DNA from: Bacteroidota bacterium
Lineage (GTDB): Bacteria; Bacteroidota; Bacteroidia; Bacteroidales; FEN-979
Length of the DNA stretch: 64,000 nucleotides
Direction of reading: 5' to 3'
Assembly (NCBI GenBank): GCA_026391355.1
Contig: JAPLDH010000033.1
Location: 4,505 to 68,504, forward strand
Part shown: piece by piece, positions 1 to 64,000 of the stretch
How the letters are laid out: the number at the start of each line of letters is the position of its first letter
Position numbering within the stretch: position 1 is the first letter of the stretch
Notes under the pieces: generated by a model
Told to the model about the DNA's origin: nothing
Database searches by the model: none
What the model saw: only the letters and a program-made list of their open reading frames with translations
Program-made: the position numbers and the translations under genes

Positions 1-59
1 TTTATGTAAAACAAGGTGATCAGGTTGTAAAATCCCAGTTGCTTGTGGAATTGAAATAA
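1..59 (+). CDS. 3' end of a biotin/lipoyl-attachment-domain protein (e.g. biotin carboxyl carrier), partial
   Basis: Frame from nt 3 reads YVKQGDQVVKSQLLVELK-stop (TAA 57-59), the typical last strands of a biotinyl/lipoyl domain. Not in the ORF track. Confidence 0.7.
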   Translation, partial: YVKQGDQVVKSQLLVELK

Positions 60-131
60 AAGCCAACAACGATCATGAAGAAGGTTCATTCGTGTTCAAT
101 TTTACGAAGTAATATCTTATCAGCATTAAAT

Positions 132-1067
132 TTATTTCATTTCGTTTTTTCTCACTTTTTCCAATAATGAAGTTATTTTTTGCCTGTTTTTTGATTCAGA
201 ATGACTTTTCAATGATTTTATTTTTTCCCAATTTGCACCTAATATTAATTTTAACTCCACAAAACGCATACTTCCATAAGATAACCCCAATCTTGGTAGT
301 GTTAATTTGTTATCGTGTTTTGAAATAAATTTTGCCTCTGTTGAAACAGCGATGATAATATTATTATTCATGAGACAGTTAATTTCTCTTTCCCCAAAAT
401 CAAGATATGGCATACCATTAGGATATGCAAAATAGCTGACTTTGTGTCCAAGTAATTTTTGAAGTTCTATTATCGACCCTGTTATTTCATTGTGGCAAAT
501 CTCATCATTTTCGTTTTTCAAAATTGGATGATTCAAGGTATGTGCACCAACTGTTATCAGCCCGGATTTTTCTACTTCGAGTATTTCATCCAAACTCATA
601 TTTTGGCAATGTTTAGGTAGAGTGTCTGTTTCTTTTTGATAGAATGTTATTATTTCTTGAATTCTAATCAACGGTAAACATAGCATAATATCAAAAAAAG
701 GTATTTCATGTATTGTTTTTATCGGTAATGATAACTCTCTCGAAAGAATAGTTATCATTTTATTGTTATCATACCCCGTAACTTCTTGAAACCAAAAATT
801 TTCTCGCCTGATTGCACTTTTAGGTGAAACAAATAGGGTGGCTGGCACATCATGTTTTTTTAGTATTGGATAAGCAACAGTATAAAATGTTTGATCACCA
901 TCGTCAAAGGAAATATGACAAAATCCTTTTCCCTTTTCATAATTATTAGAGTTCTCAAAGAAACTCAAATGCACTAATGTGTATTTTGCTTTTAATAATA
1001 AAATCACACTTTCAAACCATACGGCGTCATTAACCACATGAAAATTAATAATTAAGTTTCTTTTCAT
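132..1067 (-). CDS. Polysaccharide deacetylase (CE4/NodB family)
   Basis: ISFDDG, GAHTLNHPIL and FAYPNG motifs. Confidence 0.88.
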   Translation of the reverse strand: MKRNLIINFHVVNDAVWFESVILLLKAKYTLVHLSFFENSNNYEKGKGFCHISFDDGDQTFYTVAYPILKKHDVPATLFVSPKSAIRRENFWFQEVTGYDNNKMITILSRELSLPIKTIHEIPFFDIMLCLPLIRIQEIITFYQKETDTLPKHCQNMSLDEILEVEKSGLITVGAHTLNHPILKNENDEICHNEITGSIIELQKLLGHKVSYFAYPNGMPYLDFGEREINCLMNNNIIIAVSTEAKFISKHDNKLTLPRLGLSYGSMRFVELKLILGANWEKIKSLKSHSESKNRQKITSLLEKVRKNEMK

Positions 1068-1082
1068 CTTATGTTTTAATTG

Positions 1083-2132
1083 CTATTTTACATGTTCAAA
1101 ATCGCTGTCGATCAATTCAAAATCCCAATTTGCACTTTTTAGTTTTTCCAGAATACTTTCGACTTTCGAAAAATATGCAAAACGAGGATGGCGAACTATT
1201 GATTTTGTCTTATTTTTTATATAGTCAGACAACTCTTTTTTAGATGTATAAAAACGAATATATGAAAATCCATTCTTTATTCCGTAAATTCCCAATGTGG
1301 AAATCAGTTTTTTTATCTCTATTTTTTCATTAATATCCGAAACCCACAGAATATCAATATATTCCCCATGATTGTTGTTAAGGGAAACCAATGCACTAAA
1401 TTTTTCGGTTTTATAAATAAAGTATTTGTCTTTGTTTGGAGAATTTAACACTCGCCATTTGGCATACTCCATATCTCTTATGGGTGAAACTGTGTTTTCT
1501 GATATTACTTTTGTTTTAGTGTATAAATGGAAAAATGCGTTAAACGATTCTTCGTTTAGTTTTTCTAAATGATATGAAGCATTAGAATATGAATGCCTGC
1601 TGTAAATCAGGAAAAAAACTGGATAAGAAATGTAATTGAAGATTGAACGAATGAAAGCTGGCAAAATTCCATCAAATCCTGGGTGTTTGAATGGCAGCAT
1701 AAAATTGAGGTGCATATAAGTGTCGAATGATTCAATCCAGCCGAATTTTTTAAAAACGCCAATTGATTTTTCATTACAAAATGTAACAAAGCAATCGGAA
1801 AAAGTCATCCATTCTTTGGTAAGAATACTACCTAAGCCATGTTTTTGAAATTCAGGAAGAATTATAAAATCAATAAACCATGAAGCTGTTTGCAAATCAC
1901 CACACATTGAGATATTGAAAGGTATCATTCCCGACTGAGCAAGAACCTGATTTTTATAAACCAAAACCAGTGGTATTTTATTTTCGTAAAAATCAGAACG
2001 ATTTAGCCATTTCCAATTTAATTCTAAAGAATTCAACCTGTTTGGATAAACCTTTCTATAGAAATCAATCAAAAGAGTTGAATCAACATCACAGGCAGAG
2101 TAAATACTGACTTCATCTTTGTTAAATGTCAT
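1083..2132 (-). CDS. GNAT-family acyltransferase (two-domain, glycan-locus type)
   Basis: DFIILPEFQKHGLGS acyl-CoA motif A; C-terminal DSD ending typical of this group. Confidence 0.75.
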   Translation of the reverse strand: MTFNKDEVSIYSACDVDSTLLIDFYRKVYPNRLNSLELNWKWLNRSDFYENKIPLVLVYKNQVLAQSGMIPFNISMCGDLQTASWFIDFIILPEFQKHGLGSILTKEWMTFSDCFVTFCNEKSIGVFKKFGWIESFDTYMHLNFMLPFKHPGFDGILPAFIRSIFNYISYPVFFLIYSRHSYSNASYHLEKLNEESFNAFFHLYTKTKVISENTVSPIRDMEYAKWRVLNSPNKDKYFIYKTEKFSALVSLNNNHGEYIDILWVSDINEKIEIKKLISTLGIYGIKNGFSYIRFYTSKKELSDYIKNKTKSIVRHPRFAYFSKVESILEKLKSANWDFELIDSDFEHVK

Positions 2133-2227
2133 ATTATCTATAATTATTGTTTTTTCTTACCCCTAAGCAAAGTATTCTATTTCTCATACAAAGGTATTAA
2201 CTTCTAAAAATCTTGAAGAGAAAAATT

Positions 2228-2257
2228 TTTGAGTCTCAATTAATATACATATCTTTG
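2228..2257 (+). promoter_or_regulatory. Bacteroidota housekeeping promoter for rpsT
   Basis: TTTG 2228-2231, 18 nt spacer, TATCTTTG 2250-2257. Confidence 0.75.
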
Positions 2258-2333
2258 CACGCTTTAAAAAATTAGCCGGAAATAAAGAAAAGATAAAGCT
2301 GAAAGAAATTCATTTACAATAAATTACCAAGAA

Positions 2334-2597
2334 ATGGCAAACCATAAATCATCAGAAAAACGCATCCGATCCACGAAAACCAAACAGTTGGATAATAAGT
2401 ACCATGGAAAAACAGTCAGAAATTCAGTAAAGAAAATCAGGAATACCGATGAACCGGCTGAAGTAGCTGCCCAACTCCCAAAGGTGGTCTCCATGTTGGA
2501 TAAACTTGCAAAGAAAAGCGTGATTCATAAAAATAAAGCATCTAATCTGAAATCCAAGTTGATGAAAAACGCCAATGCTGCGAAAGTAAAAGCATAA
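2334..2597 (+). CDS. rpsT: 30S ribosomal protein S20
   Basis: [12 protein letters not shown]...[13 protein letters not shown] signature, 87 aa. Confidence 0.98.
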
Positions 2598-2635
2598 TCA
2601 ATTTCTCAGCCTGAGAAAACAATATTCGCTTCACG

Positions 2636-2685
2636 GAACCACAAATTGACACTTTTTAAAAGTGTTGGTCTGTGGTTCTCTTTTT
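2636..2685 (+). terminator. Intrinsic terminator of rpsT
   Basis: Imperfect hairpin GAACCACA...TGTGGTTC (2636-2678) followed by TCTTTTT. Confidence 0.65.
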
Positions 2686-2695
2686 AATAACTTTG
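2665..2695 (+). promoter_or_regulatory. Promoter for the acyltransferase-engB operon
   Basis: TTG 2665-2667, 20 nt spacer, TAACTTTG 2688-2695. Confidence 0.65.
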
Positions 2696-2728
2696 CCATC
2701 CTGATTGAACTTACCTGACGGTTGAAAT

Positions 2729-3637
2729 ATGTCGGATAATACAATAAATGAGATCCCGCTGATTACCGAACACTTTATAGATATAGAAAAAGTGTTTGGT
2801 TCCAAGAACCCTAATCTTCTAAAGGTTCTGCCGAAGTTCGTTTTCAAATACCTCCGCTGGGTTATTCATGAAGATTTCATTAATATGGTGATTTACAAAT
2901 ACCGGAATTGTACCGGGCTTGAATTTGTGGATGGATCATTAAAGGAATTTGGTGTCAGAATCGAAGTATATGCATCTGATGAAATTGGTCAGGATCATCA
3001 GGTCATCAGCTTATCATCTGATAACTTGATCAATTCTAACATTATTCCTCCCGGTGGCCGGTATATCATCGCATCAAACCATCCGTTGGGGGGTCTCGAC
3101 GGTCTTGCACTGATGAAAGTGGTTGGAACAATAAGACCTGATATCGTCTTTCCTGTGAATGACCTATTGATGAACGTTCCGGGCTTAAAACCTCTCTTCA
3201 TCCCGATCAACAAGCATGGAAAGAATATAGACAATATCTCCATTATCGATCAAACCTTTGCTTCTGATAAACTGATCCTTTATTTTCCTGCCGGACTGGT
3301 TTCCAGAAAACACAGTGGAGGAATAATCAAAGATCTTGACTGGAAGCAAACCTTTATCTCAAAATCCTTAAAATATAAGAGAGATATTATACCTGTTTAT
3401 ATTTCAGGCAGAAATTCCAATTTTTTCTATAACCTGTCGAAATGGCGGGGAAAACTCGGGATTAAAGCAAATATTGAAATGCTTTCCCTTCCCGATGAGA
3501 TGGTCAGGCAGAAGGACAAATCGATCCGGATCATCTTTGGTAAACCCATTCCCTGGCCAACTTTTAATAAGTCAAAGACCCGGACAGAGTGGGCAGAATT
3601 TGTACAAAATAAGGTTTATGCCATGGCGCCAAGTTGA
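2729..3637 (+). CDS. LPLAT/PlsC-type acyltransferase, GlsA/OlsA-like O-acyltransferase of amino-lipid synthesis
   Basis: ASNHPLGGLDG (HX4D) and FPAGLVSR motifs; adjacent to a GlsB-like gene. Confidence 0.8.
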   Translation: MSDNTINEIPLITEHFIDIEKVFGSKNPNLLKVLPKFVFKYLRWVIHEDFINMVIYKYRNCTGLEFVDGSLKEFGVRIEVYASDEIGQDHQVISLSSDNLINSNIIPPGGRYIIASNHPLGGLDGLALMKVVGTIRPDIVFPVNDLLMNVPGLKPLFIPINKHGKNIDNISIIDQTFASDKLILYFPAGLVSRKHSGGIIKDLDWKQTFISKSLKYKRDIIPVYISGRNSNFFYNLSKWRGKLGIKANIEMLSLPDEMVRQKDKSIRIIFGKPIPWPTFNKSKTRTEWAEFVQNKVYAMAPS

Positions 3638-3661
3638 GCGGAATTGCAAATTCCGCTCAGC
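3633..3661. repeat. GC-rich inverted repeat overlapping the stop codon
   Basis: TGAGCGGAATT-GCA-AATTCCGCTCA, perfect 11-bp stem, no U tract. Confidence 0.7.
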
Positions 3662-3756
3662 GTTATGGACTATTATTCAGCACTATGCGCTCTGCGGAGT
3701 TTTTAGTCAATTCCTGCAGGAGTTGAGTTTATTCAATCATTAGTAATTAAACAGCA

Positions 3757-4731
3757 ATGGAAACAATCATTCCTCCTGTTGAACCCAAGTTACTGGAACA
3801 TGAACTGACCGATAACAAGTTTGTCCGTAACACAAATAATGGGCATAACAAAATATATGTTTTCACAGCGCATGATTCCCCGAATCTGATGAGAGAAGTC
3901 GGAAGGCTTCGAGAAATTACATTTCGTGATGCCGGAGGCGGAACAGGCAAAGCCGTGGATATTGACCTGTTTGACCTCGCTGATAAACCTTTTCAGCAAC
4001 TGATCGTATGGAATCCTGAAATGAAAGAAATTATCGGTGGTTACCGGTTTATTCATGGTCAAGATATACCATATAATTCTGATGGAGGCCTGCATTGCGC
4101 TACTGCTGAACTATTTAACTTTTCCGATAAGTTTGTACGTGATTACCTCTCCCTTTCGATTGAACTGGGCCGGTCATTTGTTCAACCCGAATATCAGCCA
4201 ACCGTAAACCTGAAAAAAGGAATGTATTCCCTTGATAATCTTTGGGACGGGCTTGGGGCTATGATTATTGACAATCCCGAAATCAAGTACTTCTTTGGAA
4301 AAATGACGATGTACACCGATTACAACCGGACAGCCAGGGACATAATCCATCACTTTCTTTCAAAATATTTTCCTGATAATGAACATCTTCTGACTCCCAG
4401 AATTCCCATCAGGATCGAGACTGATCCCGGGTTTTTGTCCAACATATTTGTCGGTGAAACATATTCGGAAAATTATAAAATCCTTATTCACCAGATCCGA
4501 ATACTGAATGAGCATATTCCTGCACTTGTCAATGCTTACATGAACCTCTCCCCGACCATGAGAACCTTTGGTACCTCGATCAATGCGGCATTTGGAGGTG
4601 TAGAAGAAACGGGTATCATGATCTCCATTGAAGACATCTATCCCCGGAAAAAAGAACGTCACCTGGCTTCCTACATGCACCGGTTTTCATCTCTCAAAGG
4701 ACTGAAATTCAGGAGAAAGAAAAAAGAATGA
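3757..4731 (+). CDS. GNAT N-acyltransferase, GlsB/OlsB-like (glycine/ornithine lipid synthesis)
   Basis: REVGRLREITFR, DIDLFD, IIGGYR, IELGRSFVQPEYQ, LDNLWDGL and NAYMNLSP motifs. Confidence 0.85.
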   Translation: METIIPPVEPKLLEHELTDNKFVRNTNNGHNKIYVFTAHDSPNLMREVGRLREITFRDAGGGTGKAVDIDLFDLADKPFQQLIVWNPEMKEIIGGYRFIHGQDIPYNSDGGLHCATAELFNFSDKFVRDYLSLSIELGRSFVQPEYQPTVNLKKGMYSLDNLWDGLGAMIIDNPEIKYFFGKMTMYTDYNRTARDIIHHFLSKYFPDNEHLLTPRIPIRIETDPGFLSNIFVGETYSENYKILIHQIRILNEHIPALVNAYMNLSPTMRTFGTSINAAFGGVEETGIMISIEDIYPRKKERHLASYMHRFSSLKGLKFRRKKKE

Positions 4732-4782
4732 AAGCGGCTGAATGGTTATTTGAATAATGAACAATTTTGGCAGAAAAAACGT

Positions 4783-5376
4783 ATGATAATTGAAACCTCA
4801 GCCTTTATTTGCAGTTCCCCAAACTTCAAGTCCTGTCCCGATAGTGATTATCCGGAATTTGCATTTATCGGGCGCTCCAATGTTGGCAAGTCTTCGCTGA
4901 TCAATTTTCTCCTCAACAGGAAGGGCCTGGCCAAAGTTTCACAACAACCAGGAAAAACACGCATGGTCAATCATTTCTATGTAAATAACAAATGGTATCT
5001 TGTTGACCTTCCGGGATATGGGTACGCAAAAATTCCCCTGAAAGAACGGGAGCGATTGGAAACTCTCATTTATCAATACCTCTCGAAGAGAAAAAACCTG
5101 GAACATACATTCCTGCTGATTGACTCACGGTTAAATCCTCAACCTGCGGATACCCGGTTTATGACCTGGATGGTTTCCCATCATAATTCCTTTACGATCC
5201 TTTTTACAAAATCCGATAAACTGACAAAAAACCGGTTGACCCAAAACCTCAATAACTACAAAAAAATTCTTATGGAATTTAATTTTTACCCCGAGCGGGT
5301 TATCCCTGTTTCTGTCATTACCCGAACAGGTAAAGATGAAATTCTTCAAACCATTGAATCCGTTTTGAATTCTTGA
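4783..5376 (+). CDS. engB: Ribosome biogenesis GTP-binding protein YihA/YsxC
   Basis: GRSNVGKSS, PGKT, DLPGYGYA and TKSDKL motifs; ATG at 4783 preferred over TTG at 4750. Confidence 0.95.
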   Translation: MIIETSAFICSSPNFKSCPDSDYPEFAFIGRSNVGKSSLINFLLNRKGLAKVSQQPGKTRMVNHFYVNNKWYLVDLPGYGYAKIPLKERERLETLIYQYLSKRKNLEHTFLLIDSRLNPQPADTRFMTWMVSHHNSFTILFTKSDKLTKNRLTQNLNNYKKILMEFNFYPERVIPVSVITRTGKDEILQTIESVLNS

Positions 5377-5378
5377 TT

Positions 5379-6437
5379 ATGAAAATTGTTACCATTATTG
5401 GTGCACGTCCTCAATTCATTAAAGCTGCAACCGTTTCCCGCCAATTCCGGGGAGTCCCTGATATCCATGAAATACTTGTTCATACAGGCCAGCATTATGA
5501 TGAGAATATGTCGGAAGTCTTCTTTCGTGAACTCGAAATTCCCCTGCCCGATTTCAATCTTGGGGTTGGTTCAGGAACACACGCTTATCAAACCGGCATG
5601 ATGATGATTAAAATCGAGGAGGTCCTCTTACGCGAAAAACCCGACTTTACGTTGGTTTACGGAGATACAAACTCAACCATTGCCGGTAGTCTCTCATCCG
5701 TAAAACTTCACATCCCGGTTGCCCACGTGGAAGCCGGTTTGAGAAGCTTCAACCGTTCAATGCCTGAAGAGATCAACCGCATTGTGACCGACCGTATCTC
5801 TGACCTTTTGTTCGCACCAACCACGACAGCTATTAAAAACCTTGAAAATGAAGGGCTCGCAGGTAATGCTTGTTTTACAGGCGATGTTATGTATGATTCC
5901 GTTCTTTATTACGCTGCCTCCATCCGCAGCAACCCTGAAAAATTCAATACTAAAGGAATACCCGGCCTGTATCTGCTGGCTACCATTCACCGGGCAGAAA
6001 ATACCGACAATCCTGAAAATATTCTCAATATTCTTGAAGCATTTTCCAGAATAGATTATCCGGTGATCTTTCCTGTTCATCCACGTACCCGGAAAGTGAT
6101 CTCTTCGATTGCTGATATCCCCTCAAATGTACATGTCATTAATCCGGTCGGGTATCTGGAAATGCTGAAATTAACAATGAACGCGCATAAAGTGATTACC
6201 GATTCCGGTGGATTACAAAAAGAAGCTTATTTTCTTGGAAAACAGTGCATTACCATTCGCAATGAGACAGAATGGGTGGAAACCCTGCATGATCATTGGA
6301 ATATCCTTACAGGTACCCTGCCCGGGAAGATATTGGAGGCAATTCATAGCAACATTCCGATATCCCCCCGCAAAACAGAGTTTGGTAATGGAAAAGCTGG
6401 TGCGGTGATCCTTGAAAAACTGCATGGAAGAGTATAA
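5379..6437 (+). CDS. wecB: UDP-N-acetylglucosamine 2-epimerase family, non-hydrolysing; WbpI-like subtype
   Basis: GARPQFIKAA, HTGQHYD, VYGDTNST, HVEAGLRS, TIHRAENTD and DSGGLQKEA motifs. Confidence 0.9.
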   Translation: MKIVTIIGARPQFIKAATVSRQFRGVPDIHEILVHTGQHYDENMSEVFFRELEIPLPDFNLGVGSGTHAYQTGMMMIKIEEVLLREKPDFTLVYGDTNSTIAGSLSSVKLHIPVAHVEAGLRSFNRSMPEEINRIVTDRISDLLFAPTTTAIKNLENEGLAGNACFTGDVMYDSVLYYAASIRSNPEKFNTKGIPGLYLLATIHRAENTDNPENILNILEAFSRIDYPVIFPVHPRTRKVISSIADIPSNVHVINPVGYLEMLKLTMNAHKVITDSGGLQKEAYFLGKQCITIRNETEWVETLHDHWNILTGTLPGKILEAIHSNIPISPRKTEFGNGKAGAVILEKLHGRV

Positions 6438-6517
6438 ATCTTTTTAACATTCCTTCTTGTCTATTGTAAATTTCCTTGCATACCTGCGGGTTTAACCAAA
6501 ATTTTATACTTAATATC

Positions 6518-6548
6518 TTGCATTTTAAAAATAAAAAGAGTAATTTTG
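6518..6548 (+). promoter_or_regulatory. Promoter of the upxY glycan operon
   Basis: TTG 6518-6520, 20 nt spacer, TAATTTTG 6541-6548. Confidence 0.75.
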
Positions 6549-6554
6549 TTACTC
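6538..6554. promoter_or_regulatory. Palindromic candidate operator overlapping the -7 box
   Basis: GAGTAA-TTTTG-TTACTC, perfect 6-bp inverted repeat. Confidence 0.55.
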
Positions 6555-6580
6555 AATTATGGAAACCTGTTAATTGACCT

Positions 6581-7090
6581 ATGGATGATCCGGCGAAATG
6601 GTATGCTGTTTATACCAAATCACGAAATGAGAAAAAGCTTACAGGGCGCCTGAATGAGAAGGGAATTGAAGCCTATGTTCCGTTGCGAAAAACGTTGAAA
6701 CAATGGTCTGATCGTAAAAAATTTGTCGAAGAACCCCTCATCAGTTCTTATGTTTTCGTGAATATTCAATCTTCCCGTTACTATGATGTTTTAAATACCC
6801 AGGGAGCGGTCAGGTATATTTGGTTCAATGGAAAGCCTGCATCCATTCCTGATTCCCAGATCCAGCTATTGAAGATCCTGGCAACATCCGGTTATGATGT
6901 GGAATGCACTTCAAACAGTCTTCCAAAAGGAAGTCATGTCCGCGTTACCAGTGGTCCCCTGAAAGGTCTGACCGGGGAATTGGTCAATTTTGCCGGAAAT
7001 AACAAAGTTATCCTTCGTCTTGATACACTCGATAAAGTGTTGGTGCTGACTATCTCACCATACTTCCTCGAATCGATAGCGGAAAATTAG
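6581..7090 (+). CDS. upxY: UpxY-family transcription antiterminator (NusG/RfaH paralogue)
   Basis: WYAVYTKSRNEKK, WSDRKK, PLISSYVFV NGN domain; KOW motif VRVTSGPLKGLTG; first gene of a glycan locus. Confidence 0.92.
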   Translation: MDDPAKWYAVYTKSRNEKKLTGRLNEKGIEAYVPLRKTLKQWSDRKKFVEEPLISSYVFVNIQSSRYYDVLNTQGAVRYIWFNGKPASIPDSQIQLLKILATSGYDVECTSNSLPKGSHVRVTSGPLKGLTGELVNFAGNNKVILRLDTLDKVLVLTISPYFLESIAEN

Positions 7091-7165
7091 ATTTCCGGAA
7101 TAATATTCTTTTCTTCGGCTATGTCCTGTTTTTATAAAATGGGACTGAAAGGGCGAAGCTGTACT

Positions 7166-7729
7166 ATGCTCAATACCTTAATCACCAGCAAAACCCGCAT
7201 CAAGCTGCTGCTCCGGTTCTTCCTGAACAGCGATTCGACTTCCTATTTGCGAAATCTGGAGAGTGAATTTGCCGAATCCACCAATGCAATCCGGGTTGAA
7301 CTCAATCGTTTTGAGAAAGCAGGATTGCTGATTACATCCCTGAAAGGAAACAGGAAAATCTTCCAGGCCAATCAGAATCATCCTCTCTATTCCGATATTC
7401 ACAATATCCTTGTTAAATATGTTGGTCTTGACCAGATCATCGACAAAGTGGTTCAATTACTGGGTGGAGTTGAAAAAGCATATATTACAGGTGATCTTGC
7501 CCTGGGGTTGGATGTAAATAGCATTTCCCTTCTGTTGATCGGTGATGACATCAATCGCCAATATCTTGCCAAACTGATTAAAAAAGCTGAAATACTGATC
7601 AATAAGAAGATCACATGTGTGATCCTTCCAGCTCCTGAGGAAAAGGATTACCTGAAGAAGTATCCTGAAGCATTGTTGATCTGGCTGTCAAATCATGAAA
7701 TAAGCTTAAAAGAATCCATTGAAAAGTAA
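7166..7729 (+). CDS. ArsR-like winged-helix regulator with a C-terminal nucleotidyltransferase-like fold
   Basis: LITSKTRIKLL...YLRNLESEF.ESTNAIRVELNRFEKAGLL wHTH; C-terminal AYITGDLALG...ISLLLIG. Confidence 0.8.
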   Translation: MLNTLITSKTRIKLLLRFFLNSDSTSYLRNLESEFAESTNAIRVELNRFEKAGLLITSLKGNRKIFQANQNHPLYSDIHNILVKYVGLDQIIDKVVQLLGGVEKAYITGDLALGLDVNSISLLLIGDDINRQYLAKLIKKAEILINKKITCVILPAPEEKDYLKKYPEALLIWLSNHEISLKESIEK

Positions 7730-7745
7730 AATCACAAGTCCTCAC

Positions 7746-8267
7746 ATGATTGCGTATAAAACTGACATTGCCCTTGGAACAGCAAAAGTACTTGGATTCA
7801 ATTTAACGAATAATTTCAGACATCCTTTCTTCTCAACATCGGTAAAGGATTTCTGTCAACGGTGGCACATTACTCTTTCATTTTGGCTGCGTGATTATCT
7901 TTTCCTGCCTTGGGCTTATTTCCTGTCTAAAAATCTTAAAAAAGAATCTTATTTCAACATAAAGACAGAACAGATCATCTATTCCGCAGCAATTTTTATA
8001 ACGTTTTTTATTTGTGGTGTCTGGCATGGAAAAGAACCTACCTTCATGTTATGGGGCATTTCGTTTGCTATTCTGCTCATCTGGGCACGGCTTATGGATA
8101 AACCCTTCAGGAAATTCAGGTTTTGGACAGGAATTTCTAAAAATTCAGGTCTTTACAAAACATTTAAGATCCTTCTTACATTCATCCTTATTTCACTGAT
8201 AATGGTTTTCTTCCGGAGTGAGAGCGTGAATGATGCATTTTATATCATCCGGAAGGCACAAAAATAA
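7746..8267 (+). pseudogene. 5'-truncated MBOAT (AlgI/DltB-like) O-acyltransferase
   Basis: Only the C-terminal half is present: TDIALG, NF.HPF, FCQRWHITLS, GVWHG. About 180 aa, whereas intact members are roughly 450-500 aa. Confidence 0.7.
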
Positions 8268-8291
8268 AAATCACATTCAGTTGCTGACGAA

Positions 8292-9500
8292 ATGATTGTC
8301 AGATCCAGACCAAAATTCATTTCATACAGGATGTTCAATAACCTTCCATCCAAATCCATTGAAACGGGTGATAAATTATTTTTCAATTATGGCAGAAGCG
8401 CGTTGAAATTTTTTTTCTCTAATTACCGGGATTATTATCAAAAGAAACTCAAAATAGCACTGCAGTCCTTCAATTGCCCGGTAGTGATGGAGGCCATATT
8501 ACAATCAGGAAATATCCCGATACTAATGGATATCAACCTGAAGGATTTCTCGGTTCAATTACAGGAAATCTCCCGTGTCAGTGAAGTTCCGGATATACTC
8601 ATCCTGACCAGTTACCAGGGAATTCCGCCACAGGAGTACCGGGAAATTGCTGATTATTGCAGATCATCGGGTATCTTCCTGGTGGAAGACCTGTCACATA
8701 CAATCGGATCCGGGATAAATGGCATCATGACTGACACACTTTCAGATGCATCACTCTTTTCCTATGCAATTGACAAACCATTTTCCTGCTATTACGGAGG
8801 AATGTTGAATATTGAACGGATCCGGGATCCTAAGCTCAAAGGATACCTGATCCGGGAATATGAAAAAGTTTCCATTGAAAGCAGCGCCAAGACAGCATTT
8901 GATCTGAGAATGCTGAAAATATTATTACATTATACGGATCCTGCCAGGTATGATCCCGCTTTCGATATTTCATTTTTCTTTTATTTCCCTAAAATGGTAT
9001 TCATTTTCTCCCCCCTTATTTTGTATTTCCCTTTCTTCAGAAGGATTTTTATCGCGGCAGTTTCACGTACCTTCGGTTTTAAAGAGCCTGAATCGAAGAT
9101 CACTGTTCTTCGGCTCAGGAACAGGAAGGTCAATTTTATTCTACGGCAGGAAAATGAATTTCACTATGATAAACGGGAAATTGATGCGCTTGAAGAATTC
9201 CTTTTAAGTATTAAACTGCAACCTGTCCATTTTAAATCATGTGAAATTCACTGGAACAGATACTCGATTTTGGATCCGGATAATAACCTTCGGGAAGAGC
9301 TGAAAAAAATCGGTGTTCAGGCAGGAAATTATAACTGGCCGGTCCCGATGCACATCATGTATGCCGGTAATGAAAACATTGTCGTCAACAATGGAAATAG
9401 CTATCCCAACAGTGAATTTGCATGCGACCATATCGTCAATATTCCCGTTTGGTGTGATTTCTTCCAAAAAAGAATGAGTAACCGTCAGTATGGACAATAA
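8292..9500 (+). CDS. DegT/DnrJ/EryC1/StrS PLP-dependent aminotransferase family (divergent)
   Basis: YGRSAL, VEDLSHTIG, FSYAIDK...GG (PLP Lys), PNSEFACDHIVNIP. Confidence 0.8.
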   Translation: MIVRSRPKFISYRMFNNLPSKSIETGDKLFFNYGRSALKFFFSNYRDYYQKKLKIALQSFNCPVVMEAILQSGNIPILMDINLKDFSVQLQEISRVSEVPDILILTSYQGIPPQEYREIADYCRSSGIFLVEDLSHTIGSGINGIMTDTLSDASLFSYAIDKPFSCYYGGMLNIERIRDPKLKGYLIREYEKVSIESSAKTAFDLRMLKILLHYTDPARYDPAFDISFFFYFPKMVFIFSPLILYFPFFRRIFIAAVSRTFGFKEPESKITVLRLRNRKVNFILRQENEFHYDKREIDALEEFLLSIKLQPVHFKSCEIHWNRYSILDPDNNLREELKKIGVQAGNYNWPVPMHIMYAGNENIVVNNGNSYPNSEFACDHIVNIPVWCDFFQKRMSNRQYGQ

Positions 9501-10494
9501 GCAGAAATACCATCAGTTGTGCAATTCTGAACCGACAATCCCGGTTTTTTCAAAAGCCTGGTGGCTGGATACTGTCTGCGGGATTGATAATTGGGCTGTT
9601 CTGCTCTTTGAGAAAAATGATGAAATTCTGGGGGCTCTTCCCTTTACATGGGTAACAAATAACAGGTATAAACATATATCCCAGCCGTTGTTAACCCAGA
9701 ATAATGGTATATGGATTAAATATCCTGATCCACAGCCATATGGAAAACGCTTAAGCTACGAAAAGGAGGTCATGGGCTCCCTGATAACCCAGTTGGAATT
9801 GCTGGATATCTCAACCTACAGGCAGCGGTTTCATTATTCATTCACCAACTGGCTTCCTTTTTATTGGCAGGGATATTCTCAAACCACATTCTATACATAC
9901 GTAATTGATGATATCTCTGATCTCAGCCGTGTAGAAGAAAACTTTAGCTATGCGAAGAAGAAGAACATTTTGCGAGCAGAGAAAATCATTGAGGTAAAGT
10001 TTGATCTGAGCGCTGAAGAATTCTATAATAATCACAAAGCAACACTATTAAAGCAGGGTCAGGAGATCATTTACCGGTTCGAAGATTTTATAAGAATTTA
10101 TGATGCGGTTTATTCAAGGAATGCAGGCAGGACTATATATGGAACCGACCAGGATGGCAACCTGCACAGCGCCCTGTTCGTCATCTGGGATGAAATGAGC
10201 GGTTATGATCTGATCAGTACCATCGATCCTGATTTTCGGGATTCCGGGTCTGCTACCCTGCTGGTTCGTGAAATCATCCGTTTTCTGAATGGAAAGACAC
10301 AGAAGTTTGATTTTGAAGGCAGTATGATTGAAAATGTGGAGAACTCTTTTCGTCAGTTTGGCGCTGTTCAGAAACCCTATTTTCTGATCTCTAAAACTTT
10401 TTCTCCCCGGTTGAAAATGAAGGAGAATTTTAATGAATTCCGAGGTAACCTTAAACTTTGGTTAAATTCAAGAAAAAATTACAAATTCAGATAA
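9490..10494 (+). CDS. FemAB-like GNAT (putative aminoacyl-tRNA-dependent transferase, VimA-like)
   Basis: VFSKAWWLD, QPLLTQ, TTFYTYVI and FDFEGSMIENVENSFRQFGA motifs. Confidence 0.8.
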   Translation: MDNKQKYHQLCNSEPTIPVFSKAWWLDTVCGIDNWAVLLFEKNDEILGALPFTWVTNNRYKHISQPLLTQNNGIWIKYPDPQPYGKRLSYEKEVMGSLITQLELLDISTYRQRFHYSFTNWLPFYWQGYSQTTFYTYVIDDISDLSRVEENFSYAKKKNILRAEKIIEVKFDLSAEEFYNNHKATLLKQGQEIIYRFEDFIRIYDAVYSRNAGRTIYGTDQDGNLHSALFVIWDEMSGYDLISTIDPDFRDSGSATLLVREIIRFLNGKTQKFDFEGSMIENVENSFRQFGAVQKPYFLISKTFSPRLKMKENFNEFRGNLKLWLNSRKNYKFR

Positions 10495-10533
10495 ATATTT
10501 CCCGCCGGGAATATCAGAAACTTCATAAATAAA

Positions 10534-11841
10534 ATGATCCGGGTCAAACTACCACAAACTTTCCAGCCTGAGCGTCAGTATCTTCTTGAGGTAATCTTTA
10601 CGGAATTCCTGGGAATTGAATTCGTCCGTGAATATACGGAGTCATTTGATTATTCTATCCTCCTCGAAAACGGTAAAATATTGATCATCAAGGATTATTT
10701 TTTCTCCTCGTTAGAAGGGGTTTATCCTTCACAAAAAAATATTCCTGAAAAAGTTGAATACGTTACATTACCCTTTACAAGTGAGAAAGATCTCCCTCTA
10801 CTTTACGGAAACCCTGAATTGATTGAGGAATCAGATCAGATCATCTGCCATGTGGACATTTTTGCATCGGTATTTTTTATGCTGACGCGATGGGAAGAAT
10901 ATGTGGTTGCTGACCGTGATCATTTTAACCGCTTCCCTGCTGAAGCATCGCTTGCTGTAAAAAACAATTTTCTTTTACGGCCTATTGTCAACGAATATAT
11001 TGAATTCCTGTGGAACCTATTGATTCATTTGGGAATCAATGACCAAAGAAAAGTTTCACAATTCAGGATTGTTCCAACTCATGATATAGATATTATCCAT
11101 TACAGGTATTCAATGCTCAGGTTAATCAATGACATTGCAAAACGAAAGAATGCCGGTATTATCGCAAAAAGAATCAAATACCGCATTACCAATCCTTTTA
11201 ACAGCTTCGGGTTCATTATGGACCTGAGTGAAAGAAACGGGTTAACCTCCCACTTCTATTTCATGAGCGGAGGAGAATCGGAATATGAAGGCTTTTACAA
11301 TGTCACCGGTAAAAAGGCAGGATCGATATTTCAGATGATCAGAAAACGCAACCATACCATCGGATTTCATCCCAGCCATAATACATACAACCAGAAACAA
11401 CTTTTCCTGAAGGAGAAGAATATGCTTCAGGAGTCGGTAAATTTAGCGATCACGGAAGGGCGCCAGCATAATCTCAGGTTTGAGGTTCCTGGTACCTGGC
11501 AAATATGGGAGGAGTGTAGTATGCATACGGATTCGTCGATGGGTTATCCGGAATCAGACGGGTTCAGGTGCGGAACCGGAAATGTGTTCAGTGTTTTCAA
11601 TTATTTAACACGAAAAAAGTTGTCCCTGAAAGAAAGGCCGCTGATTTTCATGGACAGTACATTCCAACTCTACAGGAAACTTCCCATAACCGAAGTAAAA
11701 CCAATTGCAGATTACTATAAATCCGTATGCAGGAAATACAAAATGCCATTTACCCTCCTGTTTCATAATACCTCTTTTGAGGATATTTTCTGGAATGGAT
11801 CGAAAACAATTTATACGAATATTCTTGAAACTGAGAAATAA
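10534..11841 (+). CDS. Polysaccharide deacetylase with extended N-terminal domain (VimE-like)
   Basis: DIFAS.FFMLTRWEEY, THDID, GFHPS, RQHNLR, DSSMGY, GFRCGT, LLFHN. Confidence 0.8.
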   Translation: MIRVKLPQTFQPERQYLLEVIFTEFLGIEFVREYTESFDYSILLENGKILIIKDYFFSSLEGVYPSQKNIPEKVEYVTLPFTSEKDLPLLYGNPELIEESDQIICHVDIFASVFFMLTRWEEYVVADRDHFNRFPAEASLAVKNNFLLRPIVNEYIEFLWNLLIHLGINDQRKVSQFRIVPTHDIDIIHYRYSMLRLINDIAKRKNAGIIAKRIKYRITNPFNSFGFIMDLSERNGLTSHFYFMSGGESEYEGFYNVTGKKAGSIFQMIRKRNHTIGFHPSHNTYNQKQLFLKEKNMLQESVNLAITEGRQHNLRFEVPGTWQIWEECSMHTDSSMGYPESDGFRCGTGNVFSVFNYLTRKKLSLKERPLIFMDSTFQLYRKLPITEVKPIADYYKSVCRKYKMPFTLLFHNTSFEDIFWNGSKTIYTNILETEK

Positions 11842-11856
11842 GAAAAACATATTCTG

Positions 11857-13347
11857 ATGGGGCAGTTAAAAACTATAAAAAGCTACTCAAAAGACACAGT
11901 TGTTTACGGACTGGGGTTTGGTCTTCAAAAATTTGTCGGGTTTCTCCTGTTACCGTTATATACCCGTGCATTAAACCCCAGTGACTATGGAATCATCGAT
12001 ACCATCACTGCCGGTTTGCTACTTTTTACGATCATTATTCAGGCTGGTTTAACCAATGCCTCGTCACTCTATTTCTACAAGGCCGGATCGGAGGAAGAAA
12101 AAGGCAAGCTTCTGTTTACACTCTTGGTTCTCCGCCTTTTATCGGTTATTCCTTCACTCATAATCAGCATATTTTCAAGACAGATCTCCATATCCCTGTT
12201 TGATACTGACAAGTACACCTGGATGGTTTTTATTTCCTGTATGCTCATTCCCATTTCGCTCCTCAATGACGAACAGATATGGATCTTCCGGTTTTACAGG
12301 AAACCCTGGCGATACAACCTGGGGACGGTAATTAAAACGGTCGGAAATGTTTTCTGGGGACTTTTACTGGTGGTTTTTCTGCGGCAGGGAGTATGGGGAG
12401 TTCAGATGGCTACATTTCTCAGCAGTTTCATGGTCATTATTTATACATTTTTTTCTTTTTCAAGGAAAAGGTATGTTTATAAATTCAGCAAGTACTGGGC
12501 GAAGACCCTCCTTAAATTTGGCGCTCCTTTCATTTTATCCCTGGCAGTCTCATGGGTCTTCTCCTCCGCCGACCGGTATTTTCTGCTCCATTACCAGAAT
12601 ACAACAGAGATTGGCCTTTATTCAATTGGGTACACCTTCGCACGCCCGATGCAGTTGATCAACATGGCTTTTGGAATGAGCTTCCTCCCCTTCTTCATGT
12701 CGTTATGGGAAAAAGAAAGCGATACAGATAAAACTGCAACAAAGAAAGCGGCAAAGGGTATCTGGTACATGTACCTGGTGCTGACCTGTGTACTTGGGTT
12801 ATTTCTTTCGATCTTCATCGCACAGATCCTTCCCTTTGTCACCACCCCGCAGTATATAATGGGCGCAGCTGCAGTACCGCTTCTTATTTTTTCGGGTATT
12901 GTACGTCAAAGTACAGATATGAATAGCCCTGGCATAGGTCTGCGGGAAAAACCTTTGCATTATGTGTGGATGACCATCGTCGTGTCTATTGTAAGCCTTG
13001 GTATGAACTTCTTGCTGATTCCCAGAATAAGCTTCCTTGGTGCTTCCATCAGTAACCTTGTTTCGAACATCGTTTATTTTATCCTCGCGGTTACCGTTTC
13101 ACAGCATTATTTTAAATATGACCTGCAGATCTTCCGCGCTGGGTTCTATTTCCTGGTAAATTTCGCCCTTGCAGCCGTATTCCCGATTGCTGAGTTGAAA
13201 TTCAACATTCATTTCCCGATACTTCTCAAGGTAAGTGTCTATTTTATCGGTCTTCTACTTCCCTTTATTTTTGGTGTCATAAAAATTTCAGATTTAAGGT
13301 TAATAATTACTGCAATTAAAAACAGAAAAAATGAGATCCCCGCATAA
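11857..13347 (+). CDS. wzx: Wzx oligosaccharide flippase
   Basis: Many TM segments; LLPLYTRAL.PSDYG, DRYFL, EIGLYS. Confidence 0.9.
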   Translation: MGQLKTIKSYSKDTVVYGLGFGLQKFVGFLLLPLYTRALNPSDYGIIDTITAGLLLFTIIIQAGLTNASSLYFYKAGSEEEKGKLLFTLLVLRLLSVIPSLIISIFSRQISISLFDTDKYTWMVFISCMLIPISLLNDEQIWIFRFYRKPWRYNLGTVIKTVGNVFWGLLLVVFLRQGVWGVQMATFLSSFMVIIYTFFSFSRKRYVYKFSKYWAKTLLKFGAPFILSLAVSWVFSSADRYFLLHYQNTTEIGLYSIGYTFARPMQLINMAFGMSFLPFFMSLWEKESDTDKTATKKAAKGIWYMYLVLTCVLGLFLSIFIAQILPFVTTPQYIMGAAAVPLLIFSGIVRQSTDMNSPGIGLREKPLHYVWMTIVVSIVSLGMNFLLIPRISFLGASISNLVSNIVYFILAVTVSQHYFKYDLQIFRAGFYFLVNFALAAVFPIAELKFNIHFPILLKVSVYFIGLLLPFIFGVIKISDLRLIITAIKNRKNEIPA

Positions 13348-13972
13348 GGAAAAAATTCTTGTATTGGCACCACATACAGATGACGGAGAGTTGGGATGTG
13401 GCGGCAGCATGCATAAATTCATCAATCAGGGGGATGATGTTTATTATGCCGTTTTTTCTCTTGCCGAGGAATCTGTTCCGGACGGTTGGCCAAAAGATAT
13501 CCTTCGAAAAGAGGTTTCTCATGCTACCCAAACCATCGGAATTCCGCCTGATAACCTGTTGATCTTTAAATACCCGGTCAGGAAGTTTTCCCAGTTTCGC
13601 CAGGAAATCCTTGAGGATATGGTCAGGCTCAACCAGAACCTCAAACCCGATGTTGTATATATGCCTTCCCAGTTTGATCTCCACCAGGACCATACGGTAA
13701 TTGCAAACGAGGGATTACGCGCTTTCCGGAACTGTACCATTATCGGGTATGAATTGCCCTGGAACAACATACAATTTGAGCACAACCTGTTCGTCATCCT
13801 TTCAAAGAAAGAAATCGATAAGAAAATGGAAGCTCTTCGCTGTTATCAATCCCAGACTGGAAAAATCTATTTTAAAGAAGAATTTATTAAAGGCCTGGCA
13901 ACTTCAAGAGGTGTCCAGGTTTCATCAGAATTTGCAGAAGCCTTTAAAGTGATCCGCTGGATTATCCGGTAA
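13331..13972 (+). CDS. PIG-L/LmbE family N-acetylsugar deacetylase
   Basis: APHTDDGELGCGG, DLHQDH and CYQSQ motifs. Confidence 0.92.
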   Translation: MRSPHKEKILVLAPHTDDGELGCGGSMHKFINQGDDVYYAVFSLAEESVPDGWPKDILRKEVSHATQTIGIPPDNLLIFKYPVRKFSQFRQEILEDMVRLNQNLKPDVVYMPSQFDLHQDHTVIANEGLRAFRNCTIIGYELPWNNIQFEHNLFVILSKKEIDKKMEALRCYQSQTGKIYFKEEFIKGLATSRGVQVSSEFAEAFKVIRWIIR

Positions 13973-13984
13973 TAAAACTGATCC

Positions 13985-14674
13985 ATGAGCATTGTTGCTA
14001 TCCATCAACCTAACTTTTTACCCTTTTATGGCTATTTTTCAAAAATTGCCGGTTGTGATCAGTTTGTGTTTCTGGATGATGTTCAGTATGAAAAGGGGAG
14101 TTACACAAACAGGGTAAAGATTTTTGACCGTTCGAAGAATGAAGGCGCCTGGCTGACCTGTCAATTGTCCAATTTCAGGTTTGGCCAGAATATAGATGAG
14201 GTACTTATTGAGCCTTCCTTTCAATGGAAAACCAAACACCTGAAGTCATTGCAGTTGAATTATAAAAAAGCAAGGTACTTTGATCAGATTTTCGGTCTCC
14301 TTGAAAAAGTTTACCGGAAAGAACATTCCCGGCTTGTTGATTTTAATCTTGATCTCCTATTTTGTATTTCGGATTATTTGGGGGTTCCCCGGTCAAAGTT
14401 TCACCGTTCCTCTGAATTCCATCTTTCCAGCAAATCAAATCAACGGCTGATAGAGATCTGCAAATTACTTGGATGTGATACTTATCTGCACGGAAAGGGA
14501 GCAGTAAAATATCATGACCCACATCTCTTTGAAGAGCATGATATCCGGCTGACGCCAGTTGATCATAATATTGTTTATTCCCAGTTCGGGGAGGGATTTA
14601 TCCCCTATCTTTCGGTGATCGACCTGTTATTCCATCATGGAAAGGAATCTATTCAAATCCTTAAAGTTAAATAA
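13985..14674 (+). CDS. WbqC-family protein (putative glycyl transferase)
   Basis: IHQPNFLP..GYF, DDVQY, TNRVKI and LSVIDLLF motifs. Confidence 0.9.
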   Translation: MSIVAIHQPNFLPFYGYFSKIAGCDQFVFLDDVQYEKGSYTNRVKIFDRSKNEGAWLTCQLSNFRFGQNIDEVLIEPSFQWKTKHLKSLQLNYKKARYFDQIFGLLEKVYRKEHSRLVDFNLDLLFCISDYLGVPRSKFHRSSEFHLSSKSNQRLIEICKLLGCDTYLHGKGAVKYHDPHLFEEHDIRLTPVDHNIVYSQFGEGFIPYLSVIDLLFHHGKESIQILKVK

Positions 14675-14689
14675 TTAAAAAGAAAACCT

Positions 14690-15355
14690 ATGTCAACTAT
14701 TTTACGAGATGCAACTACTGATCTTCAAAAGAATGATCAACCTGAAACAGTATTAACAAGAGATATTTTCCGGTTTAAATATGTCTCAAAGTTATTTATC
14801 AAGGGAAACTTGTTAGATGTGGGATGTAGGACAGGAGTCTTAAGTAGTTACCTTGACAAGAGTATAGAATATTGTGGTTGTGATATGTTTGAACAATATC
14901 AAAAATTCGTTAAGAATTTTTATTTATTCAATATTGAGGCTGGTCCATGGCCTATTAAAGATAATTCTTTTGACAATATTCATATTGGCGAGGTATTGGA
15001 ACATGTTTCGAATTTCTTTTTTGTTTTTGAAGAGATGTCCCGTATTCTGAAACCTGGAGGACGTATAATATTAACAGTTCCAAATAATTTTGGACTTATT
15101 CAATCCATTAAAATAATAAATTTTAAAAATTATCAAAGAAGGATGTTGGATATTAAACTAGTTGAAAATGCAGGTACACATATTCATTGCTTCTATGAGG
15201 CTGATTTATTAAAGATAAGTCAATTGCTGAATTTAAAACCAATCATTTGTGACAGAATTTATATCAACATCAGAGGAATAAAGCTTCCTGAATGGTATAT
15301 ATTTAAACCTTTTGCAACTTTTATTTCTTATGGGATGGAAAAATATAAACAATAG
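14690..15355 (+). CDS. Class I SAM-dependent methyltransferase
   Basis: LLDVGC, EVLEHV, RILKPGG...VPN. Confidence 0.88.
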   Translation: MSTILRDATTDLQKNDQPETVLTRDIFRFKYVSKLFIKGNLLDVGCRTGVLSSYLDKSIEYCGCDMFEQYQKFVKNFYLFNIEAGPWPIKDNSFDNIHIGEVLEHVSNFFFVFEEMSRILKPGGRIILTVPNNFGLIQSIKIINFKNYQRRMLDIKLVENAGTHIHCFYEADLLKISQLLNLKPIICDRIYINIRGIKLPEWYIFKPFATFISYGMEKYKQ

Positions 15356-15361
15356 TGCTGA

Positions 15362-16540
15362 ATGATTAAGGTAATCTACATAGAATATCATGCTAAAAAT
15401 GACGGGTATTTTCCACCAATGGAAATGTACCCCAATTTTTTTACTTACGGTTTTGCAGGTTTCCTGGGAAGACAGTTCAAACGTTTTTATCCTGATTCTG
15501 ATGTAGAGGTATGGAGGTTGGATTCTACCATAGATGAATATATGGAAGCATGGGTAGAGAATGTATGGTTCAGAATCTTTCCCGCTTTTGGAAATGGTCA
15601 TACCGGTCTTTATTCCCGGGCATTCACAAAGCGATTGAGAGCACTACCACCCAAAACAATCCTCAATGTTCAATGGATCCACCATCCTCTTCTCTACTCT
15701 GTATTATTGCTTGCTCCAAGGAACCTGATTATAACCGCGTTTCATCATGGAGACTGGTCTCCCTATTTTGCCTGTAATTACCTGAAAGGATTAAGAAGAA
15801 TAAAACGCTTTTGTTATATCATAGTTGAACATTTACTTATTAACCGGACGGATTTCTTCTTTCTCCTTGACAAACGTGATATTCCATGGCTGAAACGAAC
15901 CTACCGCAACCTTGAAGGACATTACACGATCCAGCCTACCGGAATTGATTTTAATAAATATAAGGGAATTCCTCGTGACCAGGCAAGGAAAGAGCTGGGT
16001 CTTGAAACCGATAAAAAATACATGTTCTATCTCGGACAGTATTATAATTACAAGGAGGTTGACCGGTTATGCGAGATCTATAAAAAAGTAAGGGAGAAAG
16101 ATCCGGATGTCAGGTTAATGGTTGCAGGAGGCTCTCCAAAAGACATGTATTATGAGAACATCGTGGAATGCGGCGCCATAGATTTCGGACGTCGATTGCA
16201 AACCGATCTCTTTAAATTCTATTCTGCCGCTGATGTTTATGTGATGGTTGCCTTTCGTGACGACATGTTTGGCGGGATCGGGCAGGCTCCCCTTGAAGCA
16301 CTCGCCTGCGGAACTCCGGTAGTCTCCAATTCGATCCGCAATATGCCCGATGAGATCATTGACTCAGTAGGAAAATGCCCCGGAAATGAAGAAGAAATGA
16401 TAGAGGATATTCTTTATGTAATAAACCACCGGGAAAGATTTATCAATTGTAACAAGATAACAAAGGCAGTTTTTGATGTTTCTGTTCTCCAGGAAAAAAT
16501 GTTCGGTATATATACAAACCTGTTAACAGAAAGATCATGA
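15362..16540 (+). CDS. Glycosyltransferase family 4
   Basis: YSAADVYV, EALACGTPVV. Confidence 0.88.
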   Translation: MIKVIYIEYHAKNDGYFPPMEMYPNFFTYGFAGFLGRQFKRFYPDSDVEVWRLDSTIDEYMEAWVENVWFRIFPAFGNGHTGLYSRAFTKRLRALPPKTILNVQWIHHPLLYSVLLLAPRNLIITAFHHGDWSPYFACNYLKGLRRIKRFCYIIVEHLLINRTDFFFLLDKRDIPWLKRTYRNLEGHYTIQPTGIDFNKYKGIPRDQARKELGLETDKKYMFYLGQYYNYKEVDRLCEIYKKVREKDPDVRLMVAGGSPKDMYYENIVECGAIDFGRRLQTDLFKFYSAADVYVMVAFRDDMFGGIGQAPLEALACGTPVVSNSIRNMPDEIIDSVGKCPGNEEEMIEDILYVINHRERFINCNKITKAVFDVSVLQEKMFGIYTNLLTERS

Positions 16541-16971
16541 TCCGGATCTGTCAGCTCACAAAACTGGAACTGGATCGGATGCTTCCACTATTCCTCGAAC
16601 AAACCCGTGGTTTTGAATATAATAACTGGACCAGAGAGAATTTTCTTTCCGACCTGCCTGATAAATGGCTTTTGAGTATTTTCGCAGAATCAGACCGAAA
16701 GACTGCCGGATTTTCAATAAACTCCCATAAAGAGGATGCTTTGCATATACATTATTTCTTTGTATTTAAAGAATACAGAAAGCTATTTCTCGGAAACAAA
16801 ATGCTGGATCATTGCGTTAAAATTGCTAAAGAGAACGATCTTTCCCGACTCACTTTAAAATGTAATTTTGAAAATTATAAAGCAGTTAACTTTTACTTCA
16901 GGAATGGCTTTCATATCGAAGACATGATCCCGGATAAAAAGTTATATCTCATGGTCAGGAATATAGGATAA
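16537..16971 (+). CDS. Small GNAT N-acetyltransferase
   Basis: V.KEYRKLFLG and N.KAVNFY.RNGF; ATGA overlap with the upstream GT. Confidence 0.82.
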   Translation: MIRICQLTKLELDRMLPLFLEQTRGFEYNNWTRENFLSDLPDKWLLSIFAESDRKTAGFSINSHKEDALHIHYFFVFKEYRKLFLGNKMLDHCVKIAKENDLSRLTLKCNFENYKAVNFYFRNGFHIEDMIPDKKLYLMVRNIG

Positions 16972-17007
16972 TCACTGGTAAAAATACAATTCATATATCC
17001 CTAATTT

Positions 17008-17035
17008 CGTCACGCGTTACGCGTTACGCGTAACG
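17008..17035. repeat. Four tandem palindromic heptamers CGTNACG
   Basis: CGTCACG CGTTACG CGTTACG CGTAACG, read directly. Confidence 0.85.
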
Positions 17036-17066
17036 ACTCAGGCGGTCGGGACAAAATAATAATGAC

Positions 17067-18470
17067 ATGTTAGGATTCGGCATATTTGTACTTCCTATCC
17101 TGCTAATATTAGCAATTGAATATCCTGTGTTTTTTTTCATGCTGTGTTTGACTATTATGACCAATATCGGAGGATATTTTGATGCAATTTTTGTATTCGG
17201 AAGGATTACGCTGCAGGATGCCGCTTTCATCCTCAGTTTCATGATCCTGTTTTCAAGCAAGGTACATGCAAGCCGGATATTCTCAGACAAAGGATTCAGA
17301 AGGCTATTTTATTACCTCGTCGGAATTGCTTTATATTCCATCATTGCTGCTTTGTTTGTAATTTCCGGAAATGAGCTCTCTTTTTCATTCTATGCCCTGT
17401 TGAACTGGCGATGGGAGTTCTTCGGCTTCCTCTCTATCATTCCGGGATATCTTGTAGCTGAGAATCCTAAACTGATCGTCCGGTCAAGTATATTCGTTTC
17501 GTTGCTTATACTTGTATTGTTTTTTCTGACAATCACGACAAAACTGGATTTAATACCAACAGAAGAACTCAGCAGGGATATACAAGGTGTAAATGTGGAA
17601 AGAATAACCTTTGCAGGCCATATGTCATATCTTATCCTTATTATCTGGATTGGCTTCTTTATGCTGGTCATGAATATTAAAATGAACAATAAACTAATTA
17701 TTTTACTTATTGCCTCTTTTATGCTGATATCCCAGATGCTTTCCCTGGGAAGGGGAATCAATATCTTTCTTATCGGAAGTTTGTTTGCGGCTTTAATTTA
17801 TATCAGAAAATACTTTCATCTTCAGATTTACAAATTAGTAAGAAATATGGCCGTTTTCTTTGCCCTTACCATGGTACTGCTGTTTTTTATTTTTCCTGAT
17901 TACCTGACCGGGTATTACCAGACTTTTTTTCAGTCATTCCTTGAATTGATCGGGATAGTTCCGTCAGGAACCACCCAGAGCCGTTCTTCATACGAATTGG
18001 TCAACCAACTCCCCCTCATCCGCGAGAATCCGTTATTCGGAACAGGCATAACACCAAGGTGGTTCGAAAATGAAGAATTTTCAGGAAATATCTCCGACTT
18101 ACCCATTGTCACGATACTGGCCATGTTCGGTTTTATCGGAACCATCATCTATTTTTATTCATATTACATGATCTTTAAAAGAATGAAGCAATTCTATAAA
18201 CAAACGGGGAATTATTTCAGGAACTTTTTAATGACAAATAAATATGATGTCCTGTTATTACTTTGTCTGTTCGTTTATTTCTTCTCCATGGTCTACTTCA
18301 GACTCTTTAATACAGGTGTTGAATTCATTGCAGATTATTCCAAGATTGAATTCTACTTCTTTATAGGACTGATGTATGGAGTAATGCGCAAATTGGAAAT
18401 TCTGTCGACAAAAAAAATTGGACCATCTTTACAGGAGGCTTCATTGACAAATATTGAATCAAACAACTAA
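17067..18470 (+). CDS. Wzy polymerase / O-antigen ligase family membrane protein
   Basis: About 12 TM segments; SLGRG and TTQSR...ENPLFGTG...LAMFGFIG (Wzy_C-like). Confidence 0.78.
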   Translation: MLGFGIFVLPILLILAIEYPVFFFMLCLTIMTNIGGYFDAIFVFGRITLQDAAFILSFMILFSSKVHASRIFSDKGFRRLFYYLVGIALYSIIAALFVISGNELSFSFYALLNWRWEFFGFLSIIPGYLVAENPKLIVRSSIFVSLLILVLFFLTITTKLDLIPTEELSRDIQGVNVERITFAGHMSYLILIIWIGFFMLVMNIKMNNKLIILLIASFMLISQMLSLGRGINIFLIGSLFAALIYIRKYFHLQIYKLVRNMAVFFALTMVLLFFIFPDYLTGYYQTFFQSFLELIGIVPSGTTQSRSSYELVNQLPLIRENPLFGTGITPRWFENEEFSGNISDLPIVTILAMFGFIGTIIYFYSYYMIFKRMKQFYKQTGNYFRNFLMTNKYDVLLLLCLFVYFFSMVYFRLFNTGVEFIADYSKIEFYFFIGLMYGVMRKLEILSTKKIGPSLQEASLTNIESNN

Positions 18471-18480
18471 CAATACAATT

Positions 18481-19476
18481 ATGAAAAAAATATTAGTTAC
18501 CGGCGGTTTTGGGTTTTTAGGATCCCATATTATTGAAGCGTTATTATCCGATCCTGAAAATCACGTTCATGTGGTGGATAATCTCTCAACAAACCCATTG
18601 CCACTTGATTTTCTGCTTTCAATCATCAAAAACAAAAAACATCTTACCTACGATATTAAGAATCTGATCGATTTCAATCCAACGGAAAGTTTCGACGAGA
18701 TCTATCACCTCGCTGCAATTGTAGGACCGGCGGGAGTGCTGAAACATCCCGGCAGGATTGTAAAAAACACGGTTGATGATACTTATCATGTTATGGATAT
18801 GGCCCAAAGAATGGATGCAAGGCTTCTTGATGTTTCGACCAGCGAGATTTACGGAGGTGGCAGGGATGGTTTTTGCAGTGAATTCATGTCAAAGATCATT
18901 CAACCGGAAATAACCATCCGGCTTGAATATGCCATTGCCAAACTGGCCTCTGAGATTGCTCTTGTAAACAAGGTTAATTCAAGCAACCTGAATGCTGTGA
19001 TCGTTCGTCCTTTCAATATTTCAGGACCCCGTCAATCAGGAAAAGGCGGTTTCGTCCTTCCAAGGTTCATCCTGCAGGCGATAAACAATAAACCGCTCAC
19101 TGTTTTCGGGAAAGGTGACCAGGTAAGGGCATTTACCCATGTAAAAGATGTTGCAGCCGGAATTATCAATGCAATGCAGATGGGTCGGATGGGAGAAGCC
19201 TATAATATTGGTAATATGGGTAACAAAACTACGATCCTGCACCTTGCCGAAGATGTGATCCGTTATACCAACAGTAAAAGTGCGATCATATTCGTTGATC
19301 CGAAAACAATTTATGGTGAGAAATATGCCGAGGCCAACGACAAATATCCTGATGATACCAAATCAGGAATGGAGATCGAATGGAAACCAAAATTCAGCAA
19401 GCGTGATGTAATTGAAGACACCTATACTTTCATGTCTTCCATTAAAGATCCGAAAATTCTTGAATACCTTTCCTGA
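18481..19476 (+). CDS. NAD-dependent epimerase/dehydratase (UDP-GlcA decarboxylase-like extended SDR)
   Basis: TGGFGFLG, STSEIYG, YAIAK, RPFNISGPRQ. Confidence 0.88.
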   Translation: MKKILVTGGFGFLGSHIIEALLSDPENHVHVVDNLSTNPLPLDFLLSIIKNKKHLTYDIKNLIDFNPTESFDEIYHLAAIVGPAGVLKHPGRIVKNTVDDTYHVMDMAQRMDARLLDVSTSEIYGGGRDGFCSEFMSKIIQPEITIRLEYAIAKLASEIALVNKVNSSNLNAVIVRPFNISGPRQSGKGGFVLPRFILQAINNKPLTVFGKGDQVRAFTHVKDVAAGIINAMQMGRMGEAYNIGNMGNKTTILHLAEDVIRYTNSKSAIIFVDPKTIYGEKYAEANDKYPDDTKSGMEIEWKPKFSKRDVIEDTYTFMSSIKDPKILEYLS

Positions 19477-19515
19477 TAGATCTGTTATTGGTGTTAACAC
19501 CCAACTTATTTTATA

Positions 19516-20175
19516 ATGAAGAATGGAAAATATATTCGTTCGGTTATCCGGTCGGTCTTTTTTAATCTGAAGTATTTCCCACTTTTGCAGGCTATAAAAC
19601 TGCCTGTTCTTCTTACACCGAATGTTTACCTCAAAGTAACAAAGGGAAAAATTACCATAACGGCTCCCATAAGAACAGGAATGATCAGGATCGGTGAGGA
19701 AGGGGTTGGGATATTTGATTATAAGCATTCGAGAGCCATTTGGGAAGTCTGGGGTGAAGTAATTTTTCAAGGTACTGCAAGAATTGGTCATGGAAGCAAG
19801 ATATCTGTCGGGGAAGCAGGTAAATTGACCATTGGCGATGAATTCCTGAACTCAGCAGAATCAACAATTTGCTGTTTCAATGAGATAACCTTCGGACGTC
19901 ATTGTTTCCTGAGTTGGGATATCCTGATTATGGATACCGATTATCACAAAATCACCGATACTGAAGGAAAGGTAATAAATCCTGACACACCGGTACATAT
20001 CGGGGAAAACGTTTGGATTGGCTGTCGTTCTGTAATACTTAAAGGAAGTAGCATTAATGATAATAATATCATAGCTGCGGGATCCCTGATTAGCGGCACG
20101 ATTAACGGACAAAACCAGGTAATTGGAGGGGTTCCTGCCAAGGTGATCCGGACCGGTGTAAACTGGATCCCATAA
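19516..20175 (+). CDS. Hexapeptide-repeat (LbH) O-acetyltransferase
   Basis: DTDYH, IGENVWIG, GGVPAKVI. Confidence 0.88.
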   Translation: MKNGKYIRSVIRSVFFNLKYFPLLQAIKLPVLLTPNVYLKVTKGKITITAPIRTGMIRIGEEGVGIFDYKHSRAIWEVWGEVIFQGTARIGHGSKISVGEAGKLTIGDEFLNSAESTICCFNEITFGRHCFLSWDILIMDTDYHKITDTEGKVINPDTPVHIGENVWIGCRSVILKGSSINDNNIIAAGSLISGTINGQNQVIGGVPAKVIRTGVNWIP

Positions 20176-20241
20176 TGATTCTCAAATCCAATCAGCCAGG
20201 GTAACCCCTGTGTTCCCGGGTTTCTTGTCAATCATCCGGAA

Positions 20242-21462
20242 ATGAAAGCAATTCTACTGATAAACAATTATCCGAATCTTGCCAGTGGGGCGATGAAGAG
20301 ATATCTTGCCCTGTATAACTTTATTGCAAAGGAAAGAGATGACTATTGCCTGATCATCAATCAGGAAATCTATGATTTGTGCAGACCTGTTAATGTATTA
20401 AATACCGACAAGAATGTATTTGTCATCCGGATTCACACCTTTCAGAAACCCGCCACGCCTTCCCCTGCTTCTCCGTCCGGAACAACTTCCGGTGAACCTG
20501 CAACCGATTTCAAAACAAGACAACCCGGCAAGATCCGGATCTTCCTTGGACACTCAAAGTATTTCCTGAAGTTATTCCTCTTCTGGTTTTCTTTTGCAAT
20601 CCGTTTTACCGGCATTATAAGGAAATATAAAATCTTCCATGTATATGCGGTATGGACCGGCGGAATGTGGGCCTGGCCATTAAAGAAAATACTCCGTTTC
20701 AGACTTTATTACAGTGCAAACGGATATCTCTATACCCATATGGACAAAAGTCTCTTTTATTTCTTCGATACAGAATACTGGATATTCAAGTATGCCGATA
20801 AAATTGATTTTTTATCCGCTTATATGGTTGAGCTTCTTGAAAAAAAAATAGGAAAAATATCTCCTTTAAGAATATCCGTTTCGCCCAACAGCTTTATCAG
20901 TTACGAAAATTTCTATCCCGAATACCCAAAATCAGAAACGGTCATCTTTATGGCAAGGTTGTACTGGGATAAAAATCCATTGGTATTCCTGGAAGCTGTA
21001 AAGATTTTCAACCAGTCGTATCCTTCGTTCAAAAATGTTGAATTCCTGGTCCTTGGTGAAGGACCTATGGAGAAAGAAGTTCGTACATATGCAATTGCCA
21101 ATAATCTTGTCAATGTTCATTTTACAGGTTCAGTCGCAAGACCTTTTGAGTATCTCAGAAAATCTAAAATTTTTGTCTCTATTCAAATCGGAAATAACTA
21201 TCCAAGTCAGTCTCTGATGGAAGCAATGGCTTGTGAGAATGTGATCATTGCAACGGATGTCGGGGAAACCAGGTTACTGGTTACAGAAAATGAAGGAGTG
21301 CTTATTCCTCTTAATGCAAATGACCTGGCCAATGCTTTACTGAAACTCATCAGTAACCCCCAACTGATAAGTGACCTGGGGAAAAATGCCCGTTTATCGG
21401 TATTGACCAATCATTCGGTTGAACGGTTTGCACAATATTTTTACCAATTAAATGAAGAATGA
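20242..21462 (+). CDS. Glycosyltransferase family 4
   Basis: ARL..DK, SLMEAMACE...ATDVG. Confidence 0.88.
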   Translation: MKAILLINNYPNLASGAMKRYLALYNFIAKERDDYCLIINQEIYDLCRPVNVLNTDKNVFVIRIHTFQKPATPSPASPSGTTSGEPATDFKTRQPGKIRIFLGHSKYFLKLFLFWFSFAIRFTGIIRKYKIFHVYAVWTGGMWAWPLKKILRFRLYYSANGYLYTHMDKSLFYFFDTEYWIFKYADKIDFLSAYMVELLEKKIGKISPLRISVSPNSFISYENFYPEYPKSETVIFMARLYWDKNPLVFLEAVKIFNQSYPSFKNVEFLVLGEGPMEKEVRTYAIANNLVNVHFTGSVARPFEYLRKSKIFVSIQIGNNYPSQSLMEAMACENVIIATDVGETRLLVTENEGVLIPLNANDLANALLKLISNPQLISDLGKNARLSVLTNHSVERFAQYFYQLNEE

Positions 21463-21479
21463 TCTGTTAACACAACCCG

Positions 21480-22511
21480 TTGAAAGTAAGCATCTGTTAT
21501 TCTTTTACTGAAATCCCCGGTCATAAAGATCTGGAGGATAAAATTCCGATTTTTGCATTGCCTGTTTTTACAGATTGGATGACAATTGAGAAAGGATACA
21601 GATCTTTATGGTTTTTTGGAGAAAACGGACCCTCCTCACAATGGTTGATCCCATTTTCCATCATGAAAAAAGGCGGTTTCAAAAAGGGGATGTTTCTTAC
21701 GCAAACCATTAGATTGGGGACAGGGGATGTGATAACGGAAGAAAAGTTGTTTTTGGAAATGGTTATTGACTCCATTAAAAAGGAAAAGCTTTGTGATTGG
21801 ATCCAGCAACCTCCCAATTGGGCAATATTCAGAACTTTTCCTGATAAAGCGATAACCGCACCATTCGGAACTTATATTGTGGATCTTGAATTAAAAACAG
21901 AACAAGAGCTTTTTCAGAATATAAAAACAAACAGCCGGGGCGACCTCCGGAAAGCTTATTTATTGGAGACTACTCTTGAACCCGGTGAAAGATGTCTTGA
22001 AGATCTTTATACGCTGATAAAAACCACATCCGGCAGGGCTCGCATCTCGTACCCTGATTTTGAACAGTTCAAACTGTTCCACGAGCATTTTAAGAATCAT
22101 ATTAAGAGTTATATTACATATTATCAAGGCGTTCCTCAATCAGGGGTGGTATTTCTTTACACCTCTTATTGTATTTATGCTATGTATGCCGGATCCGTGA
22201 AAAATCCGTCCCGTGGAAGTACCTTAATGTTATATTGGGAAATTGCTATTAAAGGAGCCCGGGAAAATAATATCAGGAAGTTTGATTTTGTCGGGGCTCT
22301 GCTCAATACAAAACCGGGATCACCTGATGACCGGATTCAAAAATTCAAGGAAAGCCTTGGAACTGAATTAAAAAAAGGTTATATCTGGAAATATATAATC
22401 TCCAAACAAAAATATCAGGTCTATTTATGGTACCTGAAAATACTTGGCCTCTACCGCAGGCAGGGTCCGGTGAGGGTGGATATCATTGACAGGATTCTCC
22501 ATGAGAAATAA
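21480..22511 (+). CDS. FemAB-like GNAT (putative aminoacyl transferase)
   Basis: GTYIVDL, YAGS, LYWEIA, FDFVGA and IQKFKESLG FemAB C-terminal motifs; TTG start. Confidence 0.8.
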   Translation: MKVSICYSFTEIPGHKDLEDKIPIFALPVFTDWMTIEKGYRSLWFFGENGPSSQWLIPFSIMKKGGFKKGMFLTQTIRLGTGDVITEEKLFLEMVIDSIKKEKLCDWIQQPPNWAIFRTFPDKAITAPFGTYIVDLELKTEQELFQNIKTNSRGDLRKAYLLETTLEPGERCLEDLYTLIKTTSGRARISYPDFEQFKLFHEHFKNHIKSYITYYQGVPQSGVVFLYTSYCIYAMYAGSVKNPSRGSTLMLYWEIAIKGARENNIRKFDFVGALLNTKPGSPDDRIQKFKESLGTELKKGYIWKYIISKQKYQVYLWYLKILGLYRRQGPVRVDIIDRILHEK

Positions 22512-23571
22512 TCGTATAAAAAATATCATCCTGACGATTGACTATGAGGTTTTCTTCGGAGAAAAAGCAGGGACAGTTGATTCCTGCATGATCAGACCAA
22601 CCAAACTTCTTTCAGATCTGTTGACAAAATATCAATCAAAGATGACTGTCTTCTGGGATATCCTGCATTACTGGAAATTAATCGAACTTGCACCTCGCCA
22701 CCCCGAATTGACTGAAGACCTGCTGAAAATAGAAACACAGGTATCAGAAATGGTAAAGGCAGGTCACGATATTCAGTTGCATATTCATCCCCATTGGCTG
22801 GATACCTCATATGATCAGGGAAAATGGAATTTTGACCTGACAGGTTACCGGCTTCATTCCCTTTCCCCGTCAGTGGAGCCGGAGAATATTCGTTCCATAA
22901 CCGGATGCATCACCATCTGTAAGAACCTTATTGAATCAGTATGCCGGAAAAGCAATCCGGATCATAAGGTCATTGCTTTCCGGGCCGGTGGATATTGTAT
23001 TCAACCATTTTCATCACTGGAAAAACCACTTGCCGGAAATGGAATATTCATCGATTCAAGTGTATGTTACGGTTTCAGGTTCGATCACGGTCATCATTCT
23101 TACGATTTTACAAGTATTCCTGACAAAACTGAGTACAGGTTCCAGGCAGAAGTTGAATCGGAGGACCCCCGGGGCAATTTTATTGAACTTCCGATCGGAT
23201 CCATGAAAGCCTCACCTTTCCAGGTCTTGTGGTGGGCTTTCCTACTTCGCACAAAATATAAAGATCTTGGAAGTTTTGGTGAGGATATGACCATTGAAAA
23301 TACAATGAGGACAGATGAAGATTACCCCCGTTTATCTTTTCTTTCGAAGTTGATCAGCACATTCTGGGAACCCAGGTTCATCATGCTGACTCCCGATAAT
23401 TTTTTTAGAGAAAAGTTTGATTACCTGGTCAAAAGTGCAAAAGATGGAGCGGTGATGATCCTTCACCCGAAATACCTTAATGAACATACACTGGGTTTGC
23501 TTGAGAAACACCTGGGTACCGGTCGGATAAGTTTTAGTTCCTTAAATGAAAAATATAAAAATAATGGATAA
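22501..23571 (+). CDS. Polysaccharide deacetylase (NodB-like)
   Basis: LTIDYE, HDIQLHIHPHW, AFRAGG, DSSV, LHPK. Confidence 0.8.
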   Translation: MRNNRIKNIILTIDYEVFFGEKAGTVDSCMIRPTKLLSDLLTKYQSKMTVFWDILHYWKLIELAPRHPELTEDLLKIETQVSEMVKAGHDIQLHIHPHWLDTSYDQGKWNFDLTGYRLHSLSPSVEPENIRSITGCITICKNLIESVCRKSNPDHKVIAFRAGGYCIQPFSSLEKPLAGNGIFIDSSVCYGFRFDHGHHSYDFTSIPDKTEYRFQAEVESEDPRGNFIELPIGSMKASPFQVLWWAFLLRTKYKDLGSFGEDMTIENTMRTDEDYPRLSFLSKLISTFWEPRFIMLTPDNFFREKFDYLVKSAKDGAVMILHPKYLNEHTLGLLEKHLGTGRISFSSLNEKYKNNG

Positions 23572-24490
23572 AAAGGTTGCCGTTCTGCTTGTTGTAACGA
23601 ATGAAGCGCATCATATGAAGACACACTTCAATTCGCTGAAGAATCAGACTTATAAAAATATTTCAGTTTATGTTACTGATAACAACTCTAAAGATAATTC
23701 CGTGGAATTGATCAGGGAATTATACCCGGAAGCCAATATCAATTCATTTTCTGAAAATACAGGCTTCGCAAGAGGAAATAATATTGCAGCAAAACATGCA
23801 TATGATGACGGAGCTGATTACCTTTTCATACTGAACCCTGATATCGAACTGGACCCGGAATGCATTGAACAACTTGTTTTGTTTTCAGAACAGAACAAGC
23901 AAATTGGCCTTGTTGCCCCGGTTATGTTCTACGGCCTGGAAAAAAAGTCGAAGAACATCATTCAATCTTATGATGATCATGTAAATTTCTATACAAGTGG
24001 CAGTCATTCTCCCCATGCAGAACTGGTTTTTAATGCTGATACCATTCCTGTGATCATTGAAACATCGATGACCGGTGGCGGGATAACCTTTATGAAACGT
24101 GAGGTTTATCAAAAAATCGGGCTGTTTGAAGAGAGTTATTTTATTTATAACGACGAGATTGATCTAGCCTACAGGGTAAAAAAAGCCGGATATAAAATGT
24201 TTGCAACACATCGCGCAAAAGTATGGCACCATCATAACTGGAGTCAGAAAAACAAAATTCAGCACCGTTTAATGTATTACTATATGACGAGAAATCGTTT
24301 TCTCTACTTTAAACAATATCATTTATACTCCTATTTATTGTATAATATTATGCTTGAAATATTCCTGATGCCTTTAAAAATCCGGTGGGCATTAAGAACA
24401 TCTGACCTCAGGTTCCTGAGATTCTACTACCTCGGGATTGTAAGAGGAATCGCAGGTGAAAAAGGAGAAACAAACCGAAGCTTTGAATAG
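23564..24490 (+). CDS. Glycosyltransferase family 2
   Basis: DNNSKD, GFARGNN, LNPD, F.YNDEIDL. Confidence 0.9.
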   Translation: MDKKVAVLLVVTNEAHHMKTHFNSLKNQTYKNISVYVTDNNSKDNSVELIRELYPEANINSFSENTGFARGNNIAAKHAYDDGADYLFILNPDIELDPECIEQLVLFSEQNKQIGLVAPVMFYGLEKKSKNIIQSYDDHVNFYTSGSHSPHAELVFNADTIPVIIETSMTGGGITFMKREVYQKIGLFEESYFIYNDEIDLAYRVKKAGYKMFATHRAKVWHHHNWSQKNKIQHRLMYYYMTRNRFLYFKQYHLYSYLLYNIMLEIFLMPLKIRWALRTSDLRFLRFYYLGIVRGIAGEKGETNRSFE

Positions 24491-24491
24491 T

Positions 24492-25631
24492 ATGTTAAAG
24501 ACCCTTTTTGTATTTGGTACCCGGCCTGAGGCCATTAAACTGGCACCGGTAATTGAAGAATTCCGCAAGCACAGGGATCGTTTCGAAATGAAAGTATGCC
24601 TGACAGCACAACACAGACAAATGCTTGACCAGGTGGTTGACTTCTTCTCCATACCGGTGGATTATGACCTTGACCTTATGCGCGACAATCAGTCGTTGTC
24701 TGAACTTGCTGCGAATTGCCTCATTGGTCTTAACCAGGTGTTGATGACTTTCAAACCCGACATTATCTTTGTACAGGGAGATACAACCAGCTCATTCATC
24801 GGGGCTCTTGCCGGATATTTTCACCACATCAAAGTTGCCCACATAGAAGCCGGGTTAAGGAGTGGTGACAAATTCTCCCCTTTCCCGGAAGAGATAAACC
24901 GAATCCTCACCGGGCATATTGCTGATTATCATTTTGCTCCAACGGAGACTGCAAAAGAAAATCTTATCCGGGAGGGTATCCGGGAAAATATCATGGTTGT
25001 TGGCAATACCGTGGTGGATGCACTTATGGAAGCGATGAAACGTATTCAGGAACAGGACCCGGAAATCTACAGGAAATTCTTCCATTTTGTGGATTTTTCA
25101 AAAAAACTGATTCTTATTACGGGTCACCGTCGCGAAAGCTTCGGAGAACCATTTAAAAACATCTGCAGGGCAATAAAGGAGATTGCTTTGAAACATAATG
25201 ATGTGGAGGTTATTTATCCGGTACATCTCAATCCAAATGTTTCAAAACCAGTAAATGCGATTTTATCTGGGATTGATAGAATTCACCTGATTGACCCTGT
25301 CGATTACCCTCATTTGATCTGGCTGATGTCGAACTGTTATCTTGTTCTGACCGATTCCGGTGGCATCCAGGAAGAAGCCCCCACCCTGAAAAAGCCCGTG
25401 CTGATCATGCGGAATCATACTGAAAGAACAGAAGGAATTGCCTCTGGTTCTGCCAGACTTGTTGGCACATTTACACATGAAATTGTAGAAGCTGCAAACG
25501 ATCTGTTAACAAACAATGTACATTACCTTGAAATGACAAAATCACCCAACCCATATGGCGATGGACTTGCTTCCGGGAGAATTGCCAGGTTTTTTCTTGA
25601 TATCCATGACGAAAAGAATTGCATTCCTTAA
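24492..25631 (+). CDS. wecB: UDP-N-acetylglucosamine 2-epimerase (non-hydrolysing)
   Basis: FGTRPEAIKLAP, AQHRQMLDQV, QGDTT, HRRESFG, DSGGIQEEAP, NPYGDG. Confidence 0.95.
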   Translation: MLKTLFVFGTRPEAIKLAPVIEEFRKHRDRFEMKVCLTAQHRQMLDQVVDFFSIPVDYDLDLMRDNQSLSELAANCLIGLNQVLMTFKPDIIFVQGDTTSSFIGALAGYFHHIKVAHIEAGLRSGDKFSPFPEEINRILTGHIADYHFAPTETAKENLIREGIRENIMVVGNTVVDALMEAMKRIQEQDPEIYRKFFHFVDFSKKLILITGHRRESFGEPFKNICRAIKEIALKHNDVEVIYPVHLNPNVSKPVNAILSGIDRIHLIDPVDYPHLIWLMSNCYLVLTDSGGIQEEAPTLKKPVLIMRNHTERTEGIASGSARLVGTFTHEIVEAANDLLTNNVHYLEMTKSPNPYGDGLASGRIARFFLDIHDEKNCIP

Positions 25632-26823
25632 TTACAACCAGTTGCCCTTCAGCAACACAGCTCATTCGATGTGCTTTACAAACCTGTTTTACCGGTTTGT
25701 GGATCAATTTTACTTAACCGGCCATAAGGAGGATGATATTGAGATCCACCTGCTTGGCCTTTCCATAAAACCGGAGGAACTCGAAACACCAAACGCAAAC
25801 TTTGATTATTATAAGAACAATTATGCCGGTAAGGTAACATCCCTTTTCACGCAAAAAAAATACTTAAACTCCCGATCCGGACCTAATGTTTTCTATGGAT
25901 TTCTCGAATTTATCCGAACTTCCTGGTTATTGCGTAAATATCTGAAGTCAAACCGGATCGATACTGTGGTATGTTACAGTGATGCAGCATTTTATATTAT
26001 TTTCTTTAGCCTCACCCTCAATGTTGATTTTATATTTGATTGTAAGGGTGACCGGATTTCAGAGCTGATATATGACGGAAGATCTACGGTATTTACTAAG
26101 GTCAATGATCTCTACCAGAACTTCCTCCTCAGGAGAATCAGGAAGATTCTTATATCCTCGACAACGCTTGAGGACCTCTATATAGATCGATGCAAAAAGG
26201 CAAGATTCATTGAGAATACAAATTATTATGATGATAAATTTATCCGGCACCAGGGTTCCTTAAAACCTGGAAGGAAAACCAGGTTTGTTTACTCAGGAAG
26301 CACGGTAAGATACCAGATGTTTGACGAAACTTTGTTATTATTCAAATATTATCACGATAAATACCCTGATTCAGAGTTGTTGCTCCTGATCAGGGATGAT
26401 CATGCAAAAGTGCGGGAGAAGATCGAATTTGCAGGTCTTGATCAGCAGTCGGTGATCCTGGCATTTGCTCCATCCCTCAAAGAACTGAATGATTATCTTA
26501 ATACTTGCGATATTGCAATAATGTTGAGGGATTCTGTCAAAATAAATTTTTATGCTTTCCCTACAAAATTCGCTGAATATCTTGCCGCAGGCCTCCCGGT
26601 CATCGGAACCATCGGTGTTTATGATACGTGGAATGTGATCAGACAGAATGACCTTGGAGTAATTATTAACCTGGAACATCCCCTGAACGAAGAGATTCCT
26701 AAAATACATGACTTTATCAGCAGGGTCACCCCGGAATTCAAATGTCGTTGTGCAGATTGGGCTTTGCAGCATCTTAGCTGGAATCATAATATTCAAAGGA
26801 TTTACGATGAAATTGTTGAATGA
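25606..26823 (+). CDS. Glycosyltransferase family 4
   Basis: YSGS, FPTKFAEYLAAGLPVI. Confidence 0.85.
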   Translation: MTKRIAFLNYNQLPFSNTAHSMCFTNLFYRFVDQFYLTGHKEDDIEIHLLGLSIKPEELETPNANFDYYKNNYAGKVTSLFTQKKYLNSRSGPNVFYGFLEFIRTSWLLRKYLKSNRIDTVVCYSDAAFYIIFFSLTLNVDFIFDCKGDRISELIYDGRSTVFTKVNDLYQNFLLRRIRKILISSTTLEDLYIDRCKKARFIENTNYYDDKFIRHQGSLKPGRKTRFVYSGSTVRYQMFDETLLLFKYYHDKYPDSELLLLIRDDHAKVREKIEFAGLDQQSVILAFAPSLKELNDYLNTCDIAIMLRDSVKINFYAFPTKFAEYLAAGLPVIGTIGVYDTWNVIRQNDLGVIINLEHPLNEEIPKIHDFISRVTPEFKCRCADWALQHLSWNHNIQRIYDEIVE

Positions 26824-27821
26824 TGACAGCCGGTTTAACCCGTGATCTGTTAAGTAAAATAGTGGTGAAAGTGCTGATTGTTTGCAGCGGGAATACAAAA
26901 GATGGAACTATATTTGATTTCCACCTCCACCAGGCTTTTATTTTTGAGCAGATTGAAGCAGTAAAAGAGCAATTCGAAATATCCTACAGCACTTTTTTCA
27001 TTCAAGGTCACGGGGTAATTGGCTATTTGAGAAACCTTTCCTCCCTGAAAAGAAAAATAAGGGAATACAATCCTGATATCGTTCATGCACATTTTGTGAC
27101 CAGTGCACTCCTGGCCGTTTTACAAAGACAAAAACCGGTCATCGTAACTTATCATGGCTCGGATATCAACGATAAAAAGATCCGGTTTTTCTCAGTGATT
27201 ATAATGCTTTTTTCTAATTGGAGTGTTTTTGTCTCTGAAAAACTATTCAATAAATCCTTTTTCAAAAATGCTCACCGGAGTTCTGTGATCCCCTGCGGGA
27301 TTGATCTAACGACCTTTTTCCCGGTTCAAAAGGCTGATGCCCGACAATCTTTAAAATGGGATCCTCAACGAAAAATCGTTCTATTCTGTTCATCTTTTAA
27401 TAACCATGACAAGAATCCAAAACTCGCAAGAGCTGCAATGGAATTTTTCCCCGATACAACGTTGGTCGAACTTAAAAATAAAACCCGTCAGGATGTAAAT
27501 CTCATGCTCAATGCATGTGATCTCCTGTTATTAACCTCATTTTCTGAGGGATCTCCTCAAATTATCAAAGAAGCCATGGCTTGTAACTGTCCAATTGTTG
27601 CCACTGATGTAGGTGATATCAGAGAGGTGACAGGTGCGACAGAAGGTTGTTTTATCACTACCTTTGCTCCCGCAGAAGTGGCTGAGAAAATAAGGATGGC
27701 ATTGGCATTCGGGCAAAGAACTAAAGGCAGGGACCAGGTTGCGAAGTTTGATAATATGGTTGTAGTCCGTAAATTATTTGATGTTTATCAGGGAATTATT
27801 AAGAAGAGGACTGACACCTGA
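26820..27821 (+). CDS. Glycosyltransferase family 4
   Basis: HGSD, SEGSPQIIKEAMACNCPIVATDVGD; alternative GTG start at 26865. Confidence 0.9.
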   Translation: MMTAGLTRDLLSKIVVKVLIVCSGNTKDGTIFDFHLHQAFIFEQIEAVKEQFEISYSTFFIQGHGVIGYLRNLSSLKRKIREYNPDIVHAHFVTSALLAVLQRQKPVIVTYHGSDINDKKIRFFSVIIMLFSNWSVFVSEKLFNKSFFKNAHRSSVIPCGIDLTTFFPVQKADARQSLKWDPQRKIVLFCSSFNNHDKNPKLARAAMEFFPDTTLVELKNKTRQDVNLMLNACDLLLLTSFSEGSPQIIKEAMACNCPIVATDVGDIREVTGATEGCFITTFAPAEVAEKIRMALAFGQRTKGRDQVAKFDNMVVVRKLFDVYQGIIKKRTDT

Positions 27822-27878
27822 GATATATTAACAAAAGCTTTTATTGGATATTTACTGTAGTATTGAATTAATGTTTCA

Positions 27879-28451
27879 ATGAAGATCTATAAAGATTTTT
27901 TACTATTGGATATTATATCCAGGTTAAAGTTAAGAATATTGGATTACATGCTTATACCTTATTGGAAAATAAGGTTAAAGAAAATTGGTAAAAATTCAAG
28001 AATTAAACCAGGCGTTAAAATCGTTGGAAATGCTAAACGAGTAATAATTGGTGACAACTTTAAAATCTGGCATCGTGCTTTGTTTGGTGTGGGAACCGGA
28101 TTCATAATTATTGGTGATAATGGTCATATTGGTGTTGATACTTATATAAATGCTTCTGAAGGAAGAGTGACGATTGGTAATAATGTACAGATTGGATCAA
28201 AAGTGCAGATTTACTCTTATTCATTTGGTATTGAAAAGAAAGACAATGGTTCTTATGAACCCTATTTTGGCAAACCCGATGATGTAATAATTAAAGATAA
28301 TGTCGTTATTTCATCTGGTGCAATAATTTTATCAGGTGTTACAATAAACGAAGGTGCAATTATTGGTGCCGGTGCAGTTGTTACCCATGATATCCCGGAA
28401 TATTCGGTTGCTGTTGGAGTACCAGCTAAAGTTATTAAAAAGCTGAGATAA
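27879..28451 (+). CDS. Hexapeptide-repeat (LbH) acetyltransferase
   Basis: IGAGAVVTHDIP...VGVPAKVI. Confidence 0.88.
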   Translation: MKIYKDFLLLDIISRLKLRILDYMLIPYWKIRLKKIGKNSRIKPGVKIVGNAKRVIIGDNFKIWHRALFGVGTGFIIIGDNGHIGVDTYINASEGRVTIGNNVQIGSKVQIYSYSFGIEKKDNGSYEPYFGKPDDVIIKDNVVISSGAIILSGVTINEGAIIGAGAVVTHDIPEYSVAVGVPAKVIKKLR

Positions 28452-28480
28452 TTTTTCAACAATAATAGGAAAGAGTTAAA

Positions 28481-29410
28481 GTGAAATTTCTTGTAACCGG
28501 GGGAGCCGGCTTTATCGGATCACACCTTTGTGAAGCTTTGATAAATCAGAATATTACAGTAATTGTGATTGATGATCTTTCTTCGGGGTTTGAAAACAAT
28601 CTTGTAAAGGATGACAACTTAGACTTGATAACAGATAAAATTCAGAATGTCCGATTAGAAGCATTTTCAAATATAACCGGTATCTTTCATTTAGCTGCCC
28701 AGGCATCTGTTCCGGTATCGATTAAAGAGTTTTATTCGAGCAGCCTGAATAATTTGCAGAGTACTCTCAGGGTCTTTGATATTGCTCGAGAGTTGAAAAT
28801 CCCGGTTGTTTTTGCCTCCTCCTCTGCAATTTATGGAAATTTACCTCTGGGTGATGACAGTACAGGGATATATGAAATTCTTTCACCTTATGCACAGGAC
28901 AAACTGACTATGGAACACTATGCAAAACTATGTTATGATCTTTATAACATTGGTTCTATAGGACTTCGGTTTTTTAATGTCTATGGGCCAAAACAGGATC
29001 CCAAAAGCCCCTATTCCGGTGTAATTTCAATTTTTATGGATAAATTTATAAACCATGAAAAGGTCGTCATTAATGGAGGATATCAGACAAGAGATTTCGT
29101 CTACGTCAAGGATGTTGTGGATGTTATGATAAAGTCGATGCATATACTATTAACTGAAAAAAAATGTATGAATATTAATGTAGGAACTGGAAATGCAATT
29201 TCAATTGATTGTTTATATGAGAAGTTGGCTGAAATTTTTAATTACAGACCAGAAATTATTCATAGGGAACTCGATCACAGTGATCCTGAAAGATCTGATG
29301 GTAGTTTTGAAAATCTTCTGACAAAACTTTCCATTAACAACAATGATTTTATCTCCATCGAAAAAGGATTACTTGAAACAGTAAATTACTACACAAAAAA
29401 CCTGAATTGA
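28481..29410 (+). CDS. NAD-dependent epimerase (UDP-hexose/HexNAc 4-epimerase-like)
   Basis: TGGAGFIGSH, SPYAQDK, RFFNVYGPKQDP, QTRDFVYV. Confidence 0.9.
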   Translation: MKFLVTGGAGFIGSHLCEALINQNITVIVIDDLSSGFENNLVKDDNLDLITDKIQNVRLEAFSNITGIFHLAAQASVPVSIKEFYSSSLNNLQSTLRVFDIARELKIPVVFASSSAIYGNLPLGDDSTGIYEILSPYAQDKLTMEHYAKLCYDLYNIGSIGLRFFNVYGPKQDPKSPYSGVISIFMDKFINHEKVVINGGYQTRDFVYVKDVVDVMIKSMHILLTEKKCMNINVGTGNAISIDCLYEKLAEIFNYRPEIIHRELDHSDPERSDGSFENLLTKLSINNNDFISIEKGLLETVNYYTKNLN

Positions 29411-29411
29411 A

Positions 29412-30662
29412 ATGAAGAAATACGAATGGGCTGTAATCGGAAGTGGCATTGCAGGCATTATTGCATCTGAAATTCTGACACGTGAGGGACATGAGGTTAT
29501 ATTGATTGAAAAAAATGAGACACTCGCTTCCGAAACCACGCGTGATTTTCACGAATGGATGCATGCCGGTTCACTTTTTACATTGATCCCGGATAATTTA
29601 AAAACATTGAAGTTTATGTTAGGAGCACTGGATGATTTACTTGAATTCTACAGTTCCTATAAAAGAATGAATCTCATTCCTACCATAAAAGGAATCAAAA
29701 TTGATACTGAAACGAAGGGTTGGTTTAATAGTGAATATATCCATTTTAAATTCAGGATCCAGGGAAGGAAGGTCACTTTCCCCTGGATTATTGGTATTGC
29801 GAGATCCATTCTTCTCATTAATAAAATTAAGAATCATGATTGGTTACGTAGACGGGCAGGTGTATTAGACCCTTTCAGGTACCGGCTTCCTGACATAATG
29901 AAAGAGGTTTTGCAACTTTTAAAATCAAAAGAAAAATTCAGAGATATTGGCACACCTGATTTTACAATGAATTCCAGGATTTTAATAAAAGACTTGATTT
30001 CCTCTTCTATTGAAAAAGGACTTACTATATCTACCTCTAATAAATTCCTTAACTATACCAAAAAGGATAAGGGTTATCTCGTAACTTGTGAGCGTGAATC
30101 ATTTGAATCTGAAAATATTGTTCTATGCACTGGCGCAAATGTTTCTGAGGTCTTAACAGCAAGAGTAAAAAATAGTTATGCACCTATGGCTGTGGTTGAT
30201 CATATTTCCGATCAGATTAATTCTTTTGTTGAACTCGACTATTATCCAAAGAATTGCATAAATATAATTAAGAAAGACAATGGAATTGGTCTAGTTGGTG
30301 GAATCTCATTCAATGATATTAATAAATGTGAACCCTATATTGAAGAGGTAATAAAAAAACACCAAATCTATGACCCAAATATTAGAAAACTTTATAGTTA
30401 TATAGGAAAGAAAAGTGAAGTAATTATTGAAGGTGAACCACGAAACTATTTATTTCATATTAAAGAAGTTGAAAAAGGAGTATGGGTAATTATTCCCGGG
30501 AAGTTTACGCTTGGTTTCAGTATTGGGCCTGAATTCTATCGAAAAGTTTATGGAAAAAATCCAAAAAACCATTTTAATACCGCAACGGATAACGGACAAT
30601 ATGATGAATTAATATCCAATACCGTTTGGTTTGATGTTACAAACGATAAAAAAAAAGTATAA
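29412..30662 (+). CDS. FAD-dependent oxidoreductase (DAO-like)
   Basis: N-terminal VIGSGIAG...LIEK FAD-binding motif; C-terminal PGKFT. Confidence 0.8.
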   Translation: MKKYEWAVIGSGIAGIIASEILTREGHEVILIEKNETLASETTRDFHEWMHAGSLFTLIPDNLKTLKFMLGALDDLLEFYSSYKRMNLIPTIKGIKIDTETKGWFNSEYIHFKFRIQGRKVTFPWIIGIARSILLINKIKNHDWLRRRAGVLDPFRYRLPDIMKEVLQLLKSKEKFRDIGTPDFTMNSRILIKDLISSSIEKGLTISTSNKFLNYTKKDKGYLVTCERESFESENIVLCTGANVSEVLTARVKNSYAPMAVVDHISDQINSFVELDYYPKNCINIIKKDNGIGLVGGISFNDINKCEPYIEEVIKKHQIYDPNIRKLYSYIGKKSEVIIEGEPRNYLFHIKEVEKGVWVIIPGKFTLGFSIGPEFYRKVYGKNPKNHFNTATDNGQYDELISNTVWFDVTNDKKKV

Positions 30663-30684
30663 GTTTAACTAAAGGAGATTAAAT

Positions 30685-31734
30685 ATGGGAATGATTAAAT
30701 TACCGGAAAATGCAAAAAGCTTTTTCAGAAATAACTATGAAGAAATTTTCAATACAGGGAATTTAGCGGAAAGCATCTGGAATGAAAAACTTGTTGAGTT
30801 TGGAAAGGTTTTTTGTAACGCTGGATGTGCAGTTCCAACGTCTTCAAATGGAAGTGGGTTAGTAGCTTTGATGACCATATACAGACACTATTATGGAAGA
30901 GACAAGGTGATATTGCAATCAAATACAATGTATGGTGTCAAAACCATGGTTTTATCAGCAGGTTGTAAACTGGCAGGTTTTGCTAAATGTAATATTGAGA
31001 GTTTAATGCCAAATCTTCAACAAATACAAGATGCTGTCAATGCAAGTAAACAAGCCCCTGAAAACCTGATCCTTCTACTTAGCCATATTGGAGGAATTAT
31101 TAACCCTGAAATTGAGAAAATTGCTACTTTTTGTCAGGCACACAATATTTTGTTATTAGAAGATTGTGCTCACAGTTTTGGGGCTACTTTGAATGGGAAA
31201 CACTCGGGTACATTTGGCGATTCAGGTGTTTTCTCCTTTTATGCTACAAAAGCAATACCGGCCGGAGAAGGCGGACTGGTTATTACCAACAACCACAAAA
31301 TCGGAGATTTGGTGAAAAGATATGTAATGTATGATCGGTTTGCACAAGAAATGAACATTGGTGTCAACATCAGACCATCAGAATTACAAGCGCTTTGCAT
31401 TTATTCGGTGCTACTTTGTACTGAAGAAATAATTGAAAACAAGCGACAGATTGCAACTCAGTATATTCATGCATGTGAAGAATTACAAATTCCGTATATC
31501 AAACAAGTGACAAATAATTATTCCGGAAATTATTATAAGTTTATTGTATTCTCTCAGAATAAACCCATCGGGGAATTACTGCCCAAACTGAAAACCACTA
31601 CTTCAAAAGTCTATGATTATGCACTGGGCGATTCCAGTGAAATCATTTTACATCATGCCTGTTTACCTATCTGGTATAATCAGGAACAGGAAATCACGTC
31701 AAAAGTGATCAAAGAATTATATGAGTCAGTCTGA
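30685..31734 (+). CDS. DegT/DnrJ/EryC1/StrS sugar aminotransferase
   Basis: EDCAHSFG, FSFYATK...GEGG. Confidence 0.9.
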   Translation: MGMIKLPENAKSFFRNNYEEIFNTGNLAESIWNEKLVEFGKVFCNAGCAVPTSSNGSGLVALMTIYRHYYGRDKVILQSNTMYGVKTMVLSAGCKLAGFAKCNIESLMPNLQQIQDAVNASKQAPENLILLLSHIGGIINPEIEKIATFCQAHNILLLEDCAHSFGATLNGKHSGTFGDSGVFSFYATKAIPAGEGGLVITNNHKIGDLVKRYVMYDRFAQEMNIGVNIRPSELQALCIYSVLLCTEEIIENKRQIATQYIHACEELQIPYIKQVTNNYSGNYYKFIVFSQNKPIGELLPKLKTTTSKVYDYALGDSSEIILHHACLPIWYNQEQEITSKVIKELYESV

Positions 31735-32860
31735 CATGTTAAAGATTGTATTTTTACATGGAGCAAATGATCCGTACAGTTCAGAAAGAATACGGTATTT
31801 CGTATCTAAGAACCATAAAGTTTATTCAATCACCTTCCCGGAAAGTGATTATAAACTTTCAACTGTGACGTCGGACATTTTCAGGTTAAGAAAAAAATGT
31901 ATTGATAAAATCCCTTTGATTAAAAGAGTTTCGCATTATAACGAGATCAATACAATCTTAAGAAAAATTAACCCTGATATTTTACATGTGGTTAATGCAT
32001 TGAATCTTTTTTATACAAATACCAAATACAGTAAAATAAAAATTATCGAAAATGAAGGATCTGATGTAATTTTTATCCCAAGAAAATATAAATTTCTGAT
32101 CCCCTATTATAAATACTATTACAGCAAAGTCGACGGTGTTCTGCAAGATTCCAGATTGGCTTATAATTATGCAATAAAGTATGGTGCTCCTGTAAATACG
32201 GAGTTAAATAAAATTATTGAGATTGGAATTGATTTTACCGTTTTCAATAAAGAGATACCACCGGGCACAGTCAGGGAAAAATATAACTTAGGGAACCGGC
32301 CAATAATATTTCATAGCAGGGGGATTAACAGCCTTTATAATATTGATATCATTTTACAAAGCGTTTTACAAGTCAGAAAAAGATTTCAGGATTGTATTTA
32401 CATCTTGACGACAACTAAAGAGCAATTGACTGGTAAACAGCAGAGGTTTATTGATGATTCTCCCATTGGGAATAATATTCTATTCGCCGGCTATCAGGAT
32501 AGAATCAAGGATTTAAAACATTTTTATCGTGATGCTGATGTTCATATTTCAGTTCCATCGAGCGATTCTTCTCCTTTCTCTGTTTATGAAAGTATGGCTT
32601 GTCTTACTCCCAATATCGTAACGGATTTACCCTGGGTTTACTCCAGGTTCCTTCCAAATAAACATGTAATTACTTGTACTGTGAGGGATTCAATATCTTT
32701 GGCAACCTCAATTATTGATGTTATTACGGGTAATCACAATCTTGATTTAGAAGATGCATATAAAATAGTGAGTGAACAGATAAATCTTCAGAAAGAAAAT
32801 GAGAAGCTTGAACATTTTTACAGGAACTTATTGAAAATCAAATCTGATTCTATATCTTAA
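31721..32860 (+). CDS. Glycosyltransferase family 4
   Basis: EGSD, SRG...Y, SDSSPFSVYESMAC. Confidence 0.85.
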   Translation: MSQSDMLKIVFLHGANDPYSSERIRYFVSKNHKVYSITFPESDYKLSTVTSDIFRLRKKCIDKIPLIKRVSHYNEINTILRKINPDILHVVNALNLFYTNTKYSKIKIIENEGSDVIFIPRKYKFLIPYYKYYYSKVDGVLQDSRLAYNYAIKYGAPVNTELNKIIEIGIDFTVFNKEIPPGTVREKYNLGNRPIIFHSRGINSLYNIDIILQSVLQVRKRFQDCIYILTTTKEQLTGKQQRFIDDSPIGNNILFAGYQDRIKDLKHFYRDADVHISVPSSDSSPFSVYESMACLTPNIVTDLPWVYSRFLPNKHVITCTVRDSISLATSIIDVITGNHNLDLEDAYKIVSEQINLQKENEKLEHFYRNLLKIKSDSIS

Positions 32861-32885
32861 GAAATAATACGTTGATAATTATGCG

Positions 32886-34046
32886 ATGCAAGTAGAAAAT
32901 AAACAAGTTTGTGCCTTGGGTGTTTGGGATTCAACAATTCCCGGGATTGTCTTTGATGAGTATGGAATTTCCAATTATGCCCGGATCCAGCAGAATTTAA
33001 TGTCGGATTTTCCAAGAGGTGACAAAGGAAAGAAAGATTGGTCAGTCCTCGTAACAAAGGTCAAAGAAGCCGGAAAAAACAGGAGATATGATTGCATAAT
33101 AGGTGTAAGTGGTGGCACTGACAGTTCCTATTTATTACATATTGCTCATGAATATGGTCTCCGCCCCCTTGCCGTAAATCTTGATAATGGATGGAACTCA
33201 GATATTGCAGTTAAAAACATTAAAAAAGTTACTGCTGCCCTGAACATTGATCTGGAAACCTATGTGATCGATTATGAAGAAATAAAGGATATTCTTAAAG
33301 CATATATGCGGGCAGGGCTTCCCTGGATCGATAATCCTACCGACCAGGCCATTCACTCCATCCTTTATCGTAAAGCCATTGAAGAAAAGATCGGGTTTAT
33401 CCTGATCGGTACTGATTTCCGTTCAGAAGGGAAACAACCCTCTGAATGGACATACGGAGATTCCAAACAACTGAAATATATTGTCAAGCGGTTTGGTACA
33501 ACCAGGATTAAAACTTACCCGGTTGTTTCATTTCCGAAAATGGCATATTACAATTACTTACGAAAGATTAAGGTAATCCTTCCTTTTAATTATATAAACT
33601 ATAAGAAAAACGAAGCACAGGAATTCTTAAAGAAACAATATGGATGGGAGTATTACGGGGAACACCATCATGAAAATATATTCACAAAATGGGCCATAGG
33701 TCACTGGATGTACACTAAATTTGGAATGGATAAAAGGATCATTACCTATTCATCACAGATTTTAAGCGGTGAAATGACCAGGGAAGATGTGTTAACAAAG
33801 ATCAGTATTCCTCCGTATGACATTGCCGGTGCTGAAAGAGACACTCTATACATCATTAAGAAACTGGGGTTTCGCCAGGAAGAATTTGACACCATCTGGA
33901 AGGATACCAATAAAACCATCTTTGATTATCCTTCTTACTATCAGACCATTGTAAAATACAGCCGGTTCCTGTCGCCCCTGATTAAATACATTTTTAAAAA
34001 TAAACCCAAATTTTTTTATGAATTGGAGGGTAAGGCAAAACATTAA
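32886..34046 (+). CDS. N-acetyl-sugar amidotransferase (WbpG/WbuX family), copy 1
   Basis: PP-loop YDCIIGVSGGTDSS, DNGWNS, W..YGEHHHEN. Confidence 0.9.
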   Translation: MQVENKQVCALGVWDSTIPGIVFDEYGISNYARIQQNLMSDFPRGDKGKKDWSVLVTKVKEAGKNRRYDCIIGVSGGTDSSYLLHIAHEYGLRPLAVNLDNGWNSDIAVKNIKKVTAALNIDLETYVIDYEEIKDILKAYMRAGLPWIDNPTDQAIHSILYRKAIEEKIGFILIGTDFRSEGKQPSEWTYGDSKQLKYIVKRFGTTRIKTYPVVSFPKMAYYNYLRKIKVILPFNYINYKKNEAQEFLKKQYGWEYYGEHHHENIFTKWAIGHWMYTKFGMDKRIITYSSQILSGEMTREDVLTKISIPPYDIAGAERDTLYIIKKLGFRQEEFDTIWKDTNKTIFDYPSYYQTIVKYSRFLSPLIKYIFKNKPKFFYELEGKAKH

Positions 34047-34072
34047 TTCGATTATCACAGTAAATCCATAAT

Positions 34073-35209
34073 ATGAAGGAAATTACACTCTGTTCCCGAT
34101 GTATTCTTGATACTACGGTCGACGATATCTGGTTCGATGACCATATGGTCTGTAAGTATTGCCATTTCCATGATGAAATGGAAAAGCAGCATCCCTTAGG
34201 AGATAAGGCCGAAAAAATATTAAATGAACTGGTTGCAAAAATCAAGAGGAGTGGGAAAAATAAAAAGTATGATTGTGTGGTCGGGGTAAGTGGTGGCCGC
34301 GACAGTACGTTTACGCTATACACCGCAGTGAAACTCGGTTTACGCCCTCTTGCCGTTCATTTTGATAATGGATGGAATTCGGATATTTCCGTAAGAAACA
34401 TCAAGAATGCCTGTGAAAAACTAAATGTTGATCTGTTTACAATTGTTGCAGATTGGGAAGAATTTAAAGACCTTCAGATCTCATTTCTGAAAGCATCAAC
34501 TCCCGATGCAGATGTTCCGGCAGATTATGCGATCTACTCGGTGTTATATTCTGTGGCAAGTAAGGAAAAGATAAAGTATATCTTTAACGGCCACAGTTTC
34601 AGAACGGAAGGAACCTCCCCCATCAGTTGGACTTACATGGATCCTGTCTATGTCCGTGACGTTCATCATAAATTTGGAAAGATCAAGAAATTCACAAGTT
34701 TTCCACATATGACCCTGTTCAAACTACTTTACTATATTTTTATTAAAAACATCAAAGAAAAACGGATACTCGAATATATTGATTATAAGAAAACAGAGGT
34801 CGATTCCTTCCTCACGAAAGAATTGAATTGGACATATTATGGCGGACACCATCATGAGAATTATTACACACGTTTCTTTCAATCCTACTATCTGCCAAAA
34901 AAATTCAATATTGATAAACGCAAGACAGAATTGTCAGCGCTGATCCGTTCCGGCCAGATTACAAGAGAGGCCGCCTTGAAAGAGATCGCAACCGAACCCT
35001 ATTCATACGAGGAAAAGAACGTCGAATATGTGATCAATAAACTGGGTTTGTCAAGGAACGAATTCGATCAGATCATGAATGCAAAACTTCAAACCCATAA
35101 AGATTACAGGACTTTACTCTCTCTGATAAAGTTTTTAAAAGGTCCGATCCGGCTCTTCACGAGATTACACCTGTTACCTCATATTCTTTACCTGAAATAT
35201 GCCAGCTAA
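34073..35209 (+). CDS. N-acetyl-sugar amidotransferase (WbpG/WbuX family), copy 2
   Basis: CSRC...CKYC, YDCVVGVSGGRDS, HFDNGWNS, YGGHHHEN. Confidence 0.92.
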   Translation: MKEITLCSRCILDTTVDDIWFDDHMVCKYCHFHDEMEKQHPLGDKAEKILNELVAKIKRSGKNKKYDCVVGVSGGRDSTFTLYTAVKLGLRPLAVHFDNGWNSDISVRNIKNACEKLNVDLFTIVADWEEFKDLQISFLKASTPDADVPADYAIYSVLYSVASKEKIKYIFNGHSFRTEGTSPISWTYMDPVYVRDVHHKFGKIKKFTSFPHMTLFKLLYYIFIKNIKEKRILEYIDYKKTEVDSFLTKELNWTYYGGHHHENYYTRFFQSYYLPKKFNIDKRKTELSALIRSGQITREAALKEIATEPYSYEEKNVEYVINKLGLSRNEFDQIMNAKLQTHKDYRTLLSLIKFLKGPIRLFTRLHLLPHILYLKYAS

Positions 35210-35819
35210 GATTGTTATTATCGATTATGGTATGGGTAACCTCCGGTCTATTCATAAGAAATTTCAACGGATCGGATATTCTGCTGTGGTTTCCGGAGAT
35301 ATTAACATTATCCGGCAAGCTGATAAATTAATCCTTCCGGGTGTCGGACATTTTGCAAATGCGATGAAAAATCTGAGGGAATTAAACCTTCTGGAGTTAT
35401 TAAATGAAATGTCCCTTGTAAAACAGCTCCCGATACTTGGAATATGCCTTGGTATGCAACTTTTAGGAAAACATAGCGAAGAAGGTTTTGTCGATGGATT
35501 GGGTTGGCTGGACGCTGAAGTAAAACGTTTTCATGTTTCTGACACCTTGAAATTCAAGATTCCTCATATGGGATGGAATACAACCGATATTAAAAAAAGT
35601 TCCCCGTTACTTTCCAACATTCCGGTCAACAGTTTATTCTATTTCGTTCACAGCTATCATATGAATTGTAATTCGCAGGAGGATATACTTGCCACTACTT
35701 GCTATGACTATGAATTTGTATCAGCCGTTCAGAAAAATAACATTTTCGGAACGCAATTTCACCCGGAAAAAAGTTTTGATTATGGGGAAACGATTTTAAA
35801 AAATTTTGCTGACTTATAA
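35199..35819 (+). CDS. hisH: HisH-like glutamine amidotransferase subunit (WbuY-like)
   Basis: DYGMGN, LPGVG, GICLGMQ, FVHSY, QFHPEKS; glycan-locus paralogue. Confidence 0.9.
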   Translation: MPAKIVIIDYGMGNLRSIHKKFQRIGYSAVVSGDINIIRQADKLILPGVGHFANAMKNLRELNLLELLNEMSLVKQLPILGICLGMQLLGKHSEEGFVDGLGWLDAEVKRFHVSDTLKFKIPHMGWNTTDIKKSSPLLSNIPVNSLFYFVHSYHMNCNSQEDILATTCYDYEFVSAVQKNNIFGTQFHPEKSFDYGETILKNFADL

Positions 35820-35821
35820 CG

Positions 35822-36583
35822 ATGTTCAGACCACGTATCATACCCGTTCTGCTTCTCAGGCAACTTGGCCTTGTTAAATCTGTCAGGTTCAAAGACTACC
35901 GTTATATCGGCGATCCGATAAATGCGGTGAAAATTTTTAACGATCTGAAAGCAGATGAATTGGTATTTCTTGACATTACAGCAACTGCTGAAAAGCGTTT
36001 GATCTCGCTCGATTTCGTCAGGAACGTGGGGGACGAAGCAAATATGCCTTTCGCCGTTGGAGGCGGCATCAGATCCATCAAGGACATCAAGAAAATCCTG
36101 AATGCTGGTGCGGAAAAAGTTGTGATCAACTCTTACTCTTATGAGGATCCGGAGTTTATCCATGAAGCGTCCGATATTTTCGGGTCTTCTACGATTATCG
36201 TATGTATCGATGTTAAAAAACAACTGTTTGGAGGCTACCAGGTTTATACAAAAGGTGGAACAAAAGCAACAGGTAAAGCAGCAGTTGACTATGCGATGGA
36301 AATGCAACGCCTGGGGGCCGGAGAAATTATCGTTCAATCAATTGATAAAGATGGGATTATGGAAGGATATGACATCGATTTAATCAGAAAAATATCTGAA
36401 AAAGTTACCATTCCTGTGGTTGCGCTTGGGGGAGCAGGTTTGTATCCTCACTTCTCAGAAGCTGTCAGATCAGGATTGGCCAGCGCTGTTGCCGCCGGAA
36501 GCATGTTTGTTTACCATGGCCCCCGTAGGGCTGTCTTAATTAATTTTCCAACACAGGATGAAATAAAAAAAATCTTTTCATGA
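35822..36583 (+). CDS. hisF: HisF-like ammonia-channel subunit (WbuZ/HisF2)
   Basis: RIIPVLL, YIGDPINAVKIFN, VGGGI, AAGSMFVYHG...VLINFP tail typical of glycan-associated HisF2. Confidence 0.9.
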   Translation: MFRPRIIPVLLLRQLGLVKSVRFKDYRYIGDPINAVKIFNDLKADELVFLDITATAEKRLISLDFVRNVGDEANMPFAVGGGIRSIKDIKKILNAGAEKVVINSYSYEDPEFIHEASDIFGSSTIIVCIDVKKQLFGGYQVYTKGGTKATGKAAVDYAMEMQRLGAGEIIVQSIDKDGIMEGYDIDLIRKISEKVTIPVVALGGAGLYPHFSEAVRSGLASAVAAGSMFVYHGPRRAVLINFPTQDEIKKIFS

Positions 36584-37650
36584 GAATCTTTATTGACATA
36601 GGACATCCTGCTCATGTCCATTACTTTAAAAACCTGATCAGGATAATGGAAAAAAATGGACACACTTTCTTTATTATGTCAAGAGATAAAGAAGTTGCGT
36701 TCAAATTACTTGATAGTACAGGTCATGATTATAAATCACGAGGAACCGGGGGGAATGGATACCTGAGCAAGTTCTTTTATCTAATGAAAGCAGAAAAGAT
36801 CATTTATAAACATGCAAAAGTTTTTAAACCAGATGTGTTTTTAAGTTTTAGCTCTCCTTATGCAGCACATGTTTCAAAACTTTTAGGCAAACCACATATT
36901 ACCATTGATGATACCGAGCATGCAAGACTGGATCATATCTTATATCCCCCCTTCACCGATACAATCCTGAACCCTGCATCCTACTTTGCCAATATGGGGA
37001 AGAAACAAATACGATTTAATGGTTTTATGGAGTTATGCTACCTGCATCCCAAATATTTCCAGCCAGATCCGGAGATTTTAACGGAACTTGGAATAAATTC
37101 AGGTGAAAAATATATCTTTCTGAGGTTCATTTCCTGGACGGCTACCCATGATATTGGACAGGGAGGCATGAACGTCGCTTTCCAAATGGATTTGGTTGAA
37201 AAAATGCACAACAAATACAAGATCTTTATCTCATCAGAAGGAGATCTGCCGGAATTATTATTACCTTATAAAGTAACCGTTTCACCTGAAAAAATACATC
37301 ACGTACTTGCATTTTCCTCCTTATTTATTGGTGAGGGAGCAACCATGGCATCTGAATGCGCCATGCTTGGGATACCTGCAATTTATGTCAACTCATTAAC
37401 TGCCGGAACATTAGAAGAACAGGAAAAATATGGCCTGATATTCGGTTTTAGAAATACCCTGGGAGTGATTGAGAAAGCAAATGAATTATTAAGCCGTCCA
37501 AACCTCGCTTCTGAATTTCAGGAAAAAAGAATGAAGATGCTGAAAGACAAAATTGATGTAACTGCCTTTTTGATTTGGTTTCTGGAAAATTATCCTCAAA
37601 GTATCAGGATCATGAAAGAAAACCCTGCATTCCAGGAGAGATTTAAATAG
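36580..37650 (+). CDS. DUF354 family protein (predicted GT-B glycosyltransferase)
   Basis: DIGHPAHVH, RDKE, DDTEHA, GEGATMASECAMLG. Confidence 0.85.
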   Translation: MRIFIDIGHPAHVHYFKNLIRIMEKNGHTFFIMSRDKEVAFKLLDSTGHDYKSRGTGGNGYLSKFFYLMKAEKIIYKHAKVFKPDVFLSFSSPYAAHVSKLLGKPHITIDDTEHARLDHILYPPFTDTILNPASYFANMGKKQIRFNGFMELCYLHPKYFQPDPEILTELGINSGEKYIFLRFISWTATHDIGQGGMNVAFQMDLVEKMHNKYKIFISSEGDLPELLLPYKVTVSPEKIHHVLAFSSLFIGEGATMASECAMLGIPAIYVNSLTAGTLEEQEKYGLIFGFRNTLGVIEKANELLSRPNLASEFQEKRMKMLKDKIDVTAFLIWFLENYPQSIRIMKENPAFQERFK

Positions 37651-37651
37651 A

Positions 37652-38431
37652 ATGGCAAGGGATTTCACTGTCAGTACCTATCGCAAAATTCTGCAATCAT
37701 TACTTGATGCAGAATATATTTTTCTGACATATGCAGATTACCAGGCTTCCTCTGCAAATATCAGATGCGTGATCCTGAGACATGATGTGGATGCTGATCC
37801 TGAGAAATCACTAGAATTTGCAAAGATTGAGAAATCCATTAATATCAGGTCTACATTTTATTTTAAAACTTCTGGAAATTCTTTCAATGAGCAGATTATC
37901 AAAGAAATTGCAGGATTGGGACACGAGATCGGCTATCATTATATGGATCTTTATGAATCAAATGGTAACATTTCAAACGCTATCCGGTCATTTGAAATAA
38001 ATTTGTCATTTCTCAGACAATTCTATCCTGTTCACACAATATGTATGGATGGCAGATCACTTTCAAAATGGAATAACCTCGAATTGTGGAAATCATATGA
38101 TTATAAGCAGTTTGGTATTACAGGTGAACCTTACCTTGACATTAACTTTAACCTTGTACTTTACCTTACTGATACCGGCCGCAAATGGAATACCTCCAGG
38201 TTCAATCTTTATGATAAGGTACAGTCAGCATACAATTACAACAATAAATCCTCAAAAGAGATTATCCGGGATGTCGCCAACAATACGTTGCCTGATCAGA
38301 TCATGATTACTACTCATCCGCAAAGATGGCACGACAAAATAATACCCTGGATCAATGAATTTCTTCAGCAAATCCTGAAAAATTCCCTCAAACTTCTCAT
38401 TATAAAATTCCGGAGCTGGCAGAACCGTTAA
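37652..38431 (+). CDS. Polysaccharide-deacetylase-like protein
   Basis: LRHDVD, GHEIGYHY, YLTDTGRKW, THPQRW. Confidence 0.72.
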   Translation: MARDFTVSTYRKILQSLLDAEYIFLTYADYQASSANIRCVILRHDVDADPEKSLEFAKIEKSINIRSTFYFKTSGNSFNEQIIKEIAGLGHEIGYHYMDLYESNGNISNAIRSFEINLSFLRQFYPVHTICMDGRSLSKWNNLELWKSYDYKQFGITGEPYLDINFNLVLYLTDTGRKWNTSRFNLYDKVQSAYNYNNKSSKEIIRDVANNTLPDQIMITTHPQRWHDKIIPWINEFLQQILKNSLKLLIIKFRSWQNR

Positions 38432-38437
38432 AGGATC

Positions 38438-39475
38438 ATGAACGTAAGTTTTCCCCTTATTGACATTTCTTCTCTTGACAGGTATCGATGGTCTGAATTT
38501 ATTATGAATCAACCGGAAGGTTCTGTTTTTCAATCCCCTGAGTTTTATCACCATCTTTTAAATGTTCCCAACTATCAACCTGCCGGGATTGCCTGCACCG
38601 ATGAGAATAATAATATTGCCGGGATTCTGTTGGGCTTTATCATCAGAGAACGACAAGGGATTATTGGAAGTTTCTATGCCAGGGCCATTGTTCATGCAGG
38701 TCCCCTTATTGCATATGATCAACCCGATAAACTTACAATTTGCGATATTCTCCTGAAAGGTTTTATAGCATTGGTTAAAAAGAAATCGCTTGTAATTCAG
38801 CTCCGCAATCATTTTAATCTGTCAGATTTCAGAGAAATCTTTAAAAAAAATGGATTTCTCTTCCAGGAACATCTTAATTTATTCATTAATATCAGGCAAA
38901 CATACTTACCCCTTCAAACAATAAGTAAAAGGAAACTTCAACAGATAAGAAAAAGCCTTGCCAATGGTGCTGTAATTTCTGAAGCATCCACACCTGGTGA
39001 AGTAGATGATCTATATTCCATTCTCCATCATCTTTATAAACATCGCGTAAAAAAGCCACTTCCCGGAAAAGGGTTTTTTCGGGCATTTTTACAATCATCT
39101 GCTGAACAAAAATTAGGGGTCATTTTACTTGTCAAATACCAGGGAAAGGTGGTAGCCGGGATGGTCTGTCCTATTACCCCCGGAAAAGTAATATATGAAT
39201 GGTATGTATGTGGGCTGGACAGGGAATATAAGTCAATCCACCCTAGTGTTTTGGTAACCTGGGCTGGAATTGAATACGCCAGAACAAATAATATTCCTAT
39301 ATTTGATTTCATGGGGATGGGAAACCCCGGAAAAGCCTACGGAGTAAGAGATTTTAAAATGGGTTTCGGCGGAACCATTGTTAAATATGGACGTTTTCTC
39401 CGGATTAATAACCAGGGATTGTACACTGTTGCGAAACTTGGGTTAAAAATCCTTGCTTCTTTAAAACGTGTTTAA
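38438..39475 (+). CDS. FemAB-like GNAT (putative aminoacyl transferase)
   Basis: VFQSPEF, GPL, FDFMGMG...YGVRDFKMGFGG. Confidence 0.85.
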   Translation: MNVSFPLIDISSLDRYRWSEFIMNQPEGSVFQSPEFYHHLLNVPNYQPAGIACTDENNNIAGILLGFIIRERQGIIGSFYARAIVHAGPLIAYDQPDKLTICDILLKGFIALVKKKSLVIQLRNHFNLSDFREIFKKNGFLFQEHLNLFINIRQTYLPLQTISKRKLQQIRKSLANGAVISEASTPGEVDDLYSILHHLYKHRVKKPLPGKGFFRAFLQSSAEQKLGVILLVKYQGKVVAGMVCPITPGKVIYEWYVCGLDREYKSIHPSVLVTWAGIEYARTNNIPIFDFMGMGNPGKAYGVRDFKMGFGGTIVKYGRFLRINNQGLYTVAKLGLKILASLKRV

Positions 39476-39491
39476 TTTGAGAATAGAAATA

Positions 39492-41030
39492 ATGAGAAAG
39501 TTTATTTTCGGTTTTTTTACCAATTCATTACTCATTGCTGTTTGCTATTATTTTTTCAATTGGTTAAAATGGGGAACCTTAATTCTTCCGCTTAGTATCA
39601 ACCTGACCTTTGTTCTTTTCTTTTTTGTCTGGCTGGTCGTTGCTCTGTTAACGAAAAAATATGTCATCACAAATAAAGAATTAAAGATTGAAATACTCTC
39701 AACAATTGCCTTAAGTGACCTGATTGAATTGATTGTTTTTGGAATTCTGATAAAATATTTACGACATTTTGAAAATATAAGGTTCGTTATTCTTTATACA
39801 CTTTTGTTGACTTCGATAGTTGAATTAATACTGGGGTATTCATTTGCATATTTTAAGAAAACAACCGTCCGGCAACCCTTTTATGAAGAACATGCAAATG
39901 GATTTACTGCAAAGAGTCCTGTTGTTGAACCCCCGGTGTATAAAAGAAAGAAGAGCCCGGTGCCGGATGAATTCTATCACTATCCCGGACCAATCGATTT
40001 ACACCAAATCATTATTGAAGAAACAAATGAAAATACGTTCAATTTCGTAAAAGATTATTTTACCAACCCTCATGATACCCTCGTTTTATCGACAACCACA
40101 GTTTTTAATATTTATAATCAACCCCGGGAGAAATTTAAGGTAATTATCAATCTTAAGAGAATCAATGATATTCAGTATATCAATAAATTCTTTGAAGCAA
40201 TCAATACAAAGCTGGATAATACAGGGATATTTATTGATTGGGTGGAGACCTATTCACTGAAGAAAAAAAGGATACTGGCGGAGTATGTCGTAGGCCTGAA
40301 CTATCTTGTTTATGCTTTTGACGTTATCTTTCACAGGATTTTCCCAAAGCTGCCGGTCACAAAAAAAATCTATTTTTTCCTTACCAAAGGCCGGAACAGG
40401 GTTTTATCAAAAGCTGAAACGTTTGGCCGTTTATATTCATGCGGTTTTGAAATTATTGAAGATCTGTTTATTGATAACCGTCTCTTCTTTGTAGTTCGCA
40501 AGATCAAAGAACCGGCATTTGATAAAAATCCAACTTACGGCCCCTTGATAAGACTGAAACGTATTGGTAAGAATGGAAAGATCATCGGGGTTTATAAGTT
40601 GCGGACAATGCATGCCTATTCGGAATATCTCCAGGGTTATATTCATACCAAGAATGATCTGCAGGAAGGAGGAAAATTCAAGAATGATTTCCGTATTACA
40701 ACACTTGGAAGGATCTTCAGAAAACTATGGATCGATGAACTCCCGATGCTGATAAATTTAATAAAAGGAGATCTGAAATTTGTCGGTGTTCGACCTTTAA
40801 GTCAACATTATTTTAACCTGTATTCAGAAGAATTACAGGAACGCCGGCTTAAATACAAACCCGGACTTATCCCTCCTTTTTATGCTGACCTTCCAAAAAC
40901 CCTCGATGAAATTATGAAGTCGGAAATCAGATACCTTGATTCTTATGATAAGTCGCCAATATTTACCGATATTTCCTATTTTTTCAAGGCATGGTATAAT
41001 ATAATTTTTAAAAGAGCCAGAAGCAATTAA
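39492..41030 (+). CDS. Initiating polyprenyl-phosphate phosphoglycosyltransferase (bacterial sugar transferase) with N-terminal TMs
   Basis: RIGKNGK...YKLRTM, D.RIT..G, RK..IDELP, GDLKFVGVRP, KPGL. Confidence 0.88.
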   Translation: MRKFIFGFFTNSLLIAVCYYFFNWLKWGTLILPLSINLTFVLFFFVWLVVALLTKKYVITNKELKIEILSTIALSDLIELIVFGILIKYLRHFENIRFVILYTLLLTSIVELILGYSFAYFKKTTVRQPFYEEHANGFTAKSPVVEPPVYKRKKSPVPDEFYHYPGPIDLHQIIIEETNENTFNFVKDYFTNPHDTLVLSTTTVFNIYNQPREKFKVIINLKRINDIQYINKFFEAINTKLDNTGIFIDWVETYSLKKKRILAEYVVGLNYLVYAFDVIFHRIFPKLPVTKKIYFFLTKGRNRVLSKAETFGRLYSCGFEIIEDLFIDNRLFFVVRKIKEPAFDKNPTYGPLIRLKRIGKNGKIIGVYKLRTMHAYSEYLQGYIHTKNDLQEGGKFKNDFRITTLGRIFRKLWIDELPMLINLIKGDLKFVGVRPLSQHYFNLYSEELQERRLKYKPGLIPPFYADLPKTLDEIMKSEIRYLDSYDKSPIFTDISYFFKAWYNIIFKRARSN

Positions 41031-41097
41031 CGTTATTTCTTCAAGCAATTGCATTTCTAATATTTTTTTTTCACATTGACTATCTAACTCCTCCACG

Positions 41098-42738
41098 TTG
41101 AAACTCCGGTCTGTAATATCTCTCCTGGTTGGATTTATTCTTTTTTTTACCGTAACAGGGGTTTCTCAATACATTTATGTACCCTTTAACGATCCCGGCT
41201 TAGAAGAGTTATTGGACGAACTCAATTCAGAACATGTTTTTATCCTGAATACAGTTGTAAAACCATATTCAAGAAAACTGGTTGCAGAAAAACTTGCAGA
41301 AGCCTTATCGAAAGATTCATTACTAAGCAGGCGTCAATTATCCGAAATCCATTTTTATTTGAAAAATTTCAGACAGGAAGTCCGGTTTCTTAAAAATGCA
41401 AATAATGGTTCAATCATACCATCACAATTAAAATTCTACCTATTAAATGCTGACCCGGTAAATGTTTCCATTTTTCACAACTCATTTACATTCTCTTATA
41501 TACCTCTGATCGATGCCCGGTATTATCTGAATAAAAATGCTTCTGTGTATTCGATAAAAAGCGGTGGAGCTATTTCAGCATATTTTGGAAAACATATTGG
41601 TATTGCAGCAGGAATTTATAAGCAATTTGCAAATGAAATTCTCGTGGATCCGGAGTATTTTGAGCCTGGGTGGGGAGGAAACTGGAATCATTGGGCTAAA
41701 GGAGGCGGGACTTACATTGATTGGTTCGGTCAGCTCACCTTTTCATGGAAATGGGGTATGATCGGGATATTCAAAGACAGGCTCGATTGGGGGAATAATT
41801 ATCATGGTGCTAACATTTTTACCAGCAAACCCCCTTCTTTCCCTTCAGTCCGTATTCACCTGTTTCCGGCAAAATGGATTGAATTCAATTACTTTCATGG
41901 ATGGCTTTCATCGGGGGTAATTGACAGTAACCTCACCTTCCATGAACATAACGGGTTGAAAACCTATTATCAGGGAAAGTATATTGCCGCAAATCTACTG
42001 ACTGTCACTCCCTGGAAATATCTTCATATTTCATTGGGAAATTCAATCATTTATGACGGAAACCTTCAACCGGCATACCTGATACCAATACTTTTCTTCA
42101 AGTCTGTTGACCATACACTGAGTGCAACAATCGACAATGAGAATTCCCAGATGTTCCTTGATATCAGTTCCTGCCAGATCAAGCATCTGCATCTCTTTTT
42201 AACACTATTCGTGGATGAGCTCAAGTTATCAAGGATAATGCATAAGGACCAACACAATTTTCTCAGTTGGAAAGGAGGGCTGAAGATCTTTGATCTCCCC
42301 GTTCAAAACCTGTCGGTTACCATCGAAGGTACCAGAACCTTACCCATCACCTATCAACATTATTTCCCAACGCTCACCTTTGAAACAAAAAACTATAATT
42401 TCGGAAACTACCTGAGAGACAATTCACAGGAAATATATTTCGAAATTTCCTTTAAACCAATTCAGCGCTTGAACCTTGAACTGGCATACAATTATGCCGA
42501 ACATGGAGATAATTTTAAATATGGGCAGGTTACAGATCCAACTGTACTTCCTGTCTTCAAGAATATTTCCTGGAAAAAAAAGGAAGTTTCTTTCACCTCC
42601 GGATTTGATTTGCTTTCGAACCTCCACCTTTTTTTGACGGTTCAGTATCGTGAAACAACCGGAGAAACCCGCTTTATCCCACCTTTGTATTACGGGACTA
42701 CCGCAACTATGTCTTTAGGATTCCTGGCGGGGTTCTGA
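41098..42738 (+). CDS. Wzi-family capsule assembly outer-membrane beta-barrel
   Basis: Signal peptide, KPYSR, alternating barrel strands, ENSQMFLD, C-terminal Phe. Confidence 0.7.
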   Translation: MKLRSVISLLVGFILFFTVTGVSQYIYVPFNDPGLEELLDELNSEHVFILNTVVKPYSRKLVAEKLAEALSKDSLLSRRQLSEIHFYLKNFRQEVRFLKNANNGSIIPSQLKFYLLNADPVNVSIFHNSFTFSYIPLIDARYYLNKNASVYSIKSGGAISAYFGKHIGIAAGIYKQFANEILVDPEYFEPGWGGNWNHWAKGGGTYIDWFGQLTFSWKWGMIGIFKDRLDWGNNYHGANIFTSKPPSFPSVRIHLFPAKWIEFNYFHGWLSSGVIDSNLTFHEHNGLKTYYQGKYIAANLLTVTPWKYLHISLGNSIIYDGNLQPAYLIPILFFKSVDHTLSATIDNENSQMFLDISSCQIKHLHLFLTLFVDELKLSRIMHKDQHNFLSWKGGLKIFDLPVQNLSVTIEGTRTLPITYQHYFPTLTFETKNYNFGNYLRDNSQEIYFEISFKPIQRLNLELAYNYAEHGDNFKYGQVTDPTVLPVFKNISWKKKEVSFTSGFDLLSNLHLFLTVQYRETTGETRFIPPLYYGTTATMSLGFLAGF

Positions 42739-42740
42739 TC

Positions 42741-43358
42741 TCAACCACTTTCCTTCGTATCTATTTCCTTCATTGAAGGAGGATATCCAATTTTCTCCTG
42801 CCAGAACCACCATAAACCGAAAATCACCACATAAAACATCGGGCGGAGAATATAGTCATGGGTAAATTTTAGTATATCAGGTATCAGGGCACCTGTAATT
42901 GCCATGCTTGATACCCGTACAAGATTCGTCAGATAAATCAAAGCAATCCCAAGCGGGATGTACCAGAGCTTCCTTTTCCAGGAACCTGGAAAAAGGAGCA
43001 TTAAAATGATAAACTGGATAATTGGTTTAAGCCCTGAACAGGAAGGATTTATTACTATCCCGCAATGATTATCCAGCCACAATACCGACCCGGGGGCAAT
43101 TTTAACATTGATGTGAAGGATGTTTGTAATGATCCACAAACTCTGGGCAAAGATCCATTGGGCAACAACTTCATTTGCTTTTTCCATTATATCCCCTAAA
43201 GGAAAATAATTCAGCCTGTTTGCCCAAAATCGCCAGAATACATGAATCAGGATGGTAATCAGACAAAAAAGAGCCACTCCTCTCACCTGTCTCCATTTCC
43301 GGTCAATCAGAAAAGAAGTAATTTGTGGATATTTTGTGGAAAGGTAGTTTCTGTCCAT
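42741..43358 (-). CDS. Exosortase/archaeosortase-family transpeptidase-like membrane protein
   Basis: Cys-Arg-His triad motifs: PSCSGLK, NLVRV, FTHDY; hydrophobic, 205 aa. Confidence 0.85.
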   Translation of the reverse strand: MDRNYLSTKYPQITSFLIDRKWRQVRGVALFCLITILIHVFWRFWANRLNYFPLGDIMEKANEVVAQWIFAQSLWIITNILHINVKIAPGSVLWLDNHCGIVINPSCSGLKPIIQFIILMLLFPGSWKRKLWYIPLGIALIYLTNLVRVSSMAITGALIPDILKFTHDYILRPMFYVVIFGLWWFWQEKIGYPPSMKEIDTKESG

Positions 43359-43368
43359 CGTTTTTTGA

Positions 43369-43376
43369 CAAATATA
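43369..43376 (-). promoter_or_regulatory. -7 promoter box for the exosortase gene
   Basis: TATATTTG on the minus strand, 10 nt from the ATG. Confidence 0.45.
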
Positions 43377-43492
43377 AAATAATTTGTACTAAAAAACATT
43401 GAAGAAAGCTATCAAATTTAACCTGAAGGGTATTTTTGTGATTCTACCGGATGGATTTCACCAAAAAAAACGATCTTGTTTTTAGGGTCGTT

Positions 43493-43546
43493 TTGTAGCC
43501 CGTAGCGGAATCCCTGCCTACCATCAGGCACGGACCGCTGTTATCA
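43493..43546 (-). pseudogene. Decayed copy of the tRNA-Glu 3' part with an inserted palindrome
   Basis: 43493-43512 is identical to 43583-43602; after a ~20 nt insert the match resumes (ACCGCTGTTAtCA). Confidence 0.75.
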
Positions 43547-43585
43547 ATTCTTAACGAAAAGATATGCTTTTTATTGATGGTATTG

Positions 43586-43657
43586 TAGCCCGTAGCGGAA
43601 TCGAACCGCTGTTACCAGGATGAAAACCTGACGTCCTAACCCCTAGACGAACGGGCC
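43586..43657 (-). tRNA. tRNA-Glu (TTC)
   Basis: Reverse complement GGCCCGTTCGTCTAGGGGTTAGGACGTCAGGTTTTCATCCTGGTAACAGCGGTTCGATTCCGCTACGGGCTA; cloverleaf, CCA not encoded. Confidence 0.97.
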
Positions 43658-43677
43658 GAACTATTGATTTCGGGCGG

Positions 43678-43708
43678 CAAATGTACAAATTTTGTTTTTA
43701 TTTTCAAA
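43678..43708 (-). promoter_or_regulatory. tRNA-Glu promoter
   Basis: TTTG (43705-43708), 19 nt spacer, TACATTTG (43678-43685) on the minus strand. Confidence 0.8.
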
Positions 43709-43772
43709 AAAATTGTCATCTCCATTTTCATCAATTTCACTTTTATTACTTTTGTTAACCAAGTTTATCCGG

Positions 43773-44468
43773 ATGATACAGAATATTAAACCCAAGGACA
43801 TCTTCGAAGCGGTCATTTTAAAAGCAGGGATGAAACAGGATGTCTACAAGAATACTGTAAATGGTTTCAATGACTTTAAATCAGAAGTCAACCGATTGGC
43901 AATAACATTCCAAAACACTGCCAAACCCGGGAAATGGAATATCCCATTTGAATATAAGGACAGGGGACAGTTTGAATTTGAATTAAAGTTCGGTGGAGAT
44001 GTATTGATTTTTTTCATGCATTCCAATGTATTTGAAATCCCCAGGGACCATGATGTCATGAAAACCTCTTACATCAAGGAGAATAAGACCCGATCCTATT
44101 GCGGAATAATATATATCTTCAATTTTTTGGCCGATTCATTCAAATACAGCCGTATTAATGATATCGGATATTTAATTGGCCGTGTTTTTATCAATCGTGA
44201 AAACCACTATTTCATAGAGGGGAAACGTGAAATAGGCTTACTTTATAACAACTTTGCAACGTCAAAGCTCACCAGGCAGTCAGTTCTTTCGATCATAACT
44301 TCTTCAATATCCTATACCCTTAATTTTGATCTGCTGACTCCTCCCTACGAAAACATGAAAGAAGTAACCGTTGAGGAAATGCAGACTACACTGGATAACA
44401 TACTGATAAAGACGGGTAAAAGGCTGGGGTATAAATTTCAGGCCGACATTCTTGATGAGGCAACATAA
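43773..44468 (+). CDS. Conserved Bacteroidota hypothetical protein
   Basis: FMHSNVF, YCGII..FNFLADSFKY, FDLLTPPY, KTGKRLG; TACTTTTG box at 43747-43754 supports the 43773 start. Confidence 0.75.
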   Translation: MIQNIKPKDIFEAVILKAGMKQDVYKNTVNGFNDFKSEVNRLAITFQNTAKPGKWNIPFEYKDRGQFEFELKFGGDVLIFFMHSNVFEIPRDHDVMKTSYIKENKTRSYCGIIYIFNFLADSFKYSRINDIGYLIGRVFINRENHYFIEGKREIGLLYNNFATSKLTRQSVLSIITSSISYTLNFDLLTPPYENMKEVTVEEMQTTLDNILIKTGKRLGYKFQADILDEAT

Positions 44469-44487
44469 AGAGAACAATGTGTTCAGT

Positions 44488-45225
44488 TTATTGATTTATT
44501 GTAAACCCATATCCTGAAAGAATTTCCCTGATGGACGCAAAGGTATTCTGAAGTATCTCCTGTATATCATAAACAGAAATCCATTTAACCATGAGGATAT
44601 CTTCCTTATACTCCGGAACAAGTTCCTGATCATGTTTAGCAAACATCTCAAACCAAAACACAGGTTTCAGGATACGTTTTTCTTTCTGGTAATATATATG
44701 GTAGGTACACGGAAGTTCCTTCGTTATCATGACATTTCGGAGACCTGTTTCCTCTTTTACTTCCCGAATAGCTGCCTCCCGTTGTGATTCAATAACTTTA
44801 CCCGGGTTCTTTCGTGCGGATATCTTACCCTTTGGTAAATCCCATTTACCTCGCCGGAAGATAAATAACCACTCCCCTCTTTCATTTTTTACTACCCCCC
44901 CTGCTGCTTCAATAATCTTAAAAAGTGATAAAAAGGCTGGCAATAATTCACTATGTTGATCTATTGATGGGGCATCGCTGCTATTATTTGCTGGGTGGAT
45001 CATCCTGAGATCCGGGTTTTCCCATATATAAAGGTTCTTTGGCATCTTATCATTTTCAAATTCCTCAAATGCTATTCTGAGCTGTTCTGCAGATTGGAAT
45101 TCAAAACAATTGCCCTGAACCTTTGGAATCTCAACAGGGTGGTCAACCAGACAAATCATCCGATCCTCCAGAAATGCTTTCAGTATCACACCTTTCAGTT
45201 GTAAAAAGTTATCAGGAAGTCGCAT
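44488..45225 (-). CDS. NUDIX hydrolase
   Basis: AAGGVV, IFRRGKWDLPKGK, AIREVKEETG; divergent from pyrE. Confidence 0.9.
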   Translation of the reverse strand: MRLPDNFLQLKGVILKAFLEDRMICLVDHPVEIPKVQGNCFEFQSAEQLRIAFEEFENDKMPKNLYIWENPDLRMIHPANNSSDAPSIDQHSELLPAFLSLFKIIEAAGGVVKNERGEWLFIFRRGKWDLPKGKISARKNPGKVIESQREAAIREVKEETGLRNVMITKELPCTYHIYYQKEKRILKPVFWFEMFAKHDQELVPEYKEDILMVKWISVYDIQEILQNTFASIREILSGYGFTINQ

Positions 45226-45307
45226 AAATAATTTCTTTTATTCTGACAATTGTTGATTTTTCATATAAAACGGGTAAATTTACTCCGAAATTCAATATCT
45301 CAAACCC

Positions 45308-45943
45308 ATGATCTTCGATAAGCAAATTGCATTGGAAACAGCAGCGTTCCTGCTTCAGATTAAAGCTGTAAAATTAAGTCCGAAAGACTTGTTTACCTGG
45401 GCTTCCGGGATAAAATCACCGATTTACTGTGATAACCGGATAACCCTCTCCTATCCGAATATCCGGCGATTTATCAAGGATAATTTTACCAAAATCGTTG
45501 CTGACAAAATGGGCTCAGCGGAAATTATTGCCGGTGTTGCCACAGGTGGAATTGCACAAGGAGCATTGGTTGCACAGGAATTGAACTTACCCTTTGCATA
45601 TGTCAGAACGAGTAAAAAAGATCACGGACTTACCAATCTTATTGAAGGCCGGATTGAACCGGGTCAACGTGTCGTGGTTGTAGAAGATCTGATTTCGACA
45701 GGAAAAAGCAGTCTTGAGGTAGTTAACGCTTTGAAAGAAGCAGGTTGCGTTGTTCTTGGTATGATTGCCATCTTTACATACAATTTACCGGTTGCAGAAA
45801 AAGGATTTGAGGCAGTAAATACTCCTTTTTACACATTAACAGACTATGATATTCTTATTGAGAAAGCACTCGAAATCAATTACATAAATTCAGACGATCT
45901 GAAAATACTGAATGACTTTAAAATCAGCCTTTCGGGAAAATAA
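45308..45943 (+). CDS. pyrE: Orotate phosphoribosyltransferase
   Basis: WASGIKSPIYCDNR, KKDHG, VVVVEDLISTGKS PRPP motif. Confidence 0.97.
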   Translation: MIFDKQIALETAAFLLQIKAVKLSPKDLFTWASGIKSPIYCDNRITLSYPNIRRFIKDNFTKIVADKMGSAEIIAGVATGGIAQGALVAQELNLPFAYVRTSKKDHGLTNLIEGRIEPGQRVVVVEDLISTGKSSLEVVNALKEAGCVVLGMIAIFTYNLPVAEKGFEAVNTPFYTLTDYDILIEKALEINYINSDDLKILNDFKISLSGK

Positions 45944-45948
45944 GTCCT

Positions 45949-45994
45949 GATAAAAAAGAAGGCCATCCTGCAAAAGATGGCCTTCTTTTTTATC
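45949..45994. terminator. Bidirectional intrinsic terminator
   Basis: Perfect 19-bp IR GATAAAAAAGAAGGCCATC / GATGGCCTTCTTTTTTATC between convergent genes. Confidence 0.92.
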
Positions 45995-46009
45995 CGGTCA
46001 TTCAAGTAT

Positions 46010-48367
46010 TTATTTTTCTATGACAATCCGCTGGTTAACAGTGGAATTTCCAAAAGTGAGACGAACGATATATATACCTCTGCCAATACTTGACAGCGAA
46101 ATTTCTTTTTCATTCTCACCTTTTAAAAGGCCAAACTGTTTCTCCATAACTATTTTACCTATGAAATCAATCAGTGTGAATTGAACTGATCTGGATTCCC
46201 TGGAATCAAGTTTGATAAAAATCCTGTTCGTTGCCGGATTTGGATACATGGTTATGGATGTGATACCATTCTCCTCAATTCCAATTGTGTTCAGCGTAGT
46301 AAATGACCATACTGCACTCCATGCACTGGTATCAGCTGCTCCCCCGGTGCCTGCAAACTCACGCATCCTCCAATAGTATGTTTTGAGTGGTAATAATTTC
46401 TTCAACACCTGGTATTTAACCTCAGTTGATGTTGGTTTTACTGAAACAATTGGATTGGTGAAGGCAGTGGTAGAGTCTAATTGTAATTGATATTGTTCAA
46501 TCCCCGTTTGTTTATTCCATTCCAGCAACGGTTTTAAATCTACATTTGTAGCTTCGTTTGCGGGTGACTTAAGAATGACTGAATTGTAAGTAGTGAAGTT
46601 AAAAGGAATACTCCAGTTTGATGTGTCTGAAATGTGTCTTGCACTCACTTTCCAGTAATATTTTGTACCAAATCCCAGATAGGCAGCGGGAATACCCATT
46701 GTGTCAATTTCAGAAGCAAAAACGAGATCAGTGAAGCCTATATCCCTGGCAATCTGATAACGGTAAGCCAGGATACCTGTAATCTTGGTCCATTGCAAAA
46801 TGACATCAAGGGTTTGATTAACAGCATTATTAATAGGTGTTGACAGGGTTGGAGCCGCAAGCACCCTGAAGTTCCAGGGTGTACCGGCTGTAGTCGTAAT
46901 AATAATGGTACCACCTTTACCCACAGCAGTTCCCGTATTTACATTGATAAAACTGATTGAGTTCAGGTCATTTGAAACACCCGATACAAGCGGGAACCAG
47001 TAAAGACCCCCGTTGATCGTTTTTAACAAGGTACCATTTGCTCCTGCAATATATCCGTTTTTGGAATCAGGCAGATATACTGCCATAAGATCATTTGTAG
47101 TGCCCGACGGAATTGTTGTCCAGGTAGTACCCCCATTTGTCGTTCTCAGGATCGTTCCTGTTTTTCCAACAGCAATCCCATAAGTGAGGGAATTGAAATA
47201 AACACACGTAAGGTCCTTTGTTGTACCACTGGTTTGTGCTTGCCAGTTTGATGCAGTATCAGAAGTTGTAAGGATGGTCCCTGCAACACCAACAGTGAAT
47301 CCTGTGGCTGGTTTTGGAAAATGGATGGAGAGCAGTGCATTGGTCGTTCCTGAAGTTTTTGCTGTCCAGGTTGTATCGGCATTAACAGTTTTAAGGATTA
47401 TTCCATTATCTCCTACCGCAACACCAACATTTGCAGAGATAACATAAACTGAGTGCAGATTCTGGGTAACTCCGCTTGTCAATGTGGACCAGGCTGAACC
47501 TTTACCCTTGAGAATCGTACCTGCATCTCCGACTGCAAGACCTAATGAGGTATTGAAAAAATGAAGACCATTGAGATTGTTGGTAGTCCCGCTTGTTTGA
47601 CTTGCCCAGGTTGTTCCACTGTTTGTAGTTTTCAGAATTGTGCCTGATTTGCCAATGGCATAACCGGTATTGGCATCAATCATTTGATTTTTATTCAAAT
47701 CGTTCGCTGTTAAACTTTTCTGTTTCACCCAAACATAAGGAAACCCGGATGAACCGGTTGAATGCCTGGCTTTAACCCGCCAATAATAACTCGTACCAAA
47801 ACGAAGATTCTGGTTGGTAAATGAAAATGTACTGCTGTTTACACTCCCACTCACGAGTAAAGGACTTGTGAACATCGTGGTCGTATCAATCTGGTAATCG
47901 TAGTTTGTAACTCCTGTAATCGCTACATTGGAAATGGTAGAGTTCCAGGTAATTGTGGCATTTGGATTTTGTGCAGTATCATTTAATGCGGGTTTATTGA
48001 ATTCAAGTGAATTGAAAACAGTAAACGACCTTACCGGCGACCAGTAAGAAGTGTCTCCGTTATCAATTGCCCGCACTTTCCAATAATACATAACCCCAAA
48101 CATCAGGTTCCGGGTTTTATAACCGGCCAATAATGTCTGAATGGTATCAACTTTCAAGGTGGAGGAAAAAGTTGAAGACGTATCCAAAACAACTTCATAT
48201 TGAAGATTTAAACTTCCCGTTATTGCATACCAGGAGAGAGAAACATTTGGCATCTGGTTTATTGCACCATTATCAGGCGCTTTAGGGATAGGTGTATAAA
48301 CCCTTTGCTGAGCCATGATGCTATATACAGCGATCAACAGGAAGAACGTAATAAAGTATTTTTTCAT
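46010..48367 (-). CDS. T9SS type A cargo: four FN3-like domains, a 7-blade YCF48/BNR-type propeller and a CTD
   Basis: Signal peptide; YYW(K/R) repeats; seven W-x3-SG(T/V)T-x2-L...AVG..GTIL.T repeats; YPNP...GIYIVRL CTD. Confidence 0.88.
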   Translation of the reverse strand: MKKYFITFFLLIAVYSIMAQQRVYTPIPKAPDNGAINQMPNVSLSWYAITGSLNLQYEVVLDTSSTFSSTLKVDTIQTLLAGYKTRNLMFGVMYYWKVRAIDNGDTSYWSPVRSFTVFNSLEFNKPALNDTAQNPNATITWNSTISNVAITGVTNYDYQIDTTTMFTSPLLVSGSVNSSTFSFTNQNLRFGTSYYWRVKARHSTGSSGFPYVWVKQKSLTANDLNKNQMIDANTGYAIGKSGTILKTTNSGTTWASQTSGTTNNLNGLHFFNTSLGLAVGDAGTILKGKGSAWSTLTSGVTQNLHSVYVISANVGVAVGDNGIILKTVNADTTWTAKTSGTTNALLSIHFPKPATGFTVGVAGTILTTSDTASNWQAQTSGTTKDLTCVYFNSLTYGIAVGKTGTILRTTNGGTTWTTIPSGTTNDLMAVYLPDSKNGYIAGANGTLLKTINGGLYWFPLVSGVSNDLNSISFINVNTGTAVGKGGTIIITTTAGTPWNFRVLAAPTLSTPINNAVNQTLDVILQWTKITGILAYRYQIARDIGFTDLVFASEIDTMGIPAAYLGFGTKYYWKVSARHISDTSNWSIPFNFTTYNSVILKSPANEATNVDLKPLLEWNKQTGIEQYQLQLDSTTAFTNPIVSVKPTSTEVKYQVLKKLLPLKTYYWRMREFAGTGGAADTSAWSAVWSFTTLNTIGIEENGITSITMYPNPATNRIFIKLDSRESRSVQFTLIDFIGKIVMEKQFGLLKGENEKEISLSSIGRGIYIVRLTFGNSTVNQRIVIEK

Positions 48368-48428
48368 ATTATGCAGTTTTATGATAACTCTTCGATTGTT
48401 CTCTATTCATTAATAATTCTTGAAAACT

Positions 48429-51257
48429 TTATTTTATTTTAACCACCTTGCCAAGGCTGTTATTGATACGGATGATATAGGTTCCATCCGGCAATGTTCC
48501 CAGGTTCAGTTTTAGGCTATGGTCTCCTGCCTGCTGATTGCCGAAAGATATAGTTTGAAGCAGGTTTCCGGTAAGGTCAAACACGTTTGCTGTTACATTC
48601 GCAGGTTTTTCCACTGTATAGGAAACTGTTATCATATTCCTTGCAGGATTTGGTTGTATTTGAATTTCTCCGCTTGTAGCATTAACAACTGGTCCCGGAT
48701 CAATTCCAAGTGGTGAATAATAAGTTGTATCCATGAAAAATCCACGGCCATAAGTCGATAGATAAATAACCCCATAATTTTCAATTGGATAATAATTAAT
48801 GGTTTGCTGCTTTATCTGGGTGACCGGTACATTGCCAATCCCTGTGTTGGTTGCCGTCCAAACAGGATCTGTAGCAGAAATATCGTCAGTTGAGTAAACA
48901 CCAAAATCAGTTCCTAAAAGGACCCTGTTATGATTATTAACTTCAATCAATCCTGAATAGACCGGCATGAATGGTAAATTGCCTTGTACCGGACGGAATG
49001 TCGGTAGTGAATCGAGGGCATTTTCTGTTATGTAGACATAATTGTCATTACCATAGTTACCAAGTGTTACCAACATTAGATTATCATTGTCGGGGGAGAT
49101 CTTTACTGAAGTTATATAACGGTTCAGCAGGAATGGAAATACGGTTCCATCAAATGCTTCTGTTGCCACAATACAGGTCGGATTGTTAACATCAGCCGTT
49201 GCAGAATCATGTGCAAGGGCAAGATTGGATACCCGGTAAAGATTTCCGTTTCCTGCCCCAACCCACATATAATTTCCATCTTTTGAAACATCTATACAAG
49301 TTATTGCATCATTTCCACCATGGGTAGTACTTGCCACCTTAAACCACTTTGGATCAACAGAAAACCTGAGAGCATCCTTTGTCATAAAAATTCCTTCCTT
49401 GGAATCAGAACCTCCGAATCCTCCAAAAATATAGAACCTCGACTGAACAATGTCCTTGACCATAATGCTGTCTCCCAATGGAATTGAGTCAGGAGTAATA
49501 TATGTAAATGGAAATTTTGAATTCTTGCTTTCAATAATAATTGTAGAATTTGCAGAAACAGCATGGTCGCGGGCATAAAATTTTACAGAATCCCGGCTCG
49601 TTTCGAAGTTAAAGTTTTCATATAGATAAATCGGTATATACGGTACCTTCATCGTAGCAATTGAATCGGCTCCTGAACCAAGAAATGTAGGAGAAACCGT
49701 GACTCCAAGGTTTTCACTACGATAGAATGGAGGATTCTCAGGCGTTTTGGAAAAAATAATTATGGCAGGATCGATCATTGACCAGGCACAATTGCCACCT
49801 GTACCATTATAAACCTGGGTCCCGTTCATCGGTTCATTGACCTGGTAAGGGCCTATGATCTGTGTTCCTATGCTCATCCCACCACCCATCACGTAATTTT
49901 TCAATCTTCCAATGGCAATTGAATTGAACTGAGAAGTATTGTAATTTTTTATAACTGTCTGAAAATAAATAACATCAGGCAGAACGTGGCCAATGGTTAT
50001 ACCACCATCGGACGCGATGGCAAATTCAGTAGGGTCATTTGGATTGAACAGATAATTATGATGATTATACGGAACATACATTGGAAATAATGGTGAGAAA
50101 AAGCCAAATGATACTTGTTCCCAGCTATAATTTCCAGATTCAGCATATTTCTTTCCATGCCACATATTTTCACCTCCTACTAAAAGTTCATCGGGGTTAT
50201 TGGGAAATACAACCAGGGTATTGGTGTAGCAACCATTGGAGAAAAATGGTTCAAACGTGGAATTAGCAGGGAAAATGATAGTCCAGGTTAAGCCCTTATC
50301 GCCAGATTTGTAAACATTTAATAATTTTTTATCACCATTCAGAACAGTGGCATACATCACATTGGCATCGGAAGGAGCAATGGCAAATTCAATCCCTCCG
50401 ACCAGAGCAGGGGCAGGAAGAGTTGTGTCTGTTCCGGTTGATATATTGACCAGGTTATTCAGGTCACCGGCAACAGCAAGATATGCTGTGTTATCTACAA
50501 CGGCAAGAATCGATCCCTCTGGTCCAATTTCAACTTCAGTTGCATTGCCGGTCAGAATGGTTGTCCAGTCATCTCCGTTATCGGAATATTTTAATCCGGT
50601 ATTAGTGGCTGCAAAAATTCGTGAATTCAGTTTGTTTATGGCAAGTTTGGTGATGTAAGCCCAATCTGAAGTAACGTCATTGAAAACCGGTTGAGTACTG
50701 GTTATTGACTGAAAATTTTCACCATCGGTTGAACGATACAACCCGGTACCGATATTCTGATTATTTCCGCAATAAGTTTCTCCGGTACCCGCATAAATAG
50801 TCCCATTGGCAGTCTGAACCAGTGAGGTAACCCGTAATACTTCATTACTCTGGGTATTTTGTTGGTGCCAGGTAAGTCCATTATTTGTTGATTTCCAAAT
50901 ACCTCCGGTTACAGCACCCGCATATATTGCTCCGGAAGCATTCTTATTGTCATACAATATTGCACGCGTTCTCCCTGCAGCATTGTTTGGCCCGATCTCG
51001 ATCCAGTTCAGATTCAGGCCGGAAGTACTTTTAGTGCTGTTCAAATGCTGAATCTGTTCTTTCGCTTTTAAAATATCCCTGGGATCAAGCTTGCCGCTAA
51101 GCTGATTACATTTCATTCTGTATAATTGATCATCGGAAGGATTGGCAGGGTTGTTGAGAACCCCGGAATTCCCGGCCAATGCTGACCATGATGAGAAAAG
51201 AAATGCAAAACCAACAGATAGTGTAAGTAAGCCAAATGGTAAAAATCTATTTTTCAT
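48429..51257 (-). CDS. T9SS type A cargo: BNR/Asp-box beta-propeller protein (sortilin/GH74-like fold)
   Basis: W.EIGPNN.AGRTRA, GGIWKSTNNGLTW, STDG, TYGRG; PNP...GTYIIRI CTD. Confidence 0.85.
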   Translation of the reverse strand: MKNRFLPFGLLTLSVGFAFLFSSWSALAGNSGVLNNPANPSDDQLYRMKCNQLSGKLDPRDILKAKEQIQHLNSTKSTSGLNLNWIEIGPNNAAGRTRAILYDNKNASGAIYAGAVTGGIWKSTNNGLTWHQQNTQSNEVLRVTSLVQTANGTIYAGTGETYCGNNQNIGTGLYRSTDGENFQSITSTQPVFNDVTSDWAYITKLAINKLNSRIFAATNTGLKYSDNGDDWTTILTGNATEVEIGPEGSILAVVDNTAYLAVAGDLNNLVNISTGTDTTLPAPALVGGIEFAIAPSDANVMYATVLNGDKKLLNVYKSGDKGLTWTIIFPANSTFEPFFSNGCYTNTLVVFPNNPDELLVGGENMWHGKKYAESGNYSWEQVSFGFFSPLFPMYVPYNHHNYLFNPNDPTEFAIASDGGITIGHVLPDVIYFQTVIKNYNTSQFNSIAIGRLKNYVMGGGMSIGTQIIGPYQVNEPMNGTQVYNGTGGNCAWSMIDPAIIIFSKTPENPPFYRSENLGVTVSPTFLGSGADSIATMKVPYIPIYLYENFNFETSRDSVKFYARDHAVSANSTIIIESKNSKFPFTYITPDSIPLGDSIMVKDIVQSRFYIFGGFGGSDSKEGIFMTKDALRFSVDPKWFKVASTTHGGNDAITCIDVSKDGNYMWVGAGNGNLYRVSNLALAHDSATADVNNPTCIVATEAFDGTVFPFLLNRYITSVKISPDNDNLMLVTLGNYGNDNYVYITENALDSLPTFRPVQGNLPFMPVYSGLIEVNNHNRVLLGTDFGVYSTDDISATDPVWTATNTGIGNVPVTQIKQQTINYYPIENYGVIYLSTYGRGFFMDTTYYSPLGIDPGPVVNATSGEIQIQPNPARNMITVSYTVEKPANVTANVFDLTGNLLQTISFGNQQAGDHSLKLNLGTLPDGTYIIRINNSLGKVVKIK

Positions 51258-51349
51258 ACTGTTTGATTTAATAATTAACTCCTTTTACGATATGCAAACG
51301 CAGGAAAATCAAGATAAATAAATTTAAATACGGATTACAATTAATCCAA

Positions 51350-51380
51350 CAAATATAAAGGAAAATCTTAATTCTGCAAA
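51350..51380 (-). promoter_or_regulatory. Promoter for the T9SS cargo pair
   Basis: TTTG (51377-51380), 19 nt spacer, TATATTTG (51350-51357) on the minus strand. Confidence 0.75.
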
Positions 51381-51393
51381 AAAAAACAGAAAT

Positions 51394-52149
51394 TTAGATT
51401 CGCTCCAATGTGGATAGAGGAAGCCAGCCAACACTACCATTCGCAATCCTTATTTCGTACCAGATACCGATCTGGTCGATCAACTGCACTTTGGTTCCTT
51501 CATGAAGGACAAACAGGTCAATGCTTTTATCGTCGGGAGAGCTTTTAATTGTTACGGTAGGAGTAAAAATGATCGCCTCATCCTGACTTTGGATTACCTG
51601 ATAATTTTGGTAAGCAAACAGAAAAGAAAAAAATGACAATACAAAAAGAGTAATCCCTAACCAGAATCCTGTCTTTCTGATAAACAAAACTCTTGAAATA
51701 AAATAGAAAGCAGCACACACGAGCGACAAAATGAAAATCCCTACACCAACCTTTGCCCAAACATCTGCTGAGCATTGGGTGACTAGTGAATGGTACCATC
51801 GTTTATAGAACAATTCCGGAATTGGCTCAATTTTGTCGGCAATTTTTCCATTTGCAACTTTCAGATTGAAAGTGTAATCAGGATTCCCTGGATCATGCTT
51901 TATTGCTTTTTCATAATAGAGTATGGCTGAAGTAAAATCATTCATCTTATAGCTGGTGTTGCCGATATTATAATATAGATCGGCTGATTCATACCCGCTC
52001 TTCAGCACCTGTTTATATAAGTCAAGTGCATTGTTGTATAATCCATCCGCGTAAGCTTTATTTGCCTGAGAAATAATAGCCTGATTATCAATAGCAAAAA
52101 TAAATGTACAAAAAAACAACAATCCGGATATCAATACCACTCTTTTCAT
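51394..52149 (-). CDS. batE: BatE (TPR + TM + SH3)
   Basis: LYYNIGN TPR, LHEGTKV SH3; operon position. Confidence 0.9.
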   Translation of the reverse strand: MKRVVLISGLLFFCTFIFAIDNQAIISQANKAYADGLYNNALDLYKQVLKSGYESADLYYNIGNTSYKMNDFTSAILYYEKAIKHDPGNPDYTFNLKVANGKIADKIEPIPELFYKRWYHSLVTQCSADVWAKVGVGIFILSLVCAAFYFISRVLFIRKTGFWLGITLFVLSFFSFLFAYQNYQVIQSQDEAIIFTPTVTIKSSPDDKSIDLFVLHEGTKVQLIDQIGIWYEIRIANGSVGWLPLSTLERI

Positions 52150-52238
52150 ATTTCCATTTTCATTTCATAGAAGGCAAATTTATTCCACAGGCTATTAAAG
52201 GATCTCCAATCTTGTTATCTTCCTGGAAATTTTGAAAA

Positions 52239-54113
52239 TTACCTGAGTTCTCTTTCACTTTTAGTAATTACATCCAATGCTTCATTATAAATTTTATCCA
52301 TGATGATGGATTTTTCTCCAGGAGCAAACCTGGCAAACTCAGTATTATTAAGCGTTTCAATGAATTGCCTGGTAATTTCTTCATTGACATTCCTGGATGA
52401 CAACGCCTGGGACACAGAATCCATGGACAGTTCAGAAAGCGGAATACTGAATTTATCACTCAGATAGCCCCAAACAGCCTGTGAAATTTCCTCGTAGAAC
52501 TCCTGTTCCCTGTTTGCTTTAAGTGAATTTTGCGCTTTTTTTAACCGTTTCCTGGCAACCTTTGTGGCCTTCCTGTTTTTCATAAGCAGCAAATCACTCC
52601 GTTTTTCAGTTTGCTTCCTCCAGATGATGATCAGCGTCATAAACAGCAACACCGGAATCAGCAATGACAGGTAGAAAACCAGAGAGCCAAAATAATAAAC
52701 ACCGATTTTAGTCAACCGGATCGATTGATTTTTAATAAAACGGATATCACTGCCAATGTATTTAATTTCCTCCTTCCCTTGCCCGGAATAAGTGACAGTT
52801 TGGGATTCTCCGGTTCCTTTTTCAACGTCAAAGACATATTCCGGACTGGTAAGGGTTATATACTTTTTCCTGTTCAGATCAAAATAGGAGAAACTGATCG
52901 GTTTGATCTTAAATTTCCCTGGTTTTCTGGGCACAACAAGGTATTCAAAAGTCTGGCTCCCGGTTATACCAGATGAAGTGGTTTTAATATCGCTTGAGAC
53001 CTTAGGATCATATGCATCAAAATCCGGAGGGAAACCAACATTCATCTTATCGACAAGTTGGATATTGCCTTCCCCTGAAACCACGCATTTCAGGTTGATG
53101 GGGTCATTGGTCTTGAGATGGGTTTTATCCACTTCTGTTCTAAAAGTAAAACTTCCAACGGCTCCGCTGAAATCTGCCGGTTTATCATTGCCTGGTAAAG
53201 GCCGGACATTGATTACCACCGGGTTTGATTTAAGGTTTTTCTCAACCGATGCAACTGAATTGTTGAAAAAAGGATCGTTGAAAAAGTCATCAAAGAAAGG
53301 ATCACCTGATCGCTGTCGTGATTGCTTTTTAAGCTGGGCAATACATTCAACCTCAAGTGGATCAATAACAAGTCTGCCACTCTTAAGCGGGAAAAGGACG
53401 ATCTTGCGGATATCGGCAACTACATATGGTTGTCCGTCAATTGTTTGATTATACTGATTGAATTTCTCGTTTTCCTTGGAAAGGTTCTGAGACCAAAATC
53501 CGGGGAAAGAGGAGATTTTGTTAATGGTAATCTGCTGGATAGGAACTTTTGTGAATAGTTTATAGGTTACTATTATTCCTTCTCCCTGAATTGGATTGGC
53601 CTCGCTGACCAATGCTTTCAGATATACATCATTTGAACCCATCTGGACAGCGCCTCCCTGATTCTGTGAAGAACCTCCACCGGTATTGTTTCTTTGGGGA
53701 GATGAAGGATTTTGCCCGTAAGTCGATCCTTTAACGACTTTAATGCTAATTGGATTCGAATGAAATACTTTGTTATTCACAGAAATGGCAGCAGCAGGAA
53801 TGGTAAAACTACCCTCCTTAACTGCCTGAAGAATAAATGTATATGAATTAGAAACCGTCATGGAGGTGCGCCCGTTGATCATTCGGATGTTAGAGGAAGT
53901 AGAGGAATTGGGACCGGAAATAATACTAAAATTACTCAGATTAGGCCCTTTGAAATTTAAACCCTGTGCATTGACAGAATAAATTAAGCTAAAGCTCTCC
54001 CCTATTGCAACCTCTTGTTTTGCAGAGCCGGTAAATTCGATATCCTGTGCGATTACCGCTCTGATTGACAGATAGATCAATGCAACAATGATGTTAACAA
54101 TTTTCCACGACAT
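52239..54113 (-). CDS. batD: BatD
   Basis: Ig-like Bat repeats, DPFFDDFF, FSGAVG, FARFAP. Confidence 0.9.
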   Translation of the reverse strand: MSWKIVNIIVALIYLSIRAVIAQDIEFTGSAKQEVAIGESFSLIYSVNAQGLNFKGPNLSNFSIISGPNSSTSSNIRMINGRTSMTVSNSYTFILQAVKEGSFTIPAAAISVNNKVFHSNPISIKVVKGSTYGQNPSSPQRNNTGGGSSQNQGGAVQMGSNDVYLKALVSEANPIQGEGIIVTYKLFTKVPIQQITINKISSFPGFWSQNLSKENEKFNQYNQTIDGQPYVVADIRKIVLFPLKSGRLVIDPLEVECIAQLKKQSRQRSGDPFFDDFFNDPFFNNSVASVEKNLKSNPVVINVRPLPGNDKPADFSGAVGSFTFRTEVDKTHLKTNDPINLKCVVSGEGNIQLVDKMNVGFPPDFDAYDPKVSSDIKTTSSGITGSQTFEYLVVPRKPGKFKIKPISFSYFDLNRKKYITLTSPEYVFDVEKGTGESQTVTYSGQGKEEIKYIGSDIRFIKNQSIRLTKIGVYYFGSLVFYLSLLIPVLLFMTLIIIWRKQTEKRSDLLLMKNRKATKVARKRLKKAQNSLKANREQEFYEEISQAVWGYLSDKFSIPLSELSMDSVSQALSSRNVNEEITRQFIETLNNTEFARFAPGEKSIIMDKIYNEALDVITKSERELR

Positions 54114-54213
54114 ACGATCAGTTCCTATTATTTCTTTCCAGTGTCATACGACCTTGTTTATATTATCATTATTCCCTTCATTCATGCTTCTATAGTCCGT
54201 GAAGGCATATTTA

Positions 54214-54954
54214 TTACCAGTCTTTCTCTATTACAATCTGGCTGGAGGTGTGTTTTTCCTTATTCAGCTTGGCAAGTGTCTTCTTCTCATTATTTTTCAG
54301 GGCTTCCAGCATCCTGTCAGCATCTTCTTTACTGATTTTCTTATTCTGGTCCTGCTGATTTTTATTCTGGGCCTGCTCCTTGTTTTGCTGCTCCTTGTTC
54401 TGATCTTTTTTATCTTTCTTATCCTGATTATCCTGATTTTTTTTATTTTTCTCGTTCTGTTGCTGCTGTTCCTTCTGTTTCCTTAACATCTGCCGCGCAT
54501 ATTCGAGATTATACTTAGTATCCTTATCAGAGGGATTCTTCAATAAAGAATTTTCATAAGCTTCAACACTTTTTTCATATTGTTTTGATTCAAGAAATGT
54601 GTTGCCCAGATTATGCAGTGCATTGGACTGAATCTTTTTATCCGGATTTGATTCTGCCAGTGAACCAAAAATACGGGAGGATTCATCCCAGTTTTGCTGT
54701 TTATATAATGATGTGCCCAGGTTAAACTGACCTTTATATGAATCCTTTTTCAATTCAATCGCTTTTCTATAATCCAATTCTGCTTCCTTATATTTACCCT
54801 GGTCATACTTTTGATTACCCTGCCGCAGCAGGTGATATTCTTTCTGGGCAACAGAGGATGAAGTGAAAACCATCAAAATTGAGCATGTCATGATTGTGAA
54901 ATGGAATCTGAACGTGCGCTGAAGGAACTGAAGAAACCTGTATTCTGCCGTCAT
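54214..54954 (-). CDS. batC: BatC (TPR + Q/N/K/D-rich tail)
   Basis: TPRs, DTKYNL, low-complexity tail, C-terminal EKDW; start uncertain (54954 or 54891). Confidence 0.88.
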   Translation of the reverse strand: MTAEYRFLQFLQRTFRFHFTIMTCSILMVFTSSSVAQKEYHLLRQGNQKYDQGKYKEAELDYRKAIELKKDSYKGQFNLGTSLYKQQNWDESSRIFGSLAESNPDKKIQSNALHNLGNTFLESKQYEKSVEAYENSLLKNPSDKDTKYNLEYARQMLRKQKEQQQQNEKNKKNQDNQDKKDKKDQNKEQQNKEQAQNKNQQDQNKKISKEDADRMLEALKNNEKKTLAKLNKEKHTSSQIVIEKDW

Positions 54955-54984
54955 TAATTTATTTATTATAATTACATATATCAA

Positions 54985-56022
54985 TCAGATAATTTCTTTT
55001 TCAAATGGCTTGAACTTACTAAACCATTGATTTTTGCGATCATACACAAACAGTTCAAAGATAAGAAAAATAAGGCTGAACGCAATAAAGTACTGAAAAC
55101 GATCTTCGTAATCAGAAAATTGCTTGGTCTCAATCTCCACTTTCTGGATTTTATTAATATCATCAAATATCTTTTCAAGCCCTGTAGATGAATTATTTGC
55201 CCTTACGTATATGCCTTTTCCGACGGAAGCAATTTGTTGCAGGATAGTTTCATCCAGTTTACTTATTATTGTAGTACCATCCCTGTCTTTTTTAAACCCC
55301 GTTTGGACATCACCATTGTACACGGGTATCGGTGCGCCTTCCGGAAGTCCCATTCCAATGGTGTATGTTACAATTCCGGTTTTGCCGGAAGCTTCAACCT
55401 GTTCCAGAACTCCACCCTGGTGATCTTCTCCATCGGTAATGATCACGATGGCTTTACTCCGGTTACTCTGGCCAAAAGTCCCCATAGCTTTTTCAATTGC
55501 GTCGGAGATTGCGGTTCCCTGAACCGGGACACTGTTGGTATTGACAGTTGCGAGCATCAATTTGGCAGCCGTATAATCGCTGGTAATGGGGAGTTGGATA
55601 TATGCTTTCCCTGCAAAGAGGATCATTCCGATGCGGTCTCCTTCCAAACGGTCGATCAACCTGGAAATATCCTGTTTTGCTCTCTCCAGTCTGCTGGGTT
55701 TAATATCCATGGCAAGCATACTATTTGAAACATCAAGGGCAAATACCAGGTCTATTCCTTTACGATGTACTTTTTCCAGTTTGGATCCTGTTTGAGGTTC
55801 AGCCATGGCAATGACGATGAAAGCATATGCAATCATCAGAAGGATGAACTTGAACACCGGCTTTCCTGTCGAATAATCAGGCATCAGCTGTTGGAAAACC
55901 GTTCGTTCTCCAAAAGCTGCAAGTTTCCTTTTTCTCCAGATGAGAAACAAAACCAGCATCGTTACCAGAACCGGAATGAGCAGCAAAAGGTAGAAATAAT
56001 ATATATGTGCAAACCTGAACAT
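54985..56022 (-). CDS. batB: BatB (vWA domain)
   Basis: DVSNSM MIDAS, LPITSDY, TDGEDH. Confidence 0.93.
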   Translation of the reverse strand: MFRFAHIYYFYLLLLIPVLVTMLVLFLIWRKRKLAAFGERTVFQQLMPDYSTGKPVFKFILLMIAYAFIVIAMAEPQTGSKLEKVHRKGIDLVFALDVSNSMLAMDIKPSRLERAKQDISRLIDRLEGDRIGMILFAGKAYIQLPITSDYTAAKLMLATVNTNSVPVQGTAISDAIEKAMGTFGQSNRSKAIVIITDGEDHQGGVLEQVEASGKTGIVTYTIGMGLPEGAPIPVYNGDVQTGFKKDRDGTTIISKLDETILQQIASVGKGIYVRANNSSTGLEKIFDDINKIQKVEIETKQFSDYEDRFQYFIAFSLIFLIFELFVYDRKNQWFSKFKPFEKEII

Positions 56023-56065
56023 GAAGTGAGATCAAATTGTCAATAAATGAATGATTAAAATCGTT

Positions 56066-57061
56066 TTATGGTATATTTCTGAAAACCGTATTCCGCAAAA
56101 TTATTTCAATAGAGATCAGAAACATCGCTATTATACAAAGTATCAGATACTCCTCCTTCTTTCGTTTGAAAACAGTGACATCGATTTTGGATTTTTCCAT
56201 CTTATCGATTTTCTGATAAATTTCCCGTAATGTAGCATTGTTTGTTGCCCTGAAATAAAGGCCATCCGTTAATCCGGCTACCTGTTTCAACAGGGGTTCA
56301 TCAATTTTCACCGGGATACTTTGATATTGTATCCCAAACGGAGTCTGAACAGGATAAGGAGCCATTCCATTTGTCCCGACGCCCACCGTATAAATACGAA
56401 TTCCATATAGTTTGGCGATTTCTGCTGCAGACACCGGATCGAGCGAACCCATATTACTCTCCCCATCCGTCAACAGTATGATCACTTTACTCACGGCCTT
56501 ACTGCCGCGCAAATGGTTGACTGCCGTCGCCAATCCGTCGCCGATGGCAGTTCCATCCTGGATCATTCCCATCCTGACATCTTTAAAAAGGTTTTTCAGA
56601 ACGGCATGGTCTGTTGTCAATGGACATTGTGTAAAGGCTTCGGCACTGAAAACTACCAGCCCTATCCGGTCGTTGGGTCGCCCGTTAATAAAGTCGATGG
56701 CCACATTCTTGGCTGCTTCGATCCGGTTGGGTTTGAAATCTTCCGAAAGCATACTACCTGAAATATCCACTGTAAGCATAATGTCAATTCCCTCAACTGA
56801 AACATCCTGCCTGCTCATACTGGACTGAGGACGTGCAAGAACAATGACCAGCAGCAGAATTGCCAGCATCCTTACTACATATAATCCATGGTAAAGAATT
56901 AACCGGATACTTCTTCCACTTCCTTCGAATCCTTCAACAGTTGAAAATAAAATAGTGGCATTATTCTTTTTCAACCTGAAAAAGTACCATGTTACCAATA
57001 GCGGTATGATCAGCAACAGGTACAGATAATTTGGTTGAGCAAATGTGATTCCCTTAAACAT
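56066..57061 (-). CDS. batA: BatA (vWA domain)
   Basis: LARPQ, DISGSM, PLTTDH, GTAIGDG, LTDG. Confidence 0.93.
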   Translation of the reverse strand: MFKGITFAQPNYLYLLLIIPLLVTWYFFRLKKNNATILFSTVEGFEGSGRSIRLILYHGLYVVRMLAILLLVIVLARPQSSMSRQDVSVEGIDIMLTVDISGSMLSEDFKPNRIEAAKNVAIDFINGRPNDRIGLVVFSAEAFTQCPLTTDHAVLKNLFKDVRMGMIQDGTAIGDGLATAVNHLRGSKAVSKVIILLTDGESNMGSLDPVSAAEIAKLYGIRIYTVGVGTNGMAPYPVQTPFGIQYQSIPVKIDEPLLKQVAGLTDGLYFRATNNATLREIYQKIDKMEKSKIDVTVFKRKKEEYLILCIIAMFLISIEIILRNTVFRNIP

Positions 57062-57062
57062 A

Positions 57063-58049
57063 TTATATTTTTTCAGTCACCTGTTCCGGTTTTTCGGCCA
57101 GTTCAGGTTGCAGTAAAGGTTGCATAATTGTTTCATGCACGAAGGCAACGGCGTCATCCAGACTTCCTTCGTGCTCAGAAGGCAATGGTAATGCTTTGGC
57201 GAATTTTACAAGATCTGCAAGTATAAACATCTGATTCAACTTTCCTTTGGATGATTTCTGAATTTCATGATGCTGGTTGATCAAATCCAAAATCTCATCG
57301 CTGGTCATTTCCATTGCCATGATTTCAAAACGGTCGTGAATATAGATCCTTATAATTTCCGTCAATTCGGTATAGTAATCTTTAATCTTACCGGCCTGCC
57401 AAAGTTTTTTGATCCTCAGTTTTTCAAGTTCTGCCAGGGCTACTTCATGTGGTAACAGCCGGATTTTGGGCCTGATCTGGAAAATTGGTTCCGATTTACG
57501 TCGTTTCTTAATGTAGAATACAATGAACCAGATGATAAGTATGGCAATGATGCCTGCCAATATATATGGCAATAACTCCCGGAAAGAGATCGGAACTTTA
57601 ATGGGGCCCTTTATTGGTTTGAATGCCTGAGTTGTATCGACCCGAATCGTATGTACATTCAGGAAAAAGCCCTCCGTTTGCATGGGGATTTTTGTTGTAT
57701 CCGGAAGGTTCTGCACATAAAACCTTACAGGTGGAAAACTGTAATATCCTGAATCGAAGGTGGTAAGAAGATAACTTCTGTTGAGACTTGTGATCTTTTT
57801 GTCAGGTGAATAAACAGTATCGGTTTTCGTTCGGTTAAGAATACGGATATGCCCCATAATCGTATCACCAATGACTGGCCATATTACGGCTGATTTTGCC
57901 GGAACGGTGATGGCCAGATGCATCTTTACCTGATCTCCGATAAGCATTGCATTGGTATCCAATTTAACGGAGGCCTTCATTTCCTGTCCCAGGCAAATCT
58001 GAGAAAGGAGCGTCAAAACTATAAAAAAGACAATAACAATTTTTTTCAT
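57063..58049 (-). CDS. Conserved Bat-operon membrane protein (BatD-like N-terminus)
   Basis: Signal peptide, TFDSG, single TM, EMTSDE, ADLVKFAK; lies between DUF58 and batA. Confidence 0.8.
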   Translation of the reverse strand: MKKIVIVFFIVLTLLSQICLGQEMKASVKLDTNAMLIGDQVKMHLAITVPAKSAVIWPVIGDTIMGHIRILNRTKTDTVYSPDKKITSLNRSYLLTTFDSGYYSFPPVRFYVQNLPDTTKIPMQTEGFFLNVHTIRVDTTQAFKPIKGPIKVPISFRELLPYILAGIIAILIIWFIVFYIKKRRKSEPIFQIRPKIRLLPHEVALAELEKLRIKKLWQAGKIKDYYTELTEIIRIYIHDRFEIMAMEMTSDEILDLINQHHEIQKSSKGKLNQMFILADLVKFAKALPLPSEHEGSLDDAVAFVHETIMQPLLQPELAEKPEQVTEKI

Positions 58050-58058
58050 CGGGTCCGG

Positions 58059-58934
58059 TTACCTTCTTGCTTCCCTTCGTTTAAAAAGATTTATCAAGGG
58101 TTTTACATAATCCTGATCAGTCCTGATCTTTACAAAATCGACTCCACTGCGGATAAATACATCCGTCAGATATTTATTATGATTATTGTACCAATTCTGA
58201 TACCCAAGCCTGATCTTCCGGCTGGTCGTGTCAATCCATTGTGTGCGTCCGGTTTCCGCATTTTTTACTTGAATCAGGCCCACATTGGGGATCTCTGTTT
58301 CACGGGGGTCATAGATTTCCACTGCGATAAGATCATGCTTTTTGTTTGCAATTTTAATTGCATCCTCAAATCCCTTATCAAGGAAATCAGAAAGGATAAA
58401 AGTGGTACACCTCTTTTTAATGACATTGGTTAGATACCTGAGTACCTCTGATATTTTAGTTTCCTTGTTATCTGGCTTAAAATCAATTAGTTCTCTAATA
58501 ATGCGGAGAATATGGGAAGTCCCCTTTTTGGGAGGGATGAACTTCTCAATTTTATTACTGAAGAAGATAACCCCCACTTTATCATTGTTTTGAATAGCGC
58601 TAAAAGCCAAAACGGCTGCAATTTCAGTGATCATCTCTTCTTTGAGTGCTTTAACAGTACCGAAATGGTTGGATCCGCTCACATCGATCAGGAGCATGAC
58701 TGTTAATTCCCGCTCTTCATCGAAAACTTTGATGTATGGATGATTGAACCTTGCCGTTACATTCCAGTCGATGTTCCTGATATCATCTCCAAACTGATAC
58801 TCCCTTACCTCACTGAAAGCCATGCCTCTACCTTTGAAAACACTGTGGTATTGCCCTGAAAAAATGTGATGGGACAAACCACGGCTTTTAATCTCAATCT
58901 TCCTGACTTTCTTAAGCAGATCAGCAGTTTCCAT
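58059..58934 (-). CDS. DUF58 family protein
   Basis: FKGRGMAFSEVREY, DIRNIDWNVTAR, EREL, DVSGS, SDF. Confidence 0.93.
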   Translation of the reverse strand: METADLLKKVRKIEIKSRGLSHHIFSGQYHSVFKGRGMAFSEVREYQFGDDIRNIDWNVTARFNHPYIKVFDEERELTVMLLIDVSGSNHFGTVKALKEEMITEIAAVLAFSAIQNNDKVGVIFFSNKIEKFIPPKKGTSHILRIIRELIDFKPDNKETKISEVLRYLTNVIKKRCTTFILSDFLDKGFEDAIKIANKKHDLIAVEIYDPRETEIPNVGLIQVKNAETGRTQWIDTTSRKIRLGYQNWYNNHNKYLTDVFIRSGVDFVKIRTDQDYVKPLINLFKRREARR

Positions 58935-58996
58935 TTTAATATACATTAAGGAACAGGAGGTTTTTTTTTATTTTATTTCTTCCTGTTAATTTAACT

Positions 58997-59028
58997 CACC
59001 CGTGCACCAGTTCACCACCTCACCAGCT
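58997..59028. repeat. Four tandem 8-nt units CACCnnnn
   Basis: CACCCGTG CACCAGTT CACCACCT CACCAGCT in the moxR-DUF58 gap. Confidence 0.65.
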
Positions 59029-59032
59029 AACA

Positions 59033-60025
59033 TTATGGTACTTCGACTGTATTCAGAATTTCGTTGATGATGTCTTCTGTAGTAATATTTTCGGCTTCTG
59101 CTTCATATGTCAATCCGATGCGGTGGCGAAGCACGTCATTGGCAACAGCCCGGATATCCTCGGGAATAACATATCCCCTGCGTTTGATAAAAGCGAACGC
59201 TTTTGCAGCCAATGCCAGGTTAATGCTTGCCCTTGGAGACCCGCCGTAGAAGATCAACCCTTCGAATTTCTTTAATTTATATTCAGCCGGGAACCGTGAA
59301 GCAAAAACGATATCTGTAATATAATTCTCGATTTTTTCATCCAGGTAAACTTCCCTGACCACACTTCTGGCTCTCACTATATCGTCAGTGTTTATGACCG
59401 GATGGGTATCAACCGGGTCATTTGAGATATTCTGACGAATGATGAGTTTTTCCTCCTTTTTATCGGGATACCCGATTACAACCTTCAGCATAAAACGATC
59501 CACCTGAGCTTCGGGAAGTGGATAGGTTCCTTCCTGTTCGATGGGATTCTCGGTAGCAAGTACCAGGAATGGTTCCGGCAACTTGTACGTTTGATCTCCT
59601 ATTGTAACCTGCCTTTCCTGCATAGCCTCAAGCAGTGCACTTTGAACTTTGGCAGGTGAGCGGTTAATTTCATCAGCCAGCACAAAGTTGGCAAAAATGG
59701 GGCCTTTCCGTACCATGAATTCTTCTTTCTTCTGGCTGTAGATAAGCGTTCCAATGAGGTCAGCAGGGAGCAGATCAGGTGTAAACTGTATACGGCTGAA
59801 CTTTGCTTCAATGGCATGTGCCAGCGATTTGATGGCAAGGGTCTTTGCCAGGCCAGGGACTCCTTCCAGCAGAATATGACCGTTGGATAACAACCCGATG
59901 AGGAGCCGTTCGACCATATGTTTCTGCCCGATAATGACTTTCTGCATCTCCATCGTCACTATATCCACAAAAGCACTTTCTTTCTGAATACGTTCATTCA
60001 ATGCTTTGATATCCGTTTCTATCAT
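59033..60025 (-). CDS. moxR: MoxR-family AAA+ ATPase
   Basis: GVPGLAKT, RIQFTPDLLPAD, LADEINR, NPIEQEGTYPLPEAQVDRF. Confidence 0.96.
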   Translation of the reverse strand: MIETDIKALNERIQKESAFVDIVTMEMQKVIIGQKHMVERLLIGLLSNGHILLEGVPGLAKTLAIKSLAHAIEAKFSRIQFTPDLLPADLIGTLIYSQKKEEFMVRKGPIFANFVLADEINRSPAKVQSALLEAMQERQVTIGDQTYKLPEPFLVLATENPIEQEGTYPLPEAQVDRFMLKVVIGYPDKKEEKLIIRQNISNDPVDTHPVINTDDIVRARSVVREVYLDEKIENYITDIVFASRFPAEYKLKKFEGLIFYGGSPRASINLALAAKAFAFIKRRGYVIPEDIRAVANDVLRHRIGLTYEAEAENITTEDIINEILNTVEVP

Positions 60026-60046
60026 TTTTCTTGATTTTTAAGCGTG

Positions 60047-60075
60047 CAAATTTATAGAATTGTAAAAAAGGCAAA
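60047..60075 (-). promoter_or_regulatory. Promoter for the moxR-bat operon
   Basis: TAAATTTG (60047-60054) with TTTG at 60072-60075, minus strand. Confidence 0.6.
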
Positions 60076-60144
60076 AAAATTTTTGCTGTTAATATTTGTT
60101 AATCCATTCGTTAAAAAAAAGTTAATGCTTTCAATGAAATTTCT

Positions 60145-60618
60145 CTATTCATGGTGATAGGATTCGTTTTTCAGAATGGTAAGCGCCCGATAAATTTGTT
60201 CCGCAAAAAAAAGTCTGACCATCTGATGAGAGAAGGTTAGTTTTGATACGGAAAATATAAAATTTGCCCTCTTTTTAATTGCTTCATCAACTCCAAAAGG
60301 ACCCCCGATCAGGAATACCAAGGTTTTTAAACCTGCATTGAACTTATTTCCAAGAAAATTTGCAAATTCAACGGAGCTCATTTCTGTTCCTCTTTCATCC
60401 AGCAAAACTACGAAATCTGACGAACTGATAAACGTTATCAGTTTTTCTGCTTCTTTTGTCTTGACCATTGCAGGAGACATCTGTGAAGTCTTTTTAATGG
60501 CAGGTACCAGGATACTCTCAAATGAAACATAATGTTTGATACGGGTTTCATACTCTGCAATACCTTCTTTGAGGTATTCTTCTTCAGTTTTCCCGATAGC
60601 AACCTGTTTTATTTTCAT
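60145..60618 (-). CDS. rlmH: 23S rRNA m3Psi1915 methyltransferase
   Basis: LDERG, FLIGGPFG, TFSHQMVRL..EQIYRA, YHHE. Confidence 0.97.
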   Translation of the reverse strand: MKIKQVAIGKTEEEYLKEGIAEYETRIKHYVSFESILVPAIKKTSQMSPAMVKTKEAEKLITFISSSDFVVLLDERGTEMSSVEFANFLGNKFNAGLKTLVFLIGGPFGVDEAIKKRANFIFSVSKLTFSHQMVRLFFAEQIYRALTILKNESYHHE

Positions 60619-60647
60619 CCCTGAAAATTTAATTGGAACTCTTTTTG

Positions 60648-60655
60648 TAAGTTTG
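60648..60655 (+). promoter_or_regulatory. -7 box for DUF4783-nadC
   Basis: TAAGTTTG, 39 nt upstream of the ATG. Confidence 0.45.
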
Positions 60656-60694
60656 CATTAAAGCATAATTACGGATTTTTTAAAAAAATCGTAT

Positions 60695-61108
60695 ATGAGG
60701 ATTCATTTTATGGTACTTTTTTTTCTGATTCCATCCCTGTTCTCTATACCACTTACAGGTAAGGCTGATGGTCCTGATGAAATCAATAAACTGATTATCA
60801 AAGCTATCCAATTTGGAAATGCAGGGGAATTGTCCAAATTCTTTAATGTGATGATCGATTGCAGCATCATGGGCACTGAGGATACGTACAGCAAAACACA
60901 GGGAGCCCGTATCATTCAATCCTTTTTTGATAAATATCCTGTAAAATCGCTAAAAATCAACAAGCAGGGAACTTCAACCGATGGTTCACGCTTTTTTATT
61001 GGCGAATTATGTGCAGGGGATAAAAAATTCCGTTTATATTATCTGCTGAAAAAAAATTCCGGTAATTACCTCATAGAGCAATTCCAGATAAAGGAAGAAC
61101 ATGATTGA
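60695..61108 (+). CDS. DUF4783-family exported protein
   Basis: Signal peptide, GNAGELSKFF, YSKTQG..I..FF; upstream of nadC. Confidence 0.8.
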   Translation: MRIHFMVLFFLIPSLFSIPLTGKADGPDEINKLIIKAIQFGNAGELSKFFNVMIDCSIMGTEDTYSKTQGARIIQSFFDKYPVKSLKINKQGTSTDGSRFFIGELCAGDKKFRLYYLLKKNSGNYLIEQFQIKEEHD

Positions 61109-61979
61109 GTTTTTATCCATGAACCTTGATGGTATCATTGAGACAGCAATAAGAGAAGATATCGGCGACGGAGATCATACTTCTCTCGCGATTTTTTCGC
61201 CTGATATTAAGGGGAAAGCCAGGTTATTAATAAAGGAAAGAGGGATCCTGGCCGGGATTCCGGTTGCCCTGAAGGTATTCGAGAAGCTTGATCCATCTTT
61301 AATGATTGAATTATATAAAAAAGATGGTGATGAGATTTTCTCCGGAGATATTGCTTTTGAAGTGAAGGGTAGTATTTTATCAATTTTGGCTGCAGAACGA
61401 CTTGTACTCAATTTTTTGCAGCGTTTGAGCGGAATTGCTACCCTCACCCATGAGATCGTGAGCCAGATCGCAGGTTGGAAAACTAAAATTCTGGATACGA
61501 GAAAGACTACTCCTACTTTGCGTGAACTGGAGAAGTATGCTGTAAGGGTAGGTGGAGGATTTAATCACCGCATGGGTTTGTATGATATGATCATGATCAA
61601 GGATAACCATGTTGATTTTGCAAGAGGTGTAGTAAATGCTATAGAATCCGTTCATAAATACCTGCAAGCCAGTGACAAGGAATTAAAGATTGAGATTGAG
61701 GTCAGGAACTTTGAAGAGTTGCTTGCGGTAATCGCCCATGGAAAGGTCGACAGGATCATGCTTGATAATTTCTCAGTGGAGGATGTTTCTTCTGCCGTAA
61801 AATTGGTGCGGGGCAGGTTTGAAACTGAAGCATCGGGCGGGATCAGGATTAACAATGTAAGAGAGTATGCTGAAACCGGTATCGATTATATCTCGATCGG
61901 CGCATTCACCCATAACTTCAGAAGTCTTGATATGAGCCTGAAAGCAATAAGGAAACCGCTGTGGGATGATGATGATTAA
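61101..61979 (+). CDS. nadC: Quinolinate phosphoribosyltransferase
   Basis: EDIGDGDHT, DTRKTTP, NHRMGLYD, KDNH, IMLDN, EASGG. Confidence 0.97.
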   Translation: MIEFLSMNLDGIIETAIREDIGDGDHTSLAIFSPDIKGKARLLIKERGILAGIPVALKVFEKLDPSLMIELYKKDGDEIFSGDIAFEVKGSILSILAAERLVLNFLQRLSGIATLTHEIVSQIAGWKTKILDTRKTTPTLRELEKYAVRVGGGFNHRMGLYDMIMIKDNHVDFARGVVNAIESVHKYLQASDKELKIEIEVRNFEELLAVIAHGKVDRIMLDNFSVEDVSSAVKLVRGRFETEASGGIRINNVREYAETGIDYISIGAFTHNFRSLDMSLKAIRKPLWDDDD

Positions 61980-61997
61980 CGCTGGACTGCAGGGAAG

Positions 61998-62924
61998 GTG
62001 AAGATATTGAGAATAATATTGCAATTGAAACTGGTTTCCTGGACGATCAGGCAATCAAAAAAAATTGTATTGCCAGGATTTGATGGTCTTCCATTATATA
62101 ATGTGGCCCGGTTTTTTATAAAAGGACTTTATGAAGGAGATCTCACATCACGTGCATCGTCAATCTCTTTTAATTTTTTCCTGGCCATTTTCCCGTCCTT
62201 GCTTTTCTTTTTTACGATCATTCCCTTCATCCCTATTGAACATTTCCAACAGACTTTGCTGGATTCAATCCATGATTTTGTACCCCACACCACCTATGAA
62301 ACAATCAAGGAAACAGTAGAAGACATTGTTACACGACCAAGGGCAGGTTTGTTATCAATAGGATTCATTCTCACCCTTTATTTTTCGACCAACGGGATTA
62401 ACAGCCTGATGGAGGGCTTTAACAGTACATTCCACACGATTGAAACACGATCCTGGATCCGTCAACGACTGATCTCCATCCTGCTTGTACTTATCATGAC
62501 TTTTCTGCTGATTATTGCAATCGGTCTGATGACCTTCGGAACATCACTCCTGTCACTGATATTATCCGACAAGATCATCAACAGTATGGTTTACTTTGTG
62601 TTTATCGCACTTTCCAAATGGCTGACCATTATTGCCACCCTCTTTTTCATGATATCTTTTGTTTACTATCTGGCGCCAGCCAAACGACGTAATTTCCGTT
62701 TCATTTCTGCAGGCTCCTCACTTGCCACCATTTTGGTCATTGGTACAACACTGGTAATTAACTACTATGTAGATAATTTCTCCCAGTATAATGTCCTTTA
62801 TGGATCCATCGGCACATTACTGATCATCCTTCTGTGGATTTACTTCAATGCCTTCAGTTTACTGATCGGATTCGAGTTAAATGCCAGCATCTTTAATGCG
62901 AAAAAAGGAAGGAAAGGCGGGTAG
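61998..62924 (+). CDS. YihY/BrkB family inner-membrane protein
   Basis: FFLAIFP, YNVLYGSIG..I.LLW, GFELNA. Confidence 0.92.
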   Translation: MKILRIILQLKLVSWTIRQSKKIVLPGFDGLPLYNVARFFIKGLYEGDLTSRASSISFNFFLAIFPSLLFFFTIIPFIPIEHFQQTLLDSIHDFVPHTTYETIKETVEDIVTRPRAGLLSIGFILTLYFSTNGINSLMEGFNSTFHTIETRSWIRQRLISILLVLIMTFLLIIAIGLMTFGTSLLSLILSDKIINSMVYFVFIALSKWLTIIATLFFMISFVYYLAPAKRRNFRFISAGSSLATILVIGTTLVINYYVDNFSQYNVLYGSIGTLLIILLWIYFNAFSLLIGFELNASIFNAKKGRKGG

Positions 62925-62934
62925 GAGGAGTCGA

Positions 62935-64000
62935 TTATCCTATTTTATCCCTTTCACTAAAATTTGGTATTATACGTAGATACTTACTCCCCAAAAACTT
63001 CTCAATCAGGTCAGGTAATTCTTTCCGGAATGTAAAAATAAGGGCGGCATAGATGATGACCAGCTGCAGTGCGTAAATTATGATCATGTAACGATCCCGG
63101 AAAAAATAGTAGCAAAGAATTACCATTGCCACATAGAACATGGGAAGGCAGATCTGTTTGAAGTAATTGAACCGGAAGGTAAAAACTTTTCTTGCTGCAA
63201 AATAGAGAAAAAGCGCCTGTAACGGCCGGGATAAAAGGTTTCCCCATACGGCACCAATCAGTCCGAATTCCTTTATGCCTATAATACTCACACTTACCTG
63301 TATGACTGCCGAACCCAAAAGGGCAATGGGCAGGGATGCAGTTTTCTTGAAAAAATAGAGGGGGGTCAGGTACATCAGATAAAGGCTGCGTGCGAGGAAT
63401 CCCAGGCCAAGCAAACTGACATATTGGAACCCGGTATAATAAGCAGGCTTTTTTACAATCAGGGGCACAATCAGAGGAATGATCACGACGATGAATGGAA
63501 CCATCAAAAGTGTGACAAAGGTGAAACCATTGTAATAACGGTTCATTTCAGTAGTGTTTTCTGTGATCTTCTGCTCCTTTAGGATATTGAAGACTTTTGG
63601 TGTAATTGCGCTCGACAGGCCGTTAAAAATAAAATCCAGTATGAGGGTGCATTTCACGATGAAGTCGTAGATCCCGACATCCGAAGTATGCATGAATTTC
63701 GAGATGATAAAGCGGTCGGCATACGAGAGAACCCAGGTAATCAGAAAAAAAGCCAGGACTGGTAAACAGAATGAAAACAAACCCCGTAACAGGGAAAAAT
63801 TCAGCGAGATCTCAAATTCGGATTTGAAAAAGCAGATGGAGACCAGGAAAATTACTGCGCTGGAAAGAAATCTGCCCCAGATAGGTCCCACCAGTGAATT
63901 AGGAAAGTAGTATAATCCGGCAAGTGACAAACAAATTGTCAACACGAAGGTGATGATATTTGACCAAAAGTAACGACCGGGACGTTCCTGGTTAATTAGC
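62935..64000 (-). CDS. Wzx/MOP oligosaccharide flippase, 5' partial
   Basis: Frame open to the window edge; ADRFII...DVGIYD; many TM segments. Confidence 0.8.
   Translation of the reverse strand, partial: LINQERPGRYFWSNIITFVLTICLSLAGLYYFPNSLVGPIWGRFLSSAVIFLVSICFFKSEFEISLNFSLLRGLFSFCLPVLAFFLITWVLSYADRFIISKFMHTSDVGIYDFIVKCTLILDFIFNGLSSAITPKVFNILKEQKITENTTEMNRYYNGFTFVTLLMVPFIVVIIPLIVPLIVKKPAYYTGFQYVSLLGLGFLARSLYLMYLTPLYFFKKTASLPIALLGSAVIQVSVSIIGIKEFGLIGAVWGNLLSRPLQALFLYFAARKVFTFRFNYFKQICLPMFYVAMVILCYYFFRDRYMIIIYALQLVIIYAALIFTFRKELPDLIEKFLGSKYLRIIPNFSERDKIG

Follow-up and report, generated by a model that had tools for sequence, protein, structure and literature searches.

Genes and sites at the head of the polysaccharide locus

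In the window (the whole stretch of 64,000 nucleotides that was analysed), two co-directional genes precede a long run of polysaccharide genes. The first one (6581..7090, + strand) encodes a NusG-like antiterminator of 169 aa, which scored 159.3 bits on the UpxY model NF033644 (cut-off 100), matched the Pfam NusG and KOW families and was the sole UpxY above the cut-off in the genome. The second one (7166..7729, + strand) encodes a protein of 187 aa, referred to below as the regulator, and is also single-copy in the genome. Its start was set at ATG 7166, where the N-terminus of the family aligns. The first frame after the regulator (7719..8267, + strand) is a 5′-truncated MBOAT/DltB-like remnant covering 193-308 of 337 positions of PF03062 and 238-376 of 380 positions of TIGR04091, and the N-terminal part was absent from all frames. 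Pfam scans of the following region (8292..42735, + strand) identified co-directional polysaccharide biosynthesis genes, including a flippase (11857-13344, + strand), an initiating sugar transferase (39468-41027, + strand), glycosyltransferases, epimerases, and aminotransferases. Because of the shared strand and the spacing, this run of about 35 kb was taken as one putative operon.

An earlier note had described a palindrome before upxY that encloses a −7 box, and both elements were confirmed in the sequence. The arms GAGTAA (6538-6543) and TTACTC (6549-6554) are separated by the spacer TTTTG (6544-6548), and the −7 box TAATTTTG (6541..6548, + strand) lies within the palindrome, at its spacer. 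A −33-like TTG (6518..6520, + strand) completes the candidate cassette promoter, with the TA of the −7 box 20 nt downstream; the −33/−7 consensus was taken from excerpts of PMC7366714. The palindrome is predicted to span both the −7 box and the transcription start of the upxY promoter. The predicted operator has the core GAGTA-N7-TACTC (6538-6554) and an unstranded 21-bp footprint (6536..6556), and its left flank is AA where the family consensus TTGAGTAA-N5-TTACTCAA has TT. The absence of an invertase and of long flanking inverted repeats, also claimed earlier, held in the window: no recombinase family was found among the 61 ORFs of at least 110 aa, and the promoter flanks gave only imperfect matches of 12-21 nt. 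An Rfam search of 6300-7300 at E ≤ 1 returned a chance snoRNA match only.

By itself, the palindrome of the window is within chance expectation. When the 143-nt spacer (27% GC) was shuffled 5000 times and scored for 6-bp inverted repeats with a spacer of 0-12 nt, a comparable repeat was present in 54% of the shuffles, and in 8% when the spacer was fixed at 5. Likewise, 7 of the 66 TAnnTTTG motifs of the window were enclosed by such a 6-bp repeat. The exact 6-N5-6 pattern occurred once in the 4.83-Mb genome. The loose pattern GAGTA-N7-TACTC matched four sites compared with five for the control pattern, which is background, and is informative only beside the regulator or together with its flanks; the other three matches were inside ORFs and lacked the flanks. 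The genome thus holds a single site and a single regulator gene. The palindrome was judged real because it is conserved across loci, as described below, and not because of the window statistics.

Between upxY and the regulator, an ops-like site GGGCGAAGC (7151..7159, + strand; core GCGAAGC 7153-7159) was found 7 nt ahead of the regulator ATG. No other GCGNAGC was found on the + strand in the interval 5-12 kb of the window. According to excerpts of PMC11685472, UpxY acts at GCGNAGC elements within the transcribed leader, and the core of B. fragilis opsE is identical to the one found here. Compared with the leader element 5′-YGCGNAGCR, the core is conserved and the window flanks are G...T, not Y...R. 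Across loci, the pattern GAC-N5-10-G[CG]GNAGC was present in 34 of the 47 with an adjacent upxY, compared with 13 of the 40 without. A ViennaRNA fold of 7091-7170 predicted a pause hairpin of 10 pairs with a 3-nt loop (7123..7145, + strand), and most of 36 related elements gave predicted hairpins that likewise end with GAC at the same place. The support from these 36 single-sequence folds is modest (mean z −0.98; 18/36 below −1), and RNAalifold on the same elements recovered just a 3-pair GGC/GCC stem (GGC-GNA-GCC). The hairpins upstream of the ops-like core were out of register between subfamilies.

The regulator is predicted to join a winged helix to a nucleotidyltransferase fold

The regulator belongs to a family of 5025 matches that has no Pfam or NCBIfam model. 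At E ≤ 0.1, a search of both collections returned nothing but a sub-threshold PaaX match, and no Pfam HTH model, HTH_5 and HTH_20 included, was matched. The gene after upxY had been called not UpxZ-like, which agrees with the lack of any match to UpxZ (PF06603) at the same threshold. PF06603 was also found in none of 21 genomes (the own genome and 20 relatives, each with one UpxY), with the B. thetaiotaomicron control positive. NF033645 is a pilus family and not a UpxZ model.

The AlphaFold model of the regulator (pLDDT 91.9) was compared with known structures. Residues 1-90 aligned with HlyU 5znx (VIA-align Z 11.0, rmsd 2.5, 81 aligned), in agreement with Foldseek, and with SqrR (Z 10.9) and SmtB (Z 9.9), while a PDB profile search of the family matched SmtB/ArsR chains weakly (E 0.1-0.4). 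Residues 79-176 aligned with the minimal nucleotidyltransferase (MNT) antitoxin 8xeo_B (Z 10.3, 95 aligned), HI0073 1no5_A (Z 9.8), and 7bxo_A (Z 9.6), and the family profile matched nucleotidyltransferase 2rff (E 6.6e-6). With motif positions assigned from the 2rff profile alignment, the window protein has G109-D110 at the GS position and S119 and S121 at the DxD position. Among 187 members, the GS serine (position 110) was Ser in 6%, the first Asp of DxD was not conserved (position 119 is I/E/T), and the second carboxylate (position 121), a Ser in the window protein, was D in 59% and E in 21%. No HEPN family was detected among 55 upstream, 54 downstream, and 50 hold-out neighbours and the 61 window ORFs, with Pfam matches listed at E ≤ 1e-5 or 1e-8. 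In the model, an ArsR/SmtB-like winged helix is thus joined to an MNT fold that has lost the catalytic residues, in line with the winged helix and the eroded motif described in the earlier note. The contrary case named there, an active nucleotidyltransferase with a HEPN partner, found no support in these searches.

The same note had proposed nucleotide or NDP-sugar sensing by this domain, which is unsupported. Across the family, the C-terminal domain is less conserved than the N-terminal half, and its best-kept residues are two glycines. A dimerisation or partner surface is the most likely role of the dead MNT domain, and a ligand is possible but unsupported.

The palindrome is inherited with the regulator gene

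Conservation of the palindrome upstream of homologues had been proposed as a check, and the outcome was positive. Of 87 other loci, 82 have the site no more than 1.5 kb upstream of the homologue (69 exact, 13 with one mismatch), and five lack it in that interval. The upstream zones, 125,749 bp in all, contained 69 exact sites, versus 1 in the other 395,056 bp of the same loci. When loci were found via the protein alone, the exact GAGTA-N7-TACTC was present in 46 of 58 and a one-mismatch form in 8 more; in an independent, evenly drawn sample of the phylum, 24 of 29 loci had the exact site and 4 had one mismatch. Across 401 genomes, the strict motif occurred in 13/51 regulator-positive versus 10/349 regulator-negative ones (Fisher p 2e-7). 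The control pattern occurred in 8/401, so that the rate in regulator-negative genomes equals the background. Ten of the 13 sites in regulator-positive genomes were within 40 nt upstream of the regulator, and three (in G287, G172, and G224) were 50-190 kb away from it.

The gene order around the regulator is variable. Of the 87 loci, 47 have a upxY that adjoins the regulator and shares its strand; it follows the regulator in 37 and precedes it in 10, so that the order of the window recurs in 10 other loci. In 40 loci upxY is not adjacent, and in 38 none occurs within 1.5 kb. At least 12 order changes were counted on a quick, poorly supported tree, which is indicative only. The "UpxZ position" stressed in the earlier note is therefore incidental. 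Among relatives with the regulator next to upxY or on a different contig, the site was upstream of upxY in 7/7; this set includes G002, in which the two genes are probably adjacent across a contig break, and G007, in which the regulator is on another contig and the palindrome has one mismatch. In three loci (L075, L156, and L159) the palindrome was between upxY and the regulator. None of nine upxY loci without an adjacent regulator had the palindrome within 400 nt, one mismatch allowed, and the ops-like site was still present in two such cases (G032 and G011). The palindrome also occurred in loci without upxY, followed by ABC-2 exporter, epimerase, or glycosyltransferase genes. These results show that the palindrome and the regulator gene are co-inherited. 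The site belongs with the regulator rather than with upxY, because it tracks the regulator when the gene order changes.

The sites are asymmetric between strands. At 30/71 exact sites, read in the regulator orientation, a TTG precedes the TA by 18-21 nt, versus 4/71 in the reverse-orientation control; the spacer was T-rich towards the regulator at 57/71 sites versus 9, and it contained TTTG in 24/71 and CAAA in 0. This indicates a sigma-A type −33/−7 promoter directed at the regulator. The overlap of palindrome and promoter is compatible with repression by occlusion. Family-wide, occlusion is not established, as only 24/71 spacers have TTTG and only 30/71 sites have the −33 TTG.

Alternative explanations of the palindrome

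The best explanation of these observations, to which we assign a probability of roughly 0.7, is that the regulator is a local repressor that controls its own gene through an operator overlapping the promoter of the regulator/UpxY cassette. Part of the alternative circuit suggested by the earlier note is thereby retained: a palindrome overlapping the regulator-facing promoter fits occlusion, and there is neither a UpxZ nor an invertase in the window. Its nucleotide or NDP-sugar sensing is not retained.

The palindrome might instead act as a leader RNA hairpin near the start codon, for translation, processing, or stability. It can form a stem of 5-8 bp, and the gap from its end to the regulator ATG was ≤30 nt in 43 of the 71 exact sites (>30 nt in 28). 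In Saprospiraceae the site is in a gap of about 42 nt behind a co-directional wza, where it is probably transcribed and might affect read-through transcripts or function at the RNA level. In L010, both arms are changed (GGGTA...TACCC) with pairing preserved. However, such a symmetric change is equally expected of a dimer operator, and L010 is the only case of covariation, the arm sequence being invariant across three phyla. One-sided changes that break pairing were found in L008, L021, L024, and L025, the embedded strand-asymmetric promoter implies a start at the right arm or downstream of it, and no Rfam family was found at the site. We therefore consider an RNA element unlikely, and favour the repressor and its DNA operator. 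The palindrome half-sites and the recognition region of the regulator, ES[TS]NAIRVELNRFEKAG, are both nearly invariant. The L010 protein has R29K; as a single case, this combination was discarded as evidence of specificity covariation.

Another factor, UpxY or a global one, could bind the palindrome, or the palindrome could be a feature of the promoter itself. Its position ahead of upxY in the window and 10 other loci would agree with this. Against it, the palindrome is absent from the nine upxY loci in which no regulator is adjacent, with the ops-like site still seen in two of them; it is found between the two genes in three loci and in loci without any upxY, and it occurs at the background rate in genomes lacking the regulator. 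Moreover, the UpxY sites described in the excerpts of PMC11685472 are the GCGNAGC leader elements. This possibility is more unlikely still, and the regulator itself is the preferred binder.

Lower again we place a regulator acting mainly by protein contacts, in an UpxZ-like manner: its dead MNT domain would bind RNA polymerase or UpxY, and the palindrome would only adjust the regulator's own expression. The adjacency of upxY in 47/87 loci, the lack of UpxZ in the 21 genomes searched, and HEPN-MNT pairs such as 8xeh and 7bxo, in which the MNT fold binds its partner, speak for such contacts, while 38/87 loci without a nearby upxY, a regulator without similarity to PF06603, and one UpxY per genome, which leaves no non-cognate UpxY to silence, speak against them. 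Finally, a chance feature of an A+T-rich spacer, which the shuffles alone would allow, is ruled out by the conservation in 82/87 loci and by 69 sites versus 1 in background DNA.

Proposed mechanism and its meaning

As a local repressor, the regulator would recognise TTGAGTAA-N5-TTACTCAA, presumably as a dimer like the dimeric ArsR/SmtB autorepressors that its winged helix matched with Z 10-11. The cassette promoter would drive both upxY and the regulator from a start predicted at or after the right arm, and UpxY loaded at the ops-like site (7151-7159) would then carry transcription through the polysaccharide operon. An occupied operator would block RNA polymerase, resulting in negative feedback on the whole cassette. 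It is conceivable, though we regard it as doubtful, that the dead MNT domain is a sensor with the ancestral nucleotide-binding cleft, whose ligand may be a nucleotide, an NDP-sugar, a second messenger, or UpxY/RNA polymerase, and which would free the operator when precursors or envelope signals demand polymer. If so, the pair would act throughout the phylum as a master switch gated by metabolites. It would govern the capsule, EPS, and O-antigen loci of Bacteroidota, Ignavibacteriota, and Balneolota, in the role that promoter inversion and UpxZ cross-talk have in gut Bacteroides.

To our knowledge, nearly all that is understood about how Bacteroidota regulate their surface polysaccharides comes from gut Bacteroides, with invertible promoters, UpxY, and UpxZ. 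Our search of the main texts of openly accessible papers returned no description of the family or the site, no paper containing the 17-mers, and no winged-helix/nucleotidyltransferase protein tied to UpxY or capsule loci. The site and regulator at the heads of Bacteroidota polysaccharide clusters thus point to an undescribed switch. They provide a testable regulator-operator pair for lineages with one UpxY, no UpxZ, and no invertase, which extends to loci with ABC-type exporters and no UpxY, and a likely role for a family that has no name, numbers more than 5000 proteins and is currently labelled "ArsR family" or "predicted nucleotidyltransferase". In metagenomes, the 21-bp motif can be used to recognise where polysaccharide operons begin, and the pair offers a compact repressor/operator part for the engineering of Bacteroidota. 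It also illustrates how an enzyme fold of the toxin-antitoxin type can be taken up, without catalysis, by a probable transcription factor.

Comparison with known systems

The Bacteroides UpxY/UpxZ/opsX system, as excerpted from Saba et al. (2024; PMC11685472), resembles the present locus in that upxY stands at the start of a long polysaccharide operon and a predicted hairpin precedes an ops-like GCGNAGC core. In contrast to that system, one UpxY, no UpxZ (0/21 genomes), and no invertible promoter were found here, the ops-like site sits after upxY, and there is an added regulator with a predicted operator, of which no mention was found in the excerpts.

ArsR/SmtB autorepressors (HlyU, SqrR, BigR, CzrA, and SmtB) share with the regulator the winged-helix fold (Z 9.9-11.0), a small, single-copy gene, and an inverted-repeat operator at the own promoter, here predicted from comparative genomics alone. 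Unlike them, the regulator has a dead MNT C-terminus of 90 residues instead of a short dimerisation helix, a predicted regulon of polysaccharide loci instead of metal, sulfide, or virulence genes, and no HTH_5 or HTH_20 match at E ≤ 0.1, the family profile reaching SmtB at just E 0.1.

Minimal nucleotidyltransferases and MNT antitoxins (MntA, HI0073, and 2rff) have the fold of residues 79-176 (Z 9.6-10.3), whereas the catalytic hG[GS] and DxD motifs are lost in the regulator. Unlike the MNT of HEPN-MNT modules, the domain is fused to a DNA-binding-type domain, with no HEPN among the scanned neighbours.

AbiEi antitoxins consist of a winged helix and a C-terminal domain, autoregulate via inverted repeats, and pair with the nucleotidyltransferase AbiEii. 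The regulator differs from AbiEi in carrying a dead nucleotidyltransferase fold within its own chain, in lacking a toxin partner, and in occurring at polysaccharide loci. Common to both are the tie between a winged helix and a nucleotidyltransferase and the negative autoregulation at inverted repeats, as proposed here for the regulator.

Promoter and genes around the palindrome

The upxY antiterminator gene (6581-7090; NF033644, 159.3 bits, cut-off 100) is preceded by a palindrome with the arms GAGTAA (6538-6543) and TTACTC (6549-6554) and the spacer TTTTG. PMC7366714 gives the Bacteroidetes promoter consensus as TAnnTTTG at -7 and TTTG at -33. A -7 box of this type, TAATTTTG (6541-6548), lies inside the palindrome (6538-6554), and a TTG (6518-6520) is located 20 nt upstream of its TA. 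No recombinase was found among the 61 window ORFs of at least 110 aa, and the inverted repeats around the promoter are all short and imperfect. The earlier note, which described an enclosed -7 box with neither an invertase nor long inverted repeats, was borne out on these points.

The regulator gene follows upxY. Its ORF is listed from 7121; alignment with the N-terminus of the family places the start at ATG 7166, which makes the product 187 aa. No Pfam or NCBIfam model matched it. A 5′-truncated, DltB-like MBOAT remnant (7719-8267), comprising only the C-terminal ~40%, overlaps the regulator stop, and a separate contig (G000:C9, locus L087) carries a 46%-identical paralogue. After the remnant, some 35 polysaccharide genes, all co-directional, continue to ~42.7 kb, among them genes for a flippase, glycosyltransferases, epimerases, aminotransferases and an initiating sugar transferase. 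Beyond the polysaccharide locus, a Bat/MoxR-type aerotolerance operon (BatA, BatD, VWA, DUF58, AAA_3 MoxR, TPR) occupies 51397-60025 on the minus strand.

Taken by itself, the window palindrome is no more than chance would give. In 5000 shuffles of the 143-nt spacer (27% GC), 6-bp inverted repeats arose in 54% when their arms could be 0-12 nt apart and in 8% when the separation was 5 nt; repeats of this kind enclose 7 of the window's 66 TAnnTTTG motifs. The exact 6-N5-6 pattern occurs once in the genome. Four TAnnTTTG motifs inside 6-bp inverted repeats cluster at 14787-16863, within the polysaccharide operon.

Conservation of the site next to the regulator

Upstream DNA was compared at 58 loci collected via the protein alone, the palindrome playing no part in the choice. 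Forty-six had exact GAGTA-N7-TACTC upstream of the homologue; the other 12 comprised eight sites with one mismatch, two with two mismatches, one locus without upstream DNA and one without a site. An independent sample of 29 further loci, drawn evenly across the phylum, gave 24 exact sites, four with one mismatch and one locus without a site. Pooled, 82/87 loci carry the site within 1.5 kb upstream of the homologue (69 exact), so the palindrome held up in the motif check that had been proposed for it. Exact sites numbered 69 in 125,749 bp of upstream zones versus 1 in 395,056 bp elsewhere in the same loci. With the flanking positions included (T in 78% and 85% before, A in 80% and 76% after), the consensus becomes TTGAGTAA-N5-TTACTCAA. 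The distance from the palindrome end to the regulator ATG was at most 30 nt for 43 of 71 exact sites, typically 3-6 nt. At one locus (L073/L077; G008:C18:84922-85315) the homologue is split into residues 1-82 and 127-175 and may be a decaying copy; palindrome, upxY and ops-like site are intact there.

Of the 87 loci, 47 have a same-strand upxY within 1.5 kb, which follows the regulator in 37 and precedes it in 10; in two further loci upxY is more distant, and in 38 it is absent. Where upxY comes first, the palindrome precedes upxY in the window and L001-L004, and stands between upxY and the regulator in L075, L156 and L159. Among 16 UpxY loci compared in close relatives, the palindrome was upstream of upxY in 7/7 with the regulator nearby (adjacent in five; genes split over contig ends in G002; regulator on another contig and one mismatch in the palindrome in G007), and was missing from 9/9 without an adjacent regulator (400 nt searched, 175 nt only in G004, one mismatch allowed). 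In G001, of the same genus, the regulator is found 6 kb away from upxY, still with a palindrome of its own. Across 401 genomes, the strict motif TGAGTAA-N5-TTACTCA occurred in 13 of 51 regulator-positive versus 10 of 349 negative genomes (Fisher p 2e-7), a control pattern occurred in 8/401, and 10 of 13 strict-motif sites lay within 40 nt upstream of the regulator. Gene order, the relatives' UpxY loci and the 401-genome comparison thus agree in suggesting that the site goes with the regulator.

Some further sites and insertions were observed. In two genomes, strict sites whose spacers are A/T-rich (G172:C1:129563 and G224:C1:3189654) stand 50-190 kb away from the regulator gene and may be remote targets; the G224 regulator (L167) has no site upstream. 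Three identical strict palindromes in G191 (C5:172064, C7:175876, C11:32), a genome in which no member of the regulator family was detected, could be orphan operators or copies of a repeat element. In the G001 locus (L062, 1040-1500), palindrome/ops and regulator are separated by an inserted small gene for a four-helix bundle of the 23S rRNA IVS protein type, with inverted heptamer repeats on either side; PF05635 genes also neighbour the regulator in L036 (554-919) and L012 (4881-5258).

DNA site or RNA hairpin

Since the palindrome arms are invariant between loci, covariation cannot settle whether they act as DNA or RNA. An RNA hairpin would fit the symmetric arm change at one locus, but several loci have one-sided changes that break pairing, and the embedded promoter argues for DNA. 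Spacers that are T-rich in the direction of the regulator number 57 versus 9, those with TTTG 24 and those with CAAA 0, and TTG is found 18-21 nt upstream of TA in 30 sites versus 4 in the reverse-orientation control. From a promoter so embedded, the transcription start would fall at the right arm or beyond it, leaving the regulator mRNA nearly leaderless in most loci. This would be unusual, as only ~3.7% of the B. thetaiotaomicron 5′ UTRs reported in PMC7366714 are shorter than 10 nt.

The regulator family

Relatives of the regulator, mostly 175-180 aa, numbered 5025 at E≤0.001 among 5474 candidates in a word-indexed search, and 2118 among 50%-identity representatives in an exhaustive one. 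Databases name them solely "ArsR family transcriptional regulator" or "predicted nucleotidyltransferase". In an AlphaFold model (44-sequence alignment, pLDDT 91.9), the structural matches are ArsR/SmtB repressors for residues 1-90 (HlyU, Z 11.0; SqrR, 10.9; SmtB, 9.9) and minimal nucleotidyltransferase (MNT) antitoxins for residues 79-176 (8xeo_B, Z 10.3; 8xeh_E, 10.2; HI0073, 9.8; MntA, 9.6). The family profile also matches nucleotidyltransferase 2rff (E 6.6e-6).

Across 187 full-length members the three glycines G109, G114 and G126 are retained; the GS serine remains in just 6%. Of the DxD pair, the first Asp shows no conservation and the second position is acidic (D or E) in 80%; in the window protein both are Ser. 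Such loss of the GS and DxD motifs marks the C-terminal domain as a predicted dead nucleotidyltransferase, consistent with the erosion described in the earlier note. The winged-helix half is far more conserved than the MNT-like half, with an almost invariant ES[TS]NAIRVELNRFEKAG stretch. The proposal that the dead domain senses a nucleotide or NDP-sugar gains no support from residue conservation; a cautious guess would be dimerisation or partner binding. In the ESM Atlas, look-alike clusters of ~185 aa from Actinomycetota (51% with NTP_transf_2) and Nitrospirota (19% with HTH_5) suggest that a winged helix joined to a nucleotidyltransferase is not confined to the FCB group, and that members outside it may be active enzymes.

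The family was present in 52/401 sampled phylum genomes, unevenly by taxonomic family, in 15/41 relatives, and on Ignavibacteriota and Balneolota contigs. Polysaccharide genes neighbour the homologues throughout (Wza-type exporters, Wzz/Wzc, epimerases, UDP-glucose dehydrogenase); in UpxY-less loci the neighbours are ABC-2 (Wzm-like) permeases (8/17), then epimerases, glycosyltransferases and Wza. The regulator gene is single-copy in its own genome, and with the three other loose palindrome matches all inside ORFs, the protein appears dedicated to one promoter there.

Ops-like element and proposed circuit

The gap between upxY and the regulator contains an ops-like GGGCGAAGC (7151-7159), upstream of which a 10-bp hairpin (7123-7145) is predicted. 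The core of this site reads the same as B. fragilis opsE, and it fits GCGNAGC, a non-template hairpin that recruits UpxY according to PMC11685472. GAC-N5-10-G[CG]GNAGC was found in 34/47 loci with an adjacent upxY and 13/40 without. The hairpin and ops-like element (window 7123-7162) are conserved in many related loci at variable position. The element is retained in UpxY loci without the regulator, so that, with ops going with upxY and the palindrome with the regulator, each cis element seems to follow its own trans factor.

A regulatory cassette is the best-supported reading of these sequence comparisons. A promoter with an overlapping predicted operator would drive the repressor and upxY, in either order, and the ops site would then load UpxY for read-through of the long operon. 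Given the window order promoter, upxY, ops, regulator, the repressor would be made from UpxY-modified transcripts and feed back on the promoter.

The literature search, which covered main texts outside subscription journals, brought up no account of either the family or the site. ArsR-type repressors with autoregulation are a known kind; what is new is the regulator's domain architecture, its predicted operator and the connection with polysaccharide loci and UpxY. Gut Bacteroides use an inversion/UpxZ hierarchy, whereas these genomes encode one UpxY each and none of 21 had a match to UpxZ (PF06603; the B. thetaiotaomicron control was positive). With a single UpxY and no UpxZ, the predicted scheme is, as the earlier note had proposed, an alternative to that hierarchy.

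Follow-up and report, generated by a model that had tools for sequence, protein, structure and literature searches.

Fem-type transferase and deacetylase gene pairs in a putative surface-polysaccharide locus of an environmental Bacteroidales genome

An environmental Bacteroidales genome carries a large surface-polysaccharide gene cluster within the 64,000-nucleotide stretch of DNA analysed here (the window). Genes for Fem-superfamily transferases lie next to deacetylase-like genes in this cluster and an orphan exosortase gene stands at its end, which raises the question of what the pairs do to the glycan and whether proteins are anchored to it. All features described in the first-pass annotation were found as open reading frames at its coordinates, except for the start of dea2. 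The features were as follows.

6581..7090, + strand: UpxY-like NusG antiterminator at the start of the locus (Pfam NusG 1.7e-19, and KOW)
8292..9500, + strand: divergent DegT-type aminotransferase (DegT_DnrJ_EryC1 5.5e-14, partial match)
9490..10494, + strand: Fem1, VimA-type Fem-superfamily transferase, 334 aa (Acetyltransf_6 E 1.7e-3, below the Pfam cut-off)
10534..11841, + strand: Dea1, VimE-type deacetylase with DUF7033, 435 aa (DUF7033 8e-30)
11857..13347, + strand: Wzx-type flippase (Polysacc_synt 4.4e-14; about 12 hydrophobic segments)
13331..13972, + strand: PIG-L/LmbE-family de-N-acetylase of pair 4 (PIG-L 6.3e-18)
13985..14674, + strand: WbqC-family protein of pair 4 (WbqC 1e-64)
17067..18470, + strand: candidate Wzy polymerase (about 9-10 hydrophobic segments)
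21480..22511, + strand: Fem2, FemAB-family transferase (FemAB 28.7 bits, cut-off 24)
22486..23571, + strand: Dea2, uncharacterised family, NodB-like fold by proxy (Polysacc_deac_1 only, E 6.8e-3)
32886..36583, + strand: acetamidino-sugar module, two WbuX-type N-acetyl sugar amidotransferases with HisH- and HisF-like genes (TIGR03573 218.6 bits, cut-off 203.2; GATase 2e-22; His_biosynth 2.7e-62)
36580..37650, + strand: DUF354 protein, conserved cassette member (DUF354 6.8e-23)
37652..38431, + strand: Dea3, CE4/NodB-type deacetylase (profile matches to 7y51, 3.9e-6, and PgdA 2c1g, 2e-5)
38438..39475, + strand: Fem3, FemAB-family transferase (FemAB 1e-12; Acetyltransf_6 4.9e-13)
39468..41030, + strand: large initiating polyprenyl-phosphate glycosylphosphotransferase, PGT (Bac_transf 1.4e-23; TIGR03025 4.5e-24, below its cut-off; 4-5 N-terminal hydrophobic segments)
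41098..42738, + strand: divergent Wzi-like outer-membrane protein (PF14052 on 20 of 120 homologues among the matches listed)
42741..43358, - strand: small XrtX-like exosortase-family protein (TIGR04178 65.7 bits, cut-off 23; Cys107/Arg148/His167)
46010-48367 and 48429-51257, - strand: two T9SS-tailed genes in the syntenic flank (Por_Secre_tail 1.3e-13 and 4.5e-9)

Region 6581-42738 is probably one UpxY-led Wzx/Wzy-type surface-polysaccharide locus (capsule or O-antigen-like) with a heavily N-modified repeat unit and Fem/deacetylase tailoring pairs, a judgement that covers jointly the type of locus, the chemistry of the pairs and the source of the T9SS linker on contig C9 discussed below. The capsule-locus assignment was made because a NusG-like gene, Wzx, glycosyltransferases, a large PGT, DegT, hexapeptide acetyltransferases, WecB and WbuX/HisH/HisF are all present. 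Six GT1/GT2 glycosyltransferase-family genes plus the DUF354 protein were counted, along with two DegT aminotransferases, two hexapeptide acetyltransferases, one GNAT and a WecB at 24456 (471.7 bits against a cut-off of 210). Homologues of the NusG-like gene were located at the far end of the relatives' loci. Family searches with the 17067..18470 product gave nothing above cut-off, and its hydrophobic segments are consistent with a Wzy polymerase. Domain searches of the window turned up neither a UDP-GlcNAc dehydrogenase nor WbpB-type genes.

Three Fem-superfamily transferases each adjoin a deacetylase-like gene (9490+10534, 21480+22486, 37652+38438), as the first-pass annotation had described, but its description of the modules as multiplied was not borne out. 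All-against-all BLASTP linked fem2 and fem3 alone (26% identity over 183 aa, E 2e-4), and no mutual similarity among the three deacetylases was detected by the same BLASTP or by profile comparison. Profiles were built for the fem1, fem3 and dea3 families (A1, A3 and A4, respectively, the last giving the structure matches of Dea3). The A1 and A3 profiles aligned to each other (hhalign 92.8%), and Fem2 aligned to A3 over 298 columns (96.8%). Among solved structures A3 matched FmhB (6snr, 7e-13), FemA (1e-12) and FemX (1.6e-8) over nearly full length, as well as 9wqw, an "aminoacyl-tRNA-dependent peptide synthase" (1.8e-8); none matched A1. A search of the whole genome with A1 and A3 found four Fem-like genes, three in the locus and one on C9, and all four adjoin a deacetylase-like gene. 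Membership of the three proteins in the Fem superfamily thus stands on the A3 structure matches and the hhalign results, while the aminoacyl-tRNA use and the free-amine handles that had been attached to it are properties that we infer. Characterised members of the superfamily are aminoacyl-tRNA-dependent. In the proposed mechanism, three anciently diverged Fem-superfamily transferases would each be partnered with a neighbouring de-N-acetylase; the deacetylase would strip an N-acetyl amino sugar to its free amine, to which the Fem enzyme would attach a new acyl group. That group would most likely be an amino acid donated by aminoacyl-tRNA, in line with the proposal made for VimE and VimA.

An alternative is that the Fem-like enzymes transfer ordinary acyl groups (acetyl, hydroxyacyl) from CoA or ACP, so that the pairs swap one N-acyl group for another. 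Fem1 and Fem3 do match the general GNAT model Acetyltransf_6, and a precedent exists in the holdfast polysaccharide, where HfsK, a Fem-like GNAT that has been likened to FemX, is regarded as an N-acyltransferase and may affect the acetylation state; holdfast cohesion is also under the control of HfsH, a separate deacetylase. VimA itself once bore the annotation of acetyl-CoA transferase, as the introduction of Veith et al. 2020 mentions. The abstract of the same paper, however, describes a gene swap in P. gingivalis: with vimA from T. forsythia in place of its own, the linker carried glycine instead of serine. The full-length profile matches are to enzymes that depend on aminoacyl-tRNA (FmhB, FemA, FemX, 9wqw), and a published figure legend places WbqC, LmbE and GT4 genes of other bacteria together with a dedicated ProRS and tRNA in one operon. 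Transfer of ordinary acyl groups is therefore considered unlikely, and an amino-acid donor is preferred.

Pair 1 was the pair most readily assigned. Its DegT-type neighbour overlaps fem1 by 11 nt and the gap between fem1 and dea1 is 39 nt. Dea1 matched the NCBIfam VimE model NF053580 over its full length (E 1.1e-49, 169 bits), below the cut-off of 440, and was 25% identical to the VimE-like copy on C9. The A1 profile aligned to the VimA-like protein on C9 (97.4%), and in two other genomes, G561 and G678, the genes adjoining an over-cut-off VimE matched A1 (8e-97 and 5e-92). These matches of A1 and that of Dea1 to NF053580 identify pair 1 as VimA/VimE-type. Homologues of Fem1 carry names such as "methicillin resistance protein" or "lipid II:glycine glycyltransferase". 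Of the best 80 fem1-family loci, drawn from many phyla, 49 have a dea1 homologue within 7 kb and 37 have one within 500 bp; DegT-like genes accompany 30, hexapeptide acetyltransferases 28 and 2-epimerases 12. Judged from sequence, pair 1 is a mobile module of the VimA/VimE type that mostly occurs alongside Wbp-like genes, as in Wbp-type loci across many phyla.

Pair 2 and the PIG-L/WbqC genes raise the possibility that in so dense a locus some genes are neighbours by chance, that these genes do not form units and that Dea2 is no deacetylase. The first-pass annotation was right on the position of dea2 but placed its start at 22501, which is the sixth codon of the frame beginning at 22486. The dea2 family is rare, as is pair 2 (9 of the 401 genomes sampled from the phylum), and pair 2 may be an adjacency rather than a unit, since a Fem-like neighbour was present within 1.5 kb in only one of eight other dea2-family loci. 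No Pfam domain was found on any of 120 Dea2 homologues among the matches listed, the family profile had no match in the PDB, and it had no similarity to dea1, dea3 or a bona fide CE4 enzyme. However, fem2 and dea2 overlap by 26 nt (11 nt counted from the second Met), and a 39%-identical homologue of Dea2 has NodB/polysaccharide-deacetylase structural neighbours in the Atlas (TM 0.87-0.89). The invariant residues of the family are D19/E21, H99/H101 and H327, which we take to resemble the CE4 motifs. PIG-L does adjoin WbqC (13331, 13985), as had been noted; its product was BshB1-like (3.2e-15, below the cut-off of that model). In 29 other loci WbqC neighboured PIG-L in four and DegT in 12. With every Fem-like gene of the genome next to a deacetylase-like gene, coincidence is considered somewhat unlikely. 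PIG-L and WbqC probably form a fourth step in which an amine is exposed and then modified.

Pair 3 belongs to a terminal cassette in the order acetamidino genes, DUF354, CE4, Fem, large PGT, Wzi-like outer-membrane protein, exosortase. The Pfam search with the single Dea3 sequence was empty. The WbuX-type, HisH-like and HisF-like set was also found in three relatives (G001, G020, G025), with one WbuX-type copy each, and homologues of the DUF354 protein in five (the same three, G002 and G011). Pair 3 probably tailors the conserved first sugar, and the convergent small exosortase and the Wzi-like protein would be the conserved assembly end of the locus. The closest partner of the exosortase is the Wzi-like gene (within about 3.5 kb in 12 of 17 loci).

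It had been proposed that the pairs create several free alpha-amine handles on one glycan, which serve PorU and/or the exosortase as acceptors, so that proteins are covalently anchored; the sortase-acceptor idea is already in print in a passage of Veith et al. 2020. Several observations fit. Relatives show synteny of pair 3, the PGT, the Wzi-like protein and the exosortase, and pair 3 does travel with the exosortase: of 17 loci with the orthologous exosortase, 10 have a Fem3-type gene no more than 10 kb from it. The exosortase ends the locus convergently with the intact catalytic triad that had been reported, conserved in an alignment of 19 sequences (Cys and Arg 19/19, His 18/19). Pair 1 is of the VimA/VimE type, and NCBIfam (TIGR03019) and Veith et al. 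2020 name FemAB and deacetylase families as XrtA/PEP-CTERM-associated. Against this, the genomes of six of 14 relatives with the orthologous exosortase lack a fem3-type gene altogether, and pairs 1 and 2 were not found in the relatives' loci. The GNAT and the two hexapeptide acetyltransferases could also cap the amines.

The sorting signals did not fit the PEP-CTERM-type context that had been invoked. Searched for PEP-CTERM domains, the genome gave 0 matches at E<=1; IPTL-CTERM was its sole sorting-signal family, with two proteins over cut-off. When C-terminal tails were scanned, 38 candidates out of 4370 ORFs yielded one shared signal, IPTL-like, in three proteins. IPTL-CTERM is the signal of XrtH, and the second exosortase of the genome passes the XrtH cut-off, which fits an assignment of the IPTL-CTERM proteins to that separate enzyme. 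Anchoring of proteins by this locus is unproven, and the proposed model of amine handles as acceptors is quite unlikely in our estimate.

Two T9SS-tailed genes do follow the exosortase (46010, 48429), as previously described, and three tandem PorU genes in the genome would suit the proposed anchoring. The link of the locus to T9SS cargo and PorU was not upheld; it rests solely on flanking synteny, conserved in G001, G002, G003 and G025, and the G025 locus is inverted relative to the flank. The T9SS genes (46010..51257) are thus flank and lie outside the system. Each of the 36 same-family genomes has at least two PorU copies, irrespective of the pairs it carries. On C9, amid housekeeping genes, a VimE-like gene (164 bits) adjoins an Acetyltransf_6-like gene, and this core pair is carried by all 36 same-family genomes and by 56 of 61 relatives. 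Of those 61, 58 have PorU, and the three genomes without it (G042, G050, G053) all lack the VimE-like gene too. Because of this distribution, the T9SS linking sugar would more likely come from the separate core Vim-like pair on C9 than from the polysaccharide locus.

The window is part of contig C17 of an assembly of 4.83 Mb in 81 contigs, and it carries a single long train of plus-strand genes from 6581 to 42738. The following genes were identified in this train:

6581, plus strand: NusG/UpxY-like gene, at the start of the locus
11857, plus strand: Wzx flippase
17067, plus strand: candidate Wzy with many helices
39468, plus strand: large polyprenyl-phosphate glycosylphosphotransferase (PGT)
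Within 6581-42738: six glycosyltransferase-family (GT1/GT2) genes and a DUF354 protein
Within 6581-42738: two DegT aminotransferases, two hexapeptide acetyltransferases, SDR enzymes and a WecB 2-epimerase
Within 6581-42738: two WbuX-type amidotransferases with HisH- and HisF-like genes
Within 6581-42738: a methyltransferase and a small GNAT

The region 6581-42738 is a Wzx/Wzy-type surface-polysaccharide locus. It ends convergently, 2 bases short of the stop codon of a minus-strand gene (42741-43358) for a 205-aa exosortase-family protein. No gene for a UDP-GlcNAc dehydrogenase or WbpB was seen within the window. The first-pass annotation had reported four deacetylase-type adjacencies, three with Fem-like transferases and one of PIG-L with WbqC, and all four were found in the window:

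Pair 1: fem1 at 9490 and dea1 at 10534
Pair 2: fem2 at 21480 and dea2 at 22486
Pair 3: dea3 at 37652 and fem3 at 38438
Fourth adjacency: PIG-L at 13331 and WbqC at 13985

Some further genes of the window were noted. A 182-aa MBOAT fragment at 7719-8267 has homologues of 382-483 aa in two compared genomes (G001 and G254), and is therefore possibly a truncated gene or one with a miscalled start. Outside the locus, a bona fide CE4 deacetylase (132-1067, minus strand; Polysacc_deac_1, 6.5e-19) adjoins an unannotated 349-aa ORF (1083-2132, minus strand), which is without Fem similarity by the fem1-family (A1) or fem3-family (A3) profile. Acyltransf_2 and Acetyltransf_5 genes are adjacent at 2729-4731, a gene couple that resembles the genes by which Bacteroidota synthesise N-acyl amino-acid lipids.

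The pairs had been described as multiplied. BLASTP all-against-all ruled out a recent duplication, and the pairs proved not to be copies of one another. Pfam FemAB (PF02388) was matched by fem2 and fem3 with 28.7 and 48.1 bits, respectively, against a cut-off of 24. fem1 did not match FemAB and reached 18.9 bits with Acetyltransf_6, under the cut-off of 22. Searched against the PDB, the A3 profile, built from fem3 and its orthologues, matched FmhB (6snr, 7e-13), FemA (1lrz, 1e-12), Weissella FemX (1xe4, 1.6e-8, residues 13-297 against 8-294) and an 'aminoacyl-tRNA-dependent peptide synthase' (9wqw, 1.8e-8). The fem1-family profile had no match in the PDB, and single-sequence PDB searches of all three proteins gave nothing usable (best E-value 0.008 for fem3, no match for fem1). 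The fem2 protein was linked to the fem3 family by hhalign at 96.8%. An hhalign match of the fem1 family to the fem3 family (92.8% probability, 263 columns) is the only route by which fem1 would be assigned to the Fem superfamily. The fem1 family is very large and well conserved, with 1482 matches in several phyla and 53-62% identity for most among the 120 matches listed. Some of these homologues are named 'methicillin resistance protein' or 'lipid II:glycine glycyltransferase' by their sources. With the A1 and A3 profiles only four Fem-like genes were found genome-wide, three in the window and one on contig C9, and each of them adjoins a deacetylase-like gene.

The partners dea1, dea2 and dea3 are three different kinds of protein. 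dea3 is CE4-like by a family-profile match. dea2 had a weak Pfam deacetylase match (E 6.8e-3) in a family that is otherwise unannotated. One member of this family, used as a proxy for dea2, had NodB-like structural neighbours in the ESM Atlas. The dea2 profile had no match in the PDB, hhalign found no significant match of the dea2 family to the bona fide CE4 deacetylase at 132-1067, dea3, dea1 or the dea3 family, and none of the sequence-profile methods used linked dea2 to CE4.

The proposed kinship of pair 1 with VimA and VimE stood in part when examined by HMM. The two families are adjacent, a Fem-like gene being followed after 39 nt by a DUF7033/VimE-like gene, and dea1 matched the VimE model NF053580 over its full length, but its 168.8-169.2 bits fell below the equivalog cut-off of 440. 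Across phyla, 49 of the best 80 fem1-family loci had a dea1 homologue within 7 kb, and in 37 it was no more than 500 bp away. Also present around these 80 loci were DegT-like genes (30/80), hexapeptide acetyltransferases (28/80) and 2-epimerases (12/80). These neighbourhoods fit a remark by Veith et al. (2020) that in Pseudomonas, Aeromonas and Vibrio the vimA/vimE homologues are situated among Wbp genes. Pair 1 resembles the Wbp/Vim system of P. gingivalis and T. forsythia in its two families, in their adjacency and in the Wbp-like neighbours frequent around the fem1 family. It differs in the score of dea1 (169 vs 440 bits), in lying in a variable capsule-type locus, in being missing from relatives' loci, in the lack of any UDP-GlcNAc dehydrogenase or WbpB gene seen in the window, and in that this genome has a second, core Vim-like pair:

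C9:55938-58280 (L003:8939-11281), minus strand: core VimE-like and VimA-like pair (C9 pair) in housekeeping-gene surroundings

The C9 pair is surrounded by uracil phosphoribosyltransferase, MacB/FtsX, helicase and clamp-loader genes. Its VimE-like gene scored 163.2-164.2 bits, nearly equal to that of the window, and is the only other VimE-like gene in the genome. The neighbouring 315-aa Fem-like gene is a homologue of the fem1 family (hhalign 97.4%). The C9-type deacetylase is core, being present in 36/36 genomes of the family and in 56/61 relatives; a second dea1-like match, with 26-29% identity to the C9 query, was seen only in G000 (this genome), G006, G023, G046 and G047. The T9SS sortase PorU was found in 58 of the same 61 genomes, and the three without PorU also lacked a VimE-like gene; as these genomes are kin, this amounts to a pattern and does not count as a statistical test. 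From the distribution of the C9 pair and PorU, the T9SS linking sugar is more likely made by the C9 pair. Pair 1 was concluded to be an accessory Vim-type module, mobile by horizontal transfer, within a variable locus.

In the order Bacteroidales, a VimE-like gene (E<=1e-30) was found in 192/251 genomes, and the equivalog cut-off was passed in only 6/251. The six genomes (G656, G561, G524, G678, G601 and G464) are covered by loci L186-L191 and L198-L202. In G561 and G678 the VimE above cut-off has a Fem1-type neighbour (A1 match 8e-97 and 5e-92), and in G524, G601 and G464 a C9-type Fem gene accompanies it. In nature, both subtypes thus act as 'VimA' partners. In G656, the best-scoring VimE genome, no VimA-like gene was detectable with A1-type or C9-type queries, and the gene upstream of VimE is unrelated.

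The exosortase-family protein of the window scored 65.7 bits with the exosortase signature TIGR04178 (cut-off 23), and its catalytic triad was confirmed as intact, with Cys107, Arg148 and His167 aligned with the conserved columns. The best named family was XrtX (NF046081), with 100.2 bits, under the 170-bit cut-off. Orthologues (E<=1e-25) were found in 14/60 relatives, and 17 exosortase loci were read, counting the window, G011 and second copies. A homologue of the Wzi-like protein encoded at 41098 was located within about 3.5 kb of the exosortase in 12/17 loci. The 41098 protein has no Pfam match itself, PF14052 (Wzi) being found on 20 among 120 homologues listed; the source labels of its homologues are Bacteroidales or Bacteroidetes MAGs. 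The expected association of the Fem/deacetylase pairs with small exosortases held for pair 3, as a Fem3-type gene was present within 10 kb of the exosortase in 10/17 loci (G000, G001, G002, G003, G009, G011, G020, G025, G047 and G060); it failed for pairs 1 and 2, which had no counterpart in any relative's exosortase locus read. In 7 of those 10 loci the Fem gene has a dea3-type CE4 gene at a distance of about 2.5 kb or less, and in 6 (G000, G001, G003, G009, G011 and G020) the two are directly adjacent. In G002, DUF354 and epimerase genes lie between CE4 and Fem. A Wzi-like gene was present and a Fem gene absent in G012, G028, G029 and G015b. No Wzi-like, Fem3-type or CE4 cassette genes were found across at least 20 kb in G027, G039 and the C5 copy of G015, and of the 14 relatives with the orthologue, 6 had no Fem3-type gene anywhere in the genome. 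By this survey, the locus has a conserved end, made up of the PGT, the Wzi-like protein and the exosortase, and an inner layer, frequent yet optional, of acetamidino genes, DUF354, CE4 and Fem.

True XrtX was found in 51/301 genomes of the phylum sample, mostly of another class. In other families, the surroundings of XrtX or XrtX-like genes were read at 18 loci; none had Fem, CE4 or Wzi-like neighbours, and a Bac_transf gene was nearby in 4. A literature search for XrtX found no paper.

The first-pass annotation proposed that proteins are fixed covalently to the window glycan through amine handles made by the pairs. The synteny of pair 3 is the sole positive point for this model. The genome had no PEP-CTERM (TIGR02595) match at E<=1. 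A regex scan for a C-terminal helix followed by a basic tail gave 38 tails from 4370 ORFs. The one signal shared among them was a motif of the IPTL type, carried by three proteins, and two of these pass TIGR04174. At the C-termini of all three, an IPT[LM]S.WG-type motif precedes a helix and an RRR tail; one of the three resembles an ice-binding protein. The genome also encodes a second exosortase, above the cut-off for XrtH (87.3 vs 86 bits):

C29:165-971: IPTL-like protein
C64:25640-26839: IPTL-like protein
C59:6739-8604: IPTL-like protein
C54:90310-90888 (L083:6311-6889), minus strand: second exosortase

From its family description, XrtH is presumably an IPTL-specific sortase. Four of the 38 tails came from a phage-like cluster on contig C44 and were dismissed as cargo. 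This cluster (C44:24900-40600) encodes small proteins ending in a hydrophobic helix and a KKK tail, as well as a lysozyme-like ORF. After the PEP-CTERM search and the tail scan no candidate cargo was left for the window exosortase, and protein anchoring through the pairs was judged improbable.

The two T9SS-tailed genes are only part of the conserved flank (43692, NUDIX, phosphoribosyltransferase, cargo, TPR). The order of this flank is kept in G001, G002 and G003; in G025 it is inverted relative to the locus and several kb away from the exosortase. Three tandem full-length PorU genes were found elsewhere in the genome:

G000 C26:39746-50045 (L087-L089): three tandem full-length PorU genes (1332, 1199 and 1228 bits; cut-off 420)

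The three copies were considered as a match for 'several handles' and rejected as not specific, because at least two PorU matches were present in 36/36 same-family genomes, some being contig-split fragments. G001, G002 and G005 have three full-length copies each, and G010, G011 and G024 at least three matches, some of them contig-split fragments.

Another reading is that the 205-aa exosortase and its near-constant Wzi-like partner form a new Bacteroidales capsule-anchoring system. The acceptor would be the free alpha-amine of an N-aminoacyl sugar from the Fem3/CE4 pair, and a covalent bond would link the polysaccharide to a protein or lipoprotein signal that has so far escaped recognition. We regard this as a long shot; if true, it would be an inner-membrane counterpart of PorU-to-A-LPS attachment.

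WbqC, the partner of PIG-L in the fourth adjacency, is common (124/251 genomes of the phylum sample), and no function for it was found in the literature searched. In the 29 best other loci (L203-L232), the neighbour within 1.5 kb was a DegT aminotransferase in 12 and PIG-L in 4, and the commonest placement of WbqC was directly after a DegT-type aminotransferase (12 of 29). This order suggests that WbqC acts on a sugar amine. A figure legend describes one operon elsewhere in which WbqC, LmbE and a GT4 gene occur with a dedicated ProRS and tRNA. By analogy with the operon of that legend, WbqC may act with aminoacyl-tRNA on a sugar amine.

In size and catalytic motifs, the window exosortase matches XrtX (NF046081) and the small Bacteroidota exosortases XrtF and XrtH. 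The adhesive polysaccharide of the Caulobacter holdfast is shaped by both HfsH, a deacetylase, and HfsK, a GNAT that has been compared with FemX, a similarity to the deacetylase/Fem pairing described here. HfsK differs from the window pairs in binding c-di-GMP, and hfsH and hfsK are not known to be adjacent in Caulobacter. The XrtA/PEP-CTERM (EpsH) exopolysaccharide loci of Proteobacteria contain FemAB (TIGR03019), a deacetylase, an EpsB-type PGT and outer-membrane components (Haft et al. 2006), and the NCBIfam names encode the association of FemAB and deacetylase with XrtA loci. The window locus likewise unites a Fem-family gene, a CE4 deacetylase, a large PGT, an outer-membrane protein and an exosortase. 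However, its members score far under the respective cut-offs (TIGR03019 28.5 vs 260, TIGR03013 51.5 vs 393, 8TM_EpsH 18.8 vs 105), its exosortase is minimal with 205 aa, the outer-membrane partner is Wzi-like and the genome is without PEP-CTERM.

Veith et al. (2020) put forward the logic of 'deacetylate, then aminoacylate' as well as its possible connection with sortase-like enzymes, and in later work the seryl sugar is assigned to a pentasaccharide linker. No cassette of the present kind was described in the literature searched for XrtX/XrtF and for exosortase with FemAB and deacetylase. New here is that a single Bacteroidales locus brings together three Fem/deacetylase pairs, anciently distinct from one another. 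New, too, is a family-level cassette uniting a Fem/CE4 pair, a large PGT and a Wzi-like protein with a minimal XrtX-like exosortase without recognisable cargo, as is the coexistence of the cassette locus with a separate core Vim pair. For T9SS biology the useful result is a negative one, as the likely linker genes are the core C9 pair and not the window locus. The Fem/CE4/PGT/Wzi-like/exosortase arrangement is a tractable place to probe 'orphan' small exosortases without PEP-CTERM cargo. If the chemistry is as inferred, the locus would be a good enzyme source to settle the donor and substrate of VimA-like proteins, and it alone would decorate a single glycan with as many as three or four kinds of N-aminoacyl or unusual N-acyl group.
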